A stretch of 64,000 nucleotides of DNA, from the NCBI GenBank assembly GCA_951406725.2, contig OX597827.1, positions 79,484,001 to 79,548,000 of the forward strand, read 5' to 3'. This document shows positions 1-64,000 of the stretch, in pieces. Under the pieces are notes generated by a model, which was given only the letters and a program-made list of their open reading frames with translations, ran no database searches and was not told the DNA's origin. Position 1 is the first letter of the stretch; the number at the start of each line of letters is the position of its first letter. The translations under genes were made by a program, and so were the position numbers. This DNA is from Octopus vulgaris. Its lineage: Eukaryota.

Positions 1-1687
1 GTCAAAAGAGGTGGGGCATATCTATGAACTTTGAAGCACCTCTCAGACTGATGAGATAAATGCAAATTATGTCCGACCTGAATGTCTTCAGATCAATATC
101 TGTAGGGAAAATGAGTTGGAACAGGGAATCCAATGACCTTGTCTGAAAGCTTACAATATTGTTAATTTGATAAAGGTAGCTGTGTGCTAGGTAGTTATTG
201 TTTATTTTATTGGCCTCAAATAGATGAAAGATGACTTGAACCCTAATGGAATTCAAACTCAGAAAAAAGAAGCTGGAAATTAAGTACAGTAAAGCATTTG
301 GCACAAACTCAGTGCTTAAATAAATAATAAAAAAGCTTTGGTAAAGGGAAAACAAAAGGAAAGATTGATCTCTTTTATCTATTTTTTGGTAACTTTAGTA
401 CAAACAGAAAATATTGAAACATGATAAATAATCACAGCTTGATTTGATTGATAAAGTTATTTAAGGTCTGCATTATTAAGGTGTACTGCTATCAGGAGAA
501 GTGAAAGTGAAATAATTAAAATTATTTCATGAAAAGTAGGATTATAAGTGTGATTACAATGGATATTGTAAAATATTTGTTTACTCAATAAGTTTCAATA
601 AGCTTCTGATTACCATTGACATCCAAAACAAGTTTATAATTTAAATGAGGCTCCTTTATATTGGTACAATACTACGAAATTGAACAGAGACTACAAAAGA
701 TGAAAAATTATCAGGTATGATTAATAAATACTATTTTTAAAAATGACTGCAATATGGTGAGTAGAGAAATCAAATCTGGCTGATCCTTTTTTCATCATGA
801 TTGTTTAATACAGCTGGTTAACTTATTTTGAACTTGTTTAAAGAAGAAACTAAAGACTGGTAGTGATTAGAAAACTGAATGTTCATAACGAGACTCTTTG
901 TAAAGAATATTTATGCTAATTACCTCTTAACTGAGCATTTTAAATTCAACTCCTAAATAATAGTTAATTAAGCAACTTAAAGAAAATATTTCTTCCTGTT
1001 CATGAAACAACCATTAGAGCGGTTAACTCTGGCTGGCTCATACTGAAATTTGTGAAAGAATATAATAAAGGGAATATTGCTACTAGCTGAGCAGTAAGAA
1101 GTTTGCTTTCCAGTCATATGTCTCCAAGTTCAACCCCACTGTTATGCCATATTATGTAGAAAGATTGATAATATTTTTCTTAATAAGTAGTAATCTTGTT
1201 ATATTTGAGTTGGTTGTAGTTAAATAACTAAGATACTTTCTTGTCTGAATATAGTTGCAGAAATAGATAAGGTTAAATTTTCTTCATGGCTACGTAGTCT
1301 AAGTTCAACTCTATTGCACTGTACTTTGGGCAAGAGTTTTCTAATTTAGTCTTGGGTCAACTAATACATTGTGAGTAGAATTTGGTTGACAAAAAATGTG
1401 TAGTAGCCTGTCATATGTATCTGTATCTAGTGGTGCAAAACAGACTGAGATGCATCCCTTTATATTAACAGGTTAAAATAACCATTTGATAATTAGAGTC
1501 AGGCAACTATCAAACTGAATGAACTATCAAGGGTGATACTATAAACTAAAACTCTTGAAGGTAGTGCCCCAACAAGACCTTAGTTCAGTGACCAGAACCA
1601 ATAAAAGAATGAAAGAAAAAAAATATTACATTAGTTTTATCTAATAATATTTTAAAATCTTTTGAATCCTGATTCATTTTTAATTAC

Positions 1688-1847
1688 CTGATGTTCCGGA
1701 AGTTTGATGTGTAATATCTCCTTCACTCCATCCTCTGTTTCGTTCTTTTTGAGAAGGTAGTGTGTTATTCAAATTGTTTGATGTCATAATGCTATCATTA
1801 TAACATTTTTGTTCAGCTAAACTATCTGCCACATCCTTATTGTAATG
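1688..1847 (-). CDS. Pcdh: Protocadherin A cytoplasmic exon (160 bp)
   Basis: ctgacag|CATTAC...CATCAG|gtaatt; open in phase 0: HYNKDVADSLAEQKCYNDSIMTSNNLNNTLPSQKERNRGWSEGDITHQTSGTS; homologous to the same exon of all other paralogs. Confidence 0.9.
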
Positions 1848-2252
1848 CTGTCAGAAAAGATAAATGGAAAATATATTTTCAGCATGAGAGTCAGTATTAA
1901 ATACAGTTAAAATCAAATTTGTGGTAGGATAGGAGAATTATGTTGCTTTTACTTTTTAAACAATAAATTTGATTATGGTTTCAACAAACGTTGAATCAGC
2001 AGTTATTTATACTCTGTTACTCTGTTACTTGTTTCAGTCATTTGACTGCGGCCATGCTGGAGCACCGCCTTTAGTACAAAGGAAAATATAGAATAATTGT
2101 TTAATATAATCCCAAAGGTGATTCACTTTTGGTAACTTTTGTCTCATCATGCTTGAATGTATTGAAAATAGTCAGCTAAATGTATTGAAAATAGTCAGCT
2201 AAAATACTAAATGAAAAATGAGAATAGTTAATTTAACAGCAACATACTCATT

Positions 2253-2752
2253 ACTATTCTATAGTGTTTGAGATGAGGAATTGAGTACATTATTTACAAT
2301 GGATGGATAGGTGCCCTCATCTTGTTTGTTGTTATCACATTTTGGCTGATGTACTCTCCAGCTTTTATCAGGTGTTCTGGTGAAATTTTGAACCTAACCC
2401 TCTATTTGACTAATGGGGTACACTGTTCTCATTCCTAATGTATGTTACTGATGTTATTTTTTCTGTTGATATTATTTTTCAAGTCCCTGCCTGGGATTGA
2501 ACTTAGAATCCAAGGGTTAGTAGCCTGCACTCTTATCCACTATGCTATATGCCTGTAGGGACTTGAAAAATAATATCAACAGAAAAATAACATCAGCAAC
2601 ATACGTTAGGAATGAGAACAGTGTACCCCATTAGTCAAATAAAGGGTTGGGTTCAAAATTCCACCAGAATACCTGATGAAAGCTGGAGAGTACATCAGCC
2701 AAATGATTACAACAAACAAGATGAGGACAACTATCTGTCTATTGTAAATAAT
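2253..2752. mobile_element. Foldback element: ~200-bp inverted arms with degenerate hammerhead motifs around a tRNA-like loop
   Basis: 2289-2488 is the reverse complement of ~2556-2752. The loop on the minus strand reads TAGCATAGTGG...GCAGGCTACTAACC...AGTTCAATCCC. The right arm carries CTGATGAA-AGCTG...CAGCC-AAAT. Confidence 0.8.
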
Positions 2753-2988
2753 ATATCAATACACTCATTGTAATATTACAGTGTTAATATATGAAAATAT
2801 GAAAGTCATTTCATACAAGAAAAACATTAGAGTCAGAATAAATAGTGAGTTTAAAGTAAATTGCAAAATTTGAAGTAAGTGTTTTACATAACAACATAGA
2901 ATATATTCTTATAGATGACATTCTTCTGAATGAAGAAGTGCATCTGCTGTTTGTAGTTCAATTCTTTATTTCTCTAGTGAAAGGATTC

Positions 2989-3608
2989 GGATCTTTACCT
3001 TTTGACCTACAGATTTAAAAAATAATTTTTTGTAACTAAACACTTTCAAACTGCGGACACTGGTAGAATGTGTCATATAAAACATCTTTTACTCTTAGCA
3101 TTTTTGAGAAAACTTATATTTACAAAGTAATTTCATGTCAAAGTAGTCCTATTTCAGTAATTTCAACCAATCAATGATGTGTATACAGCTGAATAAAATT
3201 ACTGCCGTTGTTTGTCAACAACAATTATCGGTGGTGTATTTTTCATTTGTCATTGTTATGACATCGTCCGTGTGTTTGTACTGGTTTTAGCTTTAAGGTT
3301 TTAGGGTTAGGGTTGTCATAAATAACAGTGACATACGAAAAATACACCACTGGAAGTTCTTGTTGACAGACAATGGCAGTAATTTTATCCAGCTGAATAC
3401 ACGTAATTTTTATTCAGCTGAATACACGTTAAAGTAATCCGAAATAGGACTACTTTAGCGTGAAATAACTTTGTAAATATAAGTTTTTCTCAAAAATGCT
3501 AAGAGTAAAAAATATTTTATATGACGCATTCTACCAGTGTCCGCAGTTTGAAAGTGTTTAGTTACAAAAAATTATTTTTTAAATCTGTAGGTCAAAAGGT
3601 AAAGATCC
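2989..3608. mobile_element. Foldback MITE (non-autonomous DNA transposon, Merlin- or hAT-like) with an 8-bp TSD
   Basis: Termini GGATCTTTACCTTTTGACC / GGTCAAAAGGTAAAGATCC; arms complementary over most of the length; AAGGATTC directly repeated at 2981-2988 and 3609-3616. Confidence 0.9.
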
Positions 3609-4782
3609 AAGGATTCAACTATGGCAACTTAAACCATCAAATTATACAAAATTCCCCAGCAATTCTCATTCTACTCTTATTAGTTTTACTGTCAAATAAA
3701 CTGAGCATATGTGCTTCAGTGCCAACATAAGAGCACCAAGCAATACCAATGATGGGATATAAATATCCACTTTACCTATTCATTTGAAGTACTTTTATGA
3801 ACATCACATTGAGCCACAAGGAAGAGACTAATTATCATTAAGACCAAGAAATATAAAAATTACTACACAAAATGGAACTTATTTTGTCTATGAAGAGAAG
3901 TTAAGTCCCAGGTATTTTTTCTATATTTCTTATTTCTTTACTGCCAAAAAGGGACCACACACAGAGGGGACAAACAAGGACAGACAAATGGATTAAGTCG
4001 ATTATATCGACCCCAGTGCATAAATTGTACTTATTTAATCGACCTGAAGTGTTGAAGTTATAATCCGTTGATATTTCTTAGAACATGAAGGAGTACACTT
4101 TTGTTTATGGCTAGTAGTTGCAATTTTGTATGGCTTTTAATCACTGGTGTCCCAGGTGTGCCATTTCACCCATTACCAAATCAGGTTTTACTGACTGTTC
4201 AGACTTATCATGCTATGTTTCCCAGTTTGCTTGTTGAAATCTGCCTATACTTTGCCTTTAAAATTTGCTACTCTATGTTCCAAATATCTTCAACTTGGCA
4301 CTAATTATATCATGCCTTAAATTCCAGATAATTTATATTGTTTCTACTTTTGGCACAAGGCAAGCTATTTCTGAGGAAAGGTGCTGGTTAGTTGATACTA
4401 ACAACCTCAACACTTGACTGGTACTTTATCTTATCAATCCCAAAAGGATGAAAGGAATAATTAACGTCATTGAGATTTGAAATCAAATTGTAAATACTGG
4501 AAAAAATACTGCAAAACACTTTCAAAGCTCCAACAATTCTGTCAGTTTGTCACCTTCCCAGATGCCTTTCTATAAAGCACAATTTGGTGCTTTCCTGATC
4601 ATAATCATTTTTTTATATGCTTGTAAGGATTAAATGGCAGATATCTTTCCAGATGCCAAAACCTCTTTTACAAGTAATGTACGTTATGCATATCAAACCT
4701 CTGCCAGAAGTTTTGTTTATGGAAGATACAATCTCACCCCAGCATGGTATCAAAACAAAGGCACACAGATACAAACATGTGT

Positions 4783-4803
4783 GCACACACAACACACACA
4801 TGC

Positions 4804-4841
<38 letters not shown>
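4783..4841. repeat. (CA)n microsatellite
   Basis: Visible tandem CA. Confidence 0.95.
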
Positions 4842-4842
<1 letters not shown>

Positions 4843-5278
4843 AGGTTTCCATATAGTTTATATGAGCTAAATTTCACTCATAAGGCATTACTTAGCAACA
4901 AGCTGTGAAAGAAAATACTTGCCCAAGGTAGCATGCAGTGTATCAAATATAAAATAATGATAATCAAATTTTGAAATTGTATTGAATTTTGTTCGTTGCA
5001 GCAGTTTTACAAAGTTCTGTTACTAAGAGAGGCTTCTAAATGTAAGTGGCAATTTATTTCCAGGTCAAAGAAAGGAAAAATTACATAAAATTTTTATCAT
5101 TCAGTTAATTGTTGATTTAGCAAAAATTATTCAGCTATTTATAAATAAATTATATTTACTTACATAAAGATATCTACAGAAAAAGTACTTTTTCTAGGAT
5201 ATATATGATTACTTAGAGATTGATTATCTTAATGATTACTTATATACTTATCATTGCTTATATATTGAAATATCTTAC

Positions 5279-7687
5279 CTGTGGAACTGGTGGAAGTTTT
5301 CTGGGTGTTGTTGAGAATTTCCATTCATTGGCTGGCTGTTCCATCTCTGGGTAATAGGAAGTTTTGGGGTTTATTGACTGAAGATTTCTGTTAAATATCT
5401 CTTCTGCATTTCTCGTTATTGCAACAGGATTATTAGTCTGATACAATATTTGCCTCATTTCAGTCTGAGAGAGAAATTTTGGATTATTTTTTGTTGTTTG
5501 TGAATTATTGAAGTGATTAATACATTTGAAAACACACATTGTTATTGACACTACAACAGCCACAGATAGTATTACAGCTGCTGCTACAATGATAATTATC
5601 CAAGTCATATTCATATTGTTACCAGACTGTGAGTGGACAGCAGTCAACATTGGAGATGTATCATTACTAACAAACAGTGTTAGTATGATAGCAGTTGTTG
5701 CTGATTGAACTGGAGTACCACCATCTTTCACTATAAACTGCAGTTCATATGTTCCTGCATCATTTTGGTAAACTGTGCGAGAGAAAGATAACACACCAGT
5801 GTGTGAGTTCACTGTAAACAGGTTTTTATCATTGGATCTCAGTATTCCATATGTGAGGAAAGCATTGTTTCCAGTGTCTTTGTCAGATGCTTTCAGAATT
5901 GTGATGTCCTTCTTACTGTGTGGATGGTAGTGGACATCGAGATTGTAAGGGTCATTATTAGGAAACGTAAAATATGGAGCATTGTCATTTTTATCCAGAA
6001 TCTCTATAAGAATATTGGCAGTATTATTCAGAGAAGGTGTTCCATTGTCTTTGACTAATACCTGTAAATTATAGATGTCTTTCACTTCTCGATCTATTGG
6101 TTGTGATGTAGAAATGAATCCATATTTGGTCAGTTGGAAAGGAATGTTATCATTGTTGTTATCATTGATGATAGAATATGTAAGTTGGCCTCCATCTCCA
6201 AGATCAGGGTCTGTAGCATTGATGAAGCCAATAGGGAAGTCAACTTTCTGGTTTTCATAGGTGAGGAATTGGAATGTCTCTTTGGTAAAATGTGGTTCTA
6301 CATCATTGACATCAGTTACTTTGACAGAGAACTGTTTCTTAGTCTTTAATGGAGGTGATCCCATGTCATGACATACAATAGAAACAACATAATGGTCTAT
6401 AGTTTCTCTGTCAAGAGGTTCTTTCACCAATATTTTATATTCTTTAGAACCCATATTGGAAAGCTGGAACATTTTATGGTGAATATTACATTTAATTTGA
6501 CCATTAGGTCCACTATCAGTGTCAGTAACCATAACATAAGCTATAAAGCTTCCAATTTTACTTGCTTCTGAAACAGAAGTAGAGCTTTCTGTTAAAGGAG
6601 ATACAAAATCTATATTTATTGTTGGAGCATTATTTTGATTGTTAATGATATTAATAATTAACATGACTGTAGAGCTTAAAGATGGTTTTCCATTATCTTT
6701 TGCTTCAAAATATAATTTATATTTTTGTTGCTTATCTTTGTAAAAATTCTCATTTAGGAAGATCTCTCCATTTGACAAAAGTTTGAAATTTTTTCTAGTG
6801 TAAGAACTTGTCCTTTGACTATAGTTATATGTAATATCTCCATTTTTACCTGAATCTAAGTCTGTAGCTGACAAGATAAAAACAGGAGAAGATATGTGAT
6901 GTGTATCACTGATGGAAATATTGAATGATTTTTGTGAAAATTTAGGTCTGTGATCATTTATATCCATGACAACTATTTGTATATTCAGAATACTTTCTTT
7001 TGGTGGAGAACCTCCATCTTTGGCTACCAGCTGTAATATGTAATTGTCCTTCACTTCTCTGTCTAACATTCCTTTCAGAGTAATTTTAAGTACAGGAAGA
7101 TCATCAAAGTCTTTGAAAATGGATAGTGAGAACTTCTTACTTTTATCTTTTAGTCTGTATGTAATGTTAGAATTAAGAAAACTAATGTCTTTATCCACAG
7201 CATTTAATATTGTTTGTGTTGATCCTTTTGCCTCAGTTTCACGAAACTCTAATTTTATTTGATCCTCTGGGAACTCTGGTTGATGATCATTGATGTCCTC
7301 TATGATTATTTTAATTTTTATTACCTTTACAAATGTTTCTTCTTTTCTGACTGCTACTTTAACTGTTCTGGAACATTCCTTGTTGTATGCACACATTGAC
7401 TCAGCATCTAGCGTTTGAGTTGTGTATAGTTTTCCAGTTCTTGTAACATTGAATAAGTGAGAGCCACTTGACACTTTCCTCTGTAGTTGTGTAAATGTAA
7501 TGAGAGTTTGTTGTTGATGTTTGAGAGAATGTGATAAGTTAGAGTGTGCAGCAATATCTCCTATATAGGTGTAAGGACTCTCCTCTTCATTGACATGGTA
7601 AATTATGTCTATAGTTTCAACAGATGATAAAACTATGTATACAAGACATAAGAGTAGGATATTCCTTGTCATTGCTGCAATCTTCAT
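5279..7687 (-). CDS. Pcdh: Protocadherin A, large exon (signal peptide, EC1-EC6, TM, proximal cytoplasmic region)
   Basis: 809-aa ORF with cadherin motifs (DINDHQPEF, LDRE, DxDxGxNG, DVNDVEP, DKNDNAP), EC1 C-X5-C and TM WIIIIVAAAVILSVAVVVSITM. Donor CAG|GTAAGA at 5279/5278; acceptor tttgtag| at 7710/7709, 22 nt before the ATG. Confidence 0.97.
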
Positions 7688-9965
7688 TACTTTTCAAAGG
7701 GATTAATATCTACAAATAAGAAATACTCACTTTTGAATCATACAAAATCATCATAAATAATATAACGATAGAGATAACAATGTGATTGCATCCTTTTAAT
7801 TCTCACATTTCAAGACATAGTTTATAGATGTTAGAAAAATTTTGAAAATCTACTCTATTTTGTGCATAGCAATATAGTTAGTAGATAAACAATTATGGAG
7901 ATAATCTTTCTCACATGCACTCTGGTAAAAAAATTTTAATGTAGATTTGGACTTTTAAAAGCCAGTGGTTTGAAGAAGAATAAAAAAACAAAAAAATGGA
8001 AGATTTACAAGTTAAATTTATAAGAAATAAAGAATGGCCATTATGCTTTCTATAAGATTTGGGATATGAGTCAGAAGAAAATAATTGTGATAAGAAAATA
8101 TAGGTGAGAGAAATAGTTATGAATGTATGTGTAATACAATTTCAACAAAGTAGAAACTATTTAATGAATGAACATTTTTGTATATCATGATATATTTAAT
8201 GTATATAATATTAGCTTAAAATATGCTAATTTTGTTGCAAAATAGTAATATTGTTGTTATAACTCTTAAATATATCAGATAAAAAGGAACAACATGCTAT
8301 TATTGTTTTAAGACTACTGGTTTTATCATTAGGTAGAACTGTAAATGCCACCTTGATTTTCATATCATTGTATAAATTTACAGTAGAACTTTTGGTACTT
8401 GAAGATGCAGTAATTCTGCCACTTCCATTCTAACCACCAATGTTAACAAGCATTCTTTATCCCTGAGTTATCTGCTACAAATAAGCAAATGAAGTTATTT
8501 TCCTAGATATGATTCGATTCTTCATATCTTTTACACAACTGAATCCCACAACTCTCAAAAGTTTTTCACACATTTGCACTGATGATGAACACATACATTC
8601 TACCAACTCCAGTGTTACTCAGAGTCTAGAAAAGTCTCACAGAACTCTATATTTTGTGCATTAACAACCCTCTTCCTTTCACTTTTAATTATATGCAATC
8701 CAACTTAGATGATAATACATTTTTCTCCTCTGTCATCTGTAACATCCAGATGTCATCTGCAACTAATTTAGATACTTCTCAACAACAAATGGACTCTATT
8801 TATTTGGCTGTAAAATCCTAACTTACTCTTTGTGATGTAACGTTCACTATGTGATAAAATCATCCTTCAGTTAGTGATGGCCAAGGTAGTATGCTTTGCT
8901 TGAATACTTGCTGTACATGCTTTAGCAAAACTATTTCTGATTGTCTGTCTGAAACTCTTTAGTAGTATGGGGATATGTAGATTAGCATGCTTTAAAGGAT
9001 GGTGTTTGTCATCTGCTTAACTTTCTTAGATTAGAGCTGAAACAGTTGCTGCCATGGATTGTCTATGAAGGTTATACCAACTGTCTGATTTGTATGACCA
9101 GAAAGAACATTAAAAAAAAGGTTGTTGTGGGATTTGCCTTTTGAAATGGATTGAATCAGCAGCGATGAATATATGGCTGTAGCAATAATAATAATATGTG
9201 ATTTGCTAATCTATTATAGCAATAAGAAACAAAATACTAAGATATTTACTACACAAAGGAAATTCATGTTAAGATGCCTAACTGGAAGAGATACTGTCTG
9301 ATTAAAATAGTGGGACTATGATTTACAATTTTATGAAATGTATTAGAGAACATTAAAAGACTAAATGCAAATTTTGGCATATTATATCCCAATAGAATAA
9401 TAAGATATATCTAAAGATATTTGAATGAATTGCCATAAATTATAAATTTTATATATAGCCAGCTCATTTCCATTCTCATATACATACATGAGTTATTCCA
9501 TTGTATTACAATAAATTAAAACTTCCAGAATTGCAATTTTTACACGTTGAAAATCGAATTATCGAAATATTTTCCCATTTTGTGAGTGAACTGGTTACTA
9601 TCTTCCACCCATACGAAAAAGGTTTGTTGCTTAAAATAGGTTATGTTAAGAGTTATTTCCCTGGAAATCTTGCTCAAACCATTTAAAGTAATATTAAATC
9701 AGTGAAGTGTTCTTAAATGTCTTACAACGACAAATAGTGGAAATATTTTAGTGCTATTTTAACATATTTCTCTCATTTTCAAGTTTTCAAAAACAATTTA
9801 AGTATATGCTGTGATTTTCAATTATATATTGTATAGTTTCCCTAGGCTAGAGACAATGGCCATTTATTTTTTATAAATAAATGACAATTAGTTATCAATT
9901 AATCATTCCTCCCCATATAATATGTGTATTATATATATATATATATACATGTGTGTGTGTGTGTA

Positions 9966-9997
<32 letters not shown>

Positions 9998-10116
9998 CAT
10001 AAGCATAAACACACACTGACATGCTAAGAAGTTTACTTTCAAAATTGGTATAAGTGCATATTTGGTTGATTTCATGATGATCATTAAAACACAATCTGTA
10101 AGCTGCTGGCTTCATG

Positions 10117-10136
10117 CATATATATATATATATATA

Positions 10137-10229
<93 letters not shown>
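10117..10229. repeat. (TA)n microsatellite
   Basis: Visible tandem TA with GC interruptions. Confidence 0.95.
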
Positions 10230-10232
<3 letters not shown>

Positions 10233-10614
10233 CCAGTGGGCAAATCTTAGTCTTCCAATGAAAATCAGATATATTCAAGTTGTTGTTTCCTCAATTACTC
10301 AAAAGTCATTCCAATTCATACATCTGGTCTTCAAAGTAAGCCCTTCATTATACATTGCTAAACATATTCAGCAATTTCAGTTGTCCAGTGGCTTCCTAAT
10401 TTTTTTATAAACTGTTTGTCATTACCAGTATCAAAGAAGTTATAGACCAGAGAGGTATTTAGGCCTAGAATCTAAAGATAAAAGTTGTTTGCTGATACAC
10501 ACAGTTTTTAATATACTTATTTTGTAAAACTGAAATTTTATTAAAGTGAAGTAGATGATGAAAATGCATGTACAAGTCACATTTTCTTGTAGTGTTTTCA
10601 TTCATGATATATAT

Positions 10615-10809
10615 TCTTTTACTTGTTTCAGTAATTTGACTGCAGCCATGCTAGAGCACCACTTTGAAGGGTTTTAGTCAAACAAATTAATCCCAAAGCT
10701 TATGTTTTAAGCCTAGTACTTATTTTAACAGTTTCTTTTGCTGAACCACTAAGTTATGAGGACATAAACACCTCATCACCAGTTGTCAAACAGTGAGAGG
10801 AGTATAAAT

Positions 10810-10840
<31 letters not shown>

Positions 10841-11005
10841 TGGCTGGCTTCTTTCAGTTTCTGTCAACCAAATACACTCACAAGGCTTTGGTTGGCCTGG
10901 GGCTATAGTAGAAGTTACTTGCCAAGGTGCCATACAGTAGGACTGAACCTGGGACAATGTGGTTTGGAAGCAAGCTTCTTACCACACAGCCATATCTGCA
11001 CCTAT
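10615..11005 (-). mobile_element. tRNA-derived SINE (common octopus-type family)
   Basis: Minus-strand head TGGCTGTGTGGTAAGAAGCTTGCTTCC...GGTTCAGTCC (A/B boxes), internal (TG)n, tail shared with the fragment at 2020-2075; related fragments near 1085-1420, 15700 and 35395. Confidence 0.75.
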
Positions 11006-11036
11006 AATATATATATATATATATAAGAGTCAAGTT

Positions 11037-11248
11037 AGAAATAATGGTCATCACATATAATTCCTTTATTGGAGCAAATGTGACTTACAGCTGTTTCAGT
11101 TGTGATTGTAGGTACATTACTGATAGGTTTACTCAATTGGTCTATTTATCAATTGAAGTAAATTGAACGACATAAAAAGATTAATGCTACTTTTATCAGA
11201 GCCAAATTTGTTTCAATAAAGGAATTATATGTAATGACTATTATTTTT
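11037..11248 (-). ncRNA. Degenerate hammerhead-like motif closed by a ~45-bp hairpin stem
   Basis: 11041-11085 pairs with 11200-11245; inside, on the minus strand, CTGATAA...ACT-GAAA-CAGCTG-TA (one core mismatch, palindromic stem III ACAGCTGT). Confidence 0.5.
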
Positions 11249-11450
11249 AAGTTGCTTCTTATATATAACTCTGTAAAAACCAATTTATTTGAAGGCCGTC
11301 CATGGATTTATAATACAGAATTGTGATGGATAATAGCTTGGAATCCAACCAAAAGTTTTTCACTAATCTAACTAATTTTGTTAGCCAAGGGTGTCAACAG
11401 AGACCTTATGAAGTATATTTCTTGGATTGATAAGCCCTAACTATTTGTTC

Positions 11451-11482
<32 letters not shown>

Positions 11483-11949
11483 TACACATACACACACAAA
11501 TCGAAGGATTTCCAACATATAGATGCATATAATAATGATTTTATGTTTATGTATTTATATAAATGTTTGAATAAAAATTAATATTTTAGAAATAAGATGG
11601 ATATATATTTTATTGTCTTGATAACTTATAATTAGTATTTTTAAAATGGATATATAAAACAAATAGAATGATGAAATATAAAATGAAAGTGCTGTTCATT
11701 CTCTTAAATTTTAATAAGAAAAATATTTTGTGTTAAAATCATTATAGTCCTCAGTCGAAAAAATATTGTATATGAATGTTGATTTATTAAAGCATACACA
11801 GGTGTGTGTGTGTGTGTGTAGACAATGAAATATCTCATTGATTTCCATAAATTGCTTAATATTTTTTGAGAAATTTATCATAGGATTAAAAGTATTATTC
11901 CAGTTTATTTCTAGTACAAACACAAAAGTACAGACATGTACATGCACTC

Positions 11950-11990
<41 letters not shown>

Positions 11991-12326
11991 TTTATATAAA
12001 AGAAGCTATTATTCAAAATAAATTTTATATTACAAGAGATTAGATCTTGTTTAACATTTTTTAAATAATTAATTCTACCCAGTTTCTTTACATCAACACT
12101 GTATAAGTGCTATTGCAATATATGAAACATCATATATTCACGTAAATTTGTCTTATTTGATTGTAATTATTTCCACTGCTATGGAAATATGTCTTCCCTC
12201 TGACTGCTGGTCCTAGTAATAGTGAAAATGATTGCTATATCTTTTTATCCTTATTTTCGTGTAGAATATCATTTGTCTTCTAATAAAATGACATTGAATA
12301 GAAATAAATCAAATAGAAGATCTTAC

Positions 12327-12460
12327 CTTCATTGTTTAATCCATTGTTCCCACGACATGAAACTACAGTCATGCATCTTGTAGTGTTCCAGAGCAACTAT
12401 TGCTGCAGTAGCACAATAACAGTTGTATGTTGATGAACTGCTGTTGTGAGTCAGATGATA
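12327..12460 (-). promoter_or_regulatory. Conserved promoter / non-coding first exon of gene A
   Basis: TGACTCA at 12447-12453; ends GGATTAAACAATGAAG|GTAAGA; homologous blocks precede every large exon. Left end is the donor; the TSS is unknown. Confidence 0.7.
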
Positions 12461-13610
12461 GGAAGTAGAACTCTTAGATGAGAATTGTGGTTGTATGTGT
12501 TTAAGCATATCCATAGCTGTGTGTTTTCTTTGTTTGTATGAGTATATTCCTCCAAAATTTAATACTGAAAATGTGTTACTTCTGACAAGAAAACCTATTG
12601 AGCAGGAAATGTTATGAAATTATAATCATATAACGAATTTATATTATTCATTTTTAATACTTTGTTGAGATTGGTGGCAATGGCCTTGAAGAATTATTAG
12701 TATATTCGATAAAATGCCTTGCAGCATTTACTTACAGTTTTTTTCTTTCTAAGTTCAAATCTTGCCAAAGTTGATTTGTCTTTCATCCTGCATAGGCCTG
12801 TCAAGTCTAGGTTTGATTTAATCATCTATATCCTTCCCACCAAATTTGAAACTGTGCCTATGTTAGAAATCATCATTTTACTATTAAAAAGAGTTTATTT
12901 TCATGTTAAAAATTTAGTAAAAGTCTATATAAGAATTTTTGTAATGAAATAATAATTTCAAATCTTAAATAATTTTGTTTAAGTTTTAGTTGTTGCAAAA
13001 AAAAATAATAAATAATCGGTTATATGGCATTGCAATGTCACACAGAAAGGGAGAAGAGAAGAGGGGGAGATTAGTGGGGTGGTGAAAAGTGAGAAGGATT
13101 TTCAATGCTACTGCATGTGTAATTAGCCCTTTCTCTTTTGATGTCATTACTGTTTGAGACCGTAGTAATTCTCTCTAAATATAGCTGCATAAAATTCGAG
13201 GATTTGGCTAGAGAAAGAGAAATGGGCTTTAGTGATATTTTTGAAGAAAGATGGTTATAACTAAGGAAGTGAAACTAGGTTATCATGTATTTTGCACCGT
13301 AAAGACATCTCTGCTTGATTGCTTGTAGAAAATATAAATTCTTGAAATGAAAATGGTAGTCAGTGTGAAAGATATATTAATATTTGTTTTTATCAATGCT
13401 GCAAAGGCTTCAATAAGACTAACATCAGTTTTATGACTTCTACATAAATTTCCGAAATCTATTCAAATATCATAATAAATATATATCTAATAATTATGAA
13501 TACATTTAAATATTTTTAGTGAAATACTAAATTATTTGTTGGTTTGTTCTATGTGTTCTGAGAAGTAAATATTATTTATTGTTATGAGTGTAAAGTAAAT
13601 ACAATGTACA

Positions 13611-13690
13611 TCATACAGGCTCTAAATAGGTTTCTTGTTCTTGTTTACATTTTGGTGTTGGAGGTATATTTGGGTGATAGTTGCTGTATT
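13611..13690 (-). CDS. Pcdh: Protocadherin B terminal coding exon (80 bp)
   Basis: ttttgcag|AATAC; phase 1 matches the upstream exon; (E)YSNYHPNIPPTPKCKQEQETYLEPV*; spliced product 879 aa. Confidence 0.88.
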
Positions 13691-14008
13691 CTGCAAAATA
13701 TATAAATATTAAAGTGATATTAGACAATGTAAGCACCAATATGAAAGAGGAAATAAGGAAATTGATGCACTGATAGTATTTGTTTGTAATGAACTTGGAA
13801 ACATGTTTATTTTCTGATTGGATTTGTTTAATAGTTTTGTAAAGATTTGTATGCTTTATAATAATTTCTCAGTATGTTATTTGTTACAAAACGATAACAA
13901 AAAACTATTGTATTTATAGTAATAAAGTATTTTTTATCATTCAATTCAATTTAACTTAGTTTTTTAAAAACATCTTCATAAGAATTTTTGATTTATTTTT
14001 ATAATTAC

Positions 14009-14168
14009 CTGATATACCAGATACTTGATGTGTAATGTCACCATCACTCCACCCACGGTTCTGTTCCTTATGTGAGGGTAGAGTGCCATTCAAGTTATTT
14101 GCTGTGATAATACTATCATTATAACATTTTTGTTCAGCTCGGTCCTCTACCATATCTTTATTATAATT
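14009..14168 (-). CDS. Pcdh: Protocadherin B cytoplasmic exon (160 bp)
   Basis: tttgtcag|AATTAT...TATCAG|gtaatt; NYNKDMVEDRAEQKCYNDSIITANNLNGTLPSHKEQNRGWSDGDITHQVSGIS (inside ORF 13956..14225). Confidence 0.9.
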
Positions 14169-14354
14169 CTGACAAAAAAAAAAAAAGAGAGATAAATGGA
14201 AAACATTTTTTAACAATGTTTTCATTGATGACTACATGCAGCAAATATTAAGTGTATAACTAAAGAGAAAAAAACAGTACGACTTTTATCAAAATATATT
14301 TATCAAATATAACAGATTTGACTTTAGCTGAATTTTATTTGTAATATCATATAT

Positions 14355-14670
14355 CGGTTTCAAATTTTGACAAGAGGCCAACGATTTTGGGGAAGTGGGT
14401 ATGTTAATTACATCAACCCCAATGTTCAACTAGTACTTCTTCCATTGATCCCAAAAGGATGAAAGGTAATGTTGACCTTAGTGAATAGGAACATAAAGAG
14501 GGACGAAAAGCCACTAAGCATTTTGTTTGGCATGCCAATGATTCTGCCAGTTCACTGCCTTATAAAGCCAAAGTTAACCCTGGCAGCATTTGAACTCTGA
14601 ACATAAAGTTGGAAGAAATGCTGCTAAGCAATTTTCCCACATGGTAATGATTCTGCCAGCTCACTGCCAT
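14355..14670 (+). mobile_element. SINE-like repeat fragment (related copy at ~4340-4560)
   Basis: Shared ATCCCAAAAGGATGAAAGG core and internal duplication of ATGATTCTGCCAG(T/C)TCACTGCC. Confidence 0.55.
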
Positions 14671-16829
14671 ATTTGTAAAATATATTAAATTAAAACATGG
14701 GTTGCATGTTCAATGGGCACTGAATAGTTCTTTTTTTTTATTTCTAAGTATGAATATAATTTTTATCATGCTAGTATTCTTTGAATTCATGAATATAATA
14801 TGTAAATAAAATATTGGAACTATAATTTCATGGCTAGACAAGTAATCTATTTCCATTTATAAAAATGGAAAATGGAATCATATTTTTCAGTTTTCATTCA
14901 TTGTTGTGTCTAAGAATGAGCAAACAATACTGCTGAAATGTAAATATTAATTTACTTCCGAAAACTAAGCACAGAAAGTAATTCTAGTGTGGGGTTAATG
15001 TGTAACATAAATTCTGTGTAGGTAATGAGATACATGAAAGCGTGAGAAAAAATGTTCAGTCTTCATAAAAAAAAATAATTCATTTACTGTTATAAATTTA
15101 TGGATAGGAAGTATGATGGATGGTGAGAAGTTAGAAGATAGATTTAATAATAGGGATTTAAAATGGGTGAAGTGCAGTTGGAATACTCAAAAAAAGAGGG
15201 TAAGATGAAACAACAACGTGATTTAAATGAAAGTTAGCATTTTCAATTAGGAAGATTTTGTTGATGATATGAAAATATTTTTGTTTGTTAAATTTGTTTC
15301 CTAACAAAGCAAGTTTGTGTGTCACCACAGCTATGACAGTTATTATTTGCAAGGTACACTTAAGACTTGTTGAGCAAAAGATCAAGGTTAAGATAATGCG
15401 TGTATCATAAAATATAGTCAATTTATTGATGTTGTTTTGGCGAATTTTAGTATGTGTACTGAAAAGATTACTTTAAGTTGGGACTTGGTGATCAGTATAA
15501 TATAGTTCTTTCAAATAACTAATTTTAATATTTTGGGTATATTAGATATCATCACACTACCTATTGAAGGAAACACATAAGATATTCATAAATGGAAAAT
15601 GTATAATGAAGAAGAGCTATTGATATTAAGAGCTAAGATATTGGATTAAAATTATGTGATAATTATGTTTATCTTAAGAGAATAAAGATGAACCACAGGG
15701 TTATGTAACTTAGTGGTTAGAGTGTTGGGCTCACTATTGTTAGGACATGGTTTTGATGCTTGGATCAGGCAGTGCATTGTGTCTTTCAGCAAGACCTGTT
15801 ACTTTCATTTAATCAATCTTGTCAGTTTAAACTAAAATATTATACTAAAATGCATTCTGACTTCTTCACTAGTTCTGTATTCAAGTAAATATGGTCAGAA
15901 AAATACACAAATGTGCTTCATTTTCTTTTTTGAAGCTCTGGAAAGTGTCATTGAATGGAGTAGCCAGCATATAAATTACTGCACAAGCCATTTACAAGAA
16001 AATATAAACTTATATCTCCAGATATCTAGCAGATCAAAACTCTTGTGAGATAAATAGCTAGTATTTTATGAGAGTGACTTCTAAAATCTATCCCTGAAAA
16101 TAAATCCCCTACTTTGAGTTGTAAGACTTACTGTCATAATCCATTTTAAGTTTCACATTCTAAAATATATTGCAAAATATATGACAAGGACTGATTTATT
16201 ATTTTTACTTAGACAGCAAGACTCACATACATTATTTTGGTTCAGATTGCCATTCTCCTATCTAGAATTCATGTTGCCTTCTACGATTGGCATCTTGACT
16301 GCATTACTAGGAATGTTATTTACTTAATGGATAAACTTCCCTTCATAAGTAATCCATGGAACCTTAATCAGTATGCTAATAGGTTGTCATTATATCTTTT
16401 TTTTGTTATTAGTCACTGTGGTATTGAACATTTATGGGAGATGTCTGCTTATGTGCTCATATACTAGTTGCATTGACTTTTCTGCTCTCAAACTAAAATA
16501 GTGCTTGCTTTACAGGACATCAATGAAACACTGCATTAGGTAATTTAGCATCTGAGTGGATGCTCTATCCTATGTAAAGCATTGAAAGAAATTGAATGAT
16601 CATAATCATGTTAAATGAAGCAGCCTCATGTGCCCATTCCAAGAAATTTAACTACAAATCATTAAGAGTATTTGCTCATCTCCATCAAAAAAATTTACAA
16701 TGTAAAACACAATCTTCAATATTCATATCAAGGAAAAGGCTTTCTGTTAATAGTTTAATTATGTGCTTATAATGTGTTGATATTGAATTATAAATATATT
16801 TATAGTTGTTTACAGATGATGAGACTTAC

Positions 16830-19229
16830 CTGAGGAAGTGATGGTAATCTTCTGTGTGTTGTTGCGAATTTCCATCCATTGGCTGATTGTTCCATCTCTG
16901 GATAATATGGACTTTTGGGGTTTATTGACTGAAGATTTCTGTTAAATATCTCTTCAGCATTCTGAGTTATTGCAACAGGATTGTTAGTCTGATACAGAAT
17001 TTGTCTCATTTCAGTCTGAGAGAGAAATTTTGGATTATCTTTTGTTGTAGGTGAATTATTAATGTGATTAATACATTTGAAAACACACATTGTTATTGAC
17101 ACTACAACAGCCACAGATAGTATTACAGCTGCTGCTACAATAATAATTATCCAAGTCATATTCAGGTTGTTACCAGACTGTGAGTGGACAGTAGTCAACA
17201 TTGGAGATGTATCATTACTAACAAACAGTGTTAGTATGATAGCAGTTGTTGCTGATTGAACTGGAGTACCACCGTCTTTCACTGTAAACTGCAGTTCATA
17301 TGTTCCTGCATCATTTTGGTAAACTGTGCGAGAGAAAGATAACACACCAGTGTGTGAGTTCACTGTAAACAGGTTTTTATCATTGGATCTAAGTATTCCA
17401 TACGTGAGGAAAGCATTGTTTCCAGTGTCTTTGTCAGTTGCTTTCAGAATTGTGATGTCCTTCTTACTGTGTGGATGGTAGTGGACATCGAGATTGTAAG
17501 GGTCATTATTAGGAAAGATGAAATAAGGTGCATTATCATTTTTATCTAAAATCTCTATAAGAATATTGGCAGTGTTATTCAGAGAAGGCATTCCATTGTC
17601 TTTGACTAATACCTGTAAATTATAGATGTCTTTCACTTCCCGATCTATTGGTTGTGATGTAGAAATAAATCCATATTTTGTCAGTTGGAAAGGAATGTTA
17701 TCATTGTTGTTATCATTGATGATAGAATATGTAAGTTGGCCTCCATCTCCAAGATCAGGGTCCGTAGCATTGATGAAGCCAATAGGGAAGTCAACTTTCT
17801 GGTTTTCATAGGTGAGGAATTGGAATGTCTCTTTGGTAAAATGTGGTTCTACATCATTGACATCAGTTACTTTGACAGAGAACTGTTTCTTAGTCTTTAA
17901 TGGAGGTGATCCCATGTCATGACATACAATAGAAACAATATAATGATCTATAGTTTCTCTGTCAAGAGGTTCTTTGACCAATATTTTATATTCTTTAGAA
18001 CCCATATTAGAAAGCTGGAACATTTTATGATGAATATTACATTTTATTTGTCCATTACGTCCACTGTCGGTGTCAATGACCATAACATAAGCTATAAAAC
18101 TACCAATTTTACTTCCTTCTGAAATAGCAGTAGAAGTTTTTGTTAGTGGAGATACAAAATCTATATTTATTGTTGGTGCATTATTCTGATTGTTAATTAT
18201 ATTAATAATTAATATTGTTGTAGAACTTAAAGATGGTTTTCCACCATCTCGGGCTTCAATGTATAGTTGGTATTTACTTTCTTTATTACTTAAGAAATTA
18301 TTATTAAGGAAAATTTCTCCAGATTTGCTCTTCAATTTGAAATGTTTTCTGGCATATTTATTTGTATTTCTATGTAAATAGTAAGTAACATTCCCATTTT
18401 GGCCAGAATCTAAATCTGTTGCTGATAAAACAAAAACAGGAGAAGATTTGTGATGTGTATCACTGATGGAAATATTATATGATTTCTCAGTAAACACTGG
18501 TTGGTTATCATTGACATCTGTAACTGAGATTTCTATCTTCAAAGAACCTTCTTTTTGTGGAGAGCCACCATCTTTAGCCATCAACAGTAACATATAAGTG
18601 TCTTTTAATTCTCTGTCTAACATTTCTTCTAGGGTTATTTTAAGTAAATTTATTCCATCAAACCCTTTAAATATGGAGAGTGAGAATTTCTTACTTTTGT
18701 CTTTGAGTTTATATGTAATCTTAGAATTTGGAAGACTAATGTCTTTATCAACAGCATTTGGTATTGATTTTGTTGATCCTTTTGCTTCAGTTTCACCAAA
18801 CTCTATTTTAATTAGATCCTCTGAGAACTCTGGTGAATGGTCATTGATATCTTCTATTAATATATTTATCTTTAATATTTTTATGAACGTTTCTGCTTTC
18901 CTCACTGCAACCTTAAGAATCCTTGAACATTCCTTGTTGTATGTACATAGAGTTTCAGCATCCAGTGTTTGAGTAGTGTAGAGTTTTCCTGAGTTGGTGA
19001 CATTAAATAAGTGAGAACCACTTTCCACTGTCCTTTGTAGTTGTGTAAATGTAATGAGAGCGCGTTGCTCATGTTTGAGAGGGTGTGATAAGTTGGAGTC
19101 AACAGCAATGTCTCCTATATAGGTGTGAGGACTGTCTTCTTCATTGATATAGTATGAAATATCTACAGCTATGACTGCTTTTATCCAAACATGCAAAATG
19201 TAAAATTGTAAAATATTATTTCCAATCAT
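16830..19229 (-). CDS. Pcdh: Protocadherin B, large exon
   Basis: 809-aa ORF, six EC repeats + TM; donor CAG|GTAAGT at 16830/16829; acceptor catttaag| at 19262/19261. Confidence 0.97.
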
Positions 19230-22219
19230 TGTTTTATTTCATTGTTCTTGAATCCATATTACTTAAATGAAAGAAGAAAACATTGAATTTAATCATAGAA
19301 TTTTTGTTGAAATTTACATTTAAGTATTGATGTTGCTTTAAAGCTTGTCATATTTCAATTATCACCATATGTATGAATTTTGATAAATTTTTAACAAGGT
19401 AAAATAGGCAATAAATTGAGGTAAAACTTAAAACAAAAGGAGTAATGAATCAGCAGATTTTTTTCACAAGACGTCTTCCCAGGGTACAGATTTCATACTT
19501 AACATTTTGCCAATAGTTTAAATCATAACATATCTCACAAAAATGAATAACTGGCTGCCCAAATTGAATTTCCATGTCTTGTCAATTTATGTTATTTATG
19601 TTTTCAATAGAAATAGTATTTTTTAGACTGCTGTATCTTGCAGAATATTAGACATTCATCAAAGAGAAAACAAGCACTACACAATAGAGTTGTTACATGG
19701 GAGAGATTTAATTGACAATGAGATGCCAGTAAGGCTACATTGGAGGGAAGAATGATAAAAAAACTGAATAAACTCAGCAAAGAAACTGCATTTGTTGCTC
19801 ATGTTATACAGTGGTGCAATCAACTTTTTTTCACTCAAGAAATTACTGCTGCACAGATTTTTGACAAAACATAAAAGCATTGCTAACTTTCAAATTGCCA
19901 TTGAGTGAGTTCAATTATTGCCCCAAAATTGTACAATTCAATTGTAATTACTGAAATAATGTTACAAGTTGACTTTATTAACTTGTTTCATACAAAAATA
20001 TTTCACAGTTAGTCTGTGAGAATGCTTATAGGCAGTCACTATACATGATGTGCGTAAGTAAATTTCTTTCAAGAATACACCTACTCTGTTTGATATGTTT
20101 AATGTCTTGAATACAAGATAATAACCATTGCAGCACTCGTCACTACTGGGGTTGAAACTAGATTTGCCTAACACCATGCATCCAAGTGATCTGGGTATAG
20201 AAACTTTAGGAGCAATGCAGATTCATATCATTGGCCTGAATGTTTATTTACTTCTGAGAAGCACTTTCTGTAAAGAATTGCATTATTTTCCTTTCTTTCT
20301 TTCACACTATATATGCAGCTGATTAACCAATATCATATATCTAAAGCAAAAAAACCATGGTCCAATTCTCTCATTACTTCTATCTTATCCACATCGATGT
20401 GGACATGTACTTACACTTTGCCCCACCCTGACACTTAAATTGTGCTTGGAAGCAAAGTCCCCTGAATCGGCAAAATATTTAGATATTCATGCGAATTCAA
20501 ATGACTCCAAATATCAATAGTGGTCACCCAATGTATTCGTCTGGTGAGTTGTAAGAAATTCATGTGTTTGCTTTTAATTATGCCAGGTTTTAAAAAAAGT
20601 AGTGCTGAAACATAAGCTGTGGAAAAACTGGTGTCTTATCTGTATAAATTAGGTGTAACATTTGAAAACCACAGAGTTATTTCCCTTGTTATCTCTGTAT
20701 ATTTCCTAACACTTCCATTCATTTATACTTTATACTGAAATATTTGAGGTGATTTAACTAATACAGCTCAGTATTATTGCCATTGTTTGCTGAAATTGAA
20801 ATACCTTTATATAATGTGGTTGTTCTGCTGAACAAATCTTCAATGCATGATATGTGTGCATCCTATGATGAACTGCAAAGCATATATTGCAGGTTTTGTA
20901 AGAGTTTTTTTTTTTTTTTTAGGAATATGAAGACAAATTGGGTGGGTGGAAGGACTTATGTTGGACTGGCATACTTTCTTTTTGATTTAAGGAACTGTTT
21001 AGAGACTATTGTAGCAGTTGCTATATTTTCTTTAAATGCTGGGATAGTGAGTACTTGGAAATATGATTACTAATCTGATGACATTGGTTTTTATATCCCC
21101 TGCATGTAGGATGAAAGACATATAGTCAATACACAGTAAAAATGGTAGATTATTAAGAATCCTTGGTTGCTAACATTTGCTTGTGTAATAAAAACATAGA
21201 CTAAATGCTTTACAGCATATAATTTTGTGTCACTGGATTAAATCAACGTTTTTAAAGGAAAATAAACTAACAGCAATAATATAATTGCAGTATAGGTGTT
21301 TATAAGCCATTTAAAAACACGCAAAATCCGTTAGATTCACTTCAACATTTAAATATAATTTGTGAAAATATTTTCATCACTTTGAACCTGTAACCTGTTC
21401 ACTGACAAAATTCTGTACAACAATCTTAGATCAAGTCATTTGCTATGCAAGTACATCTCTGTAATAATATAATTATATCAGTTTAATCATCTATATAGGT
21501 TGTTGTTGTTTTTTAACAAGAGGAGAATAATTTTCTGAAAGTAATTGATTCATATTATATTTTAACAAAATATTTATAGTGATGTATTTCTTTAGATATT
21601 TAAGTTTGTATCATTAGAGATATGCATAATGATAATTTCTATATCAGTCAAGAATCCCTCCTCACCAAGTTATAGTGAATAGTAACTGGGAACTGAGACG
21701 TCAATAGCTTTAAGGAAATTGATTACAAATTAAATAACTGCATTAATGAAGAAGAAAGGAAGAAATAACAGATTCTTCTCACAGAAAAATCTGAGGCTTA
21801 GATGAACATGTACTATTGTATATCTAAATTTTTTACTAGCCGCTAAATATAAATTGAGTGACATCTCTGTGCTTAATTATCAACATTTGTGAAAATTAAT
21901 AAAACAATTTTCAGTTGTCCAAATTTACAAAATAATTTTATAAATAACATTAGATAAGTAAACAAATATAAATTTTCTAATCAGAATTTGTGCAATGGCA
22001 CTGCTGGAAGTATTTTCATTGAAGTGAATATACTGCAGTAACTATCTTCATTAAATAAATGGCTGCAATAATTGTTTTTGGTAATGCAATAGTTAATGGC
22101 AAGTTTCTTTATATAATTCTCATAACAGACTTTCTAGATTTTATCAGGTTATTATACCTCACTATCAACTATATACTACGAAAATATTAATTGAGAATAT
22201 GAACTATAAAGCAGCTTAC

Positions 22220-22340
22220 CTTCATTACTTAATCCTTTGTTTGGGCTTCTTATAGAAGACATCTGTTCTTGCGTAGTGTTCCAGTATAACTGCTGCTATA
22301 GTAGCATCTTGTTAGTGCAGATTCGTGAGTCATAGAAGAT
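22220..22340 (-). promoter_or_regulatory. Conserved promoter / non-coding first exon of gene B
   Basis: TGACTCA at 22326-22332; CTACTATAGCAGCAGTT; ends GGATTAAGTAATGAAG|GTAAGC. Confidence 0.7.
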
Positions 22341-23095
22341 GCATACACAGCATTTAATATATTCAGATGTATTTCAGGGGTGTTAAATTTTTTATAAATT
22401 TTACAATATGTAAATCTAATTTTATGTAAAGTATGTAACATATTTAAATATATTTTAATTATCATATTATATCTTGAACACGCATCTTTTATATTTTTCT
22501 ATGAAATATGCATAGATTATATATTGCATTTATATACATGCATACACACTGAGTTCTGCAGTATATAAACTGTCAATTTCTAATGACAATTCCACATATA
22601 TTGAACTACAAAATATCCTGTTTAATTTCATGTTACTGAAAGTTTTCTGTTATTCTATTGATGTTATTTCATTATTTAGTAACATTTTTTCAAAAATAGA
22701 TCAAAGAAAGTAAACACCTTAGGGTAATCTTTTTCTCCTATTTTCTGAGTTCAAATTCAGCTCTTGTTTTTTTCAAAATTACTAAAATAAGTACATTAAA
22801 GTAATAATATACAAGTGCCAGTTGTAATAAACTATTCTGTTATTTAATTTGATGATTTAGTTTTGTTTTACACTTACAGCATAGGTTTAAAGAAAATAAT
22901 TGCAAAACGGTATGTTTTCAGGATATGGTTTTGAATGAATTAGTTTATATGTGCTAAATAATATATTATAATTATATAATCAAATTAGAAATAACAATTT
23001 AATTCAATTGCAGTTTTGATGCTTAAACTTTAAAAAAGTACTATTAATATTTTTCACAGCAATGAATTGGAGGTTTGTTTCTTTTGAGTTCACAA

Positions 23096-23175
23096 TTACA
23101 CTGGTGCTAGATATGTATCTTGTTCATGATCACTTTTTGCTGTGGGGGGTATGTTTGGTTTGTAGTTACTGTATT
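23096..23175 (-). CDS. Pcdh: Protocadherin C terminal coding exon (80 bp)
   Basis: tcttccag|AATAC; (E)YSNYKPNIPPTAKSDHEQDTYLAPV*; spliced product 877 aa. Confidence 0.88.
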
Positions 23176-23642
23176 CTGGAAGATAAAGGGATATATTTTA
23201 AATAGAAACTTTTAAAGGAATATTATATTTCTGAAAAATAATACAAAAACTATTTTAAAACTAATTACATGTTGATATTATATTAGTTTCTCTTTCATCT
23301 TTATAAAATATTGAGAAGGTTAATTACTTGTTAACTTATTTACTTTCAGTGATTTATATTTGTTGTCATTTTATAGTATATCTTTTATGTATTAGAATAG
23401 AAAAGATTTAATGTTTTAAATATATTATACAATTGTACTGGATGTTTTATTGGAAATTAAGAAATCTGTCTTAAAGATATGTTTTACAATTAATAGTATG
23501 TATGTGAATTATGAATAGTATGTGTGCAACCTATGATGAAGTACAAATCTTATCTTGTAGGTTACCATAGTTCTTTAAAAGGGTTTTAAAATGATTTTTC
23601 AGATTATGGAACAGATTGAGGAGTGAGAAATGCTTAAATTAC

Positions 23643-23790
23643 CTGACGTCTGATATGTAATATCTCCTTCACTCCATCCACGGTTGTGATCTTTTTGAGA
23701 TGGCAATGTATCACTTAGGTTGTTTGATGTCACAATATTGCTGCTGTCACTTTGTTCACATGATACATCCAAAACCTGCTTATTGTATAT
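23643..23790 (-). CDS. Pcdh: Protocadherin C cytoplasmic exon (148 bp)
   Basis: ttgacag|ATATAC...CGTCAG|gtaatt; IYNKQVLDVSCEQSDSSNIVTSNNLSDTLPSQKDHNRGWSEGDITYQTS. Confidence 0.9.
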
Positions 23791-24721
23791 CTGTCAATGA
23801 AATACCAAAGATTTACATGTGTATTTGGGAAGTTATGATTCACACTGTTTTATTTCAATGACTTATGTTTTATATCTTACCAGAAAAACTAATCTGAATT
23901 CTGTTAAATCTAATAAATTTTGTAATATATTTGAACTAATTAAAACATGGTTGCTAAAGCAGTAGCTCTGTATAATATGGTTCTGAATTTATGAAATACC
24001 TCTGAAATAAACTGAGATTTTTTAAGGTACTACTTTCATTTTTAGTGGGTTTTGAACAGAAACAACTGGAGTTTGTTCCAGTAAGTTTATATGGACAAGA
24101 CTTAAATTGATTTTATATGAGAATTTAAAATTTGGAGTATTTGTATTCATGGTTTTTAGCACATCATAATTGTTCATTAGAAAATTTGAAACCAATTGGA
24201 AACTCCAATGAGATTGTTTGATCTATTAGAAATAGTAAGTAAATCTTCCTCAAATCACTACCTGCCATGTTAGAAGTACAAGTACACATTTGGTTGAGGA
24301 CAATGTTGTCTTAGATACAAAATTTCCTTAAAAAAAAAAAAGAGATGAACTGTTATAAATGGAAATTAGATTGTAGGTTTGTTCATTCATGTCTGGACCT
24401 AAGTTTAACAACAACAAAAGCAGAAAAAGAGAGCTTTCTAGCAAAAAACAAAAAGCAAATAAATTGTACTATTAGACAATTATGAGGACAGTAGACAGGG
24501 GAATTGACAAATCACTATTTAGTTAAATCATGACAGTGTCAACTTTTAATGAACTTTGGTTCATAAAGTCATTCCAGTAAAGAACTGGGAAGATATAATC
24601 AACATTACCACTTACTCATTCTTTTCTTAGAATTAATATACAAATCAAACAGAAATATTTAAATTAATAAACACAAATGAAGAAAAATAATGTGTAAAAA
24701 GTAGATTTATGGTTGACATAC

Positions 24722-27127
24722 CTGTGGAACTGGTGGAAGTCTCCTGGGTGTTGTTGAGAATTTCCATTCATTGGCTAATTGTTCCATCTCTGGATAATAT
24801 GAGCTTTTGGGGTTTATTGACTGAAGATTTCTGCTAAATATATCTTCTGCATTCCGAGTTATTGCAACAGGATTATTAGTCTGATACAGAATTTGTCTCA
24901 TTTCAGTCTGAGAGAGAAATTTTGGATTATTTTTTTCTCCAGATGAATTATTGAAGTGATTAATACATTTGAAAACACACAGTGTTATTGACACTACAAC
25001 AGCCACAGATAGTATTACAGCTGCTGCTACAATGATAATTATCCAAGTCATATTCAGATTGTTATCAGACTGTGAGTGGATAGCAGTCAACATTGGAGAT
25101 GTATCATTACTAACAAACAGTGTTAGTATGATAGCAGTTGTTGCTGATTGAACTGATGTACCACCGTCTTTCACTATAAACTGCAGCTCATATGTTCCTG
25201 CATCATTTTGGTAAACTGTGCGAGAGAAAGATAACACACCAGTGTGTGAGTTCACTGTAAACAGGTTTTTATCATTGGATCTCAGTATTCCATATGTGAG
25301 GAAAGCATTGTTTCCAGTGTCTTTGTCAGATGCTTTCAGAATTGTGATGTCCTTCTTACTGTGTGGATGGTAGTGGACATCTAGATTGTAAGGGTCATTA
25401 TTAGGAAACGTAAAATATGGAGCATTATCATTTTTATCTAGAATCTCAATAAGAATGTTAGCAGTGTTATTCAGAGAAGGTGTTCCATTGTCTTTGACTA
25501 ATACCTGTAAATTATAGATGTCTTTCACTTCCCGATCTATTGGTTGTGATGTAGAAATGAATCCATATTTTGTCAGTTGGAAAGGAATGTTATCATTGTT
25601 GTTATCATTGATGATAGAATATGTAAGTTGGCCTCCATCTCCAAGATCAGGGTCTGTAGCATTGATGAAGCCAATAGGGAAGTCAACTTTCTGGTTTTCA
25701 TAGGTGAGGAATTGGAATGTCTCTTTGGTAAAATGTGGTTCTACATCATTGACATCAGTTACTTTGACAGAGAACTGTTTCTTAGTCTTTAATGGAGGTG
25801 ATCCCATGTCATGACATACAATAGAAACAACATAATGGTCTATAGTTTCTCTGTCAAGAGGTTGTTTCACCAATATTTTATATTCTTTAGAACCCATATT
25901 AGAAAGTTGAAACATTTTATGATGAATATTACATTTTATTTGTCCATTAGGTCCACTATCAGTGTCAGTAACCATAACATAAGCTATAAAGCTTCCAATT
26001 TTACTTGCTTCTGAAACAGCAGTAGAGCTCTCTGTTAAAGGTATTACAAAATCTATATTTATTGCTGGAGCATTATTTTGATTGCTAATAACATTAATAA
26101 TCAGCATTGTCATGGAGCTTAATGAAGGATTTCCACCATCCCTAGCTTCAATATATAACTGATATTTACTTTCTTTATTTCTAAAGAAATTATCATTGAT
26201 GTAGATTTCTCCACTTTTAGAATTTAATTTGAACTTATTTTTGGTATGTTTATTTGTATTTCTATGTAAATAGTAAGTAATATGTCCATTTTGACCAGAG
26301 TCTAAATCTGTAGCTGATATATGAAACACAGGGGAAGATATGTGATGTGTATCACTGATGGTAGTATTATATGATTTTTGTTTAAAAAGTGGTTGATTAT
26401 CATTGACATCTATAACATGTATTTCAATATTCAGAATTCCTTCTTTTGGTGGAGAACCTCCATCCTTGGCCACCAACTGTAATGTATAAATGTTTTTAAA
26501 TTCTCTGTCTAATTTTTCCCCAAGTGTTATTTCCAGTAGGGTTACCTCATCAAATCCTTTAAACATAAGTAGCGAAAATTTATTACTTTTATCTATTAGT
26601 TTATATGTGATGTTAGAATTGAGAAGACCAATGTCTTTATCAACAGCATTTGGTATTGACTTTGTTGATCCTTTCCCTTCTGTTTCATAAAATTTGACTT
26701 TTAATTGGTTCGTTGGAAACTCTGGTTGATGATCATTAATATCTTCTATAATTATTTTTATCTTCAATATCTTTATAAATGTTTCTGCTTTCCTTACTGC
26801 TACTTTAACTACTTTGAAACATTCTTTCTTATATGTACAAAGTGATTCAGCATCTAATGTCTGAGTAGTGTAAAGTTTTCCCAAGTTGGTGATATTAAAT
26901 AAATTAGTTCCACTTGCAACTGAGCGTTGTAATTGTGTAAAAGTAATGAGAATGTGTTGTTGATGTGTGAGAGGGTGTGTTGTTAAGTTGGAATCGATTG
27001 CAATGTCTCCAATGTAGGTGTGAGGATTGTCTTCTTCATTGACATGGTATGTAATATCCACCATTACAACAGAGTACATCAATCCACAGATGATGTAAAA
27101 CTTTAGAATGTTGATTATCATCATCAT
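24722..27127 (-). CDS. Pcdh: Protocadherin C, large exon
   Basis: 806-aa ORF, six EC repeats + TM; donor CAG|GTATGT at 24722/24721; acceptor tttttag| at 27168/27167. Confidence 0.97.
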
Positions 27128-28999
27128 TGTAATTCATTATTATTCATGTACATATGTGTATTTAAACCTAAAAAAGAAATCCTTGTTGATTTAATTATAT
27201 TAACATATGTAAACATTTAAATCTGATAAATGAAATTTGTAGTTTGGGAAATTGCTTTAAAAACTTCTGATATTGTCATTGTAAACAAAAACTGAACAAA
27301 GTGGAATATGATCAGCAAGGTACTACCTCTGCTGACAACAAAGAATCTCTTTCTTGGAGTGAATGACAGGATGTATGATGCATGTGTATAAAATGCTGTT
27401 GCATGGAATGAGACACGGGCCTTGAAAGCAGGTGTAGAATATGAGAGGGAAGATTATGCTGACATGAGCATGTGATCCATCTAGAGTATGCTAGTTGTGT
27501 AAAGAATGCTATGCAAAGCACTCCATGGAGATGGAACCTGTGGAAGAAGGAAGCCAAAAACATGGGTCAAGATAGGGATGACAAATCTCAAGAAGCTGAA
27601 ACTTGTCACAATATATTGTAGCCATGTATCACATGCTACCATGGAAAGATGGATTAAAAGTGAATAATGATGGTGGCAGTGATAAAGATGTGATATATAA
27701 TATGTTCATGTGCATCTCTCCTAAGTGTAATGTTCATTTTAAGTTTCCACACACTACTTCCCTCCCTTTGTTACTTCTTCATCTATCATTCATCCCTCTC
27801 TTGCTAAAGTGTGTCCCTGCTATCACCCTATCTCTCACTCATCATGTGCCCTTGTGCTGAGGAATGGTATTGCATTAGTGGAAGAGTATCTACTCAATCC
27901 TCATTTAACATCACCACTTCTTTATTGTTAGCTGTCAATCTCACTTATTATTGATATCCATCACTCCCACTCACCTGCCAGCCTCAATCTTAATAACTCT
28001 TTCTCATATTACTTACATATCTTTCACTCATTGCTAACACCCATCACTCTTTCTTTGTCAAAACACTTCTCTCTCCACTTGCTGTCTCTCACTACCAACA
28101 ATCCCTCTTCTATTACTGTCTCCTTCCTATTAATCTTTTTCCATCCTACCATTTGTACTGTCACTATCCAATATCCTCCTCTCTCCCCCCCTCTCTCTCT
28201 TGTTTTACTATTTTCCTTATTGTCCTCCTACCTCTATGGCTCCGGTTCTCTTTCATTACTCTCTGATGAAGAAGGGAGTAAAAGCAAAGTTTAGAGGATT
28301 TTTCAGTCCTGCTGAGAATATGACAGCCCTGCTAGTGTTAGTGCTACATTAAAATGCACTTAGTATACTCTGTAAAATGGTTGGTAAGGGGATAGGCATC
28401 CAACCATAGAAATATACATGTCAAAAGAAAACAGAAATAAGACATGGTCCCCTGAATAAGAACAAACTCAGTCTGTGACAACCTTCCAACCCATGCTTGG
28501 CCTGAAAAAGATGATATAAAATGATGTTGATGTTGAACTCAGTGTAACCATCTGTTACTCTTCCTTTATAATTTTATGAAACTATGTATCCTCTCCTTTC
28601 CCACATCTAACCTACTGACTGTTTCCTCTCTTATGTTCATCTTCTTATATCTAGAGAGTTTGCTCTGGCACAACTATCTTTATCTTCTTCCTGGCAACTT
28701 CTACTCACCCTTATGCAATTTTGAGTAGCTATATGTCTCCTCTATAGCAAAACACATGTGCTTGTCTTGTTATCATACTTTAGTCTCTCAGCACTAGGCA
28801 TATACCCACCTTCTGCTTCTAAATACTACCCCATCCATCACTTAGTTATGAGGTCTTTACTCCTTGTCTGTACTTTTTATGATGACCTCACAAGAGCTGG
28901 TGTCATGAAAAATGCACGCAGTCCACACTGTAAAGAGGTTGGCATTAGGAAGAGCTTCCAGCCATAGAAACCTTGCCAAAGCTGACACTGAAGCCTCAG

Positions 29000-30200
29000 C
29001 ACAGCCCTGAAGCTGAGTAAATAGTGCTATAGATTTTGGAGAGATGGTTCTTAAGAAGACTTGTGGAGAAGGCTTGAAAGGTGAGGCACAGATTGGGTAC
29101 AGGAGCATAGACATGAACAGTTTGCTTTTAGGACCTCATTTTTGCTGAGATGGGTGTATGTTCTCAAGCACAGTGAATCACCAATCATCTTAGACCTTTG
29201 TCACTTCATTCATGAAGCTGAACAACCTCAGGTCAATCTTTACTACTTCATTCCAAGTCTTCCTAGGTCTCTCAGTTCTGCAGGTTCCATCTACATTTAG
29301 TGATTGGCACTTCTCTATGCAGCCGTTTTTATCCATATGCATCACATGACTATGCCAGTGCAGTCTTGTTCATTACATCTGATATCTCTTACAAACTTTG
29401 CATTTTGTCATATGTATACACTGATGTTGCACATCCAGAGAGGTGTGCTAGTTTCATTTCTTTCTAGTTTTCACATTTCCTCTGCATTTATGGACAACTA
29501 TGTAGCATTACTGTTCATACACGAGTATCATACAATCTGCTTTCACTCAGAGAAAGAAGCCTTTTGTTGCCAACAGTGGTAACACCTTTCTTAACATTCT
29601 CCTGCTGGTTCTTATTCTAGCAACCATTCATTCAGAGCACACCCACTCCTAATTAGGTACCAAATAAAAAAAAAAACATCCGTTGTCTACTTCCTCTAAA
29701 GATACTCCTGGGTTCTAGAGAAAATTTATTTTCCTTGTGTTCTTATTGCTTCTGCACATCTACTGCAAAGTCTACTTTCTGGCTTAAACTTCATGTGACT
29801 CCATGATTCTGTTACCTCATAAGTTTCCATAATCTTCACTGGGTACACCTTATGGAATTTCTACTAAAACTTTTGCTATATATCAGATAGGGCCATTTTA
29901 CAAATGGGACCAGTGTTCTCTCTGTTTCCCTGCTTACTAGAACTTTGATCTTTGTTAAATTAGCTTTATTAGCTTTAAGATCCTTCTATTCTATGTTTTC
30001 TTCATATAAACACTGGGAATTTCTTTTTTTAATTCTACTACAGATTCAGCTATAAGAACAAGGTGATCAGAACAGAGGACAACTGGTTTTAAACTCCTCT
30101 GGCATGAATCAAAAGGACTATGATAAATAGGAGGGGACTGAAAGCTGAGCCCTAGTGAACTCCTACCTCCACAATAAATTTGCTGCTGTACTCTTTCTAA
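29000..30200 (-). mobile_element. Degraded RTE-type LINE reverse-transcriptase/3' fragment
   Basis: Minus strand near 30120-30165 encodes GVH*GSAFSPLLFIIV (RT QGxxLSP motif); heavily disrupted; boundaries approximate. Confidence 0.65.
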
Positions 30201-30404
30201 TTGTTGGTGTACTTGTGTATATGTGTGTGTGTTTGTATCTTTATATAATCAATTAATTAACTACAGAGAAAAATGAATAATAAAAGGTAACACTAGAAGT
30301 TATTATATGATGGTCTAGGAAAAACAAATGAAAAAATTGCAACAAAATATATCTGAAATTTTGAATTATTCCACTGAAAAATTTAGTACGAATGAATTTA
30401 TATT

Positions 30405-30471
30405 AATATTATATTATATTATATTATATTATACTATATTATATCATATAATATTATATTATATTATATAC

Positions 30472-30545
<74 letters not shown>
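30405..30545. repeat. (ATATT)n followed by (TA)n microsatellite
   Basis: Visible compound tandem repeat. Confidence 0.95.
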
Positions 30546-30546
<1 letters not shown>

Positions 30547-30943
30547 TATACACATATATATTTAGATATTTAATATACTACTTAAATGGAGTGAAATTGG
30601 ACATTACCAATAGACAATCAATACTCCTTGTTGAAAGCAATTTATAGATAAATCATGTTAGATTATATATGAATTATAGCAATGTATATTAAAATATATA
30701 AGTAAATATTTGACAAATGAATATTTGTATGATTGTAGCTATTAATAAATATGTGTCTTAAAGTATATAGAAATTGCTGCAGAAATAGCTCTTGGAAATG
30801 GCTAAATCTTTGTATATATCTCTAGTTTTGAATCTATGTATATATCATGAAAAACACTATCTATTATATAATTGTCAAATCTTAGAATTCAAGCAAAAAT
30901 TAACAAAGTATTTAGAATAAAATTACAATATAGAGTGACTTAC

Positions 30944-31075
30944 CTAAATTGTTTAATCCTTTGTTTGTGCCACTTTCAGAAGACATTGATTCTTCCATAC
31001 TGTTCCTGTATAACTGCTGCTATAGTAGGGTGACAATGGAAGTATCTTAATGGTGAAGAATGTGAGTCATAGTAG
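30944..31075 (-). promoter_or_regulatory. Conserved promoter / non-coding first exon of gene C
   Basis: TGACTCA at 31063-31069; CTACTATAGCAGCAGTT; ends GGATTAAACAATTTAG|GTAAGT. Confidence 0.7.
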
Positions 31076-31903
31076 GAGTTAGCTACATTTTAAAGTATTG
31101 TATTTATCCATATATATTGTGTTTATTAAAATTAATTTTTATTTTGCAGAATGATTGAATATTTAGTAATGAGCTTTATAAGTGATTTTAATATTATTCA
31201 ATCTATTGAAAATATACGCAGCTACCAAATTACCCCCTATACATTAACACTTATGATTTGCTCACATGATATGCAAACACAGACACTATAAGACTACGTA
31301 AAGCATTAATTCGAATCCCAGTGTCAATTTCATAAGATATATTGCAGTATATTGAACTAGAAAATAATTATTTAAATTATATATAAATTTTAGGCTCTCA
31401 AAAATCTTATTCATGTTATATCATTATTTATTCATAATTTTAATGATAATCCTTGACTAGAAAATCATTTTTTATTAAAATAGTGAATTATTTGTGGATA
31501 GGATAGATGATGGCAGAAATTGCATGCTGGCATAGAGGTTTTCTAGTATAAGTGTTTGTTCATTTTCTGATCTATCATTGTTTGAGGCAAAATAATTCCT
31601 TTCTCTTCTAACATCGTTTAAAATGTGTGCCACTAATATATGAGTGAGGATTCACTATATTATGTCCTTTTACTTGGCATAGGGTATGTACAATATTTGT
31701 GAATATTTTGAGTTTTAGATTTTCACATTTGTTTACCTTTTAAGGTACAAATTTAATGGAAGTAATTGAAAAAAATATCTTTTAATTTTAAATGTGGTTT
31801 AATTGGTTTTATTCTGTTTTAAAATTTTGTTTTTTGTTTTATAGATGTTAAAAATTAAAAATAAATAAAGAGTGGGCAAATATACTGTATCATTTCGTGT
31901 TGA

Positions 31904-31992
31904 CTATTTCTTGTATACTGGTTCAAGATATGTGTCTTGTTCATGTTCACCCTTTGGCATTGGTGGTATGTTTGGTGTGTAGTTACCATATT
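31904..31992 (-). CDS. Pcdh: Protocadherin D terminal coding exon (89 bp)
   Basis: tcttccag|AATAT; (E)YGNYTPNIPPMPKGEHEQDTYLEPVYKK*; spliced product 883 aa. Confidence 0.88.
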
Positions 31993-32354
31993 CTGGAAGA
32001 AACAAAAATACTTTATACAATATACATTATCATACAGTATAAAATATACGTTATCTAACATACAGTATTTAAGTAGATTATATATCATTTTTAAAAAATT
32101 ATTTTCTATATCCATGAAAAGTGAAAAAAAAATTGTTTGATTCTAAATTCATCTTACTATAATTACGTTTTATTTGAACATTTTGTTAGATTTAGCTGTA
32201 TATAGTAAAACACTCTTTTAATTTATTCCTTGTGTATTTTATGTAAAGCCCTTCTATTACAATAGAAATGATTTACTGTTATAATTATGATAGAATTGTG
32301 CTTGTGAGTTTATAAGAAATTAATATCTATTTTTAATGATATTTCACACGTTAC

Positions 32355-32502
32355 CTGATATCTGATGTGTAATATCTCCTTCACTCCATCCACGGCCACG
32401 ATCTCTTTGAGATGGTAATGTATCACTTAGGTTGTTTGATGTCACAATGCTGCTGGTGTCATTTTGCTCACCAGATCCATCTGAAACCTGCTTATTATAG
32501 AT
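32355..32502 (-). CDS. Pcdh: Protocadherin D cytoplasmic exon (148 bp)
   Basis: atgacag|ATCTAT...TATCAG|gtaacg; IYNKQVSDGSGEQNDTSSIVTSNNLSDTLPSQRDRGRGWSEGDITHQIS. Confidence 0.9.
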
Positions 32503-33624
32503 CTGTCATCAAAATAAAGTTTTATATACTTATTTTAGAGGTTAGGGTGTACATTATTATATATTTATGAAATGTATTACTATGGGAAACATAATTCTGA
32601 AATAAACTTACATTTACAATCTTTAGAACTCTTTAATATGTGATACTTAATACATTGAATTCAATATTGAAACTGCTATAATGAAGCTTAAATTCTAGTG
32701 AGTTTGTGCTATATTCAAATGTTGGTCAGAATGTTATAGATACAGTATATTTATAACATTTAGGAAATTAGATTAAAAAATTTGTTTTGATCCACAGATC
32801 CAGTACTTCAGTTATACATGACACAGTTAAGTTGAAAACTGGACCCTATATGATAAATGATCAAATATCATCAGGCTTACCAGTCTCAGAGGACTTGCTA
32901 AAAAACATAGGGTCTGCCCTTTCCCCCAGAATAAGCAAGCAAAAACAAAAAAAAAAGACAAATTGTAATAATTTGATATGAAGTAAACTTTTCTTAGAAA
33001 AATTTAATTTTGAATGTTATATTTTTGTCTTTCAGCACATGTACATTTCCTTCTGAAACTTAACTGATAGCATATTAACATCCATAGTTACAGCTGTATA
33101 TTTGAGAAGTTTTTTAAGTTCATAGAAAGGGTTGGAGTTGTTAAAAACATTGACTGTACATCTTAAAGTATAAAAAAAGACTATGAAGTCACATATATGT
33201 ACATGTATTTGTATATTAATATATATATATATATATATATTAATATATATGTATATGTATGTATATATGTATGTGAATATGTATATGTGGAGAAAGAAAT
33301 GATCAAAAACGAAAGATGAGAAGAGAAGGGAAAAGATATAGGAGGAGGTAGGGAAAGAATAAATACAGTATAAAATGAAGAGAAAAGAAGATAGCATAAT
33401 GATAAAGAATATATAACATATAAGCGATTCAGGTTCAGGTATAGTGATGAGAGTTTGTTGATGAACTTCAGACTGAAACAGTAGAAACCCATTGTGTGAT
33501 GTTACAGCTGCCCTGTACTGCAAGTGAATGTAATGAAAATAGGGATCCTTCAGAAAAAAACATTCTAAAACAATTCAAATCTATGTAAATATTTCAGAAG
33601 AAAACTATAACTTTCATGGTTAAA

Positions 33625-34630
33625 TACGAGGGTTGGACTGAAAGTAATGGTGTACACTCCTTCTTGTTCTTTTTCCTTGTATGGAGTTCAAGCGGAACCA
33701 TGCCATCATTGAGTTCTTTACAAAAGCGGAATTTATTGAGATGACACCACTAACCAAAGCAATGTGCATAAATAGATGAAGTTTAAAGAAGAGGAAATAA
33801 ACATTGAAGACAAACTACACAGTGGGAAACCATCAGCTGTAATAACTGACATGACTCATGAGAGAGTAGATGAACTGATCTGTGTGCACAAATTACAATC
33901 CATAACTTGTTCAAACAACTGGACAGTGGCCAATGTGTTATAGAAGATAGAATTTGGCTACAAGAAAGTGTGTGCAATGTACTCTGGCAGTTGACATCTG
34001 TTTCAAAGAAAGAAGATGGAAATCTGCTCTGATCTGCTGGAAGAATTTGAAGTCAATGAAGACATTCTTTTTTTTGCTCTCAAAGGATGAAGTGTGGTCA
34101 TCTTTTTATGATCTAGCAAAGGAGGCTCAGTCCATAGAATGGCATCACATCTCTTCTTCAAGGCCTAAGAAATTCAAGAGCCAACAAACAGAACAAAAAA
34201 TTTTGGTGACTGTATTTTGGGATAACATGGACGACATTCTCTTTGATTTTCTGGAATGTAAATGTACTGTAAACAGTGAGCAGTGAAAAGTACATTAAGA
34301 AACTCAAAAAAGTTAGAGAAGCCTTTTGGAGGAAGAGACTGAACAAGAATCTGAAAATGATCTACATTCACCTTGACAATATACTGTCATATACAACTTT
34401 GGCATTAAACTGGGCTGGTCAGTTGTATCTTCTTCCTCATACAGCATCTGCTTGTTCAGTCTAATGAAGGATGCTTTTTGAAGACAATAATTTGATGATA
34501 CAGATGAGGTAAAATGGCTATAAAGAAGTCAATGCAATAGGGAATACCTTAAATTTTTAGAAAGAAGATTTGATAGTTGGGTTCAATGACGATGCAAACA
34601 CACTACTTGTGACAGAAAATACGTTGAGTT
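33625..34630 (+). mobile_element. Degraded mariner transposon
   Basis: TACGAGGG-type terminus at 33625; ORF 33954..34286 QSIEWHHISSSRPKKFK...KILVTVFWDNMDDILFDFLE...TVNSE matches the mariner catalytic region; stops and frameshifts. Confidence 0.85.
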
Positions 34631-35725
34631 GCACTTTTGTATAGGGGAAGAGTTACTCTATCAACAATTTGAACAATCTATGTCAGTTAATGAAATATTA
34701 TGACCACTTTTGCATTGCTTTTGGTCCAACCCTTGTGGATTAAAAACATTTGGCATAGTTATTACAATAGAGAAAATTAGCTTGAAAATAATAGAAGTTT
34801 TATAATGAATGATTAAAAGGAAGAACATCCAAGGAAACAAACCTATTTCACTTAACCAGAAATAATTCATTTTTGTTTTGATCTGGGGATGAATCCCTCA
34901 TTGCAGTGGTCAGAATTCACATTATGGAAACTACATTTTGACAATAACTTAGGATATACTGTGACCTGCAATTTTATGGCAGGCACTATTAGTTTCTAGG
35001 ATTGTAAGACTCCTGTTGCATTGAATCTACTTTTGCAAGAGAAGACAATAATACAGCCTTTTCAATTTTCCAACTGGAATATTCTTGAACATCTTTGGTT
35101 TCAGATGAAATAGGAAGTTTGACATCAAGCTCTGATGCTCAAACTATTCAGAGCTTATTTACAGCCATGGCAACATATGAATATATCTACATAAGTTAGT
35201 AAATTAATGAATACTAGGAGTATCTATAAAGTCAATAAAATACCTCGACAAATCTTAGGTATATCTGGTGACATTTAGTTTTTCATAGGTAGATACAAAG
35301 GTTGTTTCTGTGCTTACATCATAGAGATTTTAGATTCATGAATATGTATTAGCTGATGTTGCATAGCATATGAAAAATTAAGGATACAAATATTGCTGAA
35401 TGGTTAAGAAGTTTACATTTTGACCTTGATACTCTGAATTCAGTTCCACTGTATGATATTGTTGGAAAATGTCTTAACCAGAGTATTAGGTCAATCTACA
35501 GCTAGTGGTTGATGGAAAATGAAAGTTTGCCAAGGGAACTGTACTTGTGAAAGGGCTAGCATTGTCATACACAGTAACATGCTAATTTGACCAGAGGATT
35601 GTGTTAAAGATGCCAGTGTTTGTGGTATGCTCAGTTACCTATGTTATATTTTGATAATAAATAGTCAATCATCAAAACAAACAGAAACTGTTCATTTTTA
35701 GCTTTTAGAATGTCTCATTTGGTTA

Positions 35726-38100
35726 TCTATATTATACTAAAACTCAAAGTTTGTCTGTCTGTTTTCCTACCCTTTGATTAAAATGGTAAAGATTGCGAAT
35801 AAAATAGTCATTTTCCCCTTTAAGAAAAAAAAGTCAAGTCAAAAATGTTGATTCGTGGCAGTGACTCTTCAATGATTTATTGCAGCTATTGCCATCTGTC
35901 CTTTTTCTCACTTTCTTTTTCCTTCCCTTAATCATTTATACTACTTTAGGAGAGATGTGGACTGAAAGATAGAAATTCTCCCTTTATTTTTATGAAATAT
36001 TTTTATCAGAATTCATAAGAATATTTTTCCCAGATGCCACCAAAAAGGCCTGGTTTGAGCTTTTCAACACTTGAAGCCAAAAGGATCAGAGGAAGGGAGA
36101 GGTATCAATTAAACAGAGAAAGATGGCTGAATCAGAAAAGAGTGCAATTAAGACTTGAAACTGAAGAACAGAAACAACATAAATTGGAAAGACAACAAAG
36201 CCAACATTTAAACAAAAATTATAATCAAAGTCTGAGAGACTAGAGCAACATTGAATGTGACATCAACACATTCCTTTAGATGAAAATCATAATCAAAGGA
36301 CTGAAAGACTAGAGTAAGACTGAATGAGACAACAGCAAGTTAATTTGAATAAAAATGAAGAACAGAAACAACTTTGGAAGAATGGATCATATGCCAAAAG
36401 ATTTCCCAAAGAATACTTGCAAAGTACTGTCTGTGGAGAAGATTCTTATCCTCTCTATAGACAAAGATCAGTTGCAATGTGAGGAGTTGAAGCTCATTAC
36501 AATGAAAAAACAATTAACAACAAATGGGCTGTATGTTATAATGAACTCTTTTAAGAACATTCAAATGCCACTGCCATGTCGGAATTATTGCCTCAGTGAG
36601 GTTAATTAAGTACATCAGCAAGTATATGCTGAAAAGAAATGACCAAGCTGCTGTTCAAATAAACAATGATAATGAAATTAGTCAATATCAAATAGTAAGT
36701 ATAGTGAACCATGAAAATCAGTTGCATCCATTTAGGATTTTCAATCATGAAAGAGAACCTGCAATAGTGAAACTGCAAGTTTGTCTACCAGGTGAACAAA
36801 GAATATTGCTCAGAAGTAATTAGGATATGGCTGCCAGTGAATGAATTATGAGAACAGCATTGACAGAATTATTTCCATTGTACATGACTTCGCAAAAACA
36901 TTGCTTTATGCTGAAGTACCCATGTATTTCACCTGGAACAGTACTAACAAAGAATGGCAAAAAAGAAAGTGAGGAAAAAAGGTTGAAGGCCATTGGAACG
37001 TTTTCAAAGAAGAAACACTCTGTCATGTTTATGTTGCCACACTAAGAGCAGGAGAACTATATTATTTAAGAATTTTATTGCATAAAGTTCATGGACCTGA
37101 AAATTTCATTGCATTATGAACATACAACAGAATGATCCTTCCTAACTTTAAGGATTAATACCATGTAAGATACACTAACAACAAGGCTTCCTAAAGAAAT
37201 GAGGGACTTAGTCCTCATGATCCTCACTCATGGAGATTTGTCAGATGCATTAGCTCTTTGGAAGAAATTCAAAGATTCCATGTCAGATGACTTCTTGAAA
37301 GAACAACAACTGAGGAATGATCTTTGTCTATTATGTCAACAAAGGCATCATGATGGATCACTGCAGTATGTACCAGAAAAACTGAAATGTTTTTAAAAAA
37401 AAGCTGGAAGATTTCAATTTATCATTTCCTTGCAATAATGAAGAGACTGAAATCAATCACGAATTTTTGCATGAATTGAACTATGAGATAGATGAGCCGT
37501 GAAATATTGTTGCGGAAAGAACACCACTGCTTAATGAAGAGCAACAGACCATTTATAATCATATTGTCAGATGGTTGAACATGAATTCCTCATCATTCAA
37601 TTTCATTTAGGCACCAGGAGGAACTGGAAAAACTTTCCTCACAAATACCTTATTAGCTTATGTCAGAGGTAAATGTCAAATAGCTCTTGCTGTTACTTCA
37701 TCAGGAATTGCTGCTATGTTGATGCCGAGTGGCTGGATGGTTTATTCCAAATTCAAGATTCCAATCTCAATTCAAGAAAAGTCAGTCTGTGACATTGATA
37801 AGAAATCCAAATTAGCATAAATCATTTGAGGAGTAAAACTTACCATTTGAGATTAAATATCAATATGAAAAGCATGCTCTGAAACTTAACCAAACACTAA
37901 GAGATACCTGCCACAAAGATCAACCATTTGGTGGAATCATCACCATTTGTTGTGGAAATTTCAAACAACTTTTAGCAATTGTTAAGAGAGGAACAAACGT
38001 TAATATAGTCAATTCAAGCATCAAAAGATCCTCTTTATAAGGAAATTTGAAAAATTTAATAACATCACAGTATGTTGTGCCAAAATGAGAAAGAACTATG
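35726..38100 (+). mobile_element. Degraded Helitron (Rep/PIF1-helicase remnants)
   Basis: A|TCTATATTATACTAAAA...GTTTGTCTGTCTG 5' end; KYISKYMLK (Rep); APGGTGKTF at 37611; SSGIAA; PFGGI...CGNFKQLL (PIF1 helicase motifs); many stops. Confidence 0.85.
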
Positions 38101-38208
38101 AAATCATAAGGTAATGATATTAAAGCAAAGAACTGAAATAACTAAATAAAGTACAGCAATTAAACCTAAAGAAAATAAACATATTTACAAAAGTTATTGT
38201 TTAAGTAC

Positions 38209-40623
38209 CTGTGGTGTGGGTGGTAATCTTCTGGGTGTTGTTGAGAATTTCCATTCACCGACTGTTTGTTCCATTTCAGGATAGTAAGGACTTTTCTGAT
38301 TTATTGACTGAAGATTTCTGTTAAATATATCTTCTGCATTTCTTGTTATTGCAACAGGATTGTTAGTCTGATACAGAATTTGTCTCATTTCAGTCCTTGA
38401 GAGAAATTTTGGATTATTTTTTTCTCCAGAAGAATTATTGAAGTGATTAATACATTTGAAAACACACATTGTTATTGACACTACAACAGCCACAGATAAT
38501 ATTACAGCTGCTGCCACAATGATAATTATCCAAGTCATATTCAGGTTGTTATCAGACTGTGAGTGGATAGCAGTCAACATTGGAGATGTATCGTTACTAA
38601 CAAACAGTGTTAGTATGATAGCAGTTGTTGCTGATTGAACTGGAGTACCACCGTCTTTCACTATAAACTGCAGCTCATACGTTCCTGCATTATTTTGGTA
38701 AACTGTGCGAGAGAAAGATAACACACCATTGTGTGAGTTCACTGTAAACAGGTTTTTATCATTGGATCTCAGTATTCCATATGTGAGGAAAGCATTGTTT
38801 CCAGTGTCTTTGTCAGATGCTTTCAGAATTGTGATGTCCTTCTTACTGTGTGGATGGTAGTGGACATCTAGATTGTAAGGGTCATTATTAGGAAAGATAA
38901 AATAAGGTGCATTATCATTTTTATCTAGAATCTCTATAAGAATGTTGGCAGTATTATTCAGAGAAGGTGTTCCATTGTCTTTGACTAATACCTGTAAATT
39001 ATAGATGTCTTTCACTTCTCGATCTATTGGTTGTGATGTAGAAATAAATCCATATTTTGTCAGTTGGAAAGGAATGTTATCATTGTTGTTATCATTGATG
39101 ATAGAATATGTAAGTTGGCCTCCATCTCCAAGATCAGGGTCTGTAGCATTGATGAAGCCAATAGGGAAATCAACTTTCTGGTTTTCATAGGTGAGGAATT
39201 GGAATGTCTCTTTGGTAAAATGTGGTTCTACATCATTGACATCAGTTACTTTGACAGAGAACTGTTTCTTAGTCTTTAATGGAGGTGATCCCATGTCATG
39301 ACATACAATCGACACAACATAATGGTCTATAGTTTCTCTGTCAAGAGGTTCTTTCAACAATATTTTATATTCTTTAGAACCCATATTAGAAAGCTGAAAT
39401 ATTTTATGGTGAATATTACATTTAATTTGTCCATTGGCTCCTCTATCAGTGTCAGTGACCATAACATAAGCTATAAAACTCCCAATTTTACTTCCTTCTG
39501 AAATAGCAGTAGAAGTCTTTGTTAAAGGTGATATAAAATCTATATTTATTGCTGGAGCATTATTTTGATTGTTAATTACATTTATAATCAACGTTGACAT
39601 GGAGCTTAATGAAGGATTTCCACCATCCCTAGCTTCAACGTATAACTGGTATTTACTTTCCTTATTTCTAAAGAAATTATCATTGATGAAGATTTCTCCA
39701 GATTTATGATTTAATTTGAAATACTTTTTATCATATTCATTTGTATTTCTATGTAAAAAATAATTAATATTTCCATTTTGACCAAAATCTAAATCTGTTG
39801 CCGATAAAACAAAAACAGGAGAAGATATATGATGTGTGTCACTGATGGTGGTATTATATGATTTTTGTGTAAATGTAGGTCTGTTATCATTGACATCAAT
39901 AACAGATATTTCAATGGTCAGAATACCTTCCTTTGGTGGTGAACCTCCATCTCTAGCAAGCAACTGTAACATATATGTGTCTTTTAATTCTCTATCTAAC
40001 ATTCCTTCTAGAATTATTTTAAGTAAATTTATTCCATCAGATTCTTTAAATATGGAGAGTGAGAATGTTTTGCTTTTATCTTTGAGTTTATATACTATCT
40101 TAGAATTTGGAAGACTAATGTCTTTATCAACAGCATTTGGTACTGATTTTGTTGAACCTTTTGCCTCAGTTTCATCAAATTCTAATTTTATTTGATCTTC
40201 TGGAAACTCTGGTTGATGATCATTAATATCGTCTATAATTATTTTAATGTTTAATATCTTTAGAAATGTTTCCTCTTTCCTTACTGCTACTTTAACAGTC
40301 CTAGAGCATTCTTTCTTGTAAACACAAAGTTTTTCAGCATCCAATGTTTGAGTAGTATATAGTTTTCCTAAGCTTGTGACATTAAATAAGTGAGAACCAC
40401 TTGATACTGTTCTCTGTAGTTGTGTAAATGTAATGAGTGTGAGCTGTTGATGTGTAAGAGGATTTGATAGGTTAGAGTCAGCTGCAATATCTCCAATGTA
40501 TGTGTGTGGACTGTCTTCTTCATTGACATGGTAAATGTAGTCTATCGACATGACAGAATACATTAGTCCATAGAAAAGGTAAAACTGCAAAGTATTGCTT
40601 GTCATCTCATTATTGTAATTCAT
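38209..40623 (-). CDS. Pcdh: Protocadherin D, large exon
   Basis: 809-aa ORF, six EC repeats + TM; donor CAG|GTACTT at 38209/38208; acceptor tttttag| at 40650/40649. Confidence 0.97.
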
Positions 40624-41749
40624 TATTATTCATGGATATACCTCAAAATCTAAAAAGAATATAAAAGAAATTGCTTGAATCAAACAGTCATTATACAGAA
40701 ATATTAATATGGAGAAAATATGTATACTAAAATCAAGTGTACGAAAATTTATCATGTAATATAATCAATAATATTTAGAAATGTTTGTAACATTATGAAA
40801 TAATGAAGTAAAATTTTGATAGTCTCATATGTGCCCGTGGCCAGTTTTCTGAATGAAGCAAAATCCATACTTGGTACAACATAGAAGTATATTCCATAAT
40901 TATAAAAAAAATTTAAATCATAGTAAATAAAATTATCTCTTCACATATATAAAGTGATTAGACTGAGAAATTATTGCCTCTATATCCAAAATTAGACATG
41001 ATAAGAGATTTTAACACATAAACTGTGCTATTTGCTTTTATGAAGTTTTTATGAAAGTTTTCTCATTATGAACTTATTCCTAAGATTGAAATTACTGAAT
41101 TACAGATTGTAAATAATGTAAAAGAAACACATTATTTTTCAAACACTATCATTGCATCTATTTATCATACTTAGCTGTTAAATGGAATTTGATGTTAGGT
41201 CACTTGTGGGTGCATCTGGCAATATCTAACCCAGTCCAACTTGTTTCATAATTAGGTTGTTGCCTACAGAGCTGTTAATTCCACCAAACTTGCATGGTGT
41301 GAAGGGTGATTTTGGATAAGCTGCAGGATGAATAACAAAACTTATCAAAGAGCAGGTAAACTTAGATAAGTCATTAGCCATCCAATAAAACATATATATA
41401 CAGGTTATATATGTGTATGTTAGTGAAATGTTCATATTTCATTCAAATGAAGCATGGAAGAAATAAGTAATCTTCATCTCCCCAGCATTAAAGTTGGCAG
41501 CAGCAGGCTAATGGGGCAACTTTGAGGTGGAAACATAAAGTCATACAGGATTAAAAGCTATGATGCAGAGTAAATATTGAAAACAGTTTTATGACCTGGA
41601 TATGCACAAAGTTTGATATCTTTTTTTCTCCTAAATATTTTGTTTTGATATTCAAAGTGAAATAATCTATGTAGTCACTTGGTCTCTTGAATGTTCTGCC
41701 AAGTCTCTTAACAATGTAACTAATAATATTAATAGTAATAATAATAATA

Positions 41750-43630
41750 ATGAAATTATTGTGTATAGTGCTCAGGTGCATTACAACTCATCAAAGGTGC
41801 ATGTACAGTACATAGAATTATATACAAAAATCAGAGAAGTGAAAAGTGTAAGAGTCATGATATACGTGTGTGCATACATATGGAGTGGGGGGTATCAGGT
41901 GTAACATTGGATAGTTTCAGGAAGTATGGAGTTCTTAAAGGATGCAATGTCTTGGCAACTAACAATTGATGCAGGTAATTTGTTCCATGCTTCAGAAACT
42001 CTGAGGTTGAAAAAATGTTTCCAAAAGTCATGGGAGCTGTGCTGTTTTCTGATTTTGTAGACACACCCATTTGTGTTAGATATATAGAGCTCAAAAAGGT
42101 GCTTAAGGTGGTTGTTGGCATGATGGGTATTAATTTTGTGGGAGTTTACTAGGTCAGTTGCCAGACATTGGACCTTCAATGTATCTATGCCCAGGGAAGC
42201 AAGGAATTCAGAGTATGGTCAATGTCTGATGGAAGGCAATTGCTTGGTTACACATCTCTGAACATTTTCCATGTGGTCAATGTTCTGACAAAGATAGGGG
42301 TTCCAGACTAGTGATACAAATTCCAAGTGTGGCCACACCATAGTCATATACAGTCTTAAATAGATAGCTGGAGAGCGGCTGACAAAAGTCTTGCTGAGTG
42401 ATGACAAGACACCCTCAGGCTTCTTGACAATTTTAGAGATGTGCTTTGCCCAGTGCAAATTGCTGCTGACTGTAATGCCCAGGTCACATTCACAAGAAGA
42501 CTTCTTGATATTAGCGTTGTAGAGAAAGTATGTGAACGTTGGGTTTTTCCTCCAAAAATGCATGGTGGCACACTTGTCCACAGCCAGTTTGAGTTGCTAG
42601 TCCATGATCCATTGTTGCGTTGTGTCAGGTCTGATTGCATGAAAGATCTATAGTGCCCAGGACCTGTCCTTTTTATCTCAAGGTACAGCCTGATGTCATC
42701 TGCATATTTCAGCATGGTGGCATTCTTTAAGTTGCCTTTAATATGTCATTAATGTATGTAACAAACAAAACGGGACCAAGAACAGATCTCTGCAGTACAC
42801 TAGATGTCACGTTATAGGGGGAAGAATGCTGCCCTAGAACTGTGACTACCTCTTTTCAGCTGAGGATGAAGGAGTCCAACCAGTTAAAAATATCATCTTT
42901 CACACCAATTACAGAGAGTTTTGCCATAAGTCTTTTGTGTGGCACAGAATTAAAAGCTTTAGGAATGTCATGGTAAACAATATCCACCCATGTGCCACCA
43001 TTAGGGATCTGGGTGATATCTTTAAAAAAAATGATAAATTGATCACAGCAGCTGGAGTTAGGGATAAATCCAAATTGCGAGGGCTGGATAAGGCTGTGAG
43101 AATTCCAGAAGTTCCAGAGTGCTTCTCTGACATAGAATTCCATCAGTTTGGCAATGCAGTTAGTAAGACTGGTTGGATGATATTTGACAGGTGACATTCT
43201 GTCACACTTTTTGAACAGAGGAATGATACTGCTCAGGAGTAGCACCATTGTTAAGACATAACTGAAAGAAGAGTGAAAGCTGGTGCAGAAGAAAGTACCC
43301 ACTACGTTTGAGAAGCAGGTAGATAACACCATGAAGACCAGGAGAGGCATAGTTGCGCTTATTCTTAAGGTGACGTTGCAGTATTGCAGGTGCAAATTCC
43401 ATAATTGTTATGGAATTTTATATCAGAGGTGGTGGAGATGGTACGTTTTGGTTTTCGACAATACAAATGCCTGCATAGCATTCAGCAATGAGTTCTGTGC
43501 ATTCTTTGGGATCGTCAGTAATCTGGCTTGTGTGGAGATTGCGAAGAGGACCAACTGGAGAGTGAGGTCTCTGCTTTGAACGCACATATTTCCAGAACAC
43601 CTTACTTCAGGATTGGTTGCTATACACTTC
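41750..43630 (-). mobile_element. 5'-truncated CR1-clade LINE remnant
   Basis: Frameshifted ORF2 pieces: IIPLFKK...YHPTSLT, QFGF, DIPKAFNSVPHKRL, YADD, RLYMTMVWPHLEF...WNPY, FFNLRVSEAWNKLP; (AAT)n-like tail. Confidence 0.9.
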
Positions 43631-46200
43631 ATAAATTCTAAATTTCAAGGCAGAGGAAATTGTATGAAGAGGAAACCTGAAACAACTTCAATTGATTCCA
43701 ACTTAGTGCTCAGTTTTCGTTTTTTTTTCTAAGAATGTCACCTGTGTCTGTATTCAGATTAAAGCTATGCAAAATGTTTTTTTCATTGTCTTATATTAAT
43801 CATCAACTTACTTTATTTCCTTTTTATTATATTGTTCATTTGACAGAAATCATGAAGAAAAACAACTTTGAACCACTCACCCTGTGGGAAGATACCCTGT
43901 TGGGTTGGCTATCAATCTTTTTAAAATAAATTTCACTCTCTTTGTGGTTTAAGTTGATCAGAAAAAAAAAATTTAAATATTATTTTCTAATGACAGTTAA
44001 TATATTTTCACTAAAGCTTTTAAGATAACAGAGTTGTTCCCCCTTTCAATCTTGTTATGTTTTATCTTGTTAGTCTGTCGATGCATAGTGTTCTTGGAAG
44101 AAATATATATCTCCAATTGCACATTTTATTGAAATATTTCACTGACTTCTAATCGATGTGGCCCTGTATTATACACTTATAATCTGATTGTTTAAGTAAT
44201 ATTATAGTGGCAACTGACTGATTTCTGTTGACAAAGATTTCCCTTCCAGGAGGACAGTAACGCCAAATAAAATCTGATACAAAATAGAGGAGAATTTTAG
44301 CCTTTAACATTGGCTAACCATTCTAGTTCTGGTGATACAGTCAACACATCCGGTTCACACCGTAAGACTTACATAAAACTGGAAATTTTTTTTTTTTTAC
44401 TGTGTGTGATAGATTACAAGTGTGAGATGAATAATGAGATTTCTTCAATCCATGCCCACATGGAAAAATAGATGTAAAATTACGAAAATGATGAGGAATG
44501 ACAATTTTAATCCTTATTAAAATTCTGGTGTTAAATGATAAATTAACTTTTCATTTAATATGTACAATTGAGATCATATGAAATATAAATCTATGTCTCT
44601 AGTTTTATGATTGTTATTTTCGACTTGTTCTGATCTGCTTTGCTTGAGAAGACACTCAACAAAAGTGTAGTCAATCAACTAAATGAAGACTGCAGATTTA
44701 GATGCCCATACATACTAAACTGCCGTCTGTTGTGATATCATACTATGTTATGTAGACTGTTTGAAATAAAAGTGGATTTCAGAGTATGTTTGAATTTTTG
44801 TACAGTTGTTGGCAATATGAAGCATGTACAAAAGTAAAATCTACATAACAAGTAAATTTTTAATTTTGTGGAAAAGTTGAGTTTGCTACCAGAAATGGCA
44901 TAGACCTTGATGGCTGTCTTAAATAGCTGGAAAAATAATCTTATTTCTTTTACTTATATTTGACTGAAAATTTGTGGTGTGTGTGTTTATGGTGTTTTAG
45001 TTATGATTGTGATTGTTTTTCTATGTGAGTTGAAAACATTACTCAGAAGATTCTAATATTAGTAGAATTATTTACACAAACAAGAAAAATGGTGTTCAGA
45101 TGTTTAACAATAGGTAGCCTCATGTTTCCTGATCAAACTCTTCCAATCTTGATAAAGTAGCAATAATAGAATAGAAATAATTTGTAATTAGGGATAATTT
45201 TGAGGTCATTTATACATATATATATATATATATATATATAAAGAATTGTTAGTTATATTTGCTTATCATCATTATTTATTAAAAATGGGATAAAAAATAA
45301 CTTGCATTTACTGCAAATGACGATTTTTACTTCGTTACACTTGAAAATATAGAATTTTGAATTTGCTTATGTAAGTGGCCAAAATTAAACTGACTAAAAA
45401 TATAATAAATTAAAATATCAAGTGATGCTTGTCTTTGTACAATGAAGTGCAATGATTCACCGAGTGTATGAACATATATTTTCATTTATATACATAGTTA
45501 TTTTAATTATATATATTTACAGTGATACAGATGTTTATATAATTGATTCTGTTTTCTTGATAAGGATAAATTTTAAAGATATCAAAATAAGTTTAGAAAA
45601 TATGTATTTTGTAATTAAGAATAAAAGAAATAACTGAATAATATTTTTAGTTTTAAACATGAATGTCTTCCTTGAGGTTATTTGTAAAATTAATAAAAAC
45701 TTGCAATAAGGAATCAAAACACAGACTCTGAATTTGTTGACAGAGAAACTAAATTCTAAAATGAAATTATATTCTTTGAGACTAGCAGTCCATGCATATT
45801 TTGTTATGCATTTGATTCAATATTCTATTTAAATAGAAAGAAATAAGACATTCTCAAAGGTTAATAAATATTGCCTATTTAAACTGATTTATAGAAATAT
45901 TTGAATTAATAATTTTAATGAAATATAGTAATATGTATGAAAAATATGAAGTAAAATACAGTTAACTGACAGTCTAGTATTTACATAATGATTGCTGTTA
46001 AATATATCTACTTTCACATAGTAACTATCCTACTTCAATAGCAATAGCTTTTGGTAATGGCTACATAATTCCATGGCTTCCTATTTCCTTGCTTGAATAT
46101 ATTATCATTATTAAATATATTAGTATCCATTTCTCATGCTTCAATATCCTAAAATATGAACAGAATATCAAATGAGAAATTACAATGTAATATGACTTAC

Positions 46201-46325
46201 CTACATTGTTTAATCCGTTGTGCTTCCTATAGAAGACATTATTGCATAGTGTTTCAGTGTAACTGCTGCTGTAGTAGTTTGACAAGGGCAGTATGTTGAT
46301 GGTGTAGATTTGTGAGTCATACAGA
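46201..46325 (-). promoter_or_regulatory. Conserved promoter / non-coding first exon of gene D
   Basis: TGACTCA at 46313-46319; CTACTACAGCAGCAGTT; ends GGATTAAACAATGTAG|GTAAGT. Confidence 0.7.
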
Positions 46326-47589
46326 GAGGCAACTATACTCTAAAGACATTTTTTCATCTGAGTATATTGGATTCACTTAAATTATTTTACACAATGATTA
46401 AAATATTGAATAATGAATTTTGCTAAAGTATTTTCAGTTTATTTCAAACTGCATTAATATGTGTGCATGTATACACACACACACACACTTATGCACGTAA
46501 CTATATGTCAAAAGGCATACAATAGATATGGATCAGCTTAGAGTTCAGCAGTCTGAATTCCTAAAATCCAACATCCTAACTGTGTTGCTACATATTCCAC
46601 TGTTAGAAGGAATGGATAGCAACACAATTATAACTTAAATTGATATATTCCATACTTATTTGTTAACATCAGTTTAGTACATATGCATAATGACTATCAC
46701 TACATCTGTTTGTTACTGAATCCTTGATACGGGAGTAAAAGACTACATTGAGTTATTTTCTTTCTTCTCAGTTGTACTTTTGCTTATGAAATCTCTGGAA
46801 AGCTACTCATTTATAGAGGAGTACTATTGACTAACTTCTTGTGTTTCACTTAATTATATTTTATATGCATATTTCTGTAAACTATTTATAAATTTTTTGA
46901 TGTAATAAATCTCTCATTTTATCTTTGTGTTTGTATGCACACACGCACACACACATGCACATAACTAATGAATTATCTCTTGTATGCAGATGCTTATAAC
47001 ACTGATTACGTATTTATGCACTGTGTACTGCAGTATGTAAAATATTAATTTCTAAGTCCAGTAACAATTTCATTATACATACTACAGTGGATTAGTCCTC
47101 TATGAAATACCTATCTAGATTACATGAAAAATAACATTGCTGGAAACTATCATTTTAATAATTTTAAAATATTGATCTGAATGTTCAAAATAGTAGAGTT
47201 AGTGTCAGAAATGGTAAATTGTCAAAGTGTATGTTTTCAAGTAGTTTTGTTTCTATATTTTTTAATTGCACAGTATATTGCTAAAATATCTGTTATTAAT
47301 AAACAACTAATGAGGATTTAATGTTATAAAGTTATCTTTGAAGATTTTGACCAAGTGCATGATCAAAGTTTATCAATTATGTGTCAACATTTCTAATTTA
47401 CATATTTACATATTTACATATTTTTTATATATAAACTTGGATTGATTAGTTCTTGCTATGTATCTGCTGGTTAGATCAATTTTATTTTAGAAGAGTCTCT
47501 TAATTATATTCCATTTCTGGAGTCAAATTGCGAGAGAAATTTAGTTATCCCTAGTACTAAGAATTTGAGTCATGTTAGTCCTGTGATTA

Positions 47590-47678
47590 TTATTTCTTAT
47601 ATATTGGTTCAAGATAAGTGTCTTGTTCTTGTCCACTCTTTGGCATTGGAGGTATGTTTGGTGTATAATTACTATATT
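47590..47678 (-). CDS. Pcdh: Protocadherin E terminal exon (89 bp; downstream of the frameshift)
   Basis: ctttcag|AATAT; (E)YSNYTPNIPPMPKSGQEQDTYLEPIYKK*. Confidence 0.8.
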
Positions 47679-48017
47679 CTGAAAGAGAGAAAAATACAAA
47701 ATAGTATAACTAATATCTGAGAATTGAATTTTGTGTCAATGAGAAGAAAAAAAATGAAAGAAAAATGTAATCAAATACTTGGTTCTAAAATAGTCCTGTA
47801 TTGATATTAAATTAGCTTATCTATTTTCAAAATTTTGTATCTTGGATCTGCTCATGTTACAGCAGCACTTTCTTTTCATTTAGTTTACTTTTCAAGTACT
47901 TCCTATAAACTTTGTATATTGCAATAAAAATTATTCAATGTTATGAATATGATACAACTGCACACATGCACATAGACAAAGTCAGTATCCAATGTCTGTT
48001 GATATTTGACAAGTTAC

Positions 48018-48165
48018 CTGCTGGTTGATGCTTAATATCTCCTTCATTCCAACCACAGTTGTGATCTCTTTGAGATGGCAATGTATCACTTAGGTTGTTT
48101 GATGTCAAAGTGCTACTGTTGTCACCTTGCTCATAAGACCCATCTGCAACCTGTTTATTATAGAT
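48018..48165 (-). CDS. Pcdh: Protocadherin E cytoplasmic exon (148 bp; downstream of the frameshift)
   Basis: ttgacag|ATCTAT...CAGCAG|gtaact; IYNKQVADGSYEQGDNSSTLTSNNLSDTLPSQRDHNCGWNEGDIKHQPA. Confidence 0.8.
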
Positions 48166-48786
48166 CTGTCAATGAAAGAACAAGGACCCAGTCATATATT
48201 TAAGATATTAGATTACACAGTATTACATTTTCATTAAGTACGTTTTAAATTATATTAAAGAATCAATTGAAGAAATATTGCTCAAACAAGTAGGAAATTT
48301 TAATAGATAATACATAGAAATACATAATTTTGCCTATTTAAATTTTGATAATGAATAAATTTAGATAATTAAGGTAACTGAACTCTCTGATTTTTTTTAT
48401 TGAAGAGCTGACCAACTAGATAAGTTTTGTGCGGGAAGAATTGTCATGAATTCTAAAAAGTAATTCTGAAATAAACACATATTTATGAAGGGTGGCATTC
48501 CTCAGAATATGGTAATAACCTGCATTATATTGAATTTATAAACTGCTATGATGAAAGTTATATTTCAGTGATTTTGTACTGTATTTCAAGGTTGATTAAA
48601 TTTGATAAGAAAAATGACTTGTTAAAACTTATAGGCCCACTGATTCAGATGTAACGTGTTAATGTTTAATTGAAGATAGCACCATGCAATACGATGTGTC
48701 CTGGTATATAATATGAGCTGAAGTCTAGAAATTTGATATGGACATAAAGTATTTTAATTGAACATTCTGATTTAATGAGGTTTCTA

Positions 48787-49012
48787 GACCTTTACCTTTT
48801 GACCTACAGATTTAAAAAATAATTTTTTGTAACTAAACACTTTCAAACTTCGTATACTGGTAGAATGTGTCATATAAAACAACTTTTACTCTTCTTTTTT
48901 TCAGAAAAGTTTATGTTTACAAAGTTATTTTGTGTTGAATTTCTCGTATTTCAGTAATTTCAACCAATCAATGACATGTATTCAGCTGAATAAAATTACT
49001 GCCATTGTTTGA
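48787..49012 (+). mobile_element. Single-arm remnant of the 2989-3608 MITE family
   Basis: CTTTACCTTTTGACCTACAGATTTAAAAAATAATTTTTTGTAACTAAACAC matches 2993 onward. Confidence 0.85.
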
Positions 49013-50637
49013 TAGTGGTGGAGATATTGGTTGTATTGATCTTGGTATTGGTAGTGATGATAATGGTGGATATTGTTAACTGTAGCAGTGGTCATATTTT
49101 TCTTGTTAATTGTTTTGTTGTTGCTTTTTACTCTCAAGTCAATTATCATTGACAAAAGATAAAAGACATTGCATTCAGCTTTTAAAATATACTACAGCAC
49201 CACATTATTTCATGTGATTGTCTTTTATTTTAGAAAGGTGTTGCTCTCCATCAGAAATGAGAAAGGGAAAAGTCCAAAGAAAGAGGAGAAGAAGAAATCA
49301 CTGATGGACCATGTGTAGTTACAAACACACACACACACACACATTCATATATATCTGTATGCAGATAGATATAGATAGTCATTGAAGCCCAAGAAAATGT
49401 ATTCCCATCCCCAAGACTAATCACAGTGAAAACTTCCACCTTATATTCTGTGTTTATAGTGACACCTACACATGCCTACACATGTATGTACTGTGATTAA
49501 AGATTTTGAAATTGATAACTATCCTTGGATCTTAGCAAAAATACCAATAAGTTACCTTTTGTTTAAAAAGAAAGTTTAATTTCTAAATTCTCAAAATTTA
49601 TCTGAGTTTCCGTAAGAGCGAAATACTTGACTGTATCCTGGTCATACTTTATATTTTCATAAATATGAATTATTATTTTATATGTGAAAAGAACTTAAGG
49701 CAAATGATTTTAATATAATCTGTTATTATGTTCATTAGGGGAAAATGGTTTGTGAAAGAGCAATGTATAAATTAGGATGAGAATTGGTTAACAGGGAAAG
49801 ACCATTTATAGAGATGACAGTCAGTTGATTAGACTTATGACCAAATGGCAGAAAGCAATTGAGGAACACATCTGAAATTAATAGGAGACAAGGCATATTA
49901 CTTTTCAAGCAAATTTAATGAAATTAATGAAAAAATTTAAAATATTTTCATAAAAAAATAAGTTGTTGAGGAGAAAATGGTGGTTTCCAAAATAAAAATG
50001 GTAAAATATTTTGCATGATAAAAACAATACAAAAGATTGTCTGTTGATAAGCACTGGAAAAATTGTAGTGCTTTCTAGGAAAGGTGGGTTGTGGTAAGGA
50101 ATAATCAACATAGAAAGAAGTTTATCTGCCTCACTTTGTCAACTAGAATATTTTACATATCTGGTGGGAGGACAGTTTCACTTATTAGTGTGGCTGGACA
50201 TTGTAAATTACATCTTGATTACTACAGCAACAAAATCCATGAGCACAGATGATGAATTCAGGGTAAAAGTACAGGGCTGTATTCTCAGTTTCCTCTTATT
50301 CAACATAGTCATCCAGGCCATAACAGAGAAATTTAGCTGGTTGCCCATGGAAACAACTATATGCTGATGACCTCACTTTTATAGTAGAATCTGTAGTGAA
50401 ATTGCAGAAAGCAAATAAGATTCTCCTTCTTTCAGGTAGATGGCCCTGTTCAGTATGTGGGAAAGGTGTTGGAAAAAATTCCATTCAAGTGAGAGGCAAA
50501 TGTAGATGACTAGTGAGGAATAAAGCTGATGTGCAACATCAGTGCGCATGTATGACAAAGTGCAAGAGTTCAATCAAATGTGGCATGCAAGAGAGAAGTT
50601 GAATCAAATGTAGCATGCAAGAGAGAGGACTATGATT

Positions 50638-51054
50638 TATTTACATTATTTACATTTAACATGTTTCGGATAACACAACGTTTCGGCTGCTATACCCTCC
50701 AGCCTTCATCAGGTGTCTTGGGGAAATTTCAAACCTGGGCTCTCATTCCTAAGGTATTTTTCAATGTTATTATTATTATTGTTATTATTCAGGCCTCTGC
50801 CTGCAATCGAACTTGGAATCTTGGGGTTAGTAGCCTGCGCTCTTAACCACTACATCATATACCTGTGGGCAATTATGGAGTGAATTTTAGGGCTTATAAA
50901 TCTAATATTTTCCTATCCTTCCTTAGTTCCGGATGAAGGCTGGAGGCGATATCCACCGAAATATTGTATTAACAACAAACAAGATGAGGACAAATATCCA
51001 TCATGTGTAAATAATGTACATAATTCCTCATCTCTTAAATATAGAACTGTAAGG
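50638..51054. mobile_element. tRNA-headed element with outward-facing hammerhead motifs (same family as 2253-2752)
   Basis: Minus-strand tRNA-like head at ~50795-50865, hammerhead core at 50672-50717, second degenerate copy on the plus strand at ~50929-50970; flanked by CTATGATT (50630-50637 and 51055-51062). Confidence 0.8.
50672..50717 (-). ncRNA. Minimal type I hammerhead ribozyme motif (Penelope-type)
   Basis: GACAC-CUGAUGA-A-GGCUG-gagggUaUag-CAGCC-GAAAC-GUU-GUGUU: stem I GACAC/GUGUU, stem II GGCUG/CAGCC, loopless palindromic stem III (ACGU). Activity not shown. Confidence 0.7.
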
Positions 51055-52193
51055 CTATGATTGTTTGCACATGTGATAAGTGTGAATGAAGACAGCTGTA
51101 TAAAGAAATGTCAGTCTCTTAAAGTGGATGGCACCTGTGGAAACCCAGATAGACATGGGATGAAGTAGTGGGGACTGATCTCAAGAAGTTGGCCCTCATA
51201 TAGGAGATGACAATGGATCAAGATGTCTGGCCGTATGATGTTCTTAGGAAGTCCTGCCCACCTCAGTGAAACTGTTTCCTGGAAGTGCTGTGTATTCTAC
51301 CAACATGTAACATTCATTCACACATTGTACCCTAGCAAATCAAATCAAATTACATCTCTTCTTCTGCTCCCCACCATGCACTATACTTACCTTTATCTTC
51401 TCACTCCTGTAGCCCAATCATGTCCTCTCCACTGCCAAATGTATCATTGCTAGCCTGTTGCCTCCTCCCCCATATACCAATGTTTCACCATTCACTGCAT
51501 CCACCCCTCCCCACTTTTCCTTTTCTCTCCCCTTTTTGCACTTATAAGAACTTTTTACTCATGTATCCTGAGAAATCCTTTACCATTCCATTTATATACA
51601 TATCCTTGTACCTTGAGAGTATGCCCTGGTACATAGTCACCATCTCTCTCACCACCTCTCACTTTTGTTGTCTCTCTTGCTCTATCTCTCTCTCTCACTC
51701 TCTCTTGCTCTCTATCTATCTATCTATTTATCTCTTTCTCTCCCCACCACAACTACAATAACCATATATCTCCTCCACAACAAAACACCTTTTCCCCCTT
51801 CGTTCATTCTCTTTCCTCTCATCACCTAGCACAAAGCCACCTACTTCAACACTCCATACCACTCAAGTGAGCTTTGCCTTTCAAGTTTCTTGGTGACCTT
51901 GCTAGTACTGGTACCTCACAAAAAGTACGCAGTTTACTCAGTAAGGTGGTTGGTGTTAGGAAGGGTGTCCAGCTGTAAAAAGCTGGCCAAAGTAGACGGT
52001 GGAGCTTGGCACAGTGCTGTGACTTAGCAGCTCCTGTCAAACCATCCAATCTATACTCGCAGTGAACACTGTTTCATAATCTCTTGTGTCTATATGAATT
52101 AGAATTTGATGACCTATACAACATTGAAAAGTATAGATTAAAGAAGAAAATCAAAAATATAACACTTGAAAAATAGATATATGGCATAGGTAC

Positions 52194-54606
52194 CTGTGGA
52201 ACTGGTGGAAGCTTTCTGGGTGTTGTTGAGTAGTTCCATTCATTGGTCAACTGGTCTATTTCTGGATAGTATGAACATTTAGGGTTTATTGACTGAAGAT
52301 TTCTGCTAAATATCTCTTCTGCATTTCTCGTTATTGCAACAGGATTGTTTGTCTGATACAGAATTTGTCTCATTTCAGTCCTCGATAGAAATTTTGGATT
52401 ATCTTTTTCTCCAGATGAATTATTGAAGTGATTAATACATTTGAAAACACATAGTTATTGACACTACAACAGCCACAGATAGTATTACAGCTGCTGCTAC
52501 AATGATAATTATCCAAGTCATATTCAGGTTGTTATCAGACTGTGAGTGGATAGCAGTCAACATTGGAGATGTATCGTTACTAACAAACAGTGTTAGTATG
52601 ATAGCAGTTGTTGCTGATTGAACTGGAGTACCACCGTCTTTCACTATAAACTGCAGCTCATATGTTCCTGCATCATTTTGGTAAACTGTGCGAGAGAAAG
52701 ATAACACACCAGTGTGTGAGTTCACTGTAAACAGGTTTTTATCATTGGATCTCAGTATTCCATATGTGAGGAAAGCATTGTTTCCAGTGTCTTTGTCAGA
52801 TGCTTTCAGAATTGTGATGTCCTTCTTACTGTGTGGATGGTAGTGGACATCGAGATTGTAAGGGTCATTATTAGGAAAGATAAAATACGGAGCATTGTCA
52901 TTTTTATCCAGAATCTCTATAAGAATATTGGCAGTATTATTCAGAGAAGGTGTTCCATTGTCTTTGACTAATACCTGTAAATTATAGATGTCTTTCACTT
53001 CTCGATCTATTGGTTGTGATGTAGAAATGAATCCATATTTTGTCAGTTGGAAAGGAATGTTATCATTGTTGTTATCATTGATGATAGAATATGTAAGTTG
53101 GCCTCCATCTCCAAGATCAGGGTCTGTAGCATTGATGAAGCCAATAGGGAAGTTAACTTTCTGGTTTTCATAGGTGAGGAATTGGAATGTCTCTTTGGTA
53201 AAATGTGGTTCTACATCATTGACATCAGTTACTTTGACAGAGAACTGTTTCTTAGTCTTTAATGGAGGTGATCCCATGTCATGACATACAATAGAAACAA
53301 CATAATGGTCTATAGTTTCTCTGTCAAGAGGTTCTTTCACCAATATTTTATATTCTTTAGAACCCATATTAGAAAGCTGGAACATTTTATGGTGAATATT
53401 ACATTTAATTTGTCCATTAGGCCCATTATCAGTGTCAATGACCATAACGTAAGCTATAAAACTCCCAATTTTACTTCCTTCTGAAATAGCAGTAGAAGTC
53501 TTTGTTAAAGGTGATATAAAATCTATATTTATTGCTGGAGCATTATTTTGATTGTTAATTACATTTACAATCAACGTTGACATGGAGCTTAATGAAGGAT
53601 TTCCACCATCCCTAGCTTCAACGTATAACTGGTATTTACTTTCCTTATTTCTAAAGAAATTATCATTGATGAAGATTTCTCCAGATTTATGATTTAATTT
53701 GAAATACTTTTTATCATATTCATTTGTATTTCTATGTAAAAAATAATTAATATTTCCATTTTGACCAGAATCTAAATCTGTTGCTGATAAAACAAAAACA
53801 GGAGAAGATATATGATGTGTGTCACTGATGGTGGTATTATATAATTTTTGTGTAAACGTAGGTCTGTTATCATTGACATCAATAACAGATATTTCAATGT
53901 CCAGAATACCTTCTTTTGGTGGAGAACCCCCATCTCTAGCGATCAACTGTAACATATATGTGTCTTTTAATTCTCTATCTAACATCCCTTCTAGAATTAT
54001 TTTAAGTAAATTTATTCCATCAGATTCTTTAAATATGGAGAGCGAGAATTTTTTGCTTTTATCTTTGAGTTTATATATTATCTTAGAATTTGGAAGACTA
54101 ATGTCTTTATCAACAGCATTTGGTATTGATTTTGTTGATCCTTTCACATCTGTTTCATAGAATTTGATTTTTATTTTGTTTGATGGGAACTCTGGTTGAT
54201 GATCATTAATATCTTCTATAATTATTTTAATGTTTAATATCTTTAGAAATGTTTCCTCTTTCCTTACTGCTACTTTAACAGTTCTAGAGCATTCTTTCTT
54301 GTAAACACAAAGTTTTTCAGCATCCAATGTTTGAGTAGTGTATAGTTTTCCTAAGCTTGTGACATTAAATAAGTGAGAACCACTTGATACTGTTCTCTGT
54401 AGTTGTGTAAATGTAATGAGTGTGAGCTGTTGATGTGTAAGAGGATTTGATAGGTTAGAGTTAGCTGCAATATCTCCAATGTATGTGTGTGGACTGTCTT
54501 CTTCATTGACATGGTAAATGTAGTCTATCGACATGACAGAATACATTAGTCCATAGAAAAGGTAAAACTGCAAAGTATTGCTTGTCATCTCATTATTGTA
54601 ATTCAT
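52194..54606 (-). pseudogene. Pcdh: Protocadherin E, large exon with a 2-bp deletion after the TM (truncated 724-aa product or pseudogene)
   Basis: ORF 52432..54606 ends ITMCFQMY* versus ITMCVFKCINH in paralogs (ATGTGTTTTC vs ATGTGTGTTTTC). The rest of the exon continues in ORF 52074..52373 to the donor CAG|GTACCT at 52194/52193. Length 2413 = 2415 (gene D) - 2. Confidence 0.85.
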
Positions 54607-55734
54607 TATTATTCATGGATATACCTCAAAATCTAAAAAGAATATAAAAGGCATTACTTGAATCAAACAGTCATTATACACAAATATTAATATGGAGAAA
54701 ATATGTATACTAAAATCAAGTGTACAACATTTATCATGTAATATAATCAATAATATTTAGAAATGTTTGTAACATTATGAAATAATGAAGTAAAATTTTG
54801 ATAGTCTCATATGTGCCTGTGGCCAGTTTTCTGAATGAAGCAAAATCCATACTTGGTACAACATAGAAGTATATTCCATAATTATAAAAAAAATTTAAAT
54901 CATAGTAAATAAAATTATCTCTTCACATATATGAAGTGATTAGAATGAGAATGCATTGCCTCTATATCCAAAATTAGACATGATAAGAGATTTTAACACA
55001 TAAACTGTGCTATTTGCTTTTATGAAGTTTTTATGAAAGTTTTCTCATTATGAACTTATTCCTAAGATTGAAATTACTGAATTACAGATTATAAATAATG
55101 TAAAAGAAACACATTATTTTTCAAACACTATCATTGCATCTATTTATCATACTTAGCTGTTAAATGGAATTTGATGTTAGGTCACTTGTGGGTGCATCTG
55201 GCAATATCTAACCCAGTCCACCTTGTTTCATAATTAGGTTGTTGGCTACAAAGCTGTTAATTCCACCAAACTTGCATGGTGTGAAGGGTGATTTTGGATA
55301 AGCTGCAGGATGAATAACAAAACTTATCAAAGAGCAGGTAAACTTAGATAAGTCATTAGCCATCCAATAAAACATATATATGCAGGTTATATATGTGTAT
55401 GTTAGTGGAATGTTCATATTTCATTCAAATGAAGCATGGAAGAAATAAGTAATCTTCATCTCCCCAGCATTAAAGTTGGCAGCAGCAGGCTAATGGGGCA
55501 ACTTTGAGGTGGAAACATAAAGTCATACAGGATTAAAAGCTATGATGCAGAGTAAATATTGAAAAAAGTTTTATGACCTGGATATGCACAAAGTTTGATA
55601 ACTTTTTCTCACCTAAATATTTTGTGTTGATATTCAAAGTGAAATAATCTATGTAGTCACTTGGTCTCTTGAATGTTCTGTCAAGTCTCTTAACAATATA
55701 ACTAATAATATTAATAGTAATAATAATGATAATG

Positions 55735-57605
55735 AAATTATTGTGTATAGTGTTCAGGTGAATTACAAGGTGTATGTACAGTACATAGAATTATATACAA
55801 AAATCAGAGAAGTGAACAGTGTAAGAGTCATGATGTACATTTGTGCATACGTATGGAGTGGTGGGGATATCAGGTGTAGCATTGGCATGGTTCAGGAAGT
55901 ATGGAGTTCTTAAAGGATGCAATGTCTTGGCAGCTAACAGTTGATGCAGGTAATTTGTTCCATGCTTCAGAAACTCTGAGTTTGAAAAAATGTTTCCAAA
56001 AGTCATGGGAGCTGTGCTGTTTTCTGACTTTGTACACACACCAATTTGTGTTAGATACATAGAGCTCAAAAAGGTGCTCAAGGTGGTTGTTGGCATGATG
56101 GGTAATAATATTGTGGGAGTGTACTAGGTCAGTTGCCAGACATCGGAGCTTTAATGTATCTATGCCCAGGGAAGCAAGGAATTCAGAGTATGGTCAATGT
56201 CTGATGGAAGGCAATTGCTTGGTAGCACATCTCTGAACATTTTCCAGGAGGTCAATGTTCTGACGAAGATAGGGGTTCCAGACTAGTGATGCAAATTCCA
56301 AGTGTGGCCACACCATAGCCATATACAGTCTTAAACAGATAGCTGGAGAGCAGCTGACAAACGTCTTGCTGAGTGATGCCAAGACACCCTCAGCCTTCTT
56401 GTCAATTTTAGAGATGTGCTTCGCCCAGTGCAAAATGCTGCTGACTAATGCCCAGGTCACATTCACAAGAAGACTTCTTGATATTAGTGTTGTAGAGAAA
56501 GTATGTGGACGTTGGGTTTTTTCCTCCAAAAATGCATGGTGGAACACTTTTCCACAGCCAGTTTGAGTTGCTAGTCCATGATCCATTGTTGCGTTGTGTC
56601 AGGTCTGATTGCATGAAAGATCTATAGTGCCCAGGACCTGTCCTTTTTATCTCAAGGTACAGCCTGATGTCATCTGCATATTTCAGCATGGTGGCATTCT
56701 TTAAGTTGCCTTTAATATGTCAATAACGTATGTAACAAACAAAAGGGGACCAAGAACAGATCTCTGCAGTACACTAGATGTCACGTTATAGGGGGAAGAA
56801 TGCTGCCCTAGAACTGTGACTACCTCTTTTCAGCTGAGGATGAAGGAGTCCAACCAGTTAAAAAGATCATCTTTCACACCAATTGCAGAGAGTTTTGCCA
56901 TAAGTCTTTTGTGTGGCACAGAATTAAAAGCTTTAGCAATGTCATTGTAAACAATATCCACCCATGTGCCACCATTAGGGATCTGGGTGATATCTTTAAA
57001 AAAAATGATAAATTGATCACAGCAGCTGGAGTTAGGGATAAATCCAAATTGCGTGGGCTGGATAAGGCTGTGAGAATTCCAGAAGTTCCAGAGTGCTTCT
57101 CTAACATAGGATTCCATCAGTTTGGCAATGCAGTTAGCAAGACTGACTGGATGATAGTTGACAGGTGACGTTCTGTCACCCTTTTTGAACAGAGGAATGA
57201 TACTGCTCCGGAGTAGCACCATTGTTAAGACATAACTGAAAGAAGAGTGAAAGCTGGTGCAGAAGAAAGTACCCACTACGTTTGAGAAGCAGGTACATAA
57301 CACCATGAAGACCAGGAGAGGCATAGTTGCGCTTATTCTTAAGGTGACGTTGCAGTATTGCAGGTGCAAATTCCATAATTGTTATGGAATTTTATATCAG
57401 AGGTGGTGGAGATGGTACGTTTTGGTTTTCGACAATACAAATACCTGCATAGCATTCAGCAATGAGTTCTATGCATTCTTTGGGATCGTCAGTAATCTGG
57501 CTTGTTTGGAGATTGCGAAGAGGACCAACTGGAGAGTGAGGTCTCTGCTTTGAACGCACATATTTCCAGAACACCTTACTTCAGGATTGGTTGCTATACA
57601 CTTCT
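55735..57605 (-). mobile_element. CR1-clade LINE remnant (duplicate of 41750-43630)
   Basis: Same RT motifs (DIAKAFNSVPHKRL, YADD) at the same position in the duplicated unit. Confidence 0.9.
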
Positions 57606-60167
57606 TAAATTCTAAATTTCAAGGCAGAGGAAATTGTATGAAGAGGAAACCTGAAACAACTTCAATTGATTCCAACTTAGTGCTCAGTTTTCGTTTTTTT
57701 CTCTAAGAATGTCACCTGTGTCTGTATTCAGATTAAAGCTATGCAAAATGTTTTTTTCATTGTCTTATATTAATCATCAACTTACTTTATTTCCCTTTTA
57801 TTATATTGTTCATTTGACAGAAATCATGAAGAAAAACAACTTTGAACCACTCACCCCGTGAGAAGATACCCTGTTGGGTTGGCTATTAATCTTTTTAAAA
57901 TAAATTTCGCAGTCTTTGTGGTTTAAGTTAATCAGAAAAAAAAAAAATTAAATATTACTTTCTAATGACAGTTAATATATTTTCACTAAAGCTTTTAAGA
58001 TAACAGAGTTGTTCCCCCTTTCAATCTTGTTATGTTTTATCTTGTTAGTCTGTCGATGCATGGAAGAAATATGTATCTCCAATTGCACATTTTATTGAAA
58101 TATTTCACTGACTTCTAATCGATGTGGCCCTGCATTATTCACTTATAATCTGATTGTTTAAGTAGTATTATATTGGCAACTGACTGATTTCTGTTGACAA
58201 AGATTTGCCTTCCAGGAGGACAGTAATTCCAAATAAAATATGATTCAAAATAGAGGAGAAATTTAGCCTTTAACATTGGCTAACCATTCTAGTTCTGGTG
58301 ATACAGTCAACACATCCGGTTCACACCGTAAGACTTACATAAAACTGGAAATTTTTTTTTGTTACTGTGTGTGATAGATTACAAGTGAGAGATGAATAAT
58401 GAGATTTCTTCAATCCATGCCCACATGGAAAAATAGATGTAAAATTACAAAAATGATGAGGAATGATAATTTTAATCCTTATTAAAATTCTGGTGTTAAA
58501 TGATAAATTAATTTTCCATTTAATATGTACTTTTGAGATCATATGAAATATAAATCTATGTCTCTAGTTTTATGATTGTTATTTTCGACTAGTTCTGATC
58601 AGCTTTGCTTGAGAAGACACTCAACAAAAGTGTAGTCAATAAACTAAATGAAGACTGCAGATTTAGATGCCCATACATACTAAACTGCCGTCTGTTGTGA
58701 TATCATACTATGTTATGTAGACTGTTTGAAATAAAAGTGGATTTCAGAGTATGTTTGAATTTTTGTACAGTTGTTGGCAATATGAAGCATGTACAAAAGT
58801 AAAATCTACATAACAAGTAAATTTTTCATTTTGTGGAAGAGTTGAGTTTGCTACCAGAAATGGCATAGACCTTGATGGCTGTCTTAAATAGCTGGAAAAA
58901 TAATCTTATTTCTTTTACTTATATTTGACTGAAAATTTGTGGTGTGTCTGTTTATGGTGTTTTAGTTATGATTGTGATCGTTTTTCTATGTGAGTTGAAA
59001 ACATTACTCAGAAGATTCTAATATTAGTAGAATTATTTACACAAACAAGAAAAATGGTGTTCAGATGTTTAACAATAGGTAGCCTCATGTTTCCTGATCA
59101 AACTCTTCCAATCTTGATAAAGTAGCAATAATAGAATAGAAATAATTTGTAATTAGGGATAATTTTGAGGTCATTTATACATATTATATATATATATATA
59201 TATATAAAGAATTGTTAGTTATATTTGCTTATCATCATTATTTATTAAAAATGGGATAAAAAATAACTTGCATTTACTGCAAATGACGATTTTTACTTCG
59301 TTACACTTGAAAATATAGAATTTTGAATTTGCTTATGTAAGTGGCCAAAATTAAACTGACTAAAAATATAATAAATTAAAATATCAAGTGAATGCTTGTC
59401 TTTGTACAATGAAGTGCAATGATTCACTGAGTGTATGAACATATATTTTCATTTATATATATAGTTATTTTAATTATATATATTTACAGTGATACAGATG
59501 TTTATATAATTGATTCTGTTTTCTTGATAAGGATAAATTTTAAAGATATCAAAATAAGTTTAGAAAATATGTATTTTGTAATTAAGAATAAAAGAAATAA
59601 CTGAATAATATTTTTAGTTTTAAACATGAATGTCTTCCTTGAGGTTATTTGTAAAATTAATAAAAACTTGCAATAAGGAATCAAAACACAGACTCTGAAT
59701 TTGTTGACAGAGAAACTAAATTCTAAAATGAAATTATATTCTTTGAGACTAGCAGTCCATGCATATTTTGTTATGCATTTGATTCAATATTCTATTTAAA
59801 TAGAAAGAAATAAGACATTCTCAAAGGTTAATAAATATTGCCTATTTAAACTGATTTATAGAAATATTTGAATTAATAATTTTAATGAAATATAGTAATA
59901 TGTATGAAAAATATGAAGTAAAATACAGTTAACTGACAGTCTAGTATTTACATAATGATTGCTGTTAAATATATCTACTTTCACATAGTAACTATCCTAC
60001 TTCAATAGCAATAGCTTTTGGTAATGGCTACATAATTCCATGGCTTCCTATTTCCTTGCTTGAATATATTATCATTATTAAATATATTAGTATCCATTTC
60101 TCATGCTTCAATATCCTAAAATATGAACAGAATATCAAATGAGAAATTGCAATGTAATATGACTTAC

Positions 60168-60292
60168 CTACATTGTTTAATCCATTGTGCTTCCAATAGA
60201 AGACATTATTGCATAGTGTTTCAGTGTCACTGCTGCTGTAGTAGTTTGACAAGGGCAGTATGTTGATGGTGTAGATTTGTGAGTCATACAGA
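60168..60292 (-). promoter_or_regulatory. Conserved promoter / non-coding first exon of gene E
   Basis: TGACTCA at 60280-60286; ends GGATTAAACAATGTAG|GTAAGT; duplicate of 46201-46325. Confidence 0.7.
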
Positions 60293-61420
60293 GAGCCAAC
60301 TATACTCTAAAGACATTTTTTAATCTGAGCATATAGGATTCACTTAAATTATTTTACACAATGATTAAAATATTGAATAATGAATTTTGCTAAAGTATTT
60401 TCAGTTTATTTCAAACTGCATTAATATGTGTGCATGTATACACACACACACACACTTATGCACGTAACTATATGTCAAAAGGCATACAATAGATATGGAT
60501 CAGCTTAGAGTTCAGCAGACTGAATTCCTAAAATCCAACATCCTAATTGTGTTGCTACATATTCCACTGTTAGAAGGAATGGATAGCAACACAATTATAA
60601 CTTAAATTGATATATTCCATAGTTATTTGTTAACATCAGTTTAGTACATATCTATGTATGCATAATGACTATCACTACATCTGTTTGTTACTGAATCCTT
60701 GATACGGGAGTAAAAGACTACATTGAGTTATTTTCTTTCTTCTCAGTTGTAATTTTGCTTATGAAATCTCTGGAAAGCAACTAATTTATAGAGGAGTACT
60801 ATTGACTAACTTCTTGTGTTTGACTTAATTATATTTTATATGCATATTTCTGTAAACTATTTATAAATTTTTTGATGCAATAAATCTCTCATTTTATCTG
60901 TGTGTTGTATGCACACACGCACACACACATGCACATAACTAATGAATTATCTCTTGTATGCAGATGCTTATAACACTGATGTGCATATTTATGCACTGTG
61001 TACTGCAGTATGTAAAATATTAATTTCTAAGTCCAGTAACAATTTCATTATACATACTACAGTGGATTAGTCCTCTATGAAATACCTATCTAGATTACAT
61101 GAAAAATAACATATCTGTTATTAATAAACAACTAATGAGGATTTAATATGTTATAAAGTTATCTTTGAAGATTTTGACCAAGTGCATGATCAAAATTTAT
61201 CAATTATGTGTCAACATTTCTAATTTACATATTTACATATTTACATATTTTTTTATATATAAACTTGGATTAATTAGTTCTTGCTATGTATTTGCTGATT
61301 AGATTAATTTTATTTTAGAAGAGTCTCTTAATTATATTCCATTTCTGGAGTCAAATTGCGAGAGAAATTTAGTTATCCCTAGTACTAAGAATTTGAGTCA
61401 TGTTAGTCCTGTGATTATTA

Positions 61421-61509
61421 TTATTTCTTATATATTGGTTCAAGATAAGTGTCTTGTTCTTGTCCACTCTTTGGCATTGGAGGTATGTTTGGTGTATAAT
61501 TACTATATT
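61421..61509 (-). CDS. Pcdh: Protocadherin F terminal exon
   Basis: 89 bp, apparently identical to 47590-47678, ends TYLEPIYKK*. Confidence 0.85.
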
Positions 61510-61844
61510 CTGAAAGAGAGAAAAATACAAAATAGTATAACTAATATCTGAGAATTGAATTTTGTGTCAATGAGAAGAAAAAAAATGAAAGAAAAATGTA
61601 ATCAAATACTTGGTTCTAAAATAGTCTTGTATTGATATTAAATTAGCTTATCTATTTTCAGAATTTTGTATCTTGGATCTGCTCATGTTACAGCACTTTC
61701 TTTTATTTAGTTTACTTTTCAAGTACTTCCTATAAACTTTGTATATTGCAATAAAAATTATTCAATGTTATGAATATGATACAACTGCACACATGCACAT
61801 AGACAAAGTCAGTATCCAATGTCTGTTGATATTTGACAAGTTAC

Positions 61845-61992
61845 CTGCTGGTTGATGCTTAATATCTCCTTCATTCCAACCACAGTTGTGATCTCTTTGA
61901 GATGGCAATGTATCACTTAGGTTGTTTGATGTCAAAGTGCTACTGTTGTCACCTTGCTCATAAGACCCATCTGCAACCTGTTTATTATAGAT
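61845..61992 (-). CDS. Pcdh: Protocadherin F cytoplasmic exon (large exon lies beyond the window)
   Basis: 148 bp, apparently identical to 48018-48165, splice sites intact. Confidence 0.85.
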
Positions 61993-62613
61993 CTGTCAAT
62001 GAAAGAACAAGGACCCAGTCATATATTTAAGATATTAGATTACACAGTATTACATTTTTATTAAGTACATTTTAAATTATATTAAAGAATCAATTGAAGA
62101 AATATTGCTCAAACAAGTAGGAAATTTTAATAGATAATACATAGAAATACATAATTTTGCCTATTTAAATTTTGATAATGAATAAATTTAGATAATTAAG
62201 GTAACTGAACTCTCTGATTTTTTTAATTGAAGAGCTGACCAACTAGATAAGTTTTGTGCGGGACGCATTGTCATGAATTCTAAAAAGTAATTCTGAAATA
62301 AACACATATTTATGAAGGGTGGCATTCCTCAGAATATGGTAATAACCTGCATTATATTGAATTTATAAACTGCTATGATGAAAGTTATATTTCAGTGATT
62401 TTGTACTGTATTTCAAGGTTGATTAAATTTGATAAGAAAAATGACTTGTTAAAATTTATAGACCCAGTGATTCAGATGTAACATGTTAATGTTTAATTGA
62501 AGATAGCACCATGCAATACGATGTGTCCTGGTATATAATATGAGCTGAAGTCTAGAAATTTGATATGGACATAAAGTATTTTAATTGAACATTCTGATTT
62601 AATGAGGTTTCTA

Positions 62614-62842
62614 GACCTTTACCTTTTGACCTACAGATTTAAAAAATAATTTTTTGTAACTAAACACTTTCAAACTTCGTATACTGGTAGAATGTGTCAT
62701 ATAAAACAACTTTTACTCTTCTCTTTTTTTCAGAAAAGTTTATGTTTACAAAGTTATTTTGTGTTGAATTTCTCGTATTTCAGTAATTTCAACCAATCAA
62801 TGACATGTATTCAGCTGAATAAAATTACTGCCATTGTTTGAT
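62614..62842 (+). mobile_element. Single-arm MITE remnant (duplicate of 48787-49012)
   Basis: Same sequence within the tandem duplication. Confidence 0.85.
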
Positions 62843-64000
62843 AGTGGTGGTGATATTGGTTGAATTAATCTTGGTATTGGTAGTGATGATAATGGTGGAT
62901 ATTGTTAACTGTAGCAGTGGTCATATTTTTCTTGTTAATTGTTTTGTTGTTGCTTTTTACTCTCAAGTCAATTATCATTGACAAAAGATAAAAGACATTG
63001 CATTCAGCTTTTAAAATATACTACAGCACCACATTATTTCATGTGATTGTCTTTTATTTTAGAAAGGTGTTGCTCTCCATCAGAAATGAGAAAGGGAAAA
63101 GTCCAAAGAAAGAGAAGAAGAAATCACTGATGGACCATGTGTAGTTACAAACACACACACACACACACATTCATATATATCTGTATGCAGATAGATATAG
63201 ATAGTCATTGAAGCCCAAGAAAATGTATTCCCATCCCCAAGACTAATCACAGTGAAAACTTCCACCTTACACTCTGTGTTTATAGTGAGACCTACACATG
63301 CCTACACATGTATGTACTGTGATTAAAGATTTTGAAATTGATAACTATCCTTTGATCTTAGCTAAAATACCAATAAGTTACCTTTTGTTAAAAAAGAAAG
63401 TTTAATTTCTAAATTCTCAAAATTTATCTGAGTTTCTGTAAGAGCAAAATACTTGACTGTATCCTGGTCATACTTTATATTTTCATAAATATGAATTATT
63501 ATTTTATATGTGAAAAGAACTTAAGGCAAATGATTTTAATATAATCTGTTATTATGTTCATTAGGGGAAAATGGTTTGTGAAAGAGCAATGTATAAATTA
63601 GGATGAGAATTGGTTAACAGAGAAAGACCAGTTATAGAGATGATAGTCAGTTGATTAGACTTATGACCAAATGGCAGAAAGCAATTGAGGAACACATCTG
63701 AAATTAATAGGAGACAAGGCATATTACTTTTCAAACAAATTTAATGAAATTAATGAAAAAATTTAAAATATTTTCATAAAAAAATAAATTGTTGAGGAGA
63801 AAATGGTGGTTTCCAAAATAAAAATGGTAAAATATTTTGCATGATAAAAACAATACAAAAGATTGTCTGTTGATAAGCACTGGAAAAATTGTAGGGCTTT
63901 CTAGGAAAGGTGGGTTGTGGTAAGGAATAATCAACAGAGAAAGAAGTTTATCTGCCTCACTTTATCAACTAGAATATTTTACATATCTGGTGGGTGGACA

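Follow-up and report, generated by a model that had tools for sequence, protein, structure and literature searches.

The clustered protocadherins (PCDHs) of octopods and squid are described as head-to-tail arrays of multi-exon genes that arose by whole-gene duplication and show signs of gene conversion (Albertin 2022, PMC9068888; Jiang 2022, PMC9795677). The array descriptions in these two papers give no promoter, non-coding first exon or common motif, and in the main text of PMC9795677 the words 'promoter', 'exon' and 'upstream' are absent. A literature search turned up no work on the promoters or leader exons of cephalopod protocadherins; the leader exon may already be visible in supplements, older work or public gene models. 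Octopus neurons have about 150-170 protocadherin genes to choose among, and a 2023 review treats the cluster as enigmatic and expects vertebrate-like control (PMC10658181). In vertebrates, clustered Pcdh promoters have in common the conserved sequence element (CSE), which includes a CGCT box, and antisense RNA across the promoter serves as a control (PMC7811963).

We analysed a stretch of 64,000 nt of Octopus vulgaris DNA (the window), in which a promoter and leader-exon block ahead of every protocadherin had been predicted, by analogy with the vertebrate CSE. The analogy stands for the layout, one repeated non-coding element per tandem gene, and transcription across the promoter is a known control in vertebrates. 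There the RNA is antisense; any such transcription in the octopus array would run in the sense direction, out of the neighbouring gene. It fails for the CGCT box, which is absent from both strands of 5/5 blocks plus 60 nt upstream (the blocks hold 0-2 CpG each), and for the constant exons, which are shared in the vertebrate alpha and gamma clusters, whereas the octopus genes have their own 3' exons. The vertebrate element also lies a short distance from the start codon, whereas the octopus block is 3.0-5.6 kb away behind an intron (2958-5551 nt). CTCF binding and a stochastic, methylation-linked choice of promoter also belong to the vertebrate system.

Results

The window contains five neighbouring genes, A-E, that are clustered octopod protocadherins, proteins of nerve-cell adhesion; the predicted identity agrees with the PF00028 and PF08266 domains of genes A and B (cadherin-repeat ectodomain whose first repeat is of protocadherin type) and with the closest protein matches, an O. 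vulgaris protocadherin (85%) and an Argonauta sequence (76%). The exons concerned are as follows.

5279..7709, minus strand: gene A large exon, with signal peptide, cadherin repeats and membrane segment (acceptor 7709)
16830..19261, minus strand: gene B large exon (acceptor 19261)
24722..27167, minus strand: gene C large exon (acceptor 27167)
38209..40649, minus strand: gene D large exon (acceptor 40649)
52194..54632, minus strand: gene E large exon (early frame end: 724 aa, stop at 52434)
1688-1847, minus strand: gene A exon 3
14009..14168, minus strand: gene B exon 3, its own cytoplasmic exon
23643-23790, minus strand: gene C exon 3
32355-32502, minus strand: gene D exon 3
48018-48165, minus strand: gene E exon 3
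61845-61992, minus strand: exon 3 of the upstream gene F

Genes B, C, D, E and F are each followed by exons 3 and 4; for gene A, exon 3 alone is present and exon 4 does not lie within the window. The joint between exons 3 and 4 of gene C (23175/23643) was found in RNA contigs of runs X7 and X8. The genes each form a full unit of four exons, 3' exons included, and they are whole-gene duplicates, in the same head-to-tail arrangement with signs of conversion as in the published octopod and squid array descriptions. All five genes share 94-100% identity over the rear half of the large exon, and the acceptor lies 22, 32, 40, 26 and 26 nt ahead of the ATG (A-E), the predicted 22-40 nt. The spacers had been described as otherwise poorly alignable, and this has to be corrected: the last two coding exons of the preceding gene, both conserved, lie inside each of them, and a weaker common patch is found in B-E.

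The predicted block is present once per protocadherin, in five non-coding copies of 113-127 bp that start with an invariant TGACTCAC and end at a splice donor.

12327..12453, minus strand: block A (TGACTCAC at 12453-12446; donor with its last exon base at 12327; forms the 3' end of an exon that is joined to gene A by splicing)
22220..22332, minus strand: block B (14-nt deletion; donor 22220)
30944..31069, minus strand: block C (donor 30944)
46201..46319, minus strand: block D (donor 46201)
60168..60286, minus strand: block E, a recent duplicate of D (donor 60168)

The donors read AG/GTAAG, with the last exon base exactly at 12327, 22220, 30944, 46201 and 60168 on the minus strand, and the end of TGACTCA lies 120, 106, 119, 112 and 112 nt from the donor in blocks A-E. 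The coordinates and distances of the original prediction (copies of about 120 bp, with an invariant TGACTCA 106-120 nt before a consensus donor) are thus confirmed, save that copy E carries AGTG where AGTT had been given. Blocks D and E are identical at all but 3 of 119 positions and are, as proposed, recent duplicates, which leaves four independent copies. The spacings inside the block vary by 1, 14 and 8 nt and the copies therefore have no common reading frame, in keeping with the view that indels break its frames and that it is non-coding. A search of the window with a block profile gave five strong matches and no other under an E value of 0.9, and leave-one-out profiles recovered each omitted copy at 5e-13 or better. 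Depth in the block bins of the DNA-like run X20 was 13, compared with 30,037 at a true repeat (likeness at least 85%), and with five matches only in the window the block does not have the character of a dispersed repeat. An Rfam search of the block gave no match, and a metagenome scan returned three distant cadherin loci (26-42%), none of which carries the block. Two further roles for the block were considered. A conserved upstream peptide was rejected, since frames and lengths vary; the 140 nt next to the donor hold 2-6 upstream ATGs per block, and TGACTCAC is itself preceded by A, making ATG, in B-E and not in block A. A role of the invariant CTACTRYAG as an acceptor, with TGACTCAC as the branch site, is not supported, as spliced contigs read straight through it; such splicing may at most occur as a minor form.

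Conservation of the block is close to that of coding sequence. Across the four independent copies, 57/113 columns (50%) are invariant in the block and 53% in coding exon 3, compared with 7-23% in 20 non-coding 120-nt windows, which were placed at fixed offsets and whose percentages are lower bounds, and with at most 13% in 60 shuffles. The edges are sharp, with an onset at TGACTCAC and an end at the donor, in all four independent units. These comparisons support constraint on the block as non-coding sequence. Measured against four-fold synonymous sites of the variable part of the ectodomain, the difference is not significant (57/113 versus 20/56, Fisher p 0.074); an invariant run of 8 has a chance of 19% at the block's overall conservation and of 1.8% at the synonymous-site rate. 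The divergence pattern of the block is closer to that of the upstream gene's exon 3 than to that of its own ectodomain.

The sequence TGA(C/G)TCA is the AP-1/bZIP consensus, and this heptamer is perfect in 5/5 blocks. GTGAGTCA, which reads TGACTCAC on the gene strand, has five occurrences in the window, one per block; shuffles gave 2.01 +/- 1.34 occurrences and 3/100 reached five, but the copies are related and the comparison is hence no independent test. Among 19 shared 8-mers, TGACTCAC alone is in register across all four independent units. The same letters fit the initiator consensus BBCA+1BW (PMC5287114), with CTCACA matching in 4/5 blocks and block B one mismatch away, at a background of 1.5% per position. 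TGACTCAC would likely serve either as a bZIP site or as a mark of the start site. Stimulation is reported to raise three non-clustered PCDHs (PMC7465212), in a paper that contains neither 'promoter' nor 'AP-1', so it has no bearing on the predicted activity response. Other signals did not stand out. The central palindrome of the RFX X-box (RYYNYY N1-3 RRNRAC; PMC2375033) is one mismatch off in 4/5 blocks, and 235/300 random non-coding windows match equally well or better; a TATA box is matched equally well by 44% of background windows; and the CCAAT/ATTGG pair is absent upstream of 5/5 blocks.

RNA contigs were compared over 12100-24690, a stretch that holds blocks A and B, with four of 24 listed runs, none of them recorded as RNA: X2, X7 and X8 were classed as RNA from their spliced contigs and X20 as DNA-like. 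Contig alignments break exactly at 12327 in 3/3 RNA-like runs, which come from three studies and carry two organism labels, and exactly at 22220 in one of the three (one contig of X7, with 141 further letters beyond), and the DNA-like run crosses both positions unspliced. The block donors are used in RNA, as predicted, at both positions checked. Beyond the donor, X2 record 1 shows 39 differences relative to gene B, precisely the number that gene A shows, and the offset puts the joint at 12327 to 7709, so that one RNA contig fixes both sides of this predicted junction. Over the five junctions predicted, both sides are fixed at 1/5 (A) and donor use at 2/5 (A and B, the two within the stretch compared). 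A paralogue contig that matches none of A, C, D and E (48 differences from B, as against 57, 90, 55 and 56) seems to connect a comparable block with its large exon, a link made by equal depth, and by arithmetic it has room for about 350 nt ahead.

Upstream of the donor, the contigs continue into the preceding gene. The block lies 764-1271 bp behind that gene's stop codon, in the stretches given here together with the weaker shared patch.

12327..13690, minus strand: gene B exon 4 to block A donor (acceptor 13690, stop 13613; one RNA contig)
22220..23175, minus strand: gene C exon 4 to block B donor (stop 23098; full cover only with the contigs of three runs pooled)
30944..31992, minus strand: gene D exon 4 to block C donor (stop 31906)
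46201..47678, minus strand: gene E exon 4 to block D donor (stop position 47592)
60168..61509, minus strand: upstream gene F exon 4 to block E donor (stop 61423)
22571..22689 (B), 31322-31441 (C) and 47019-47130 (D), minus strand: weaker shared patch, also in E (B-C 69% over 121 nt, E value 1e-11)

Over 12327..13690 (minus strand), a single unbroken RNA contig of 1364 nt covers gene B exon 4, the 3' region and block A and runs on into the gene A exon; short-read contigs merge overlapping transcripts, and a contig over two genes does not amount to a single transcript, nor a contig end to an RNA end. Measured from TGACTCAC, the contigs extend without a break over 290 to about 1240 nt upstream, as far as the previous gene's last exon, and TGACTCAC therefore lies in transcribed sequence; among the contigs listed there is no separate short leader. 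Since the contigs show no other exon between exon 4 and the donor, any start of the gene's own must fall within that stretch. In the bin just past donor A, coverage is fully accounted for by spliced contigs in X2 and X8. AATAAA is absent from the 956-nt gene C stretch (22220..23175), and no poly(A) hexamer holds a common position across the stretches. In B and C the patch is located 240-370 bp ahead of TGACTCAC and in D 700-810 bp ahead, a more than twofold variation, and it was not found before block A; it may be a further promoter or 3'-end signal. The junction falls 876-1389 nt beyond a stop codon, and a junction far behind a stop codon is expected to lead to nonsense-mediated decay.

Discussion

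We consider it probable that each protocadherin has a leader exon and promoter of its own, nested in its neighbour's tail, with leaky read-through from that neighbour. The layout, the conservation, the donor use at two genes and the continuity of the contigs are direct observations. The block would be the end of a non-coding exon that splicing joins to the large coding exon of the protocadherin behind it. It likely serves this following gene as a first exon of its own, and the compact promoter would be situated at TGACTCAC or slightly upstream, which would place it in the 0.8-1.3 kb past the previous gene's stop codon, inside the 3' UTR of that previous gene or next to it. Any polymerases passing the upstream gene's poly(A) signals would then run across the promoter, and their transcripts, spliced at the strong donor, would become read-through RNAs. 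The promoter, its start site, factor binding and the share of read-through are what we infer. Some octopus PCDHs are cell-type enriched and others ubiquitous (PMC9712504), and separate promoters are therefore favoured; the methods of the same paper mention PCDH read-through transcripts in the O. vulgaris annotation.

Such read-through would also be expected if the block were no promoter and simply closed the long last exon of the gene upstream, with transcription passing from gene to gene, downstream genes being expressed mainly from multi-gene RNAs and the motifs acting on RNA in splicing, re-initiation or 3'-end choice. We regard this as unlikely. It would account for the contig that unites gene B exon 4, the 1364 nt to the donor and the gene A exon, for the lack of AATAAA in gene C and of a common hexamer position, for the bin beyond donor A covered by spliced contigs alone, for a block history that follows the upstream exon 3 and for the annotated read-through; yet the contigs are merged from short reads, and decay is expected of RNAs with a junction so far past a stop codon. 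Fused two-gene proteins, made by skipping exon 4, are out of frame or meet a stop within 14 residues in 3/3 cases, and the consensus RNA fold of the block, also rejected as a candidate, has six weak pairs at -0.74 kcal/mol. Arabidopsis read-through RNAs are likewise spliced from behind the first gene's stop into the second gene, and their second ORFs are seldom translated (PMC9768141); unlike those described there, the octopus donor is repeated and conserved before every array gene and probably serves the second gene as its regular first-exon donor.

Just as doubtful, in our estimate, is a promoter further upstream, at the weaker shared patch, which would give a leader of at least 400 nt and make the block 5' UTR or a downstream element. 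The patch recurs in B-E, the X7 contig with the splice at 22220 has its first base inside it (22622, 290 nt before TGACTCAC) and the paralogue contig leaves about 350 nt; but no patch was found before block A, an X2 contig (22482-22814) crosses the patch, short-read contig ends are not RNA ends and the distance from patch to block varies more than twofold. We give still less credence to a real donor within an otherwise relic block, whose copies would resemble one another through recent duplication and gene conversion and in which no motif would be under selection. Conversion is strong, as the rear half of the large exon attests, and the conservation of the block does not significantly exceed that of synonymous sites; however, its flanks have decayed to near background while the block equals coding exon 3, the sharp edges recur in all four independent units, and the invariant run of 8 is improbable at the synonymous-site rate.

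If only the preferred reading, a promoter per gene in the neighbour's tail, is true, the block is a useful yet ordinary paralogue promoter. A daisy chain, in which transcribing one gene runs through and switches the neighbour's promoter on or off and spliced multi-gene RNAs are regular, seems rather unlikely; it would give octopus neurons a CTCF-independent means of combining protocadherins, which neural activity may tune via the candidate bZIP site, and would amount to an independent second way of solving the same wiring problem. The analysis supplies a defined 120-bp element per gene, its splice junction and the absence of the vertebrate CTCF box, which make promoter choice testable. The overlap of the block with the upstream gene's tail also means that 3'-biased single-cell counts and cluster gene models may mix neighbours.

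Each protocadherin gene is a full four-exon unit

The minus strand of the window carries five large cadherin-repeat exons (genes A–E, from low to high coordinates), and Pfam searches with A and B returned cadherin domains together with protocadherin-type first domains. Since the closest relatives of these genes are Octopus and Argonauta protocadherins (≤85% identity), the array belongs to an octopod cluster. The spacers between the genes, originally described as poorly alignable outside a single block, proved to contain two further conserved blocks, namely the upstream gene's exons 3 and 4. Adding these exons completes the proteins of B, C and D (877–883 residues), and the joint between exons 3 and 4 of gene C is present in the contigs (short-read assemblies) of two RNA-like runs; therefore each gene is a full four-exon unit, as already reported for cephalopods in passages of PMC9068888. 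Exon 3 is 160 nt long in A (1688–1847) and B (14009–14168) but 148 nt in C–F (F being the gene upstream of E), giving two tail types within one array. Relative to D, gene E (52194–54632) is missing two bases towards the end of its membrane segment, and its frame stops after 724 aa, at 52434, which would reflect a pseudogene, a truncated form or an assembly error. Intron 1 of D (42856–43407) and of E (56830–57381) contains reverse-transcriptase (LINE-like) fragments that were copied along with the duplicated unit (the Pfam match behind this call is to the E fragment only), and the introns of gene B hold high-copy repeats (14200–15040 and 20920–21760; depth up to 30,000 in a DNA-like run).

A conserved non-coding block precedes each large exon

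Only 764–1271 bp separate each upstream stop codon from a block that opens with TGACTCAC and ends in a splice donor; all five lie where the original prediction placed them.

Confirmed block donors, each block being named for its downstream gene
12327, minus strand, donor of block A
22220, minus strand, donor of block B
30944, minus strand, donor of block C
46201, minus strand, donor of block D
60168, minus strand, donor of block E

The window contains five copies of TGACTCAC, one per block and 106–120 nt before the donor, and a block profile search of the window returned these five only and recovered every left-out copy. An alignment of the four independent copies has 57 invariant columns out of 113; the share is 7–23% for 20 non-coding windows nearby and 53% for coding exon 3. 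Because spacings inside the block vary by 1, 14 and 8 nt it keeps no reading frame. Measured against the four-fold synonymous sites of the variable part of the ectodomain, of which 20 of 56 are invariant, the excess falls short of significance (p 0.074). Given the block's own conservation, eight invariant positions in a row would arise with a chance of 19% (1.8% at the synonymous rate). Overall, the block is under constraint relative to its flanks, but what sets TGACTCAC apart is mainly that it marks the conservation edge and that, of 19 shared 8-mers, it alone is in register. Readings of the blocks as X-box, TATA or twin-CCAAT elements failed against background, and searches for an RNA fold or an Rfam family in the block gave nothing. 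ATTAAA, a variant poly(A) hexamer, lies 14 nt before the donor in four of the five blocks (absent from B) and overlaps a conserved GGATTAA motif; splicing and 3'-end formation could compete here. A second TGACTCA stands directly behind the stop codons of E (47560–47566) and F (61388–61394) and is absent from the other units.

Two block donors are used in RNA

Three RNA-like runs (X2, X7 and X8), which come from three studies and carry two organism labels, were aligned together with a DNA-like run to 12100–24690, the stretch that contains blocks A and B. Contigs of all three RNA-like runs cease aligning at 12327, with 259, 318 and 448 letters beyond. A later part of X2 record 1 differs from gene B at 39 positions, exactly gene A's difference count there, and its offset gives the joint 12327->7709, the junction proposed originally. 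At donor B, one X7 contig ceases aligning at 22220 with 141 letters beyond. The DNA-like run is unspliced across both donors at a depth of ~13, against 30,037 at a true repeat nearby, so at 85% likeness the block is not a high-copy, dispersed repeat. A contig from a paralogue outside the window (48 differences from B, where A, C, D and E have 57, 90, 55 and 56) apparently links a comparable block with its own large exon.

X2 record 1 aligns unbroken between gene B's exon 4 acceptor (13690) and donor 12327; the X7 contig begins at 13557 and the X8 contig at 13525, both far upstream of TGACTCAC in block A. Before block B, the spliced contig begins at 22622 and the pooled contigs of the three runs cover 23175–22220. 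In X2 and X8, spliced contigs explain the cover of the bin directly past donor A. Since short-read contigs merge overlapping transcripts, the contigs upstream of TGACTCAC represent either 3' UTR/leader overlap or true read-through, which look alike here. The stretches behind the upstream genes contain no poly(A) hexamer at a shared position, and there is no AATAAA behind gene C. According to methods passages of the O. vulgaris brain atlas (PMC9712504), read-through transcripts fused PCDH gene models, which were mended by hand. Low contig cover was seen in intron 1 of gene B (19240–20919; X7 and X2) and in the bin just past its donor (21760–22179; X8), and most non-repeat bins of intron 2 had none; at the contig level, intron 1 cover may reflect slow splicing or run-on transcription.

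A nested promoter is the probable source of the leader exon

We consider it probable that each gene has its own first exon and a compact promoter lying at TGACTCAC or a short way ahead of it, inside the neighbour's tail, and that some read-through occurs. The block would form the end of the first exon and its strong donor would capture this read-through. Any start of the gene's own must fall between exon 4 and the donor, as the contigs contain no further exon in that stretch, and the differing cell-type expression patterns of octopus PCDH, described in parts of PMC9712504, speak for separate promoters. That the genes are expressed purely as a chain of two-gene RNAs is unlikely: the junction would sit 876–1389 nt behind a stop codon, a likely decay signal, and in Arabidopsis two-gene RNAs undergo degradation, with their second frames seldom translated (excerpts of PMC9768141). 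A start farther upstream of the block, at a weaker shared patch, is similarly unlikely, and that the block is a conversion relic is very unlikely. Coupling from neighbour to neighbour through nested promoters is a doubtful prospect.

By its letters, TGACTCAC could fit both an initiator and the AP-1/bZIP consensus. CTCACA matches the initiator consensus BBCA+1BW (given in part of PMC5287114) in four of the five blocks. The promoter/leader-exon interpretation is partly supported: it stood as regards a non-coding, non-repeat exon spliced from 12327 to 7709, but its analogy with the vertebrate protocadherin element holds for layout only: that element has a CTCF-bound CGCT box near the start codon (sections of PMC7811963), whereas the octopus blocks have no CGCT and 0–2 CpG and lie 3.0–5.6 kb from the coding exon. 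Among the articles listed by literature searches there was no study of cephalopod protocadherin promoters, and the examined passages of PMC6339937 and PMC7339444 describe none.

The duplicated unit straddles gene borders

The rear half of the large exon (~1000 nt) is 94–100% identical in all five genes and the front (~1100 nt) 71–86%, the D–E pair excepted; the step is sharp, synonymous sites included, and points to ongoing gene conversion. D and E are indeed recent duplicates: within the duplication the upstream gene's exon 3 is 100%, the block 97% and the ectodomain front 96% identical, whereas outside it the genes' own exon 3 is 83% and intron 2 60–67% identical, which would place the crossover within the homogenised part. 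The multiplying unit is upstream tail, block and downstream ectodomain front, keeping the leader with its own recognition domains and pressed against the neighbour's tail. The D/E unit (40629–50174 versus 54612–64000) is out of step with the gene borders: it combines the tail of one gene, the block and the ectodomain front of the gene that follows, so that a chimeric gene would result from each crossover.

Follow-up and report, generated by a model that had tools for sequence, protein, structure and literature searches.

In Octopus vulgaris, a gene of the clustered protocadherins, which serve neuron recognition, here called E, joins the promoter region, leader, intron 1 and EC1 of its downstream neighbour D to the cytoplasmic end, intron 2 and tail exons of its upstream neighbour F, and it was very probably produced by one unequal crossover between F and D in the segment from EC4 to the transmembrane part (TM). 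The window analysed is a stretch of 64,000 nt of O. vulgaris DNA (GCA_951406725.2, OX597827.1, forward strand, 79,484,001-79,548,000), and coordinates below are positions within it. A preliminary description of this DNA had proposed a crossover in a homogenised segment that turned F-D into F-[D head/F tail]-D, and this proposal is now well supported by a tandem unit, a mosaic gene, the order F-E-D and orthologues.

The array and its tandem unit

The 64-kb window holds an Octopus protocadherin array on its minus strand (the strand of every feature below unless stated otherwise), arranged head to tail with five large exons on that single strand and with separate tail exons for every gene. As in octopod clustered protocadherins, one large exon encodes six cadherin repeats, the TM and a short cytoplasmic part; Pfam matched one Cadherin_2 and five Cadherin stretches, and linkers and TM were identified as well. 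Tail exon 3 was located for genes A to F and exon 4 for B to F; exon 4 of A was not found within the window.

Within this array, a unit of about 14 kb comprising the F tail, a spacer and the D head is present in tandem duplicate, with copies that are 96.7-98.2% identical. In self-BLAST, the D head (38202-47137) matched the E head (52187-61112) at 96.7% over 8951 bp, and the E tail (47282-50174) matched the tail of the upstream gene (61107-64000) at 98.2% over 2901 bp, the two matches being adjoining halves of the single unit. By self-BLAST and global alignment, copy 1 (38202..52187) contains the E tail, E intron 2, spacer, D leader, D intron 1 and D large exon, and copy 2 (52187..64000), which runs off the window, contains F intron 2 and tail, the spacer and the leader, intron 1 and large exon of E. 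When the copies were compared, an identical run of 688 bp was found adjoining the leader donor, and no second breakpoint was seen in the spacer except for a 150-bp indel at 47136. Duplication of this unit thus provides E with the leader, intron 1 and EC1 of D and with the cytoplasmic end, intron 2 and tail exons of F.

Composition of gene E

The 5' part of E is of D type. Its leader exon (60168..60421) is likely non-coding, with a start that is not fixed and a GT donor after 60168; a contig of run X13 (guessed to be RNA) stops exactly at 60168 and carries 55 letters from elsewhere, its origin from E or D being ambiguous. Intron 1 (54633..60167) differs from that of D, whose leader donor lies at 46201, at 134 of 5522 nt. 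Both introns share a LINE insertion (about 55300-57640 in E), which aligns in both unit copies, has high repeat depth and includes a reverse-transcriptase fragment (56833..57381; Pfam RVT_1, E=1.6e-12). The large exon of E (52194..54632, ATG at 54606) encodes the signal, EC1-EC6, TM and first cytoplasmic part, and its head has its parent in the D large exon (38209..40649).

EC1-EC3 of E had been described as matching D almost exactly, which holds for the signal plus EC1 (4/381 nt different) and for EC3 (5/330), and fails for EC2 (28/339). The two genes differ in EC2 because D, not E, bears a converted patch at the start of that domain (40143..40233), where D resembles A/Y-type paralogues: inside the patch D differs from A at 12 and from E at 18 of 89 nt, and directly upstream D and E differ at 3 of 299. 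Neither E copy has the patch, nor does the D gene of O. sinensis or of O. bimaculoides, and it is likely the product of gene conversion in D; that E carried the converted sequence was considered and rejected, since the orthologues place it in D.

It had also been suggested that D/E identity breaks down near the start of EC4. The contrast quoted for this, VTDTDRGANG vs VIDTDNGPNG, is present, but identity persists at 96-99% through EC4-TM (12/324 nt different in EC4, 5/315 in EC5 and 10/451 in EC6-TM) and drops only in the cytoplasmic part (35/255), so that D/E identity was rejected as a marker of the breakpoint. What ends near the EC4 start is the status of D and E as mutual closest relatives.

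Downstream, E is of F type, as originally claimed. Its intron 2 (48166..52193) differs from the upstream copy at 29 of 2005 nt where that copy is visible, and is essentially unalignable with D intron 2 (the sole match is short, 134 bp at 69%). Tail exon 3 (48018..48165; IYNKQVADG...NCGWNEGD...) and the coding part of exon 4 up to the stop (47590..47678) are identical to those of F (0/234 nt different), whereas D and E differ at 35 of 234. An X13 contig terminates at the acceptor at 47678, yet bears an ATT insertion of the upstream copy. The upstream tail (61421..61992) has exon 3 at 61845-61992 and exon 4 at 61421-61509; D tail exons 3 and 4 (31904..32502) have their orthologue in the D tail of O. 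bimaculoides, and the motif is NCGWNEGD in E and F vs RGWSEGD in D, as had been stated. The identity of F rests on orthologues because its large exon lies beyond the window, and the upstream tail could come from a further E-like copy instead.

D intron 2 contains transposon remains on the plus strand (33951..38037), namely a DDE transposase (Transposase_1) fragment at 33951-34283 and PIF1 helicase fragments at 37611-38037, and these were absent when E intron 2 was compared with it, in agreement with the earlier statement that the downstream intron of E has no Helitron or mariner. Pfam matches were obtained for 5 of 12 fragments scanned, and the labels Helitron, mariner and CR1, as putative clades, fit the domains seen (PIF1, Transposase_1 and RVT_1).

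The switch from D to F

E sides with one parent at 47 of the 50 fixed D-versus-F sites, and a single switch fits 46 of these 47, a fit matched by none of 20000 shuffles. The best-fit switch lies at 53385..53472 (residues 379-408, early EC4), within a conservative range of 52305-53535 (residues 358-768); its location leans on few sites, at 356-379 and 408, because residues 171-352 are almost alike in D, E, F, G and J. The EC1 tree joins E to the D genes, that of O. bimaculoides among them (bootstrap 98); in the tail tree, E joins the F genes, again with the O. bimaculoides member (100), and D groups with D (100). The F-type and D-type tails differ at 13 of 49 exon-3 residues and at 14 of 45 at the end of the large exon. 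At that end (residues 761-805), E differs from D at 14-15 of 45 residues and from F, as represented by orthologues, at only 2-4 of 45, so that the match foreseen between the large-exon ends of E and F was found.

With the LINE left out, non-coding divergence between the unit copies is alike in the head (74/4276) and the tail (40/2879; p=0.29), which fits one event. With the LINE kept in, the head is more divergent than the tail (2.35% vs 1.39%; p=0.002); CpG decay was rejected as the source of this excess, as it involves only 9 of 78 differences. Among A-D, 34-40% of four-fold sites differ in EC1-3, compared with 6.4% in EC5-TM.

Orthologues in other octopods

In O. sinensis, the model XP_036365291.1 (P0121) strings together six genes in the order H, G, F, E, D, C, with two F-type tails, two D-type heads and a cryptic piece of D/E intron 1 present twice, and a second model, XP_029645434.2 (P0135), joins EC3/EC4 of E to a full F-type tail. 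Such fused gene models can be mis-spliced, as in the last gene of P0121, which has a C head on a Y tail. Window E differs from O. sinensis E at 12 of 779 residues and from window D or O. sinensis D at 30 of 731, and residues 394N, 485N and 792N are common to the two E genes and occur in 0 of 14-15 other Octopus rows. A search for longer proteins added one relevant model, an H+G fusion.

In O. bimaculoides, the model P0130 runs from an F tail to a D head and D tail without E, an arrangement that we take to be the ancestral state; an E could have been missed there because P0130 is without most of the F large exon. Among the published O. vulgaris models retrieved, a single one, CAI9733467.1, lies between C and F, with an E-type head truncated in the TM (VAVVCQ), and the D-type cytoplasmic motif was not found in any O. 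vulgaris protein of the set of 294 proteins compared. Copy number may vary, or the annotation may be incomplete.

In Argonauta hians, GAB1604128-131 show the same register as Octopus F-E-D, and a second block (118-126), in which EC2 is the most variable domain, does not share it. Of 12 Octopus genes screened by neighbour distances for older hybrids, only E gave the signature, as did one of two recent Argonauta blocks; hybrids of greater age may be eroded and so escape such a search.

Alternative origins of E

Two haplotypes of the F-D locus joined by the assembler within the homogenised exon would give this exact register, and several features are compatible with this: the unit copies diverge by 1.4-2.4%, near the heterozygosity reported for O. 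vulgaris (>1.1%; PMC6472339), the junction sits in the most ambiguous sequence, the frameshift of E described below might be a consensus error, and there is one D/E-type head among the published models. Such a join is nonetheless very unlikely, because alleles joined by chance would not repeat the F-E-D order and three E-private residues in the O. sinensis assembly, nor would window E be nearer to O. sinensis E than to either D. The concern, raised in the preliminary description, that E was assembled from two haplotypes is thereby answered: a false duplication is at odds with an E in O. sinensis sharing private residues. In the region 46900-60900, the depth of contigs lying inside the unit was 78-105 in run X1, 31-53 in X2 and 62-109 in X5 (an exon contig at 316 omitted), and most contigs joining repeat pieces from elsewhere had 52-71, 15-23 and 35-72, respectively, with some higher (e.g. 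117.5, 33.7); these values lean towards two copies but come from 4 of 24 listed runs without a single-copy control, and as contig depth is not copy number they were not used as evidence.

Alternatively, D (or F) could have been duplicated as a whole, after which a long conversion tract swapped its tail (or head) for that of the neighbour. Conversion can imitate crossover chimeras (PMC4041002) and has been active locally, as seen in the EC2 patch of D, the 688-bp identical run and the homogenised EC4-TM, but a tract of no less than 5 kb, spanning intron, tail and spacer that do not align, would be required here, the head and tail halves abut as a single tandem unit of similar age, and the spacer has no second breakpoint bar the indel at 47136. 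A single crossover accounts for the gain of a gene and its mosaic structure together, and a conversion origin is accordingly given little probability.

Frameshift and fate of E

In window E, a 2-bp TG deletion lies directly after the TM (52446..52454), so that the frame ends in SITMCFQMY*, a lesion that the preliminary description does not mention. O. sinensis E is in frame, and the only internal gap between its XP_036365291.1 copy and window E is at this site. In contigs, the intact TG run has 520/1040 of the depth in X1, 146/286 in X2, 41/260 in X5 and 123/123 in X13, with any paralogue a possible source. If the frameshift is real, the F-type tail would be lost from the protein.

The same origin could therefore have yielded a dying by-product, a pseudogene or copy-number variant in O. 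vulgaris without protein-level reshuffling there; this view concerns function and is compatible with the crossover. We consider it a serious possibility while leaning slightly against it. A premature stop ahead of two exon junctions is expected to trigger nonsense-mediated decay, and the stop in E, right behind the TM, is so placed; the E-type model published for O. vulgaris is cut short too, by a different lesion. On the other hand, E is in frame in two O. sinensis models, the deletion sits in a (TG)n run prone to consensus errors, several other published O. vulgaris models of the cluster are likewise truncated or split, the frame past the deletion is open, and the tail exons of E equal those of F.

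Discussion

Under the crossover origin, gene conversion would keep EC4-TM alike across all cluster genes, which would let F and D mispair over homologous sequence of about 1 kb or more. The crossover would then have duplicated the unit of F tail, spacer and D head, probably once the O. bimaculoides lineage had split off but before O. vulgaris and O. sinensis separated, and a second D-like promoter and ectodomain paired with an F-type tail would be expected. Subsequent conversion, such as that in EC2 of D, would drive the D and E heads apart again.

On its sequence, E is an anti-Lepore-type duplication. Its 5' part derives from the downstream parent and its 3' part from the upstream one, by the fixed sites and the trees, and both parents flank it with one gene gained (O. 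sinensis P0121 vs O. bimaculoides P0130, both fused gene models, with the F head off the window). The anti-Lepore globin fusion is likewise an unequal-crossover duplicate of tandem paralogues flanked by its parents; E differs in being a protocadherin, in that homology is confined to an internal homogenised block of about 1-1.8 kb, and in that both parents are kept. Unequal-crossover hybrids are thus a known mechanism that has apparently gone unreported in cephalopod protocadherins: no paper on such hybrids turned up in the literature searches, and earlier papers may describe the pattern.

Work on fugu, zebrafish and human describes vertebrate clustered protocadherins which, like those of the window, have divergent EC1-EC3 and a near-identical 3' ectodomain with a boundary at EC4 or EC5, and attributes this likeness to gene conversion (PMC1852091). 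In vertebrate alpha and gamma genes, constant tail exons are shared by splicing and crossover mixes variable exons only, whereas in the octopus array promoter and tail exons belong to each gene individually, and a crossover joins the head of one gene to the tail of another; crossovers can therefore make head/tail pairings that are impossible in this way in the vertebrate alpha/gamma clusters. Individual tail exons for every gene are also described for coleoids in PMC9068888. Reshuffling through the EC4-TM segment had been likened to a germline analogue of variable/constant splicing. This is a loose analogy, as the E head was a copy of D at birth and window E is frameshifted before its tail, and any reshuffling of specificity against signalling would be hypothetical. 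In vertebrates, homophilic specificity has been placed in EC2/EC3 (PMC5001838), and the EC2 variability of Argonauta 118-126 may be a suggestive hint of a comparable role.

EC4-TM had also been cast as a recurrent recombination hinge, for which Argonauta 128-131 provide one more case and 118-126 a counter-case. It is conceivable, though rather doubtful, that EC4-TM is a standing hinge, that octopod arrays grow mainly by units of tail, promoter and head whose halves are recombined in the germline and whose pairings are selected, and that Octopus E and Argonauta 129/130 arose independently. Studies of coleoid sub-arrays (PMC9068888, PMC9795677, PMC6339937) report head-to-tail multi-exon genes, tandem duplication and homogenisation by conversion, as in the window, and speak of 'full gene duplications', whereas the unit described here begins and ends within genes and so gives a hybrid. 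If the hinge reading were true, 'full gene duplication' and the whole-CDS dating of the expansion would need revision.

Whole-gene trees, orthology calls and Jukes-Cantor dates of such arrays blend segments with different histories; a protocadherin burst at 8-14 Ma has been dated by Jukes-Cantor (PMC9795677). E is a dated and polarised case of a cephalopod array gaining a gene from inside genes and not between them. Together, E, D and F lend themselves to comparisons of tail signalling and of the effects of EC2 on binding, and crossover hybrids of this kind may help protocadherin clusters grow.

Gene E joins a D-type head to an F-type tail

Five large open frames, all on the minus strand, encode six-repeat protocadherins in the window: A (5258-7693), B (16800-19238), C (24707-27133), D (38194-40629) and E (52432-54612). 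Every gene consists of a leader exon, whose donor was located for D and E, a single large exon and its own tail exons, and transcription runs through F (off-window), then E, D, C, B and A. After splicing, the B and C proteins match published Octopus vulgaris models without a difference over 677 and 861 residues, against 19 of 879 and 34 of 777 differing residues relative to O. sinensis, which identifies the source as O. vulgaris or a very near relative. The C leader region (30920-31172) is 70% like the D/E leader (60144-60383), and the B and A leaders match more weakly. No last tail exon of A was found in the window (region 1-1690); fused O. bimaculoides models likewise pass from A exon 3 directly to the next gene.

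Two adjoining self-BLAST matches, 38202-47137 to 52187-61112 (96.7%) and 47282-50174 to 61107-64000 (98.2%), with a 150-bp indel between them, form one tandem unit of about 14 kb that starts within one large exon, ends within the following one and contains tail, spacer and head. The 150-bp segment (47136-47286) is present in the E-D spacer and missing from the F-E spacer, and is usable as a copy-specific marker. A preliminary description had proposed that E carries a D-like intron 1, including its insertion, and an F-like tail unlike that of D, and this was borne out: intron 1 of E differs from that of D at 134 of 5522 nt, with a LINE fragment common to both, while the tail exons of E differ from those of the upstream gene at 0 of 234 nt and from those of D at 35 of 234. 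Intron 2 of D, which carries PIF1 and DDE-transposase fragments, cannot be aligned with that of E except for one 134-bp match. The near-exact match claimed for EC1-EC3 fails in EC2, where D and E differ at 28 of 339 nt, and the breakdown of identity placed near the start of EC4 lies further on, as identity stays at 96-99% through EC4-TM and falls, to 86%, no earlier than the cytoplasmic part. Immediately after the TM, E has a 2-bp deletion.

The EC2 difference comes not from E but from a patch of about 90 bp at the start of EC2 in D (40143-40233, minus strand). The patch resembles paralogues of the A/Y type; the D genes of O. sinensis and O. bimaculoides lack it, and so does E. It was likely acquired by recent conversion in what is putatively a specificity domain, and is possibly polymorphic.

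The switch from D to F was located with 50 informative sites, at which the residue is constant within D (window, O. sinensis) and within F (O. vulgaris, O. sinensis) but not the same in both. At three of them E is polymorphic or carries a residue of its own; at the other 47 it sides with D or F, and 46 of these are consistent with a single D-to-F switch at residues 379-408 (53472-53385), a score equalled by none of 20000 shuffles. Either of the sites 379 and 408 could reflect a change that a parent acquired later, so the safe range is residues 358-768 (53535-52305). Residues 171-352 hold no information on the switch, as D, E, F, G and J are near-identical there. This stretch (late EC2-EC3; about 54096-53553 for E in the window) is a second homogenised block, common to the five genes in O. 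vulgaris and O. sinensis, with O. bimaculoides D outside it (24 of 182 differences). In trees of 27 and 29 rows, E groups with D in EC1 (support 98) and with F in the cytoplasmic end and tail (support 100), with the respective O. bimaculoides orthologue in each clade. At the end of the large exon, the test set beforehand, E differs from F at 2-4 of 45 positions, as opposed to 14-15 of 45 from D.

Orthologues and the possibility of a haplotype join

Two haplotypes joined by the assembly within the homogenised exon would look identical to a hybrid E, and the divergence between copies (1.4-2.4%) is near the heterozygosity reported for O. vulgaris (>1.1%; PMC6472339). The orthologues in O. sinensis and O. 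bimaculoides, however, decide against such a join. In O. sinensis, model XP_036365291.1 runs through six genes in the order H, G, F, E, D, C, with two D-type heads, two F-type tails and the same cryptic D/E intron 1 piece linking both junctions. Its E is in frame, with the frameshift column as the sole gap relative to the window E, and both share 394N, 485N and 792N, none of which occurs in the 14-15 other Octopus rows that span these sites. A second O. sinensis model joins EC3/EC4 of E to a complete F-type tail. In O. bimaculoides, model P0130 passes from F tail to D head and D tail directly, so that the ancestral order would be F-D, with the caveat that fused gene models can mis-splice and that this one is gappy. 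Contig depth in three DNA-type samples, which lacked a proper control, leaned to two copies. A further caveat is the published O. vulgaris series: between C and F it has only one E-type model, which is truncated, and none of the models retrieved has a D-type tail. The O. vulgaris models were not counted as independent support. E is judged to be a real hybrid gene.

As an example of such mis-splicing, the last gene of XP_036365291.1 joins the C large exon to Y tail exons, which probably reflects mis-mapped junction reads, with long-range splicing between genes as the alternative.

A parallel in Argonauta hians

Among Octopus genes the hybrid signature is seen in E only (1 of 12). In Argonauta, where synteny with the next sub-array was used to infer the direction of transcription, GAB1604128-131 combine head and tail as X/T, Y/T, Y/T and Y/U in turn. 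EC1 differs by 28% between 128 and 129 and by 1-7% among 129-131, whereas tail exon 3 differs by 2% among 128-130 and by 58% in 131. The four genes, which do not group with D, E or F in the tree, are a second case of the tail-plus-head duplication register seen around E, here in repeated form and with two hybrid genes.

Whole-gene duplication occurs too, as indicated by the flush ends of block GAB1604118-126 (P0008-P0011, P0013, P0016, P0284-P0286). These nine near-identical genes differ most in EC2 (about 16-36%; EC1 2-10%, EC5-TM 1-3%), a pattern of strong EC2-focused diversification that makes them a candidate for positive-selection tests. In the next sub-array of O. vulgaris and O. sinensis (P0017, P0018, P0020, P0032, P0035-P0037, P0040, P0046), many genes bear a nearly alike TM-to-end tail (RCDSIHSQ...), as do many in Argonauta (P0019-P0030); this tail is a de facto constant region, maintained through duplication or conversion, not splicing.

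Proposed mechanism and timing

Divergence among paralogues A-D at four-fold sites is 34-40% in EC1-3 and 15% in EC4; it is 6.4% in EC5-TM and rises to 17% in the cytoplasmic part. The low synonymous divergence in EC5-TM argues for conversion rather than protein constraint alone as the source of the EC4-TM likeness, an argument also made for fugu (PMC1852091). The homogenised block would allow neighbouring genes to mispair, and one product of a crossover within it would carry F-[D head/F tail]-D. Divergence between copies is similar in the two halves, at 1.73% in the head without the LINE and 1.39% in the tail (p=0.29), or 2.35% against 1.39% with the LINE included (p=0.002). The event would have taken place after the O. 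bimaculoides split and before O. vulgaris and O. sinensis separated. Conversion may have continued after the duplication, as suggested by the EC2 patch of D and by a 688-bp run with zero D/E differences just downstream of the leader donor (59461-60149 and 45494-46182), which suggests recent conversion or constraint.

The crossover mechanism is a textbook one, and anti-Lepore globin fusions have the same structure as E (PMC4041002); homogenisation of the 3' ectodomain is already known in vertebrate protocadherin clusters (PMC1852091). For coleoid arrays, duplication together with conversion has been proposed, with the duplications taken to be of full genes (PMC9068888; likewise PMC9795677, PMC10084454, PMC13218726, PMC4151104, PMC6472339, PMC6339937). 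The literature searched, outside which lie Albertin 2015, Wang and Ragsdale 2017 and supplements, lists no cephalopod protocadherin with such a head/tail hybrid structure. The family is a notable one, and the case has one independent parallel, in Argonauta.

Functional implications

In a sample guessed to be RNA, one contig ends precisely at the leader donor of the D/E type and a second at the exon-4 acceptor of the E/F type; from these ends the two exon types look spliced, but neither contig is assignable to E. In vertebrate protocadherins, specificity is carried by EC2/EC3 (PMC5001838). As E began with the ectodomain front of D, it would have had no new specificity at birth, and the EC2 changes between D and E appear to have arisen later. 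Exon 3 of the tail differs between F and D at 13 of 49 residues, but octopus tails have no known partners (PMC6339937). If the frameshift in the window is real, this E allele would yield no tail.
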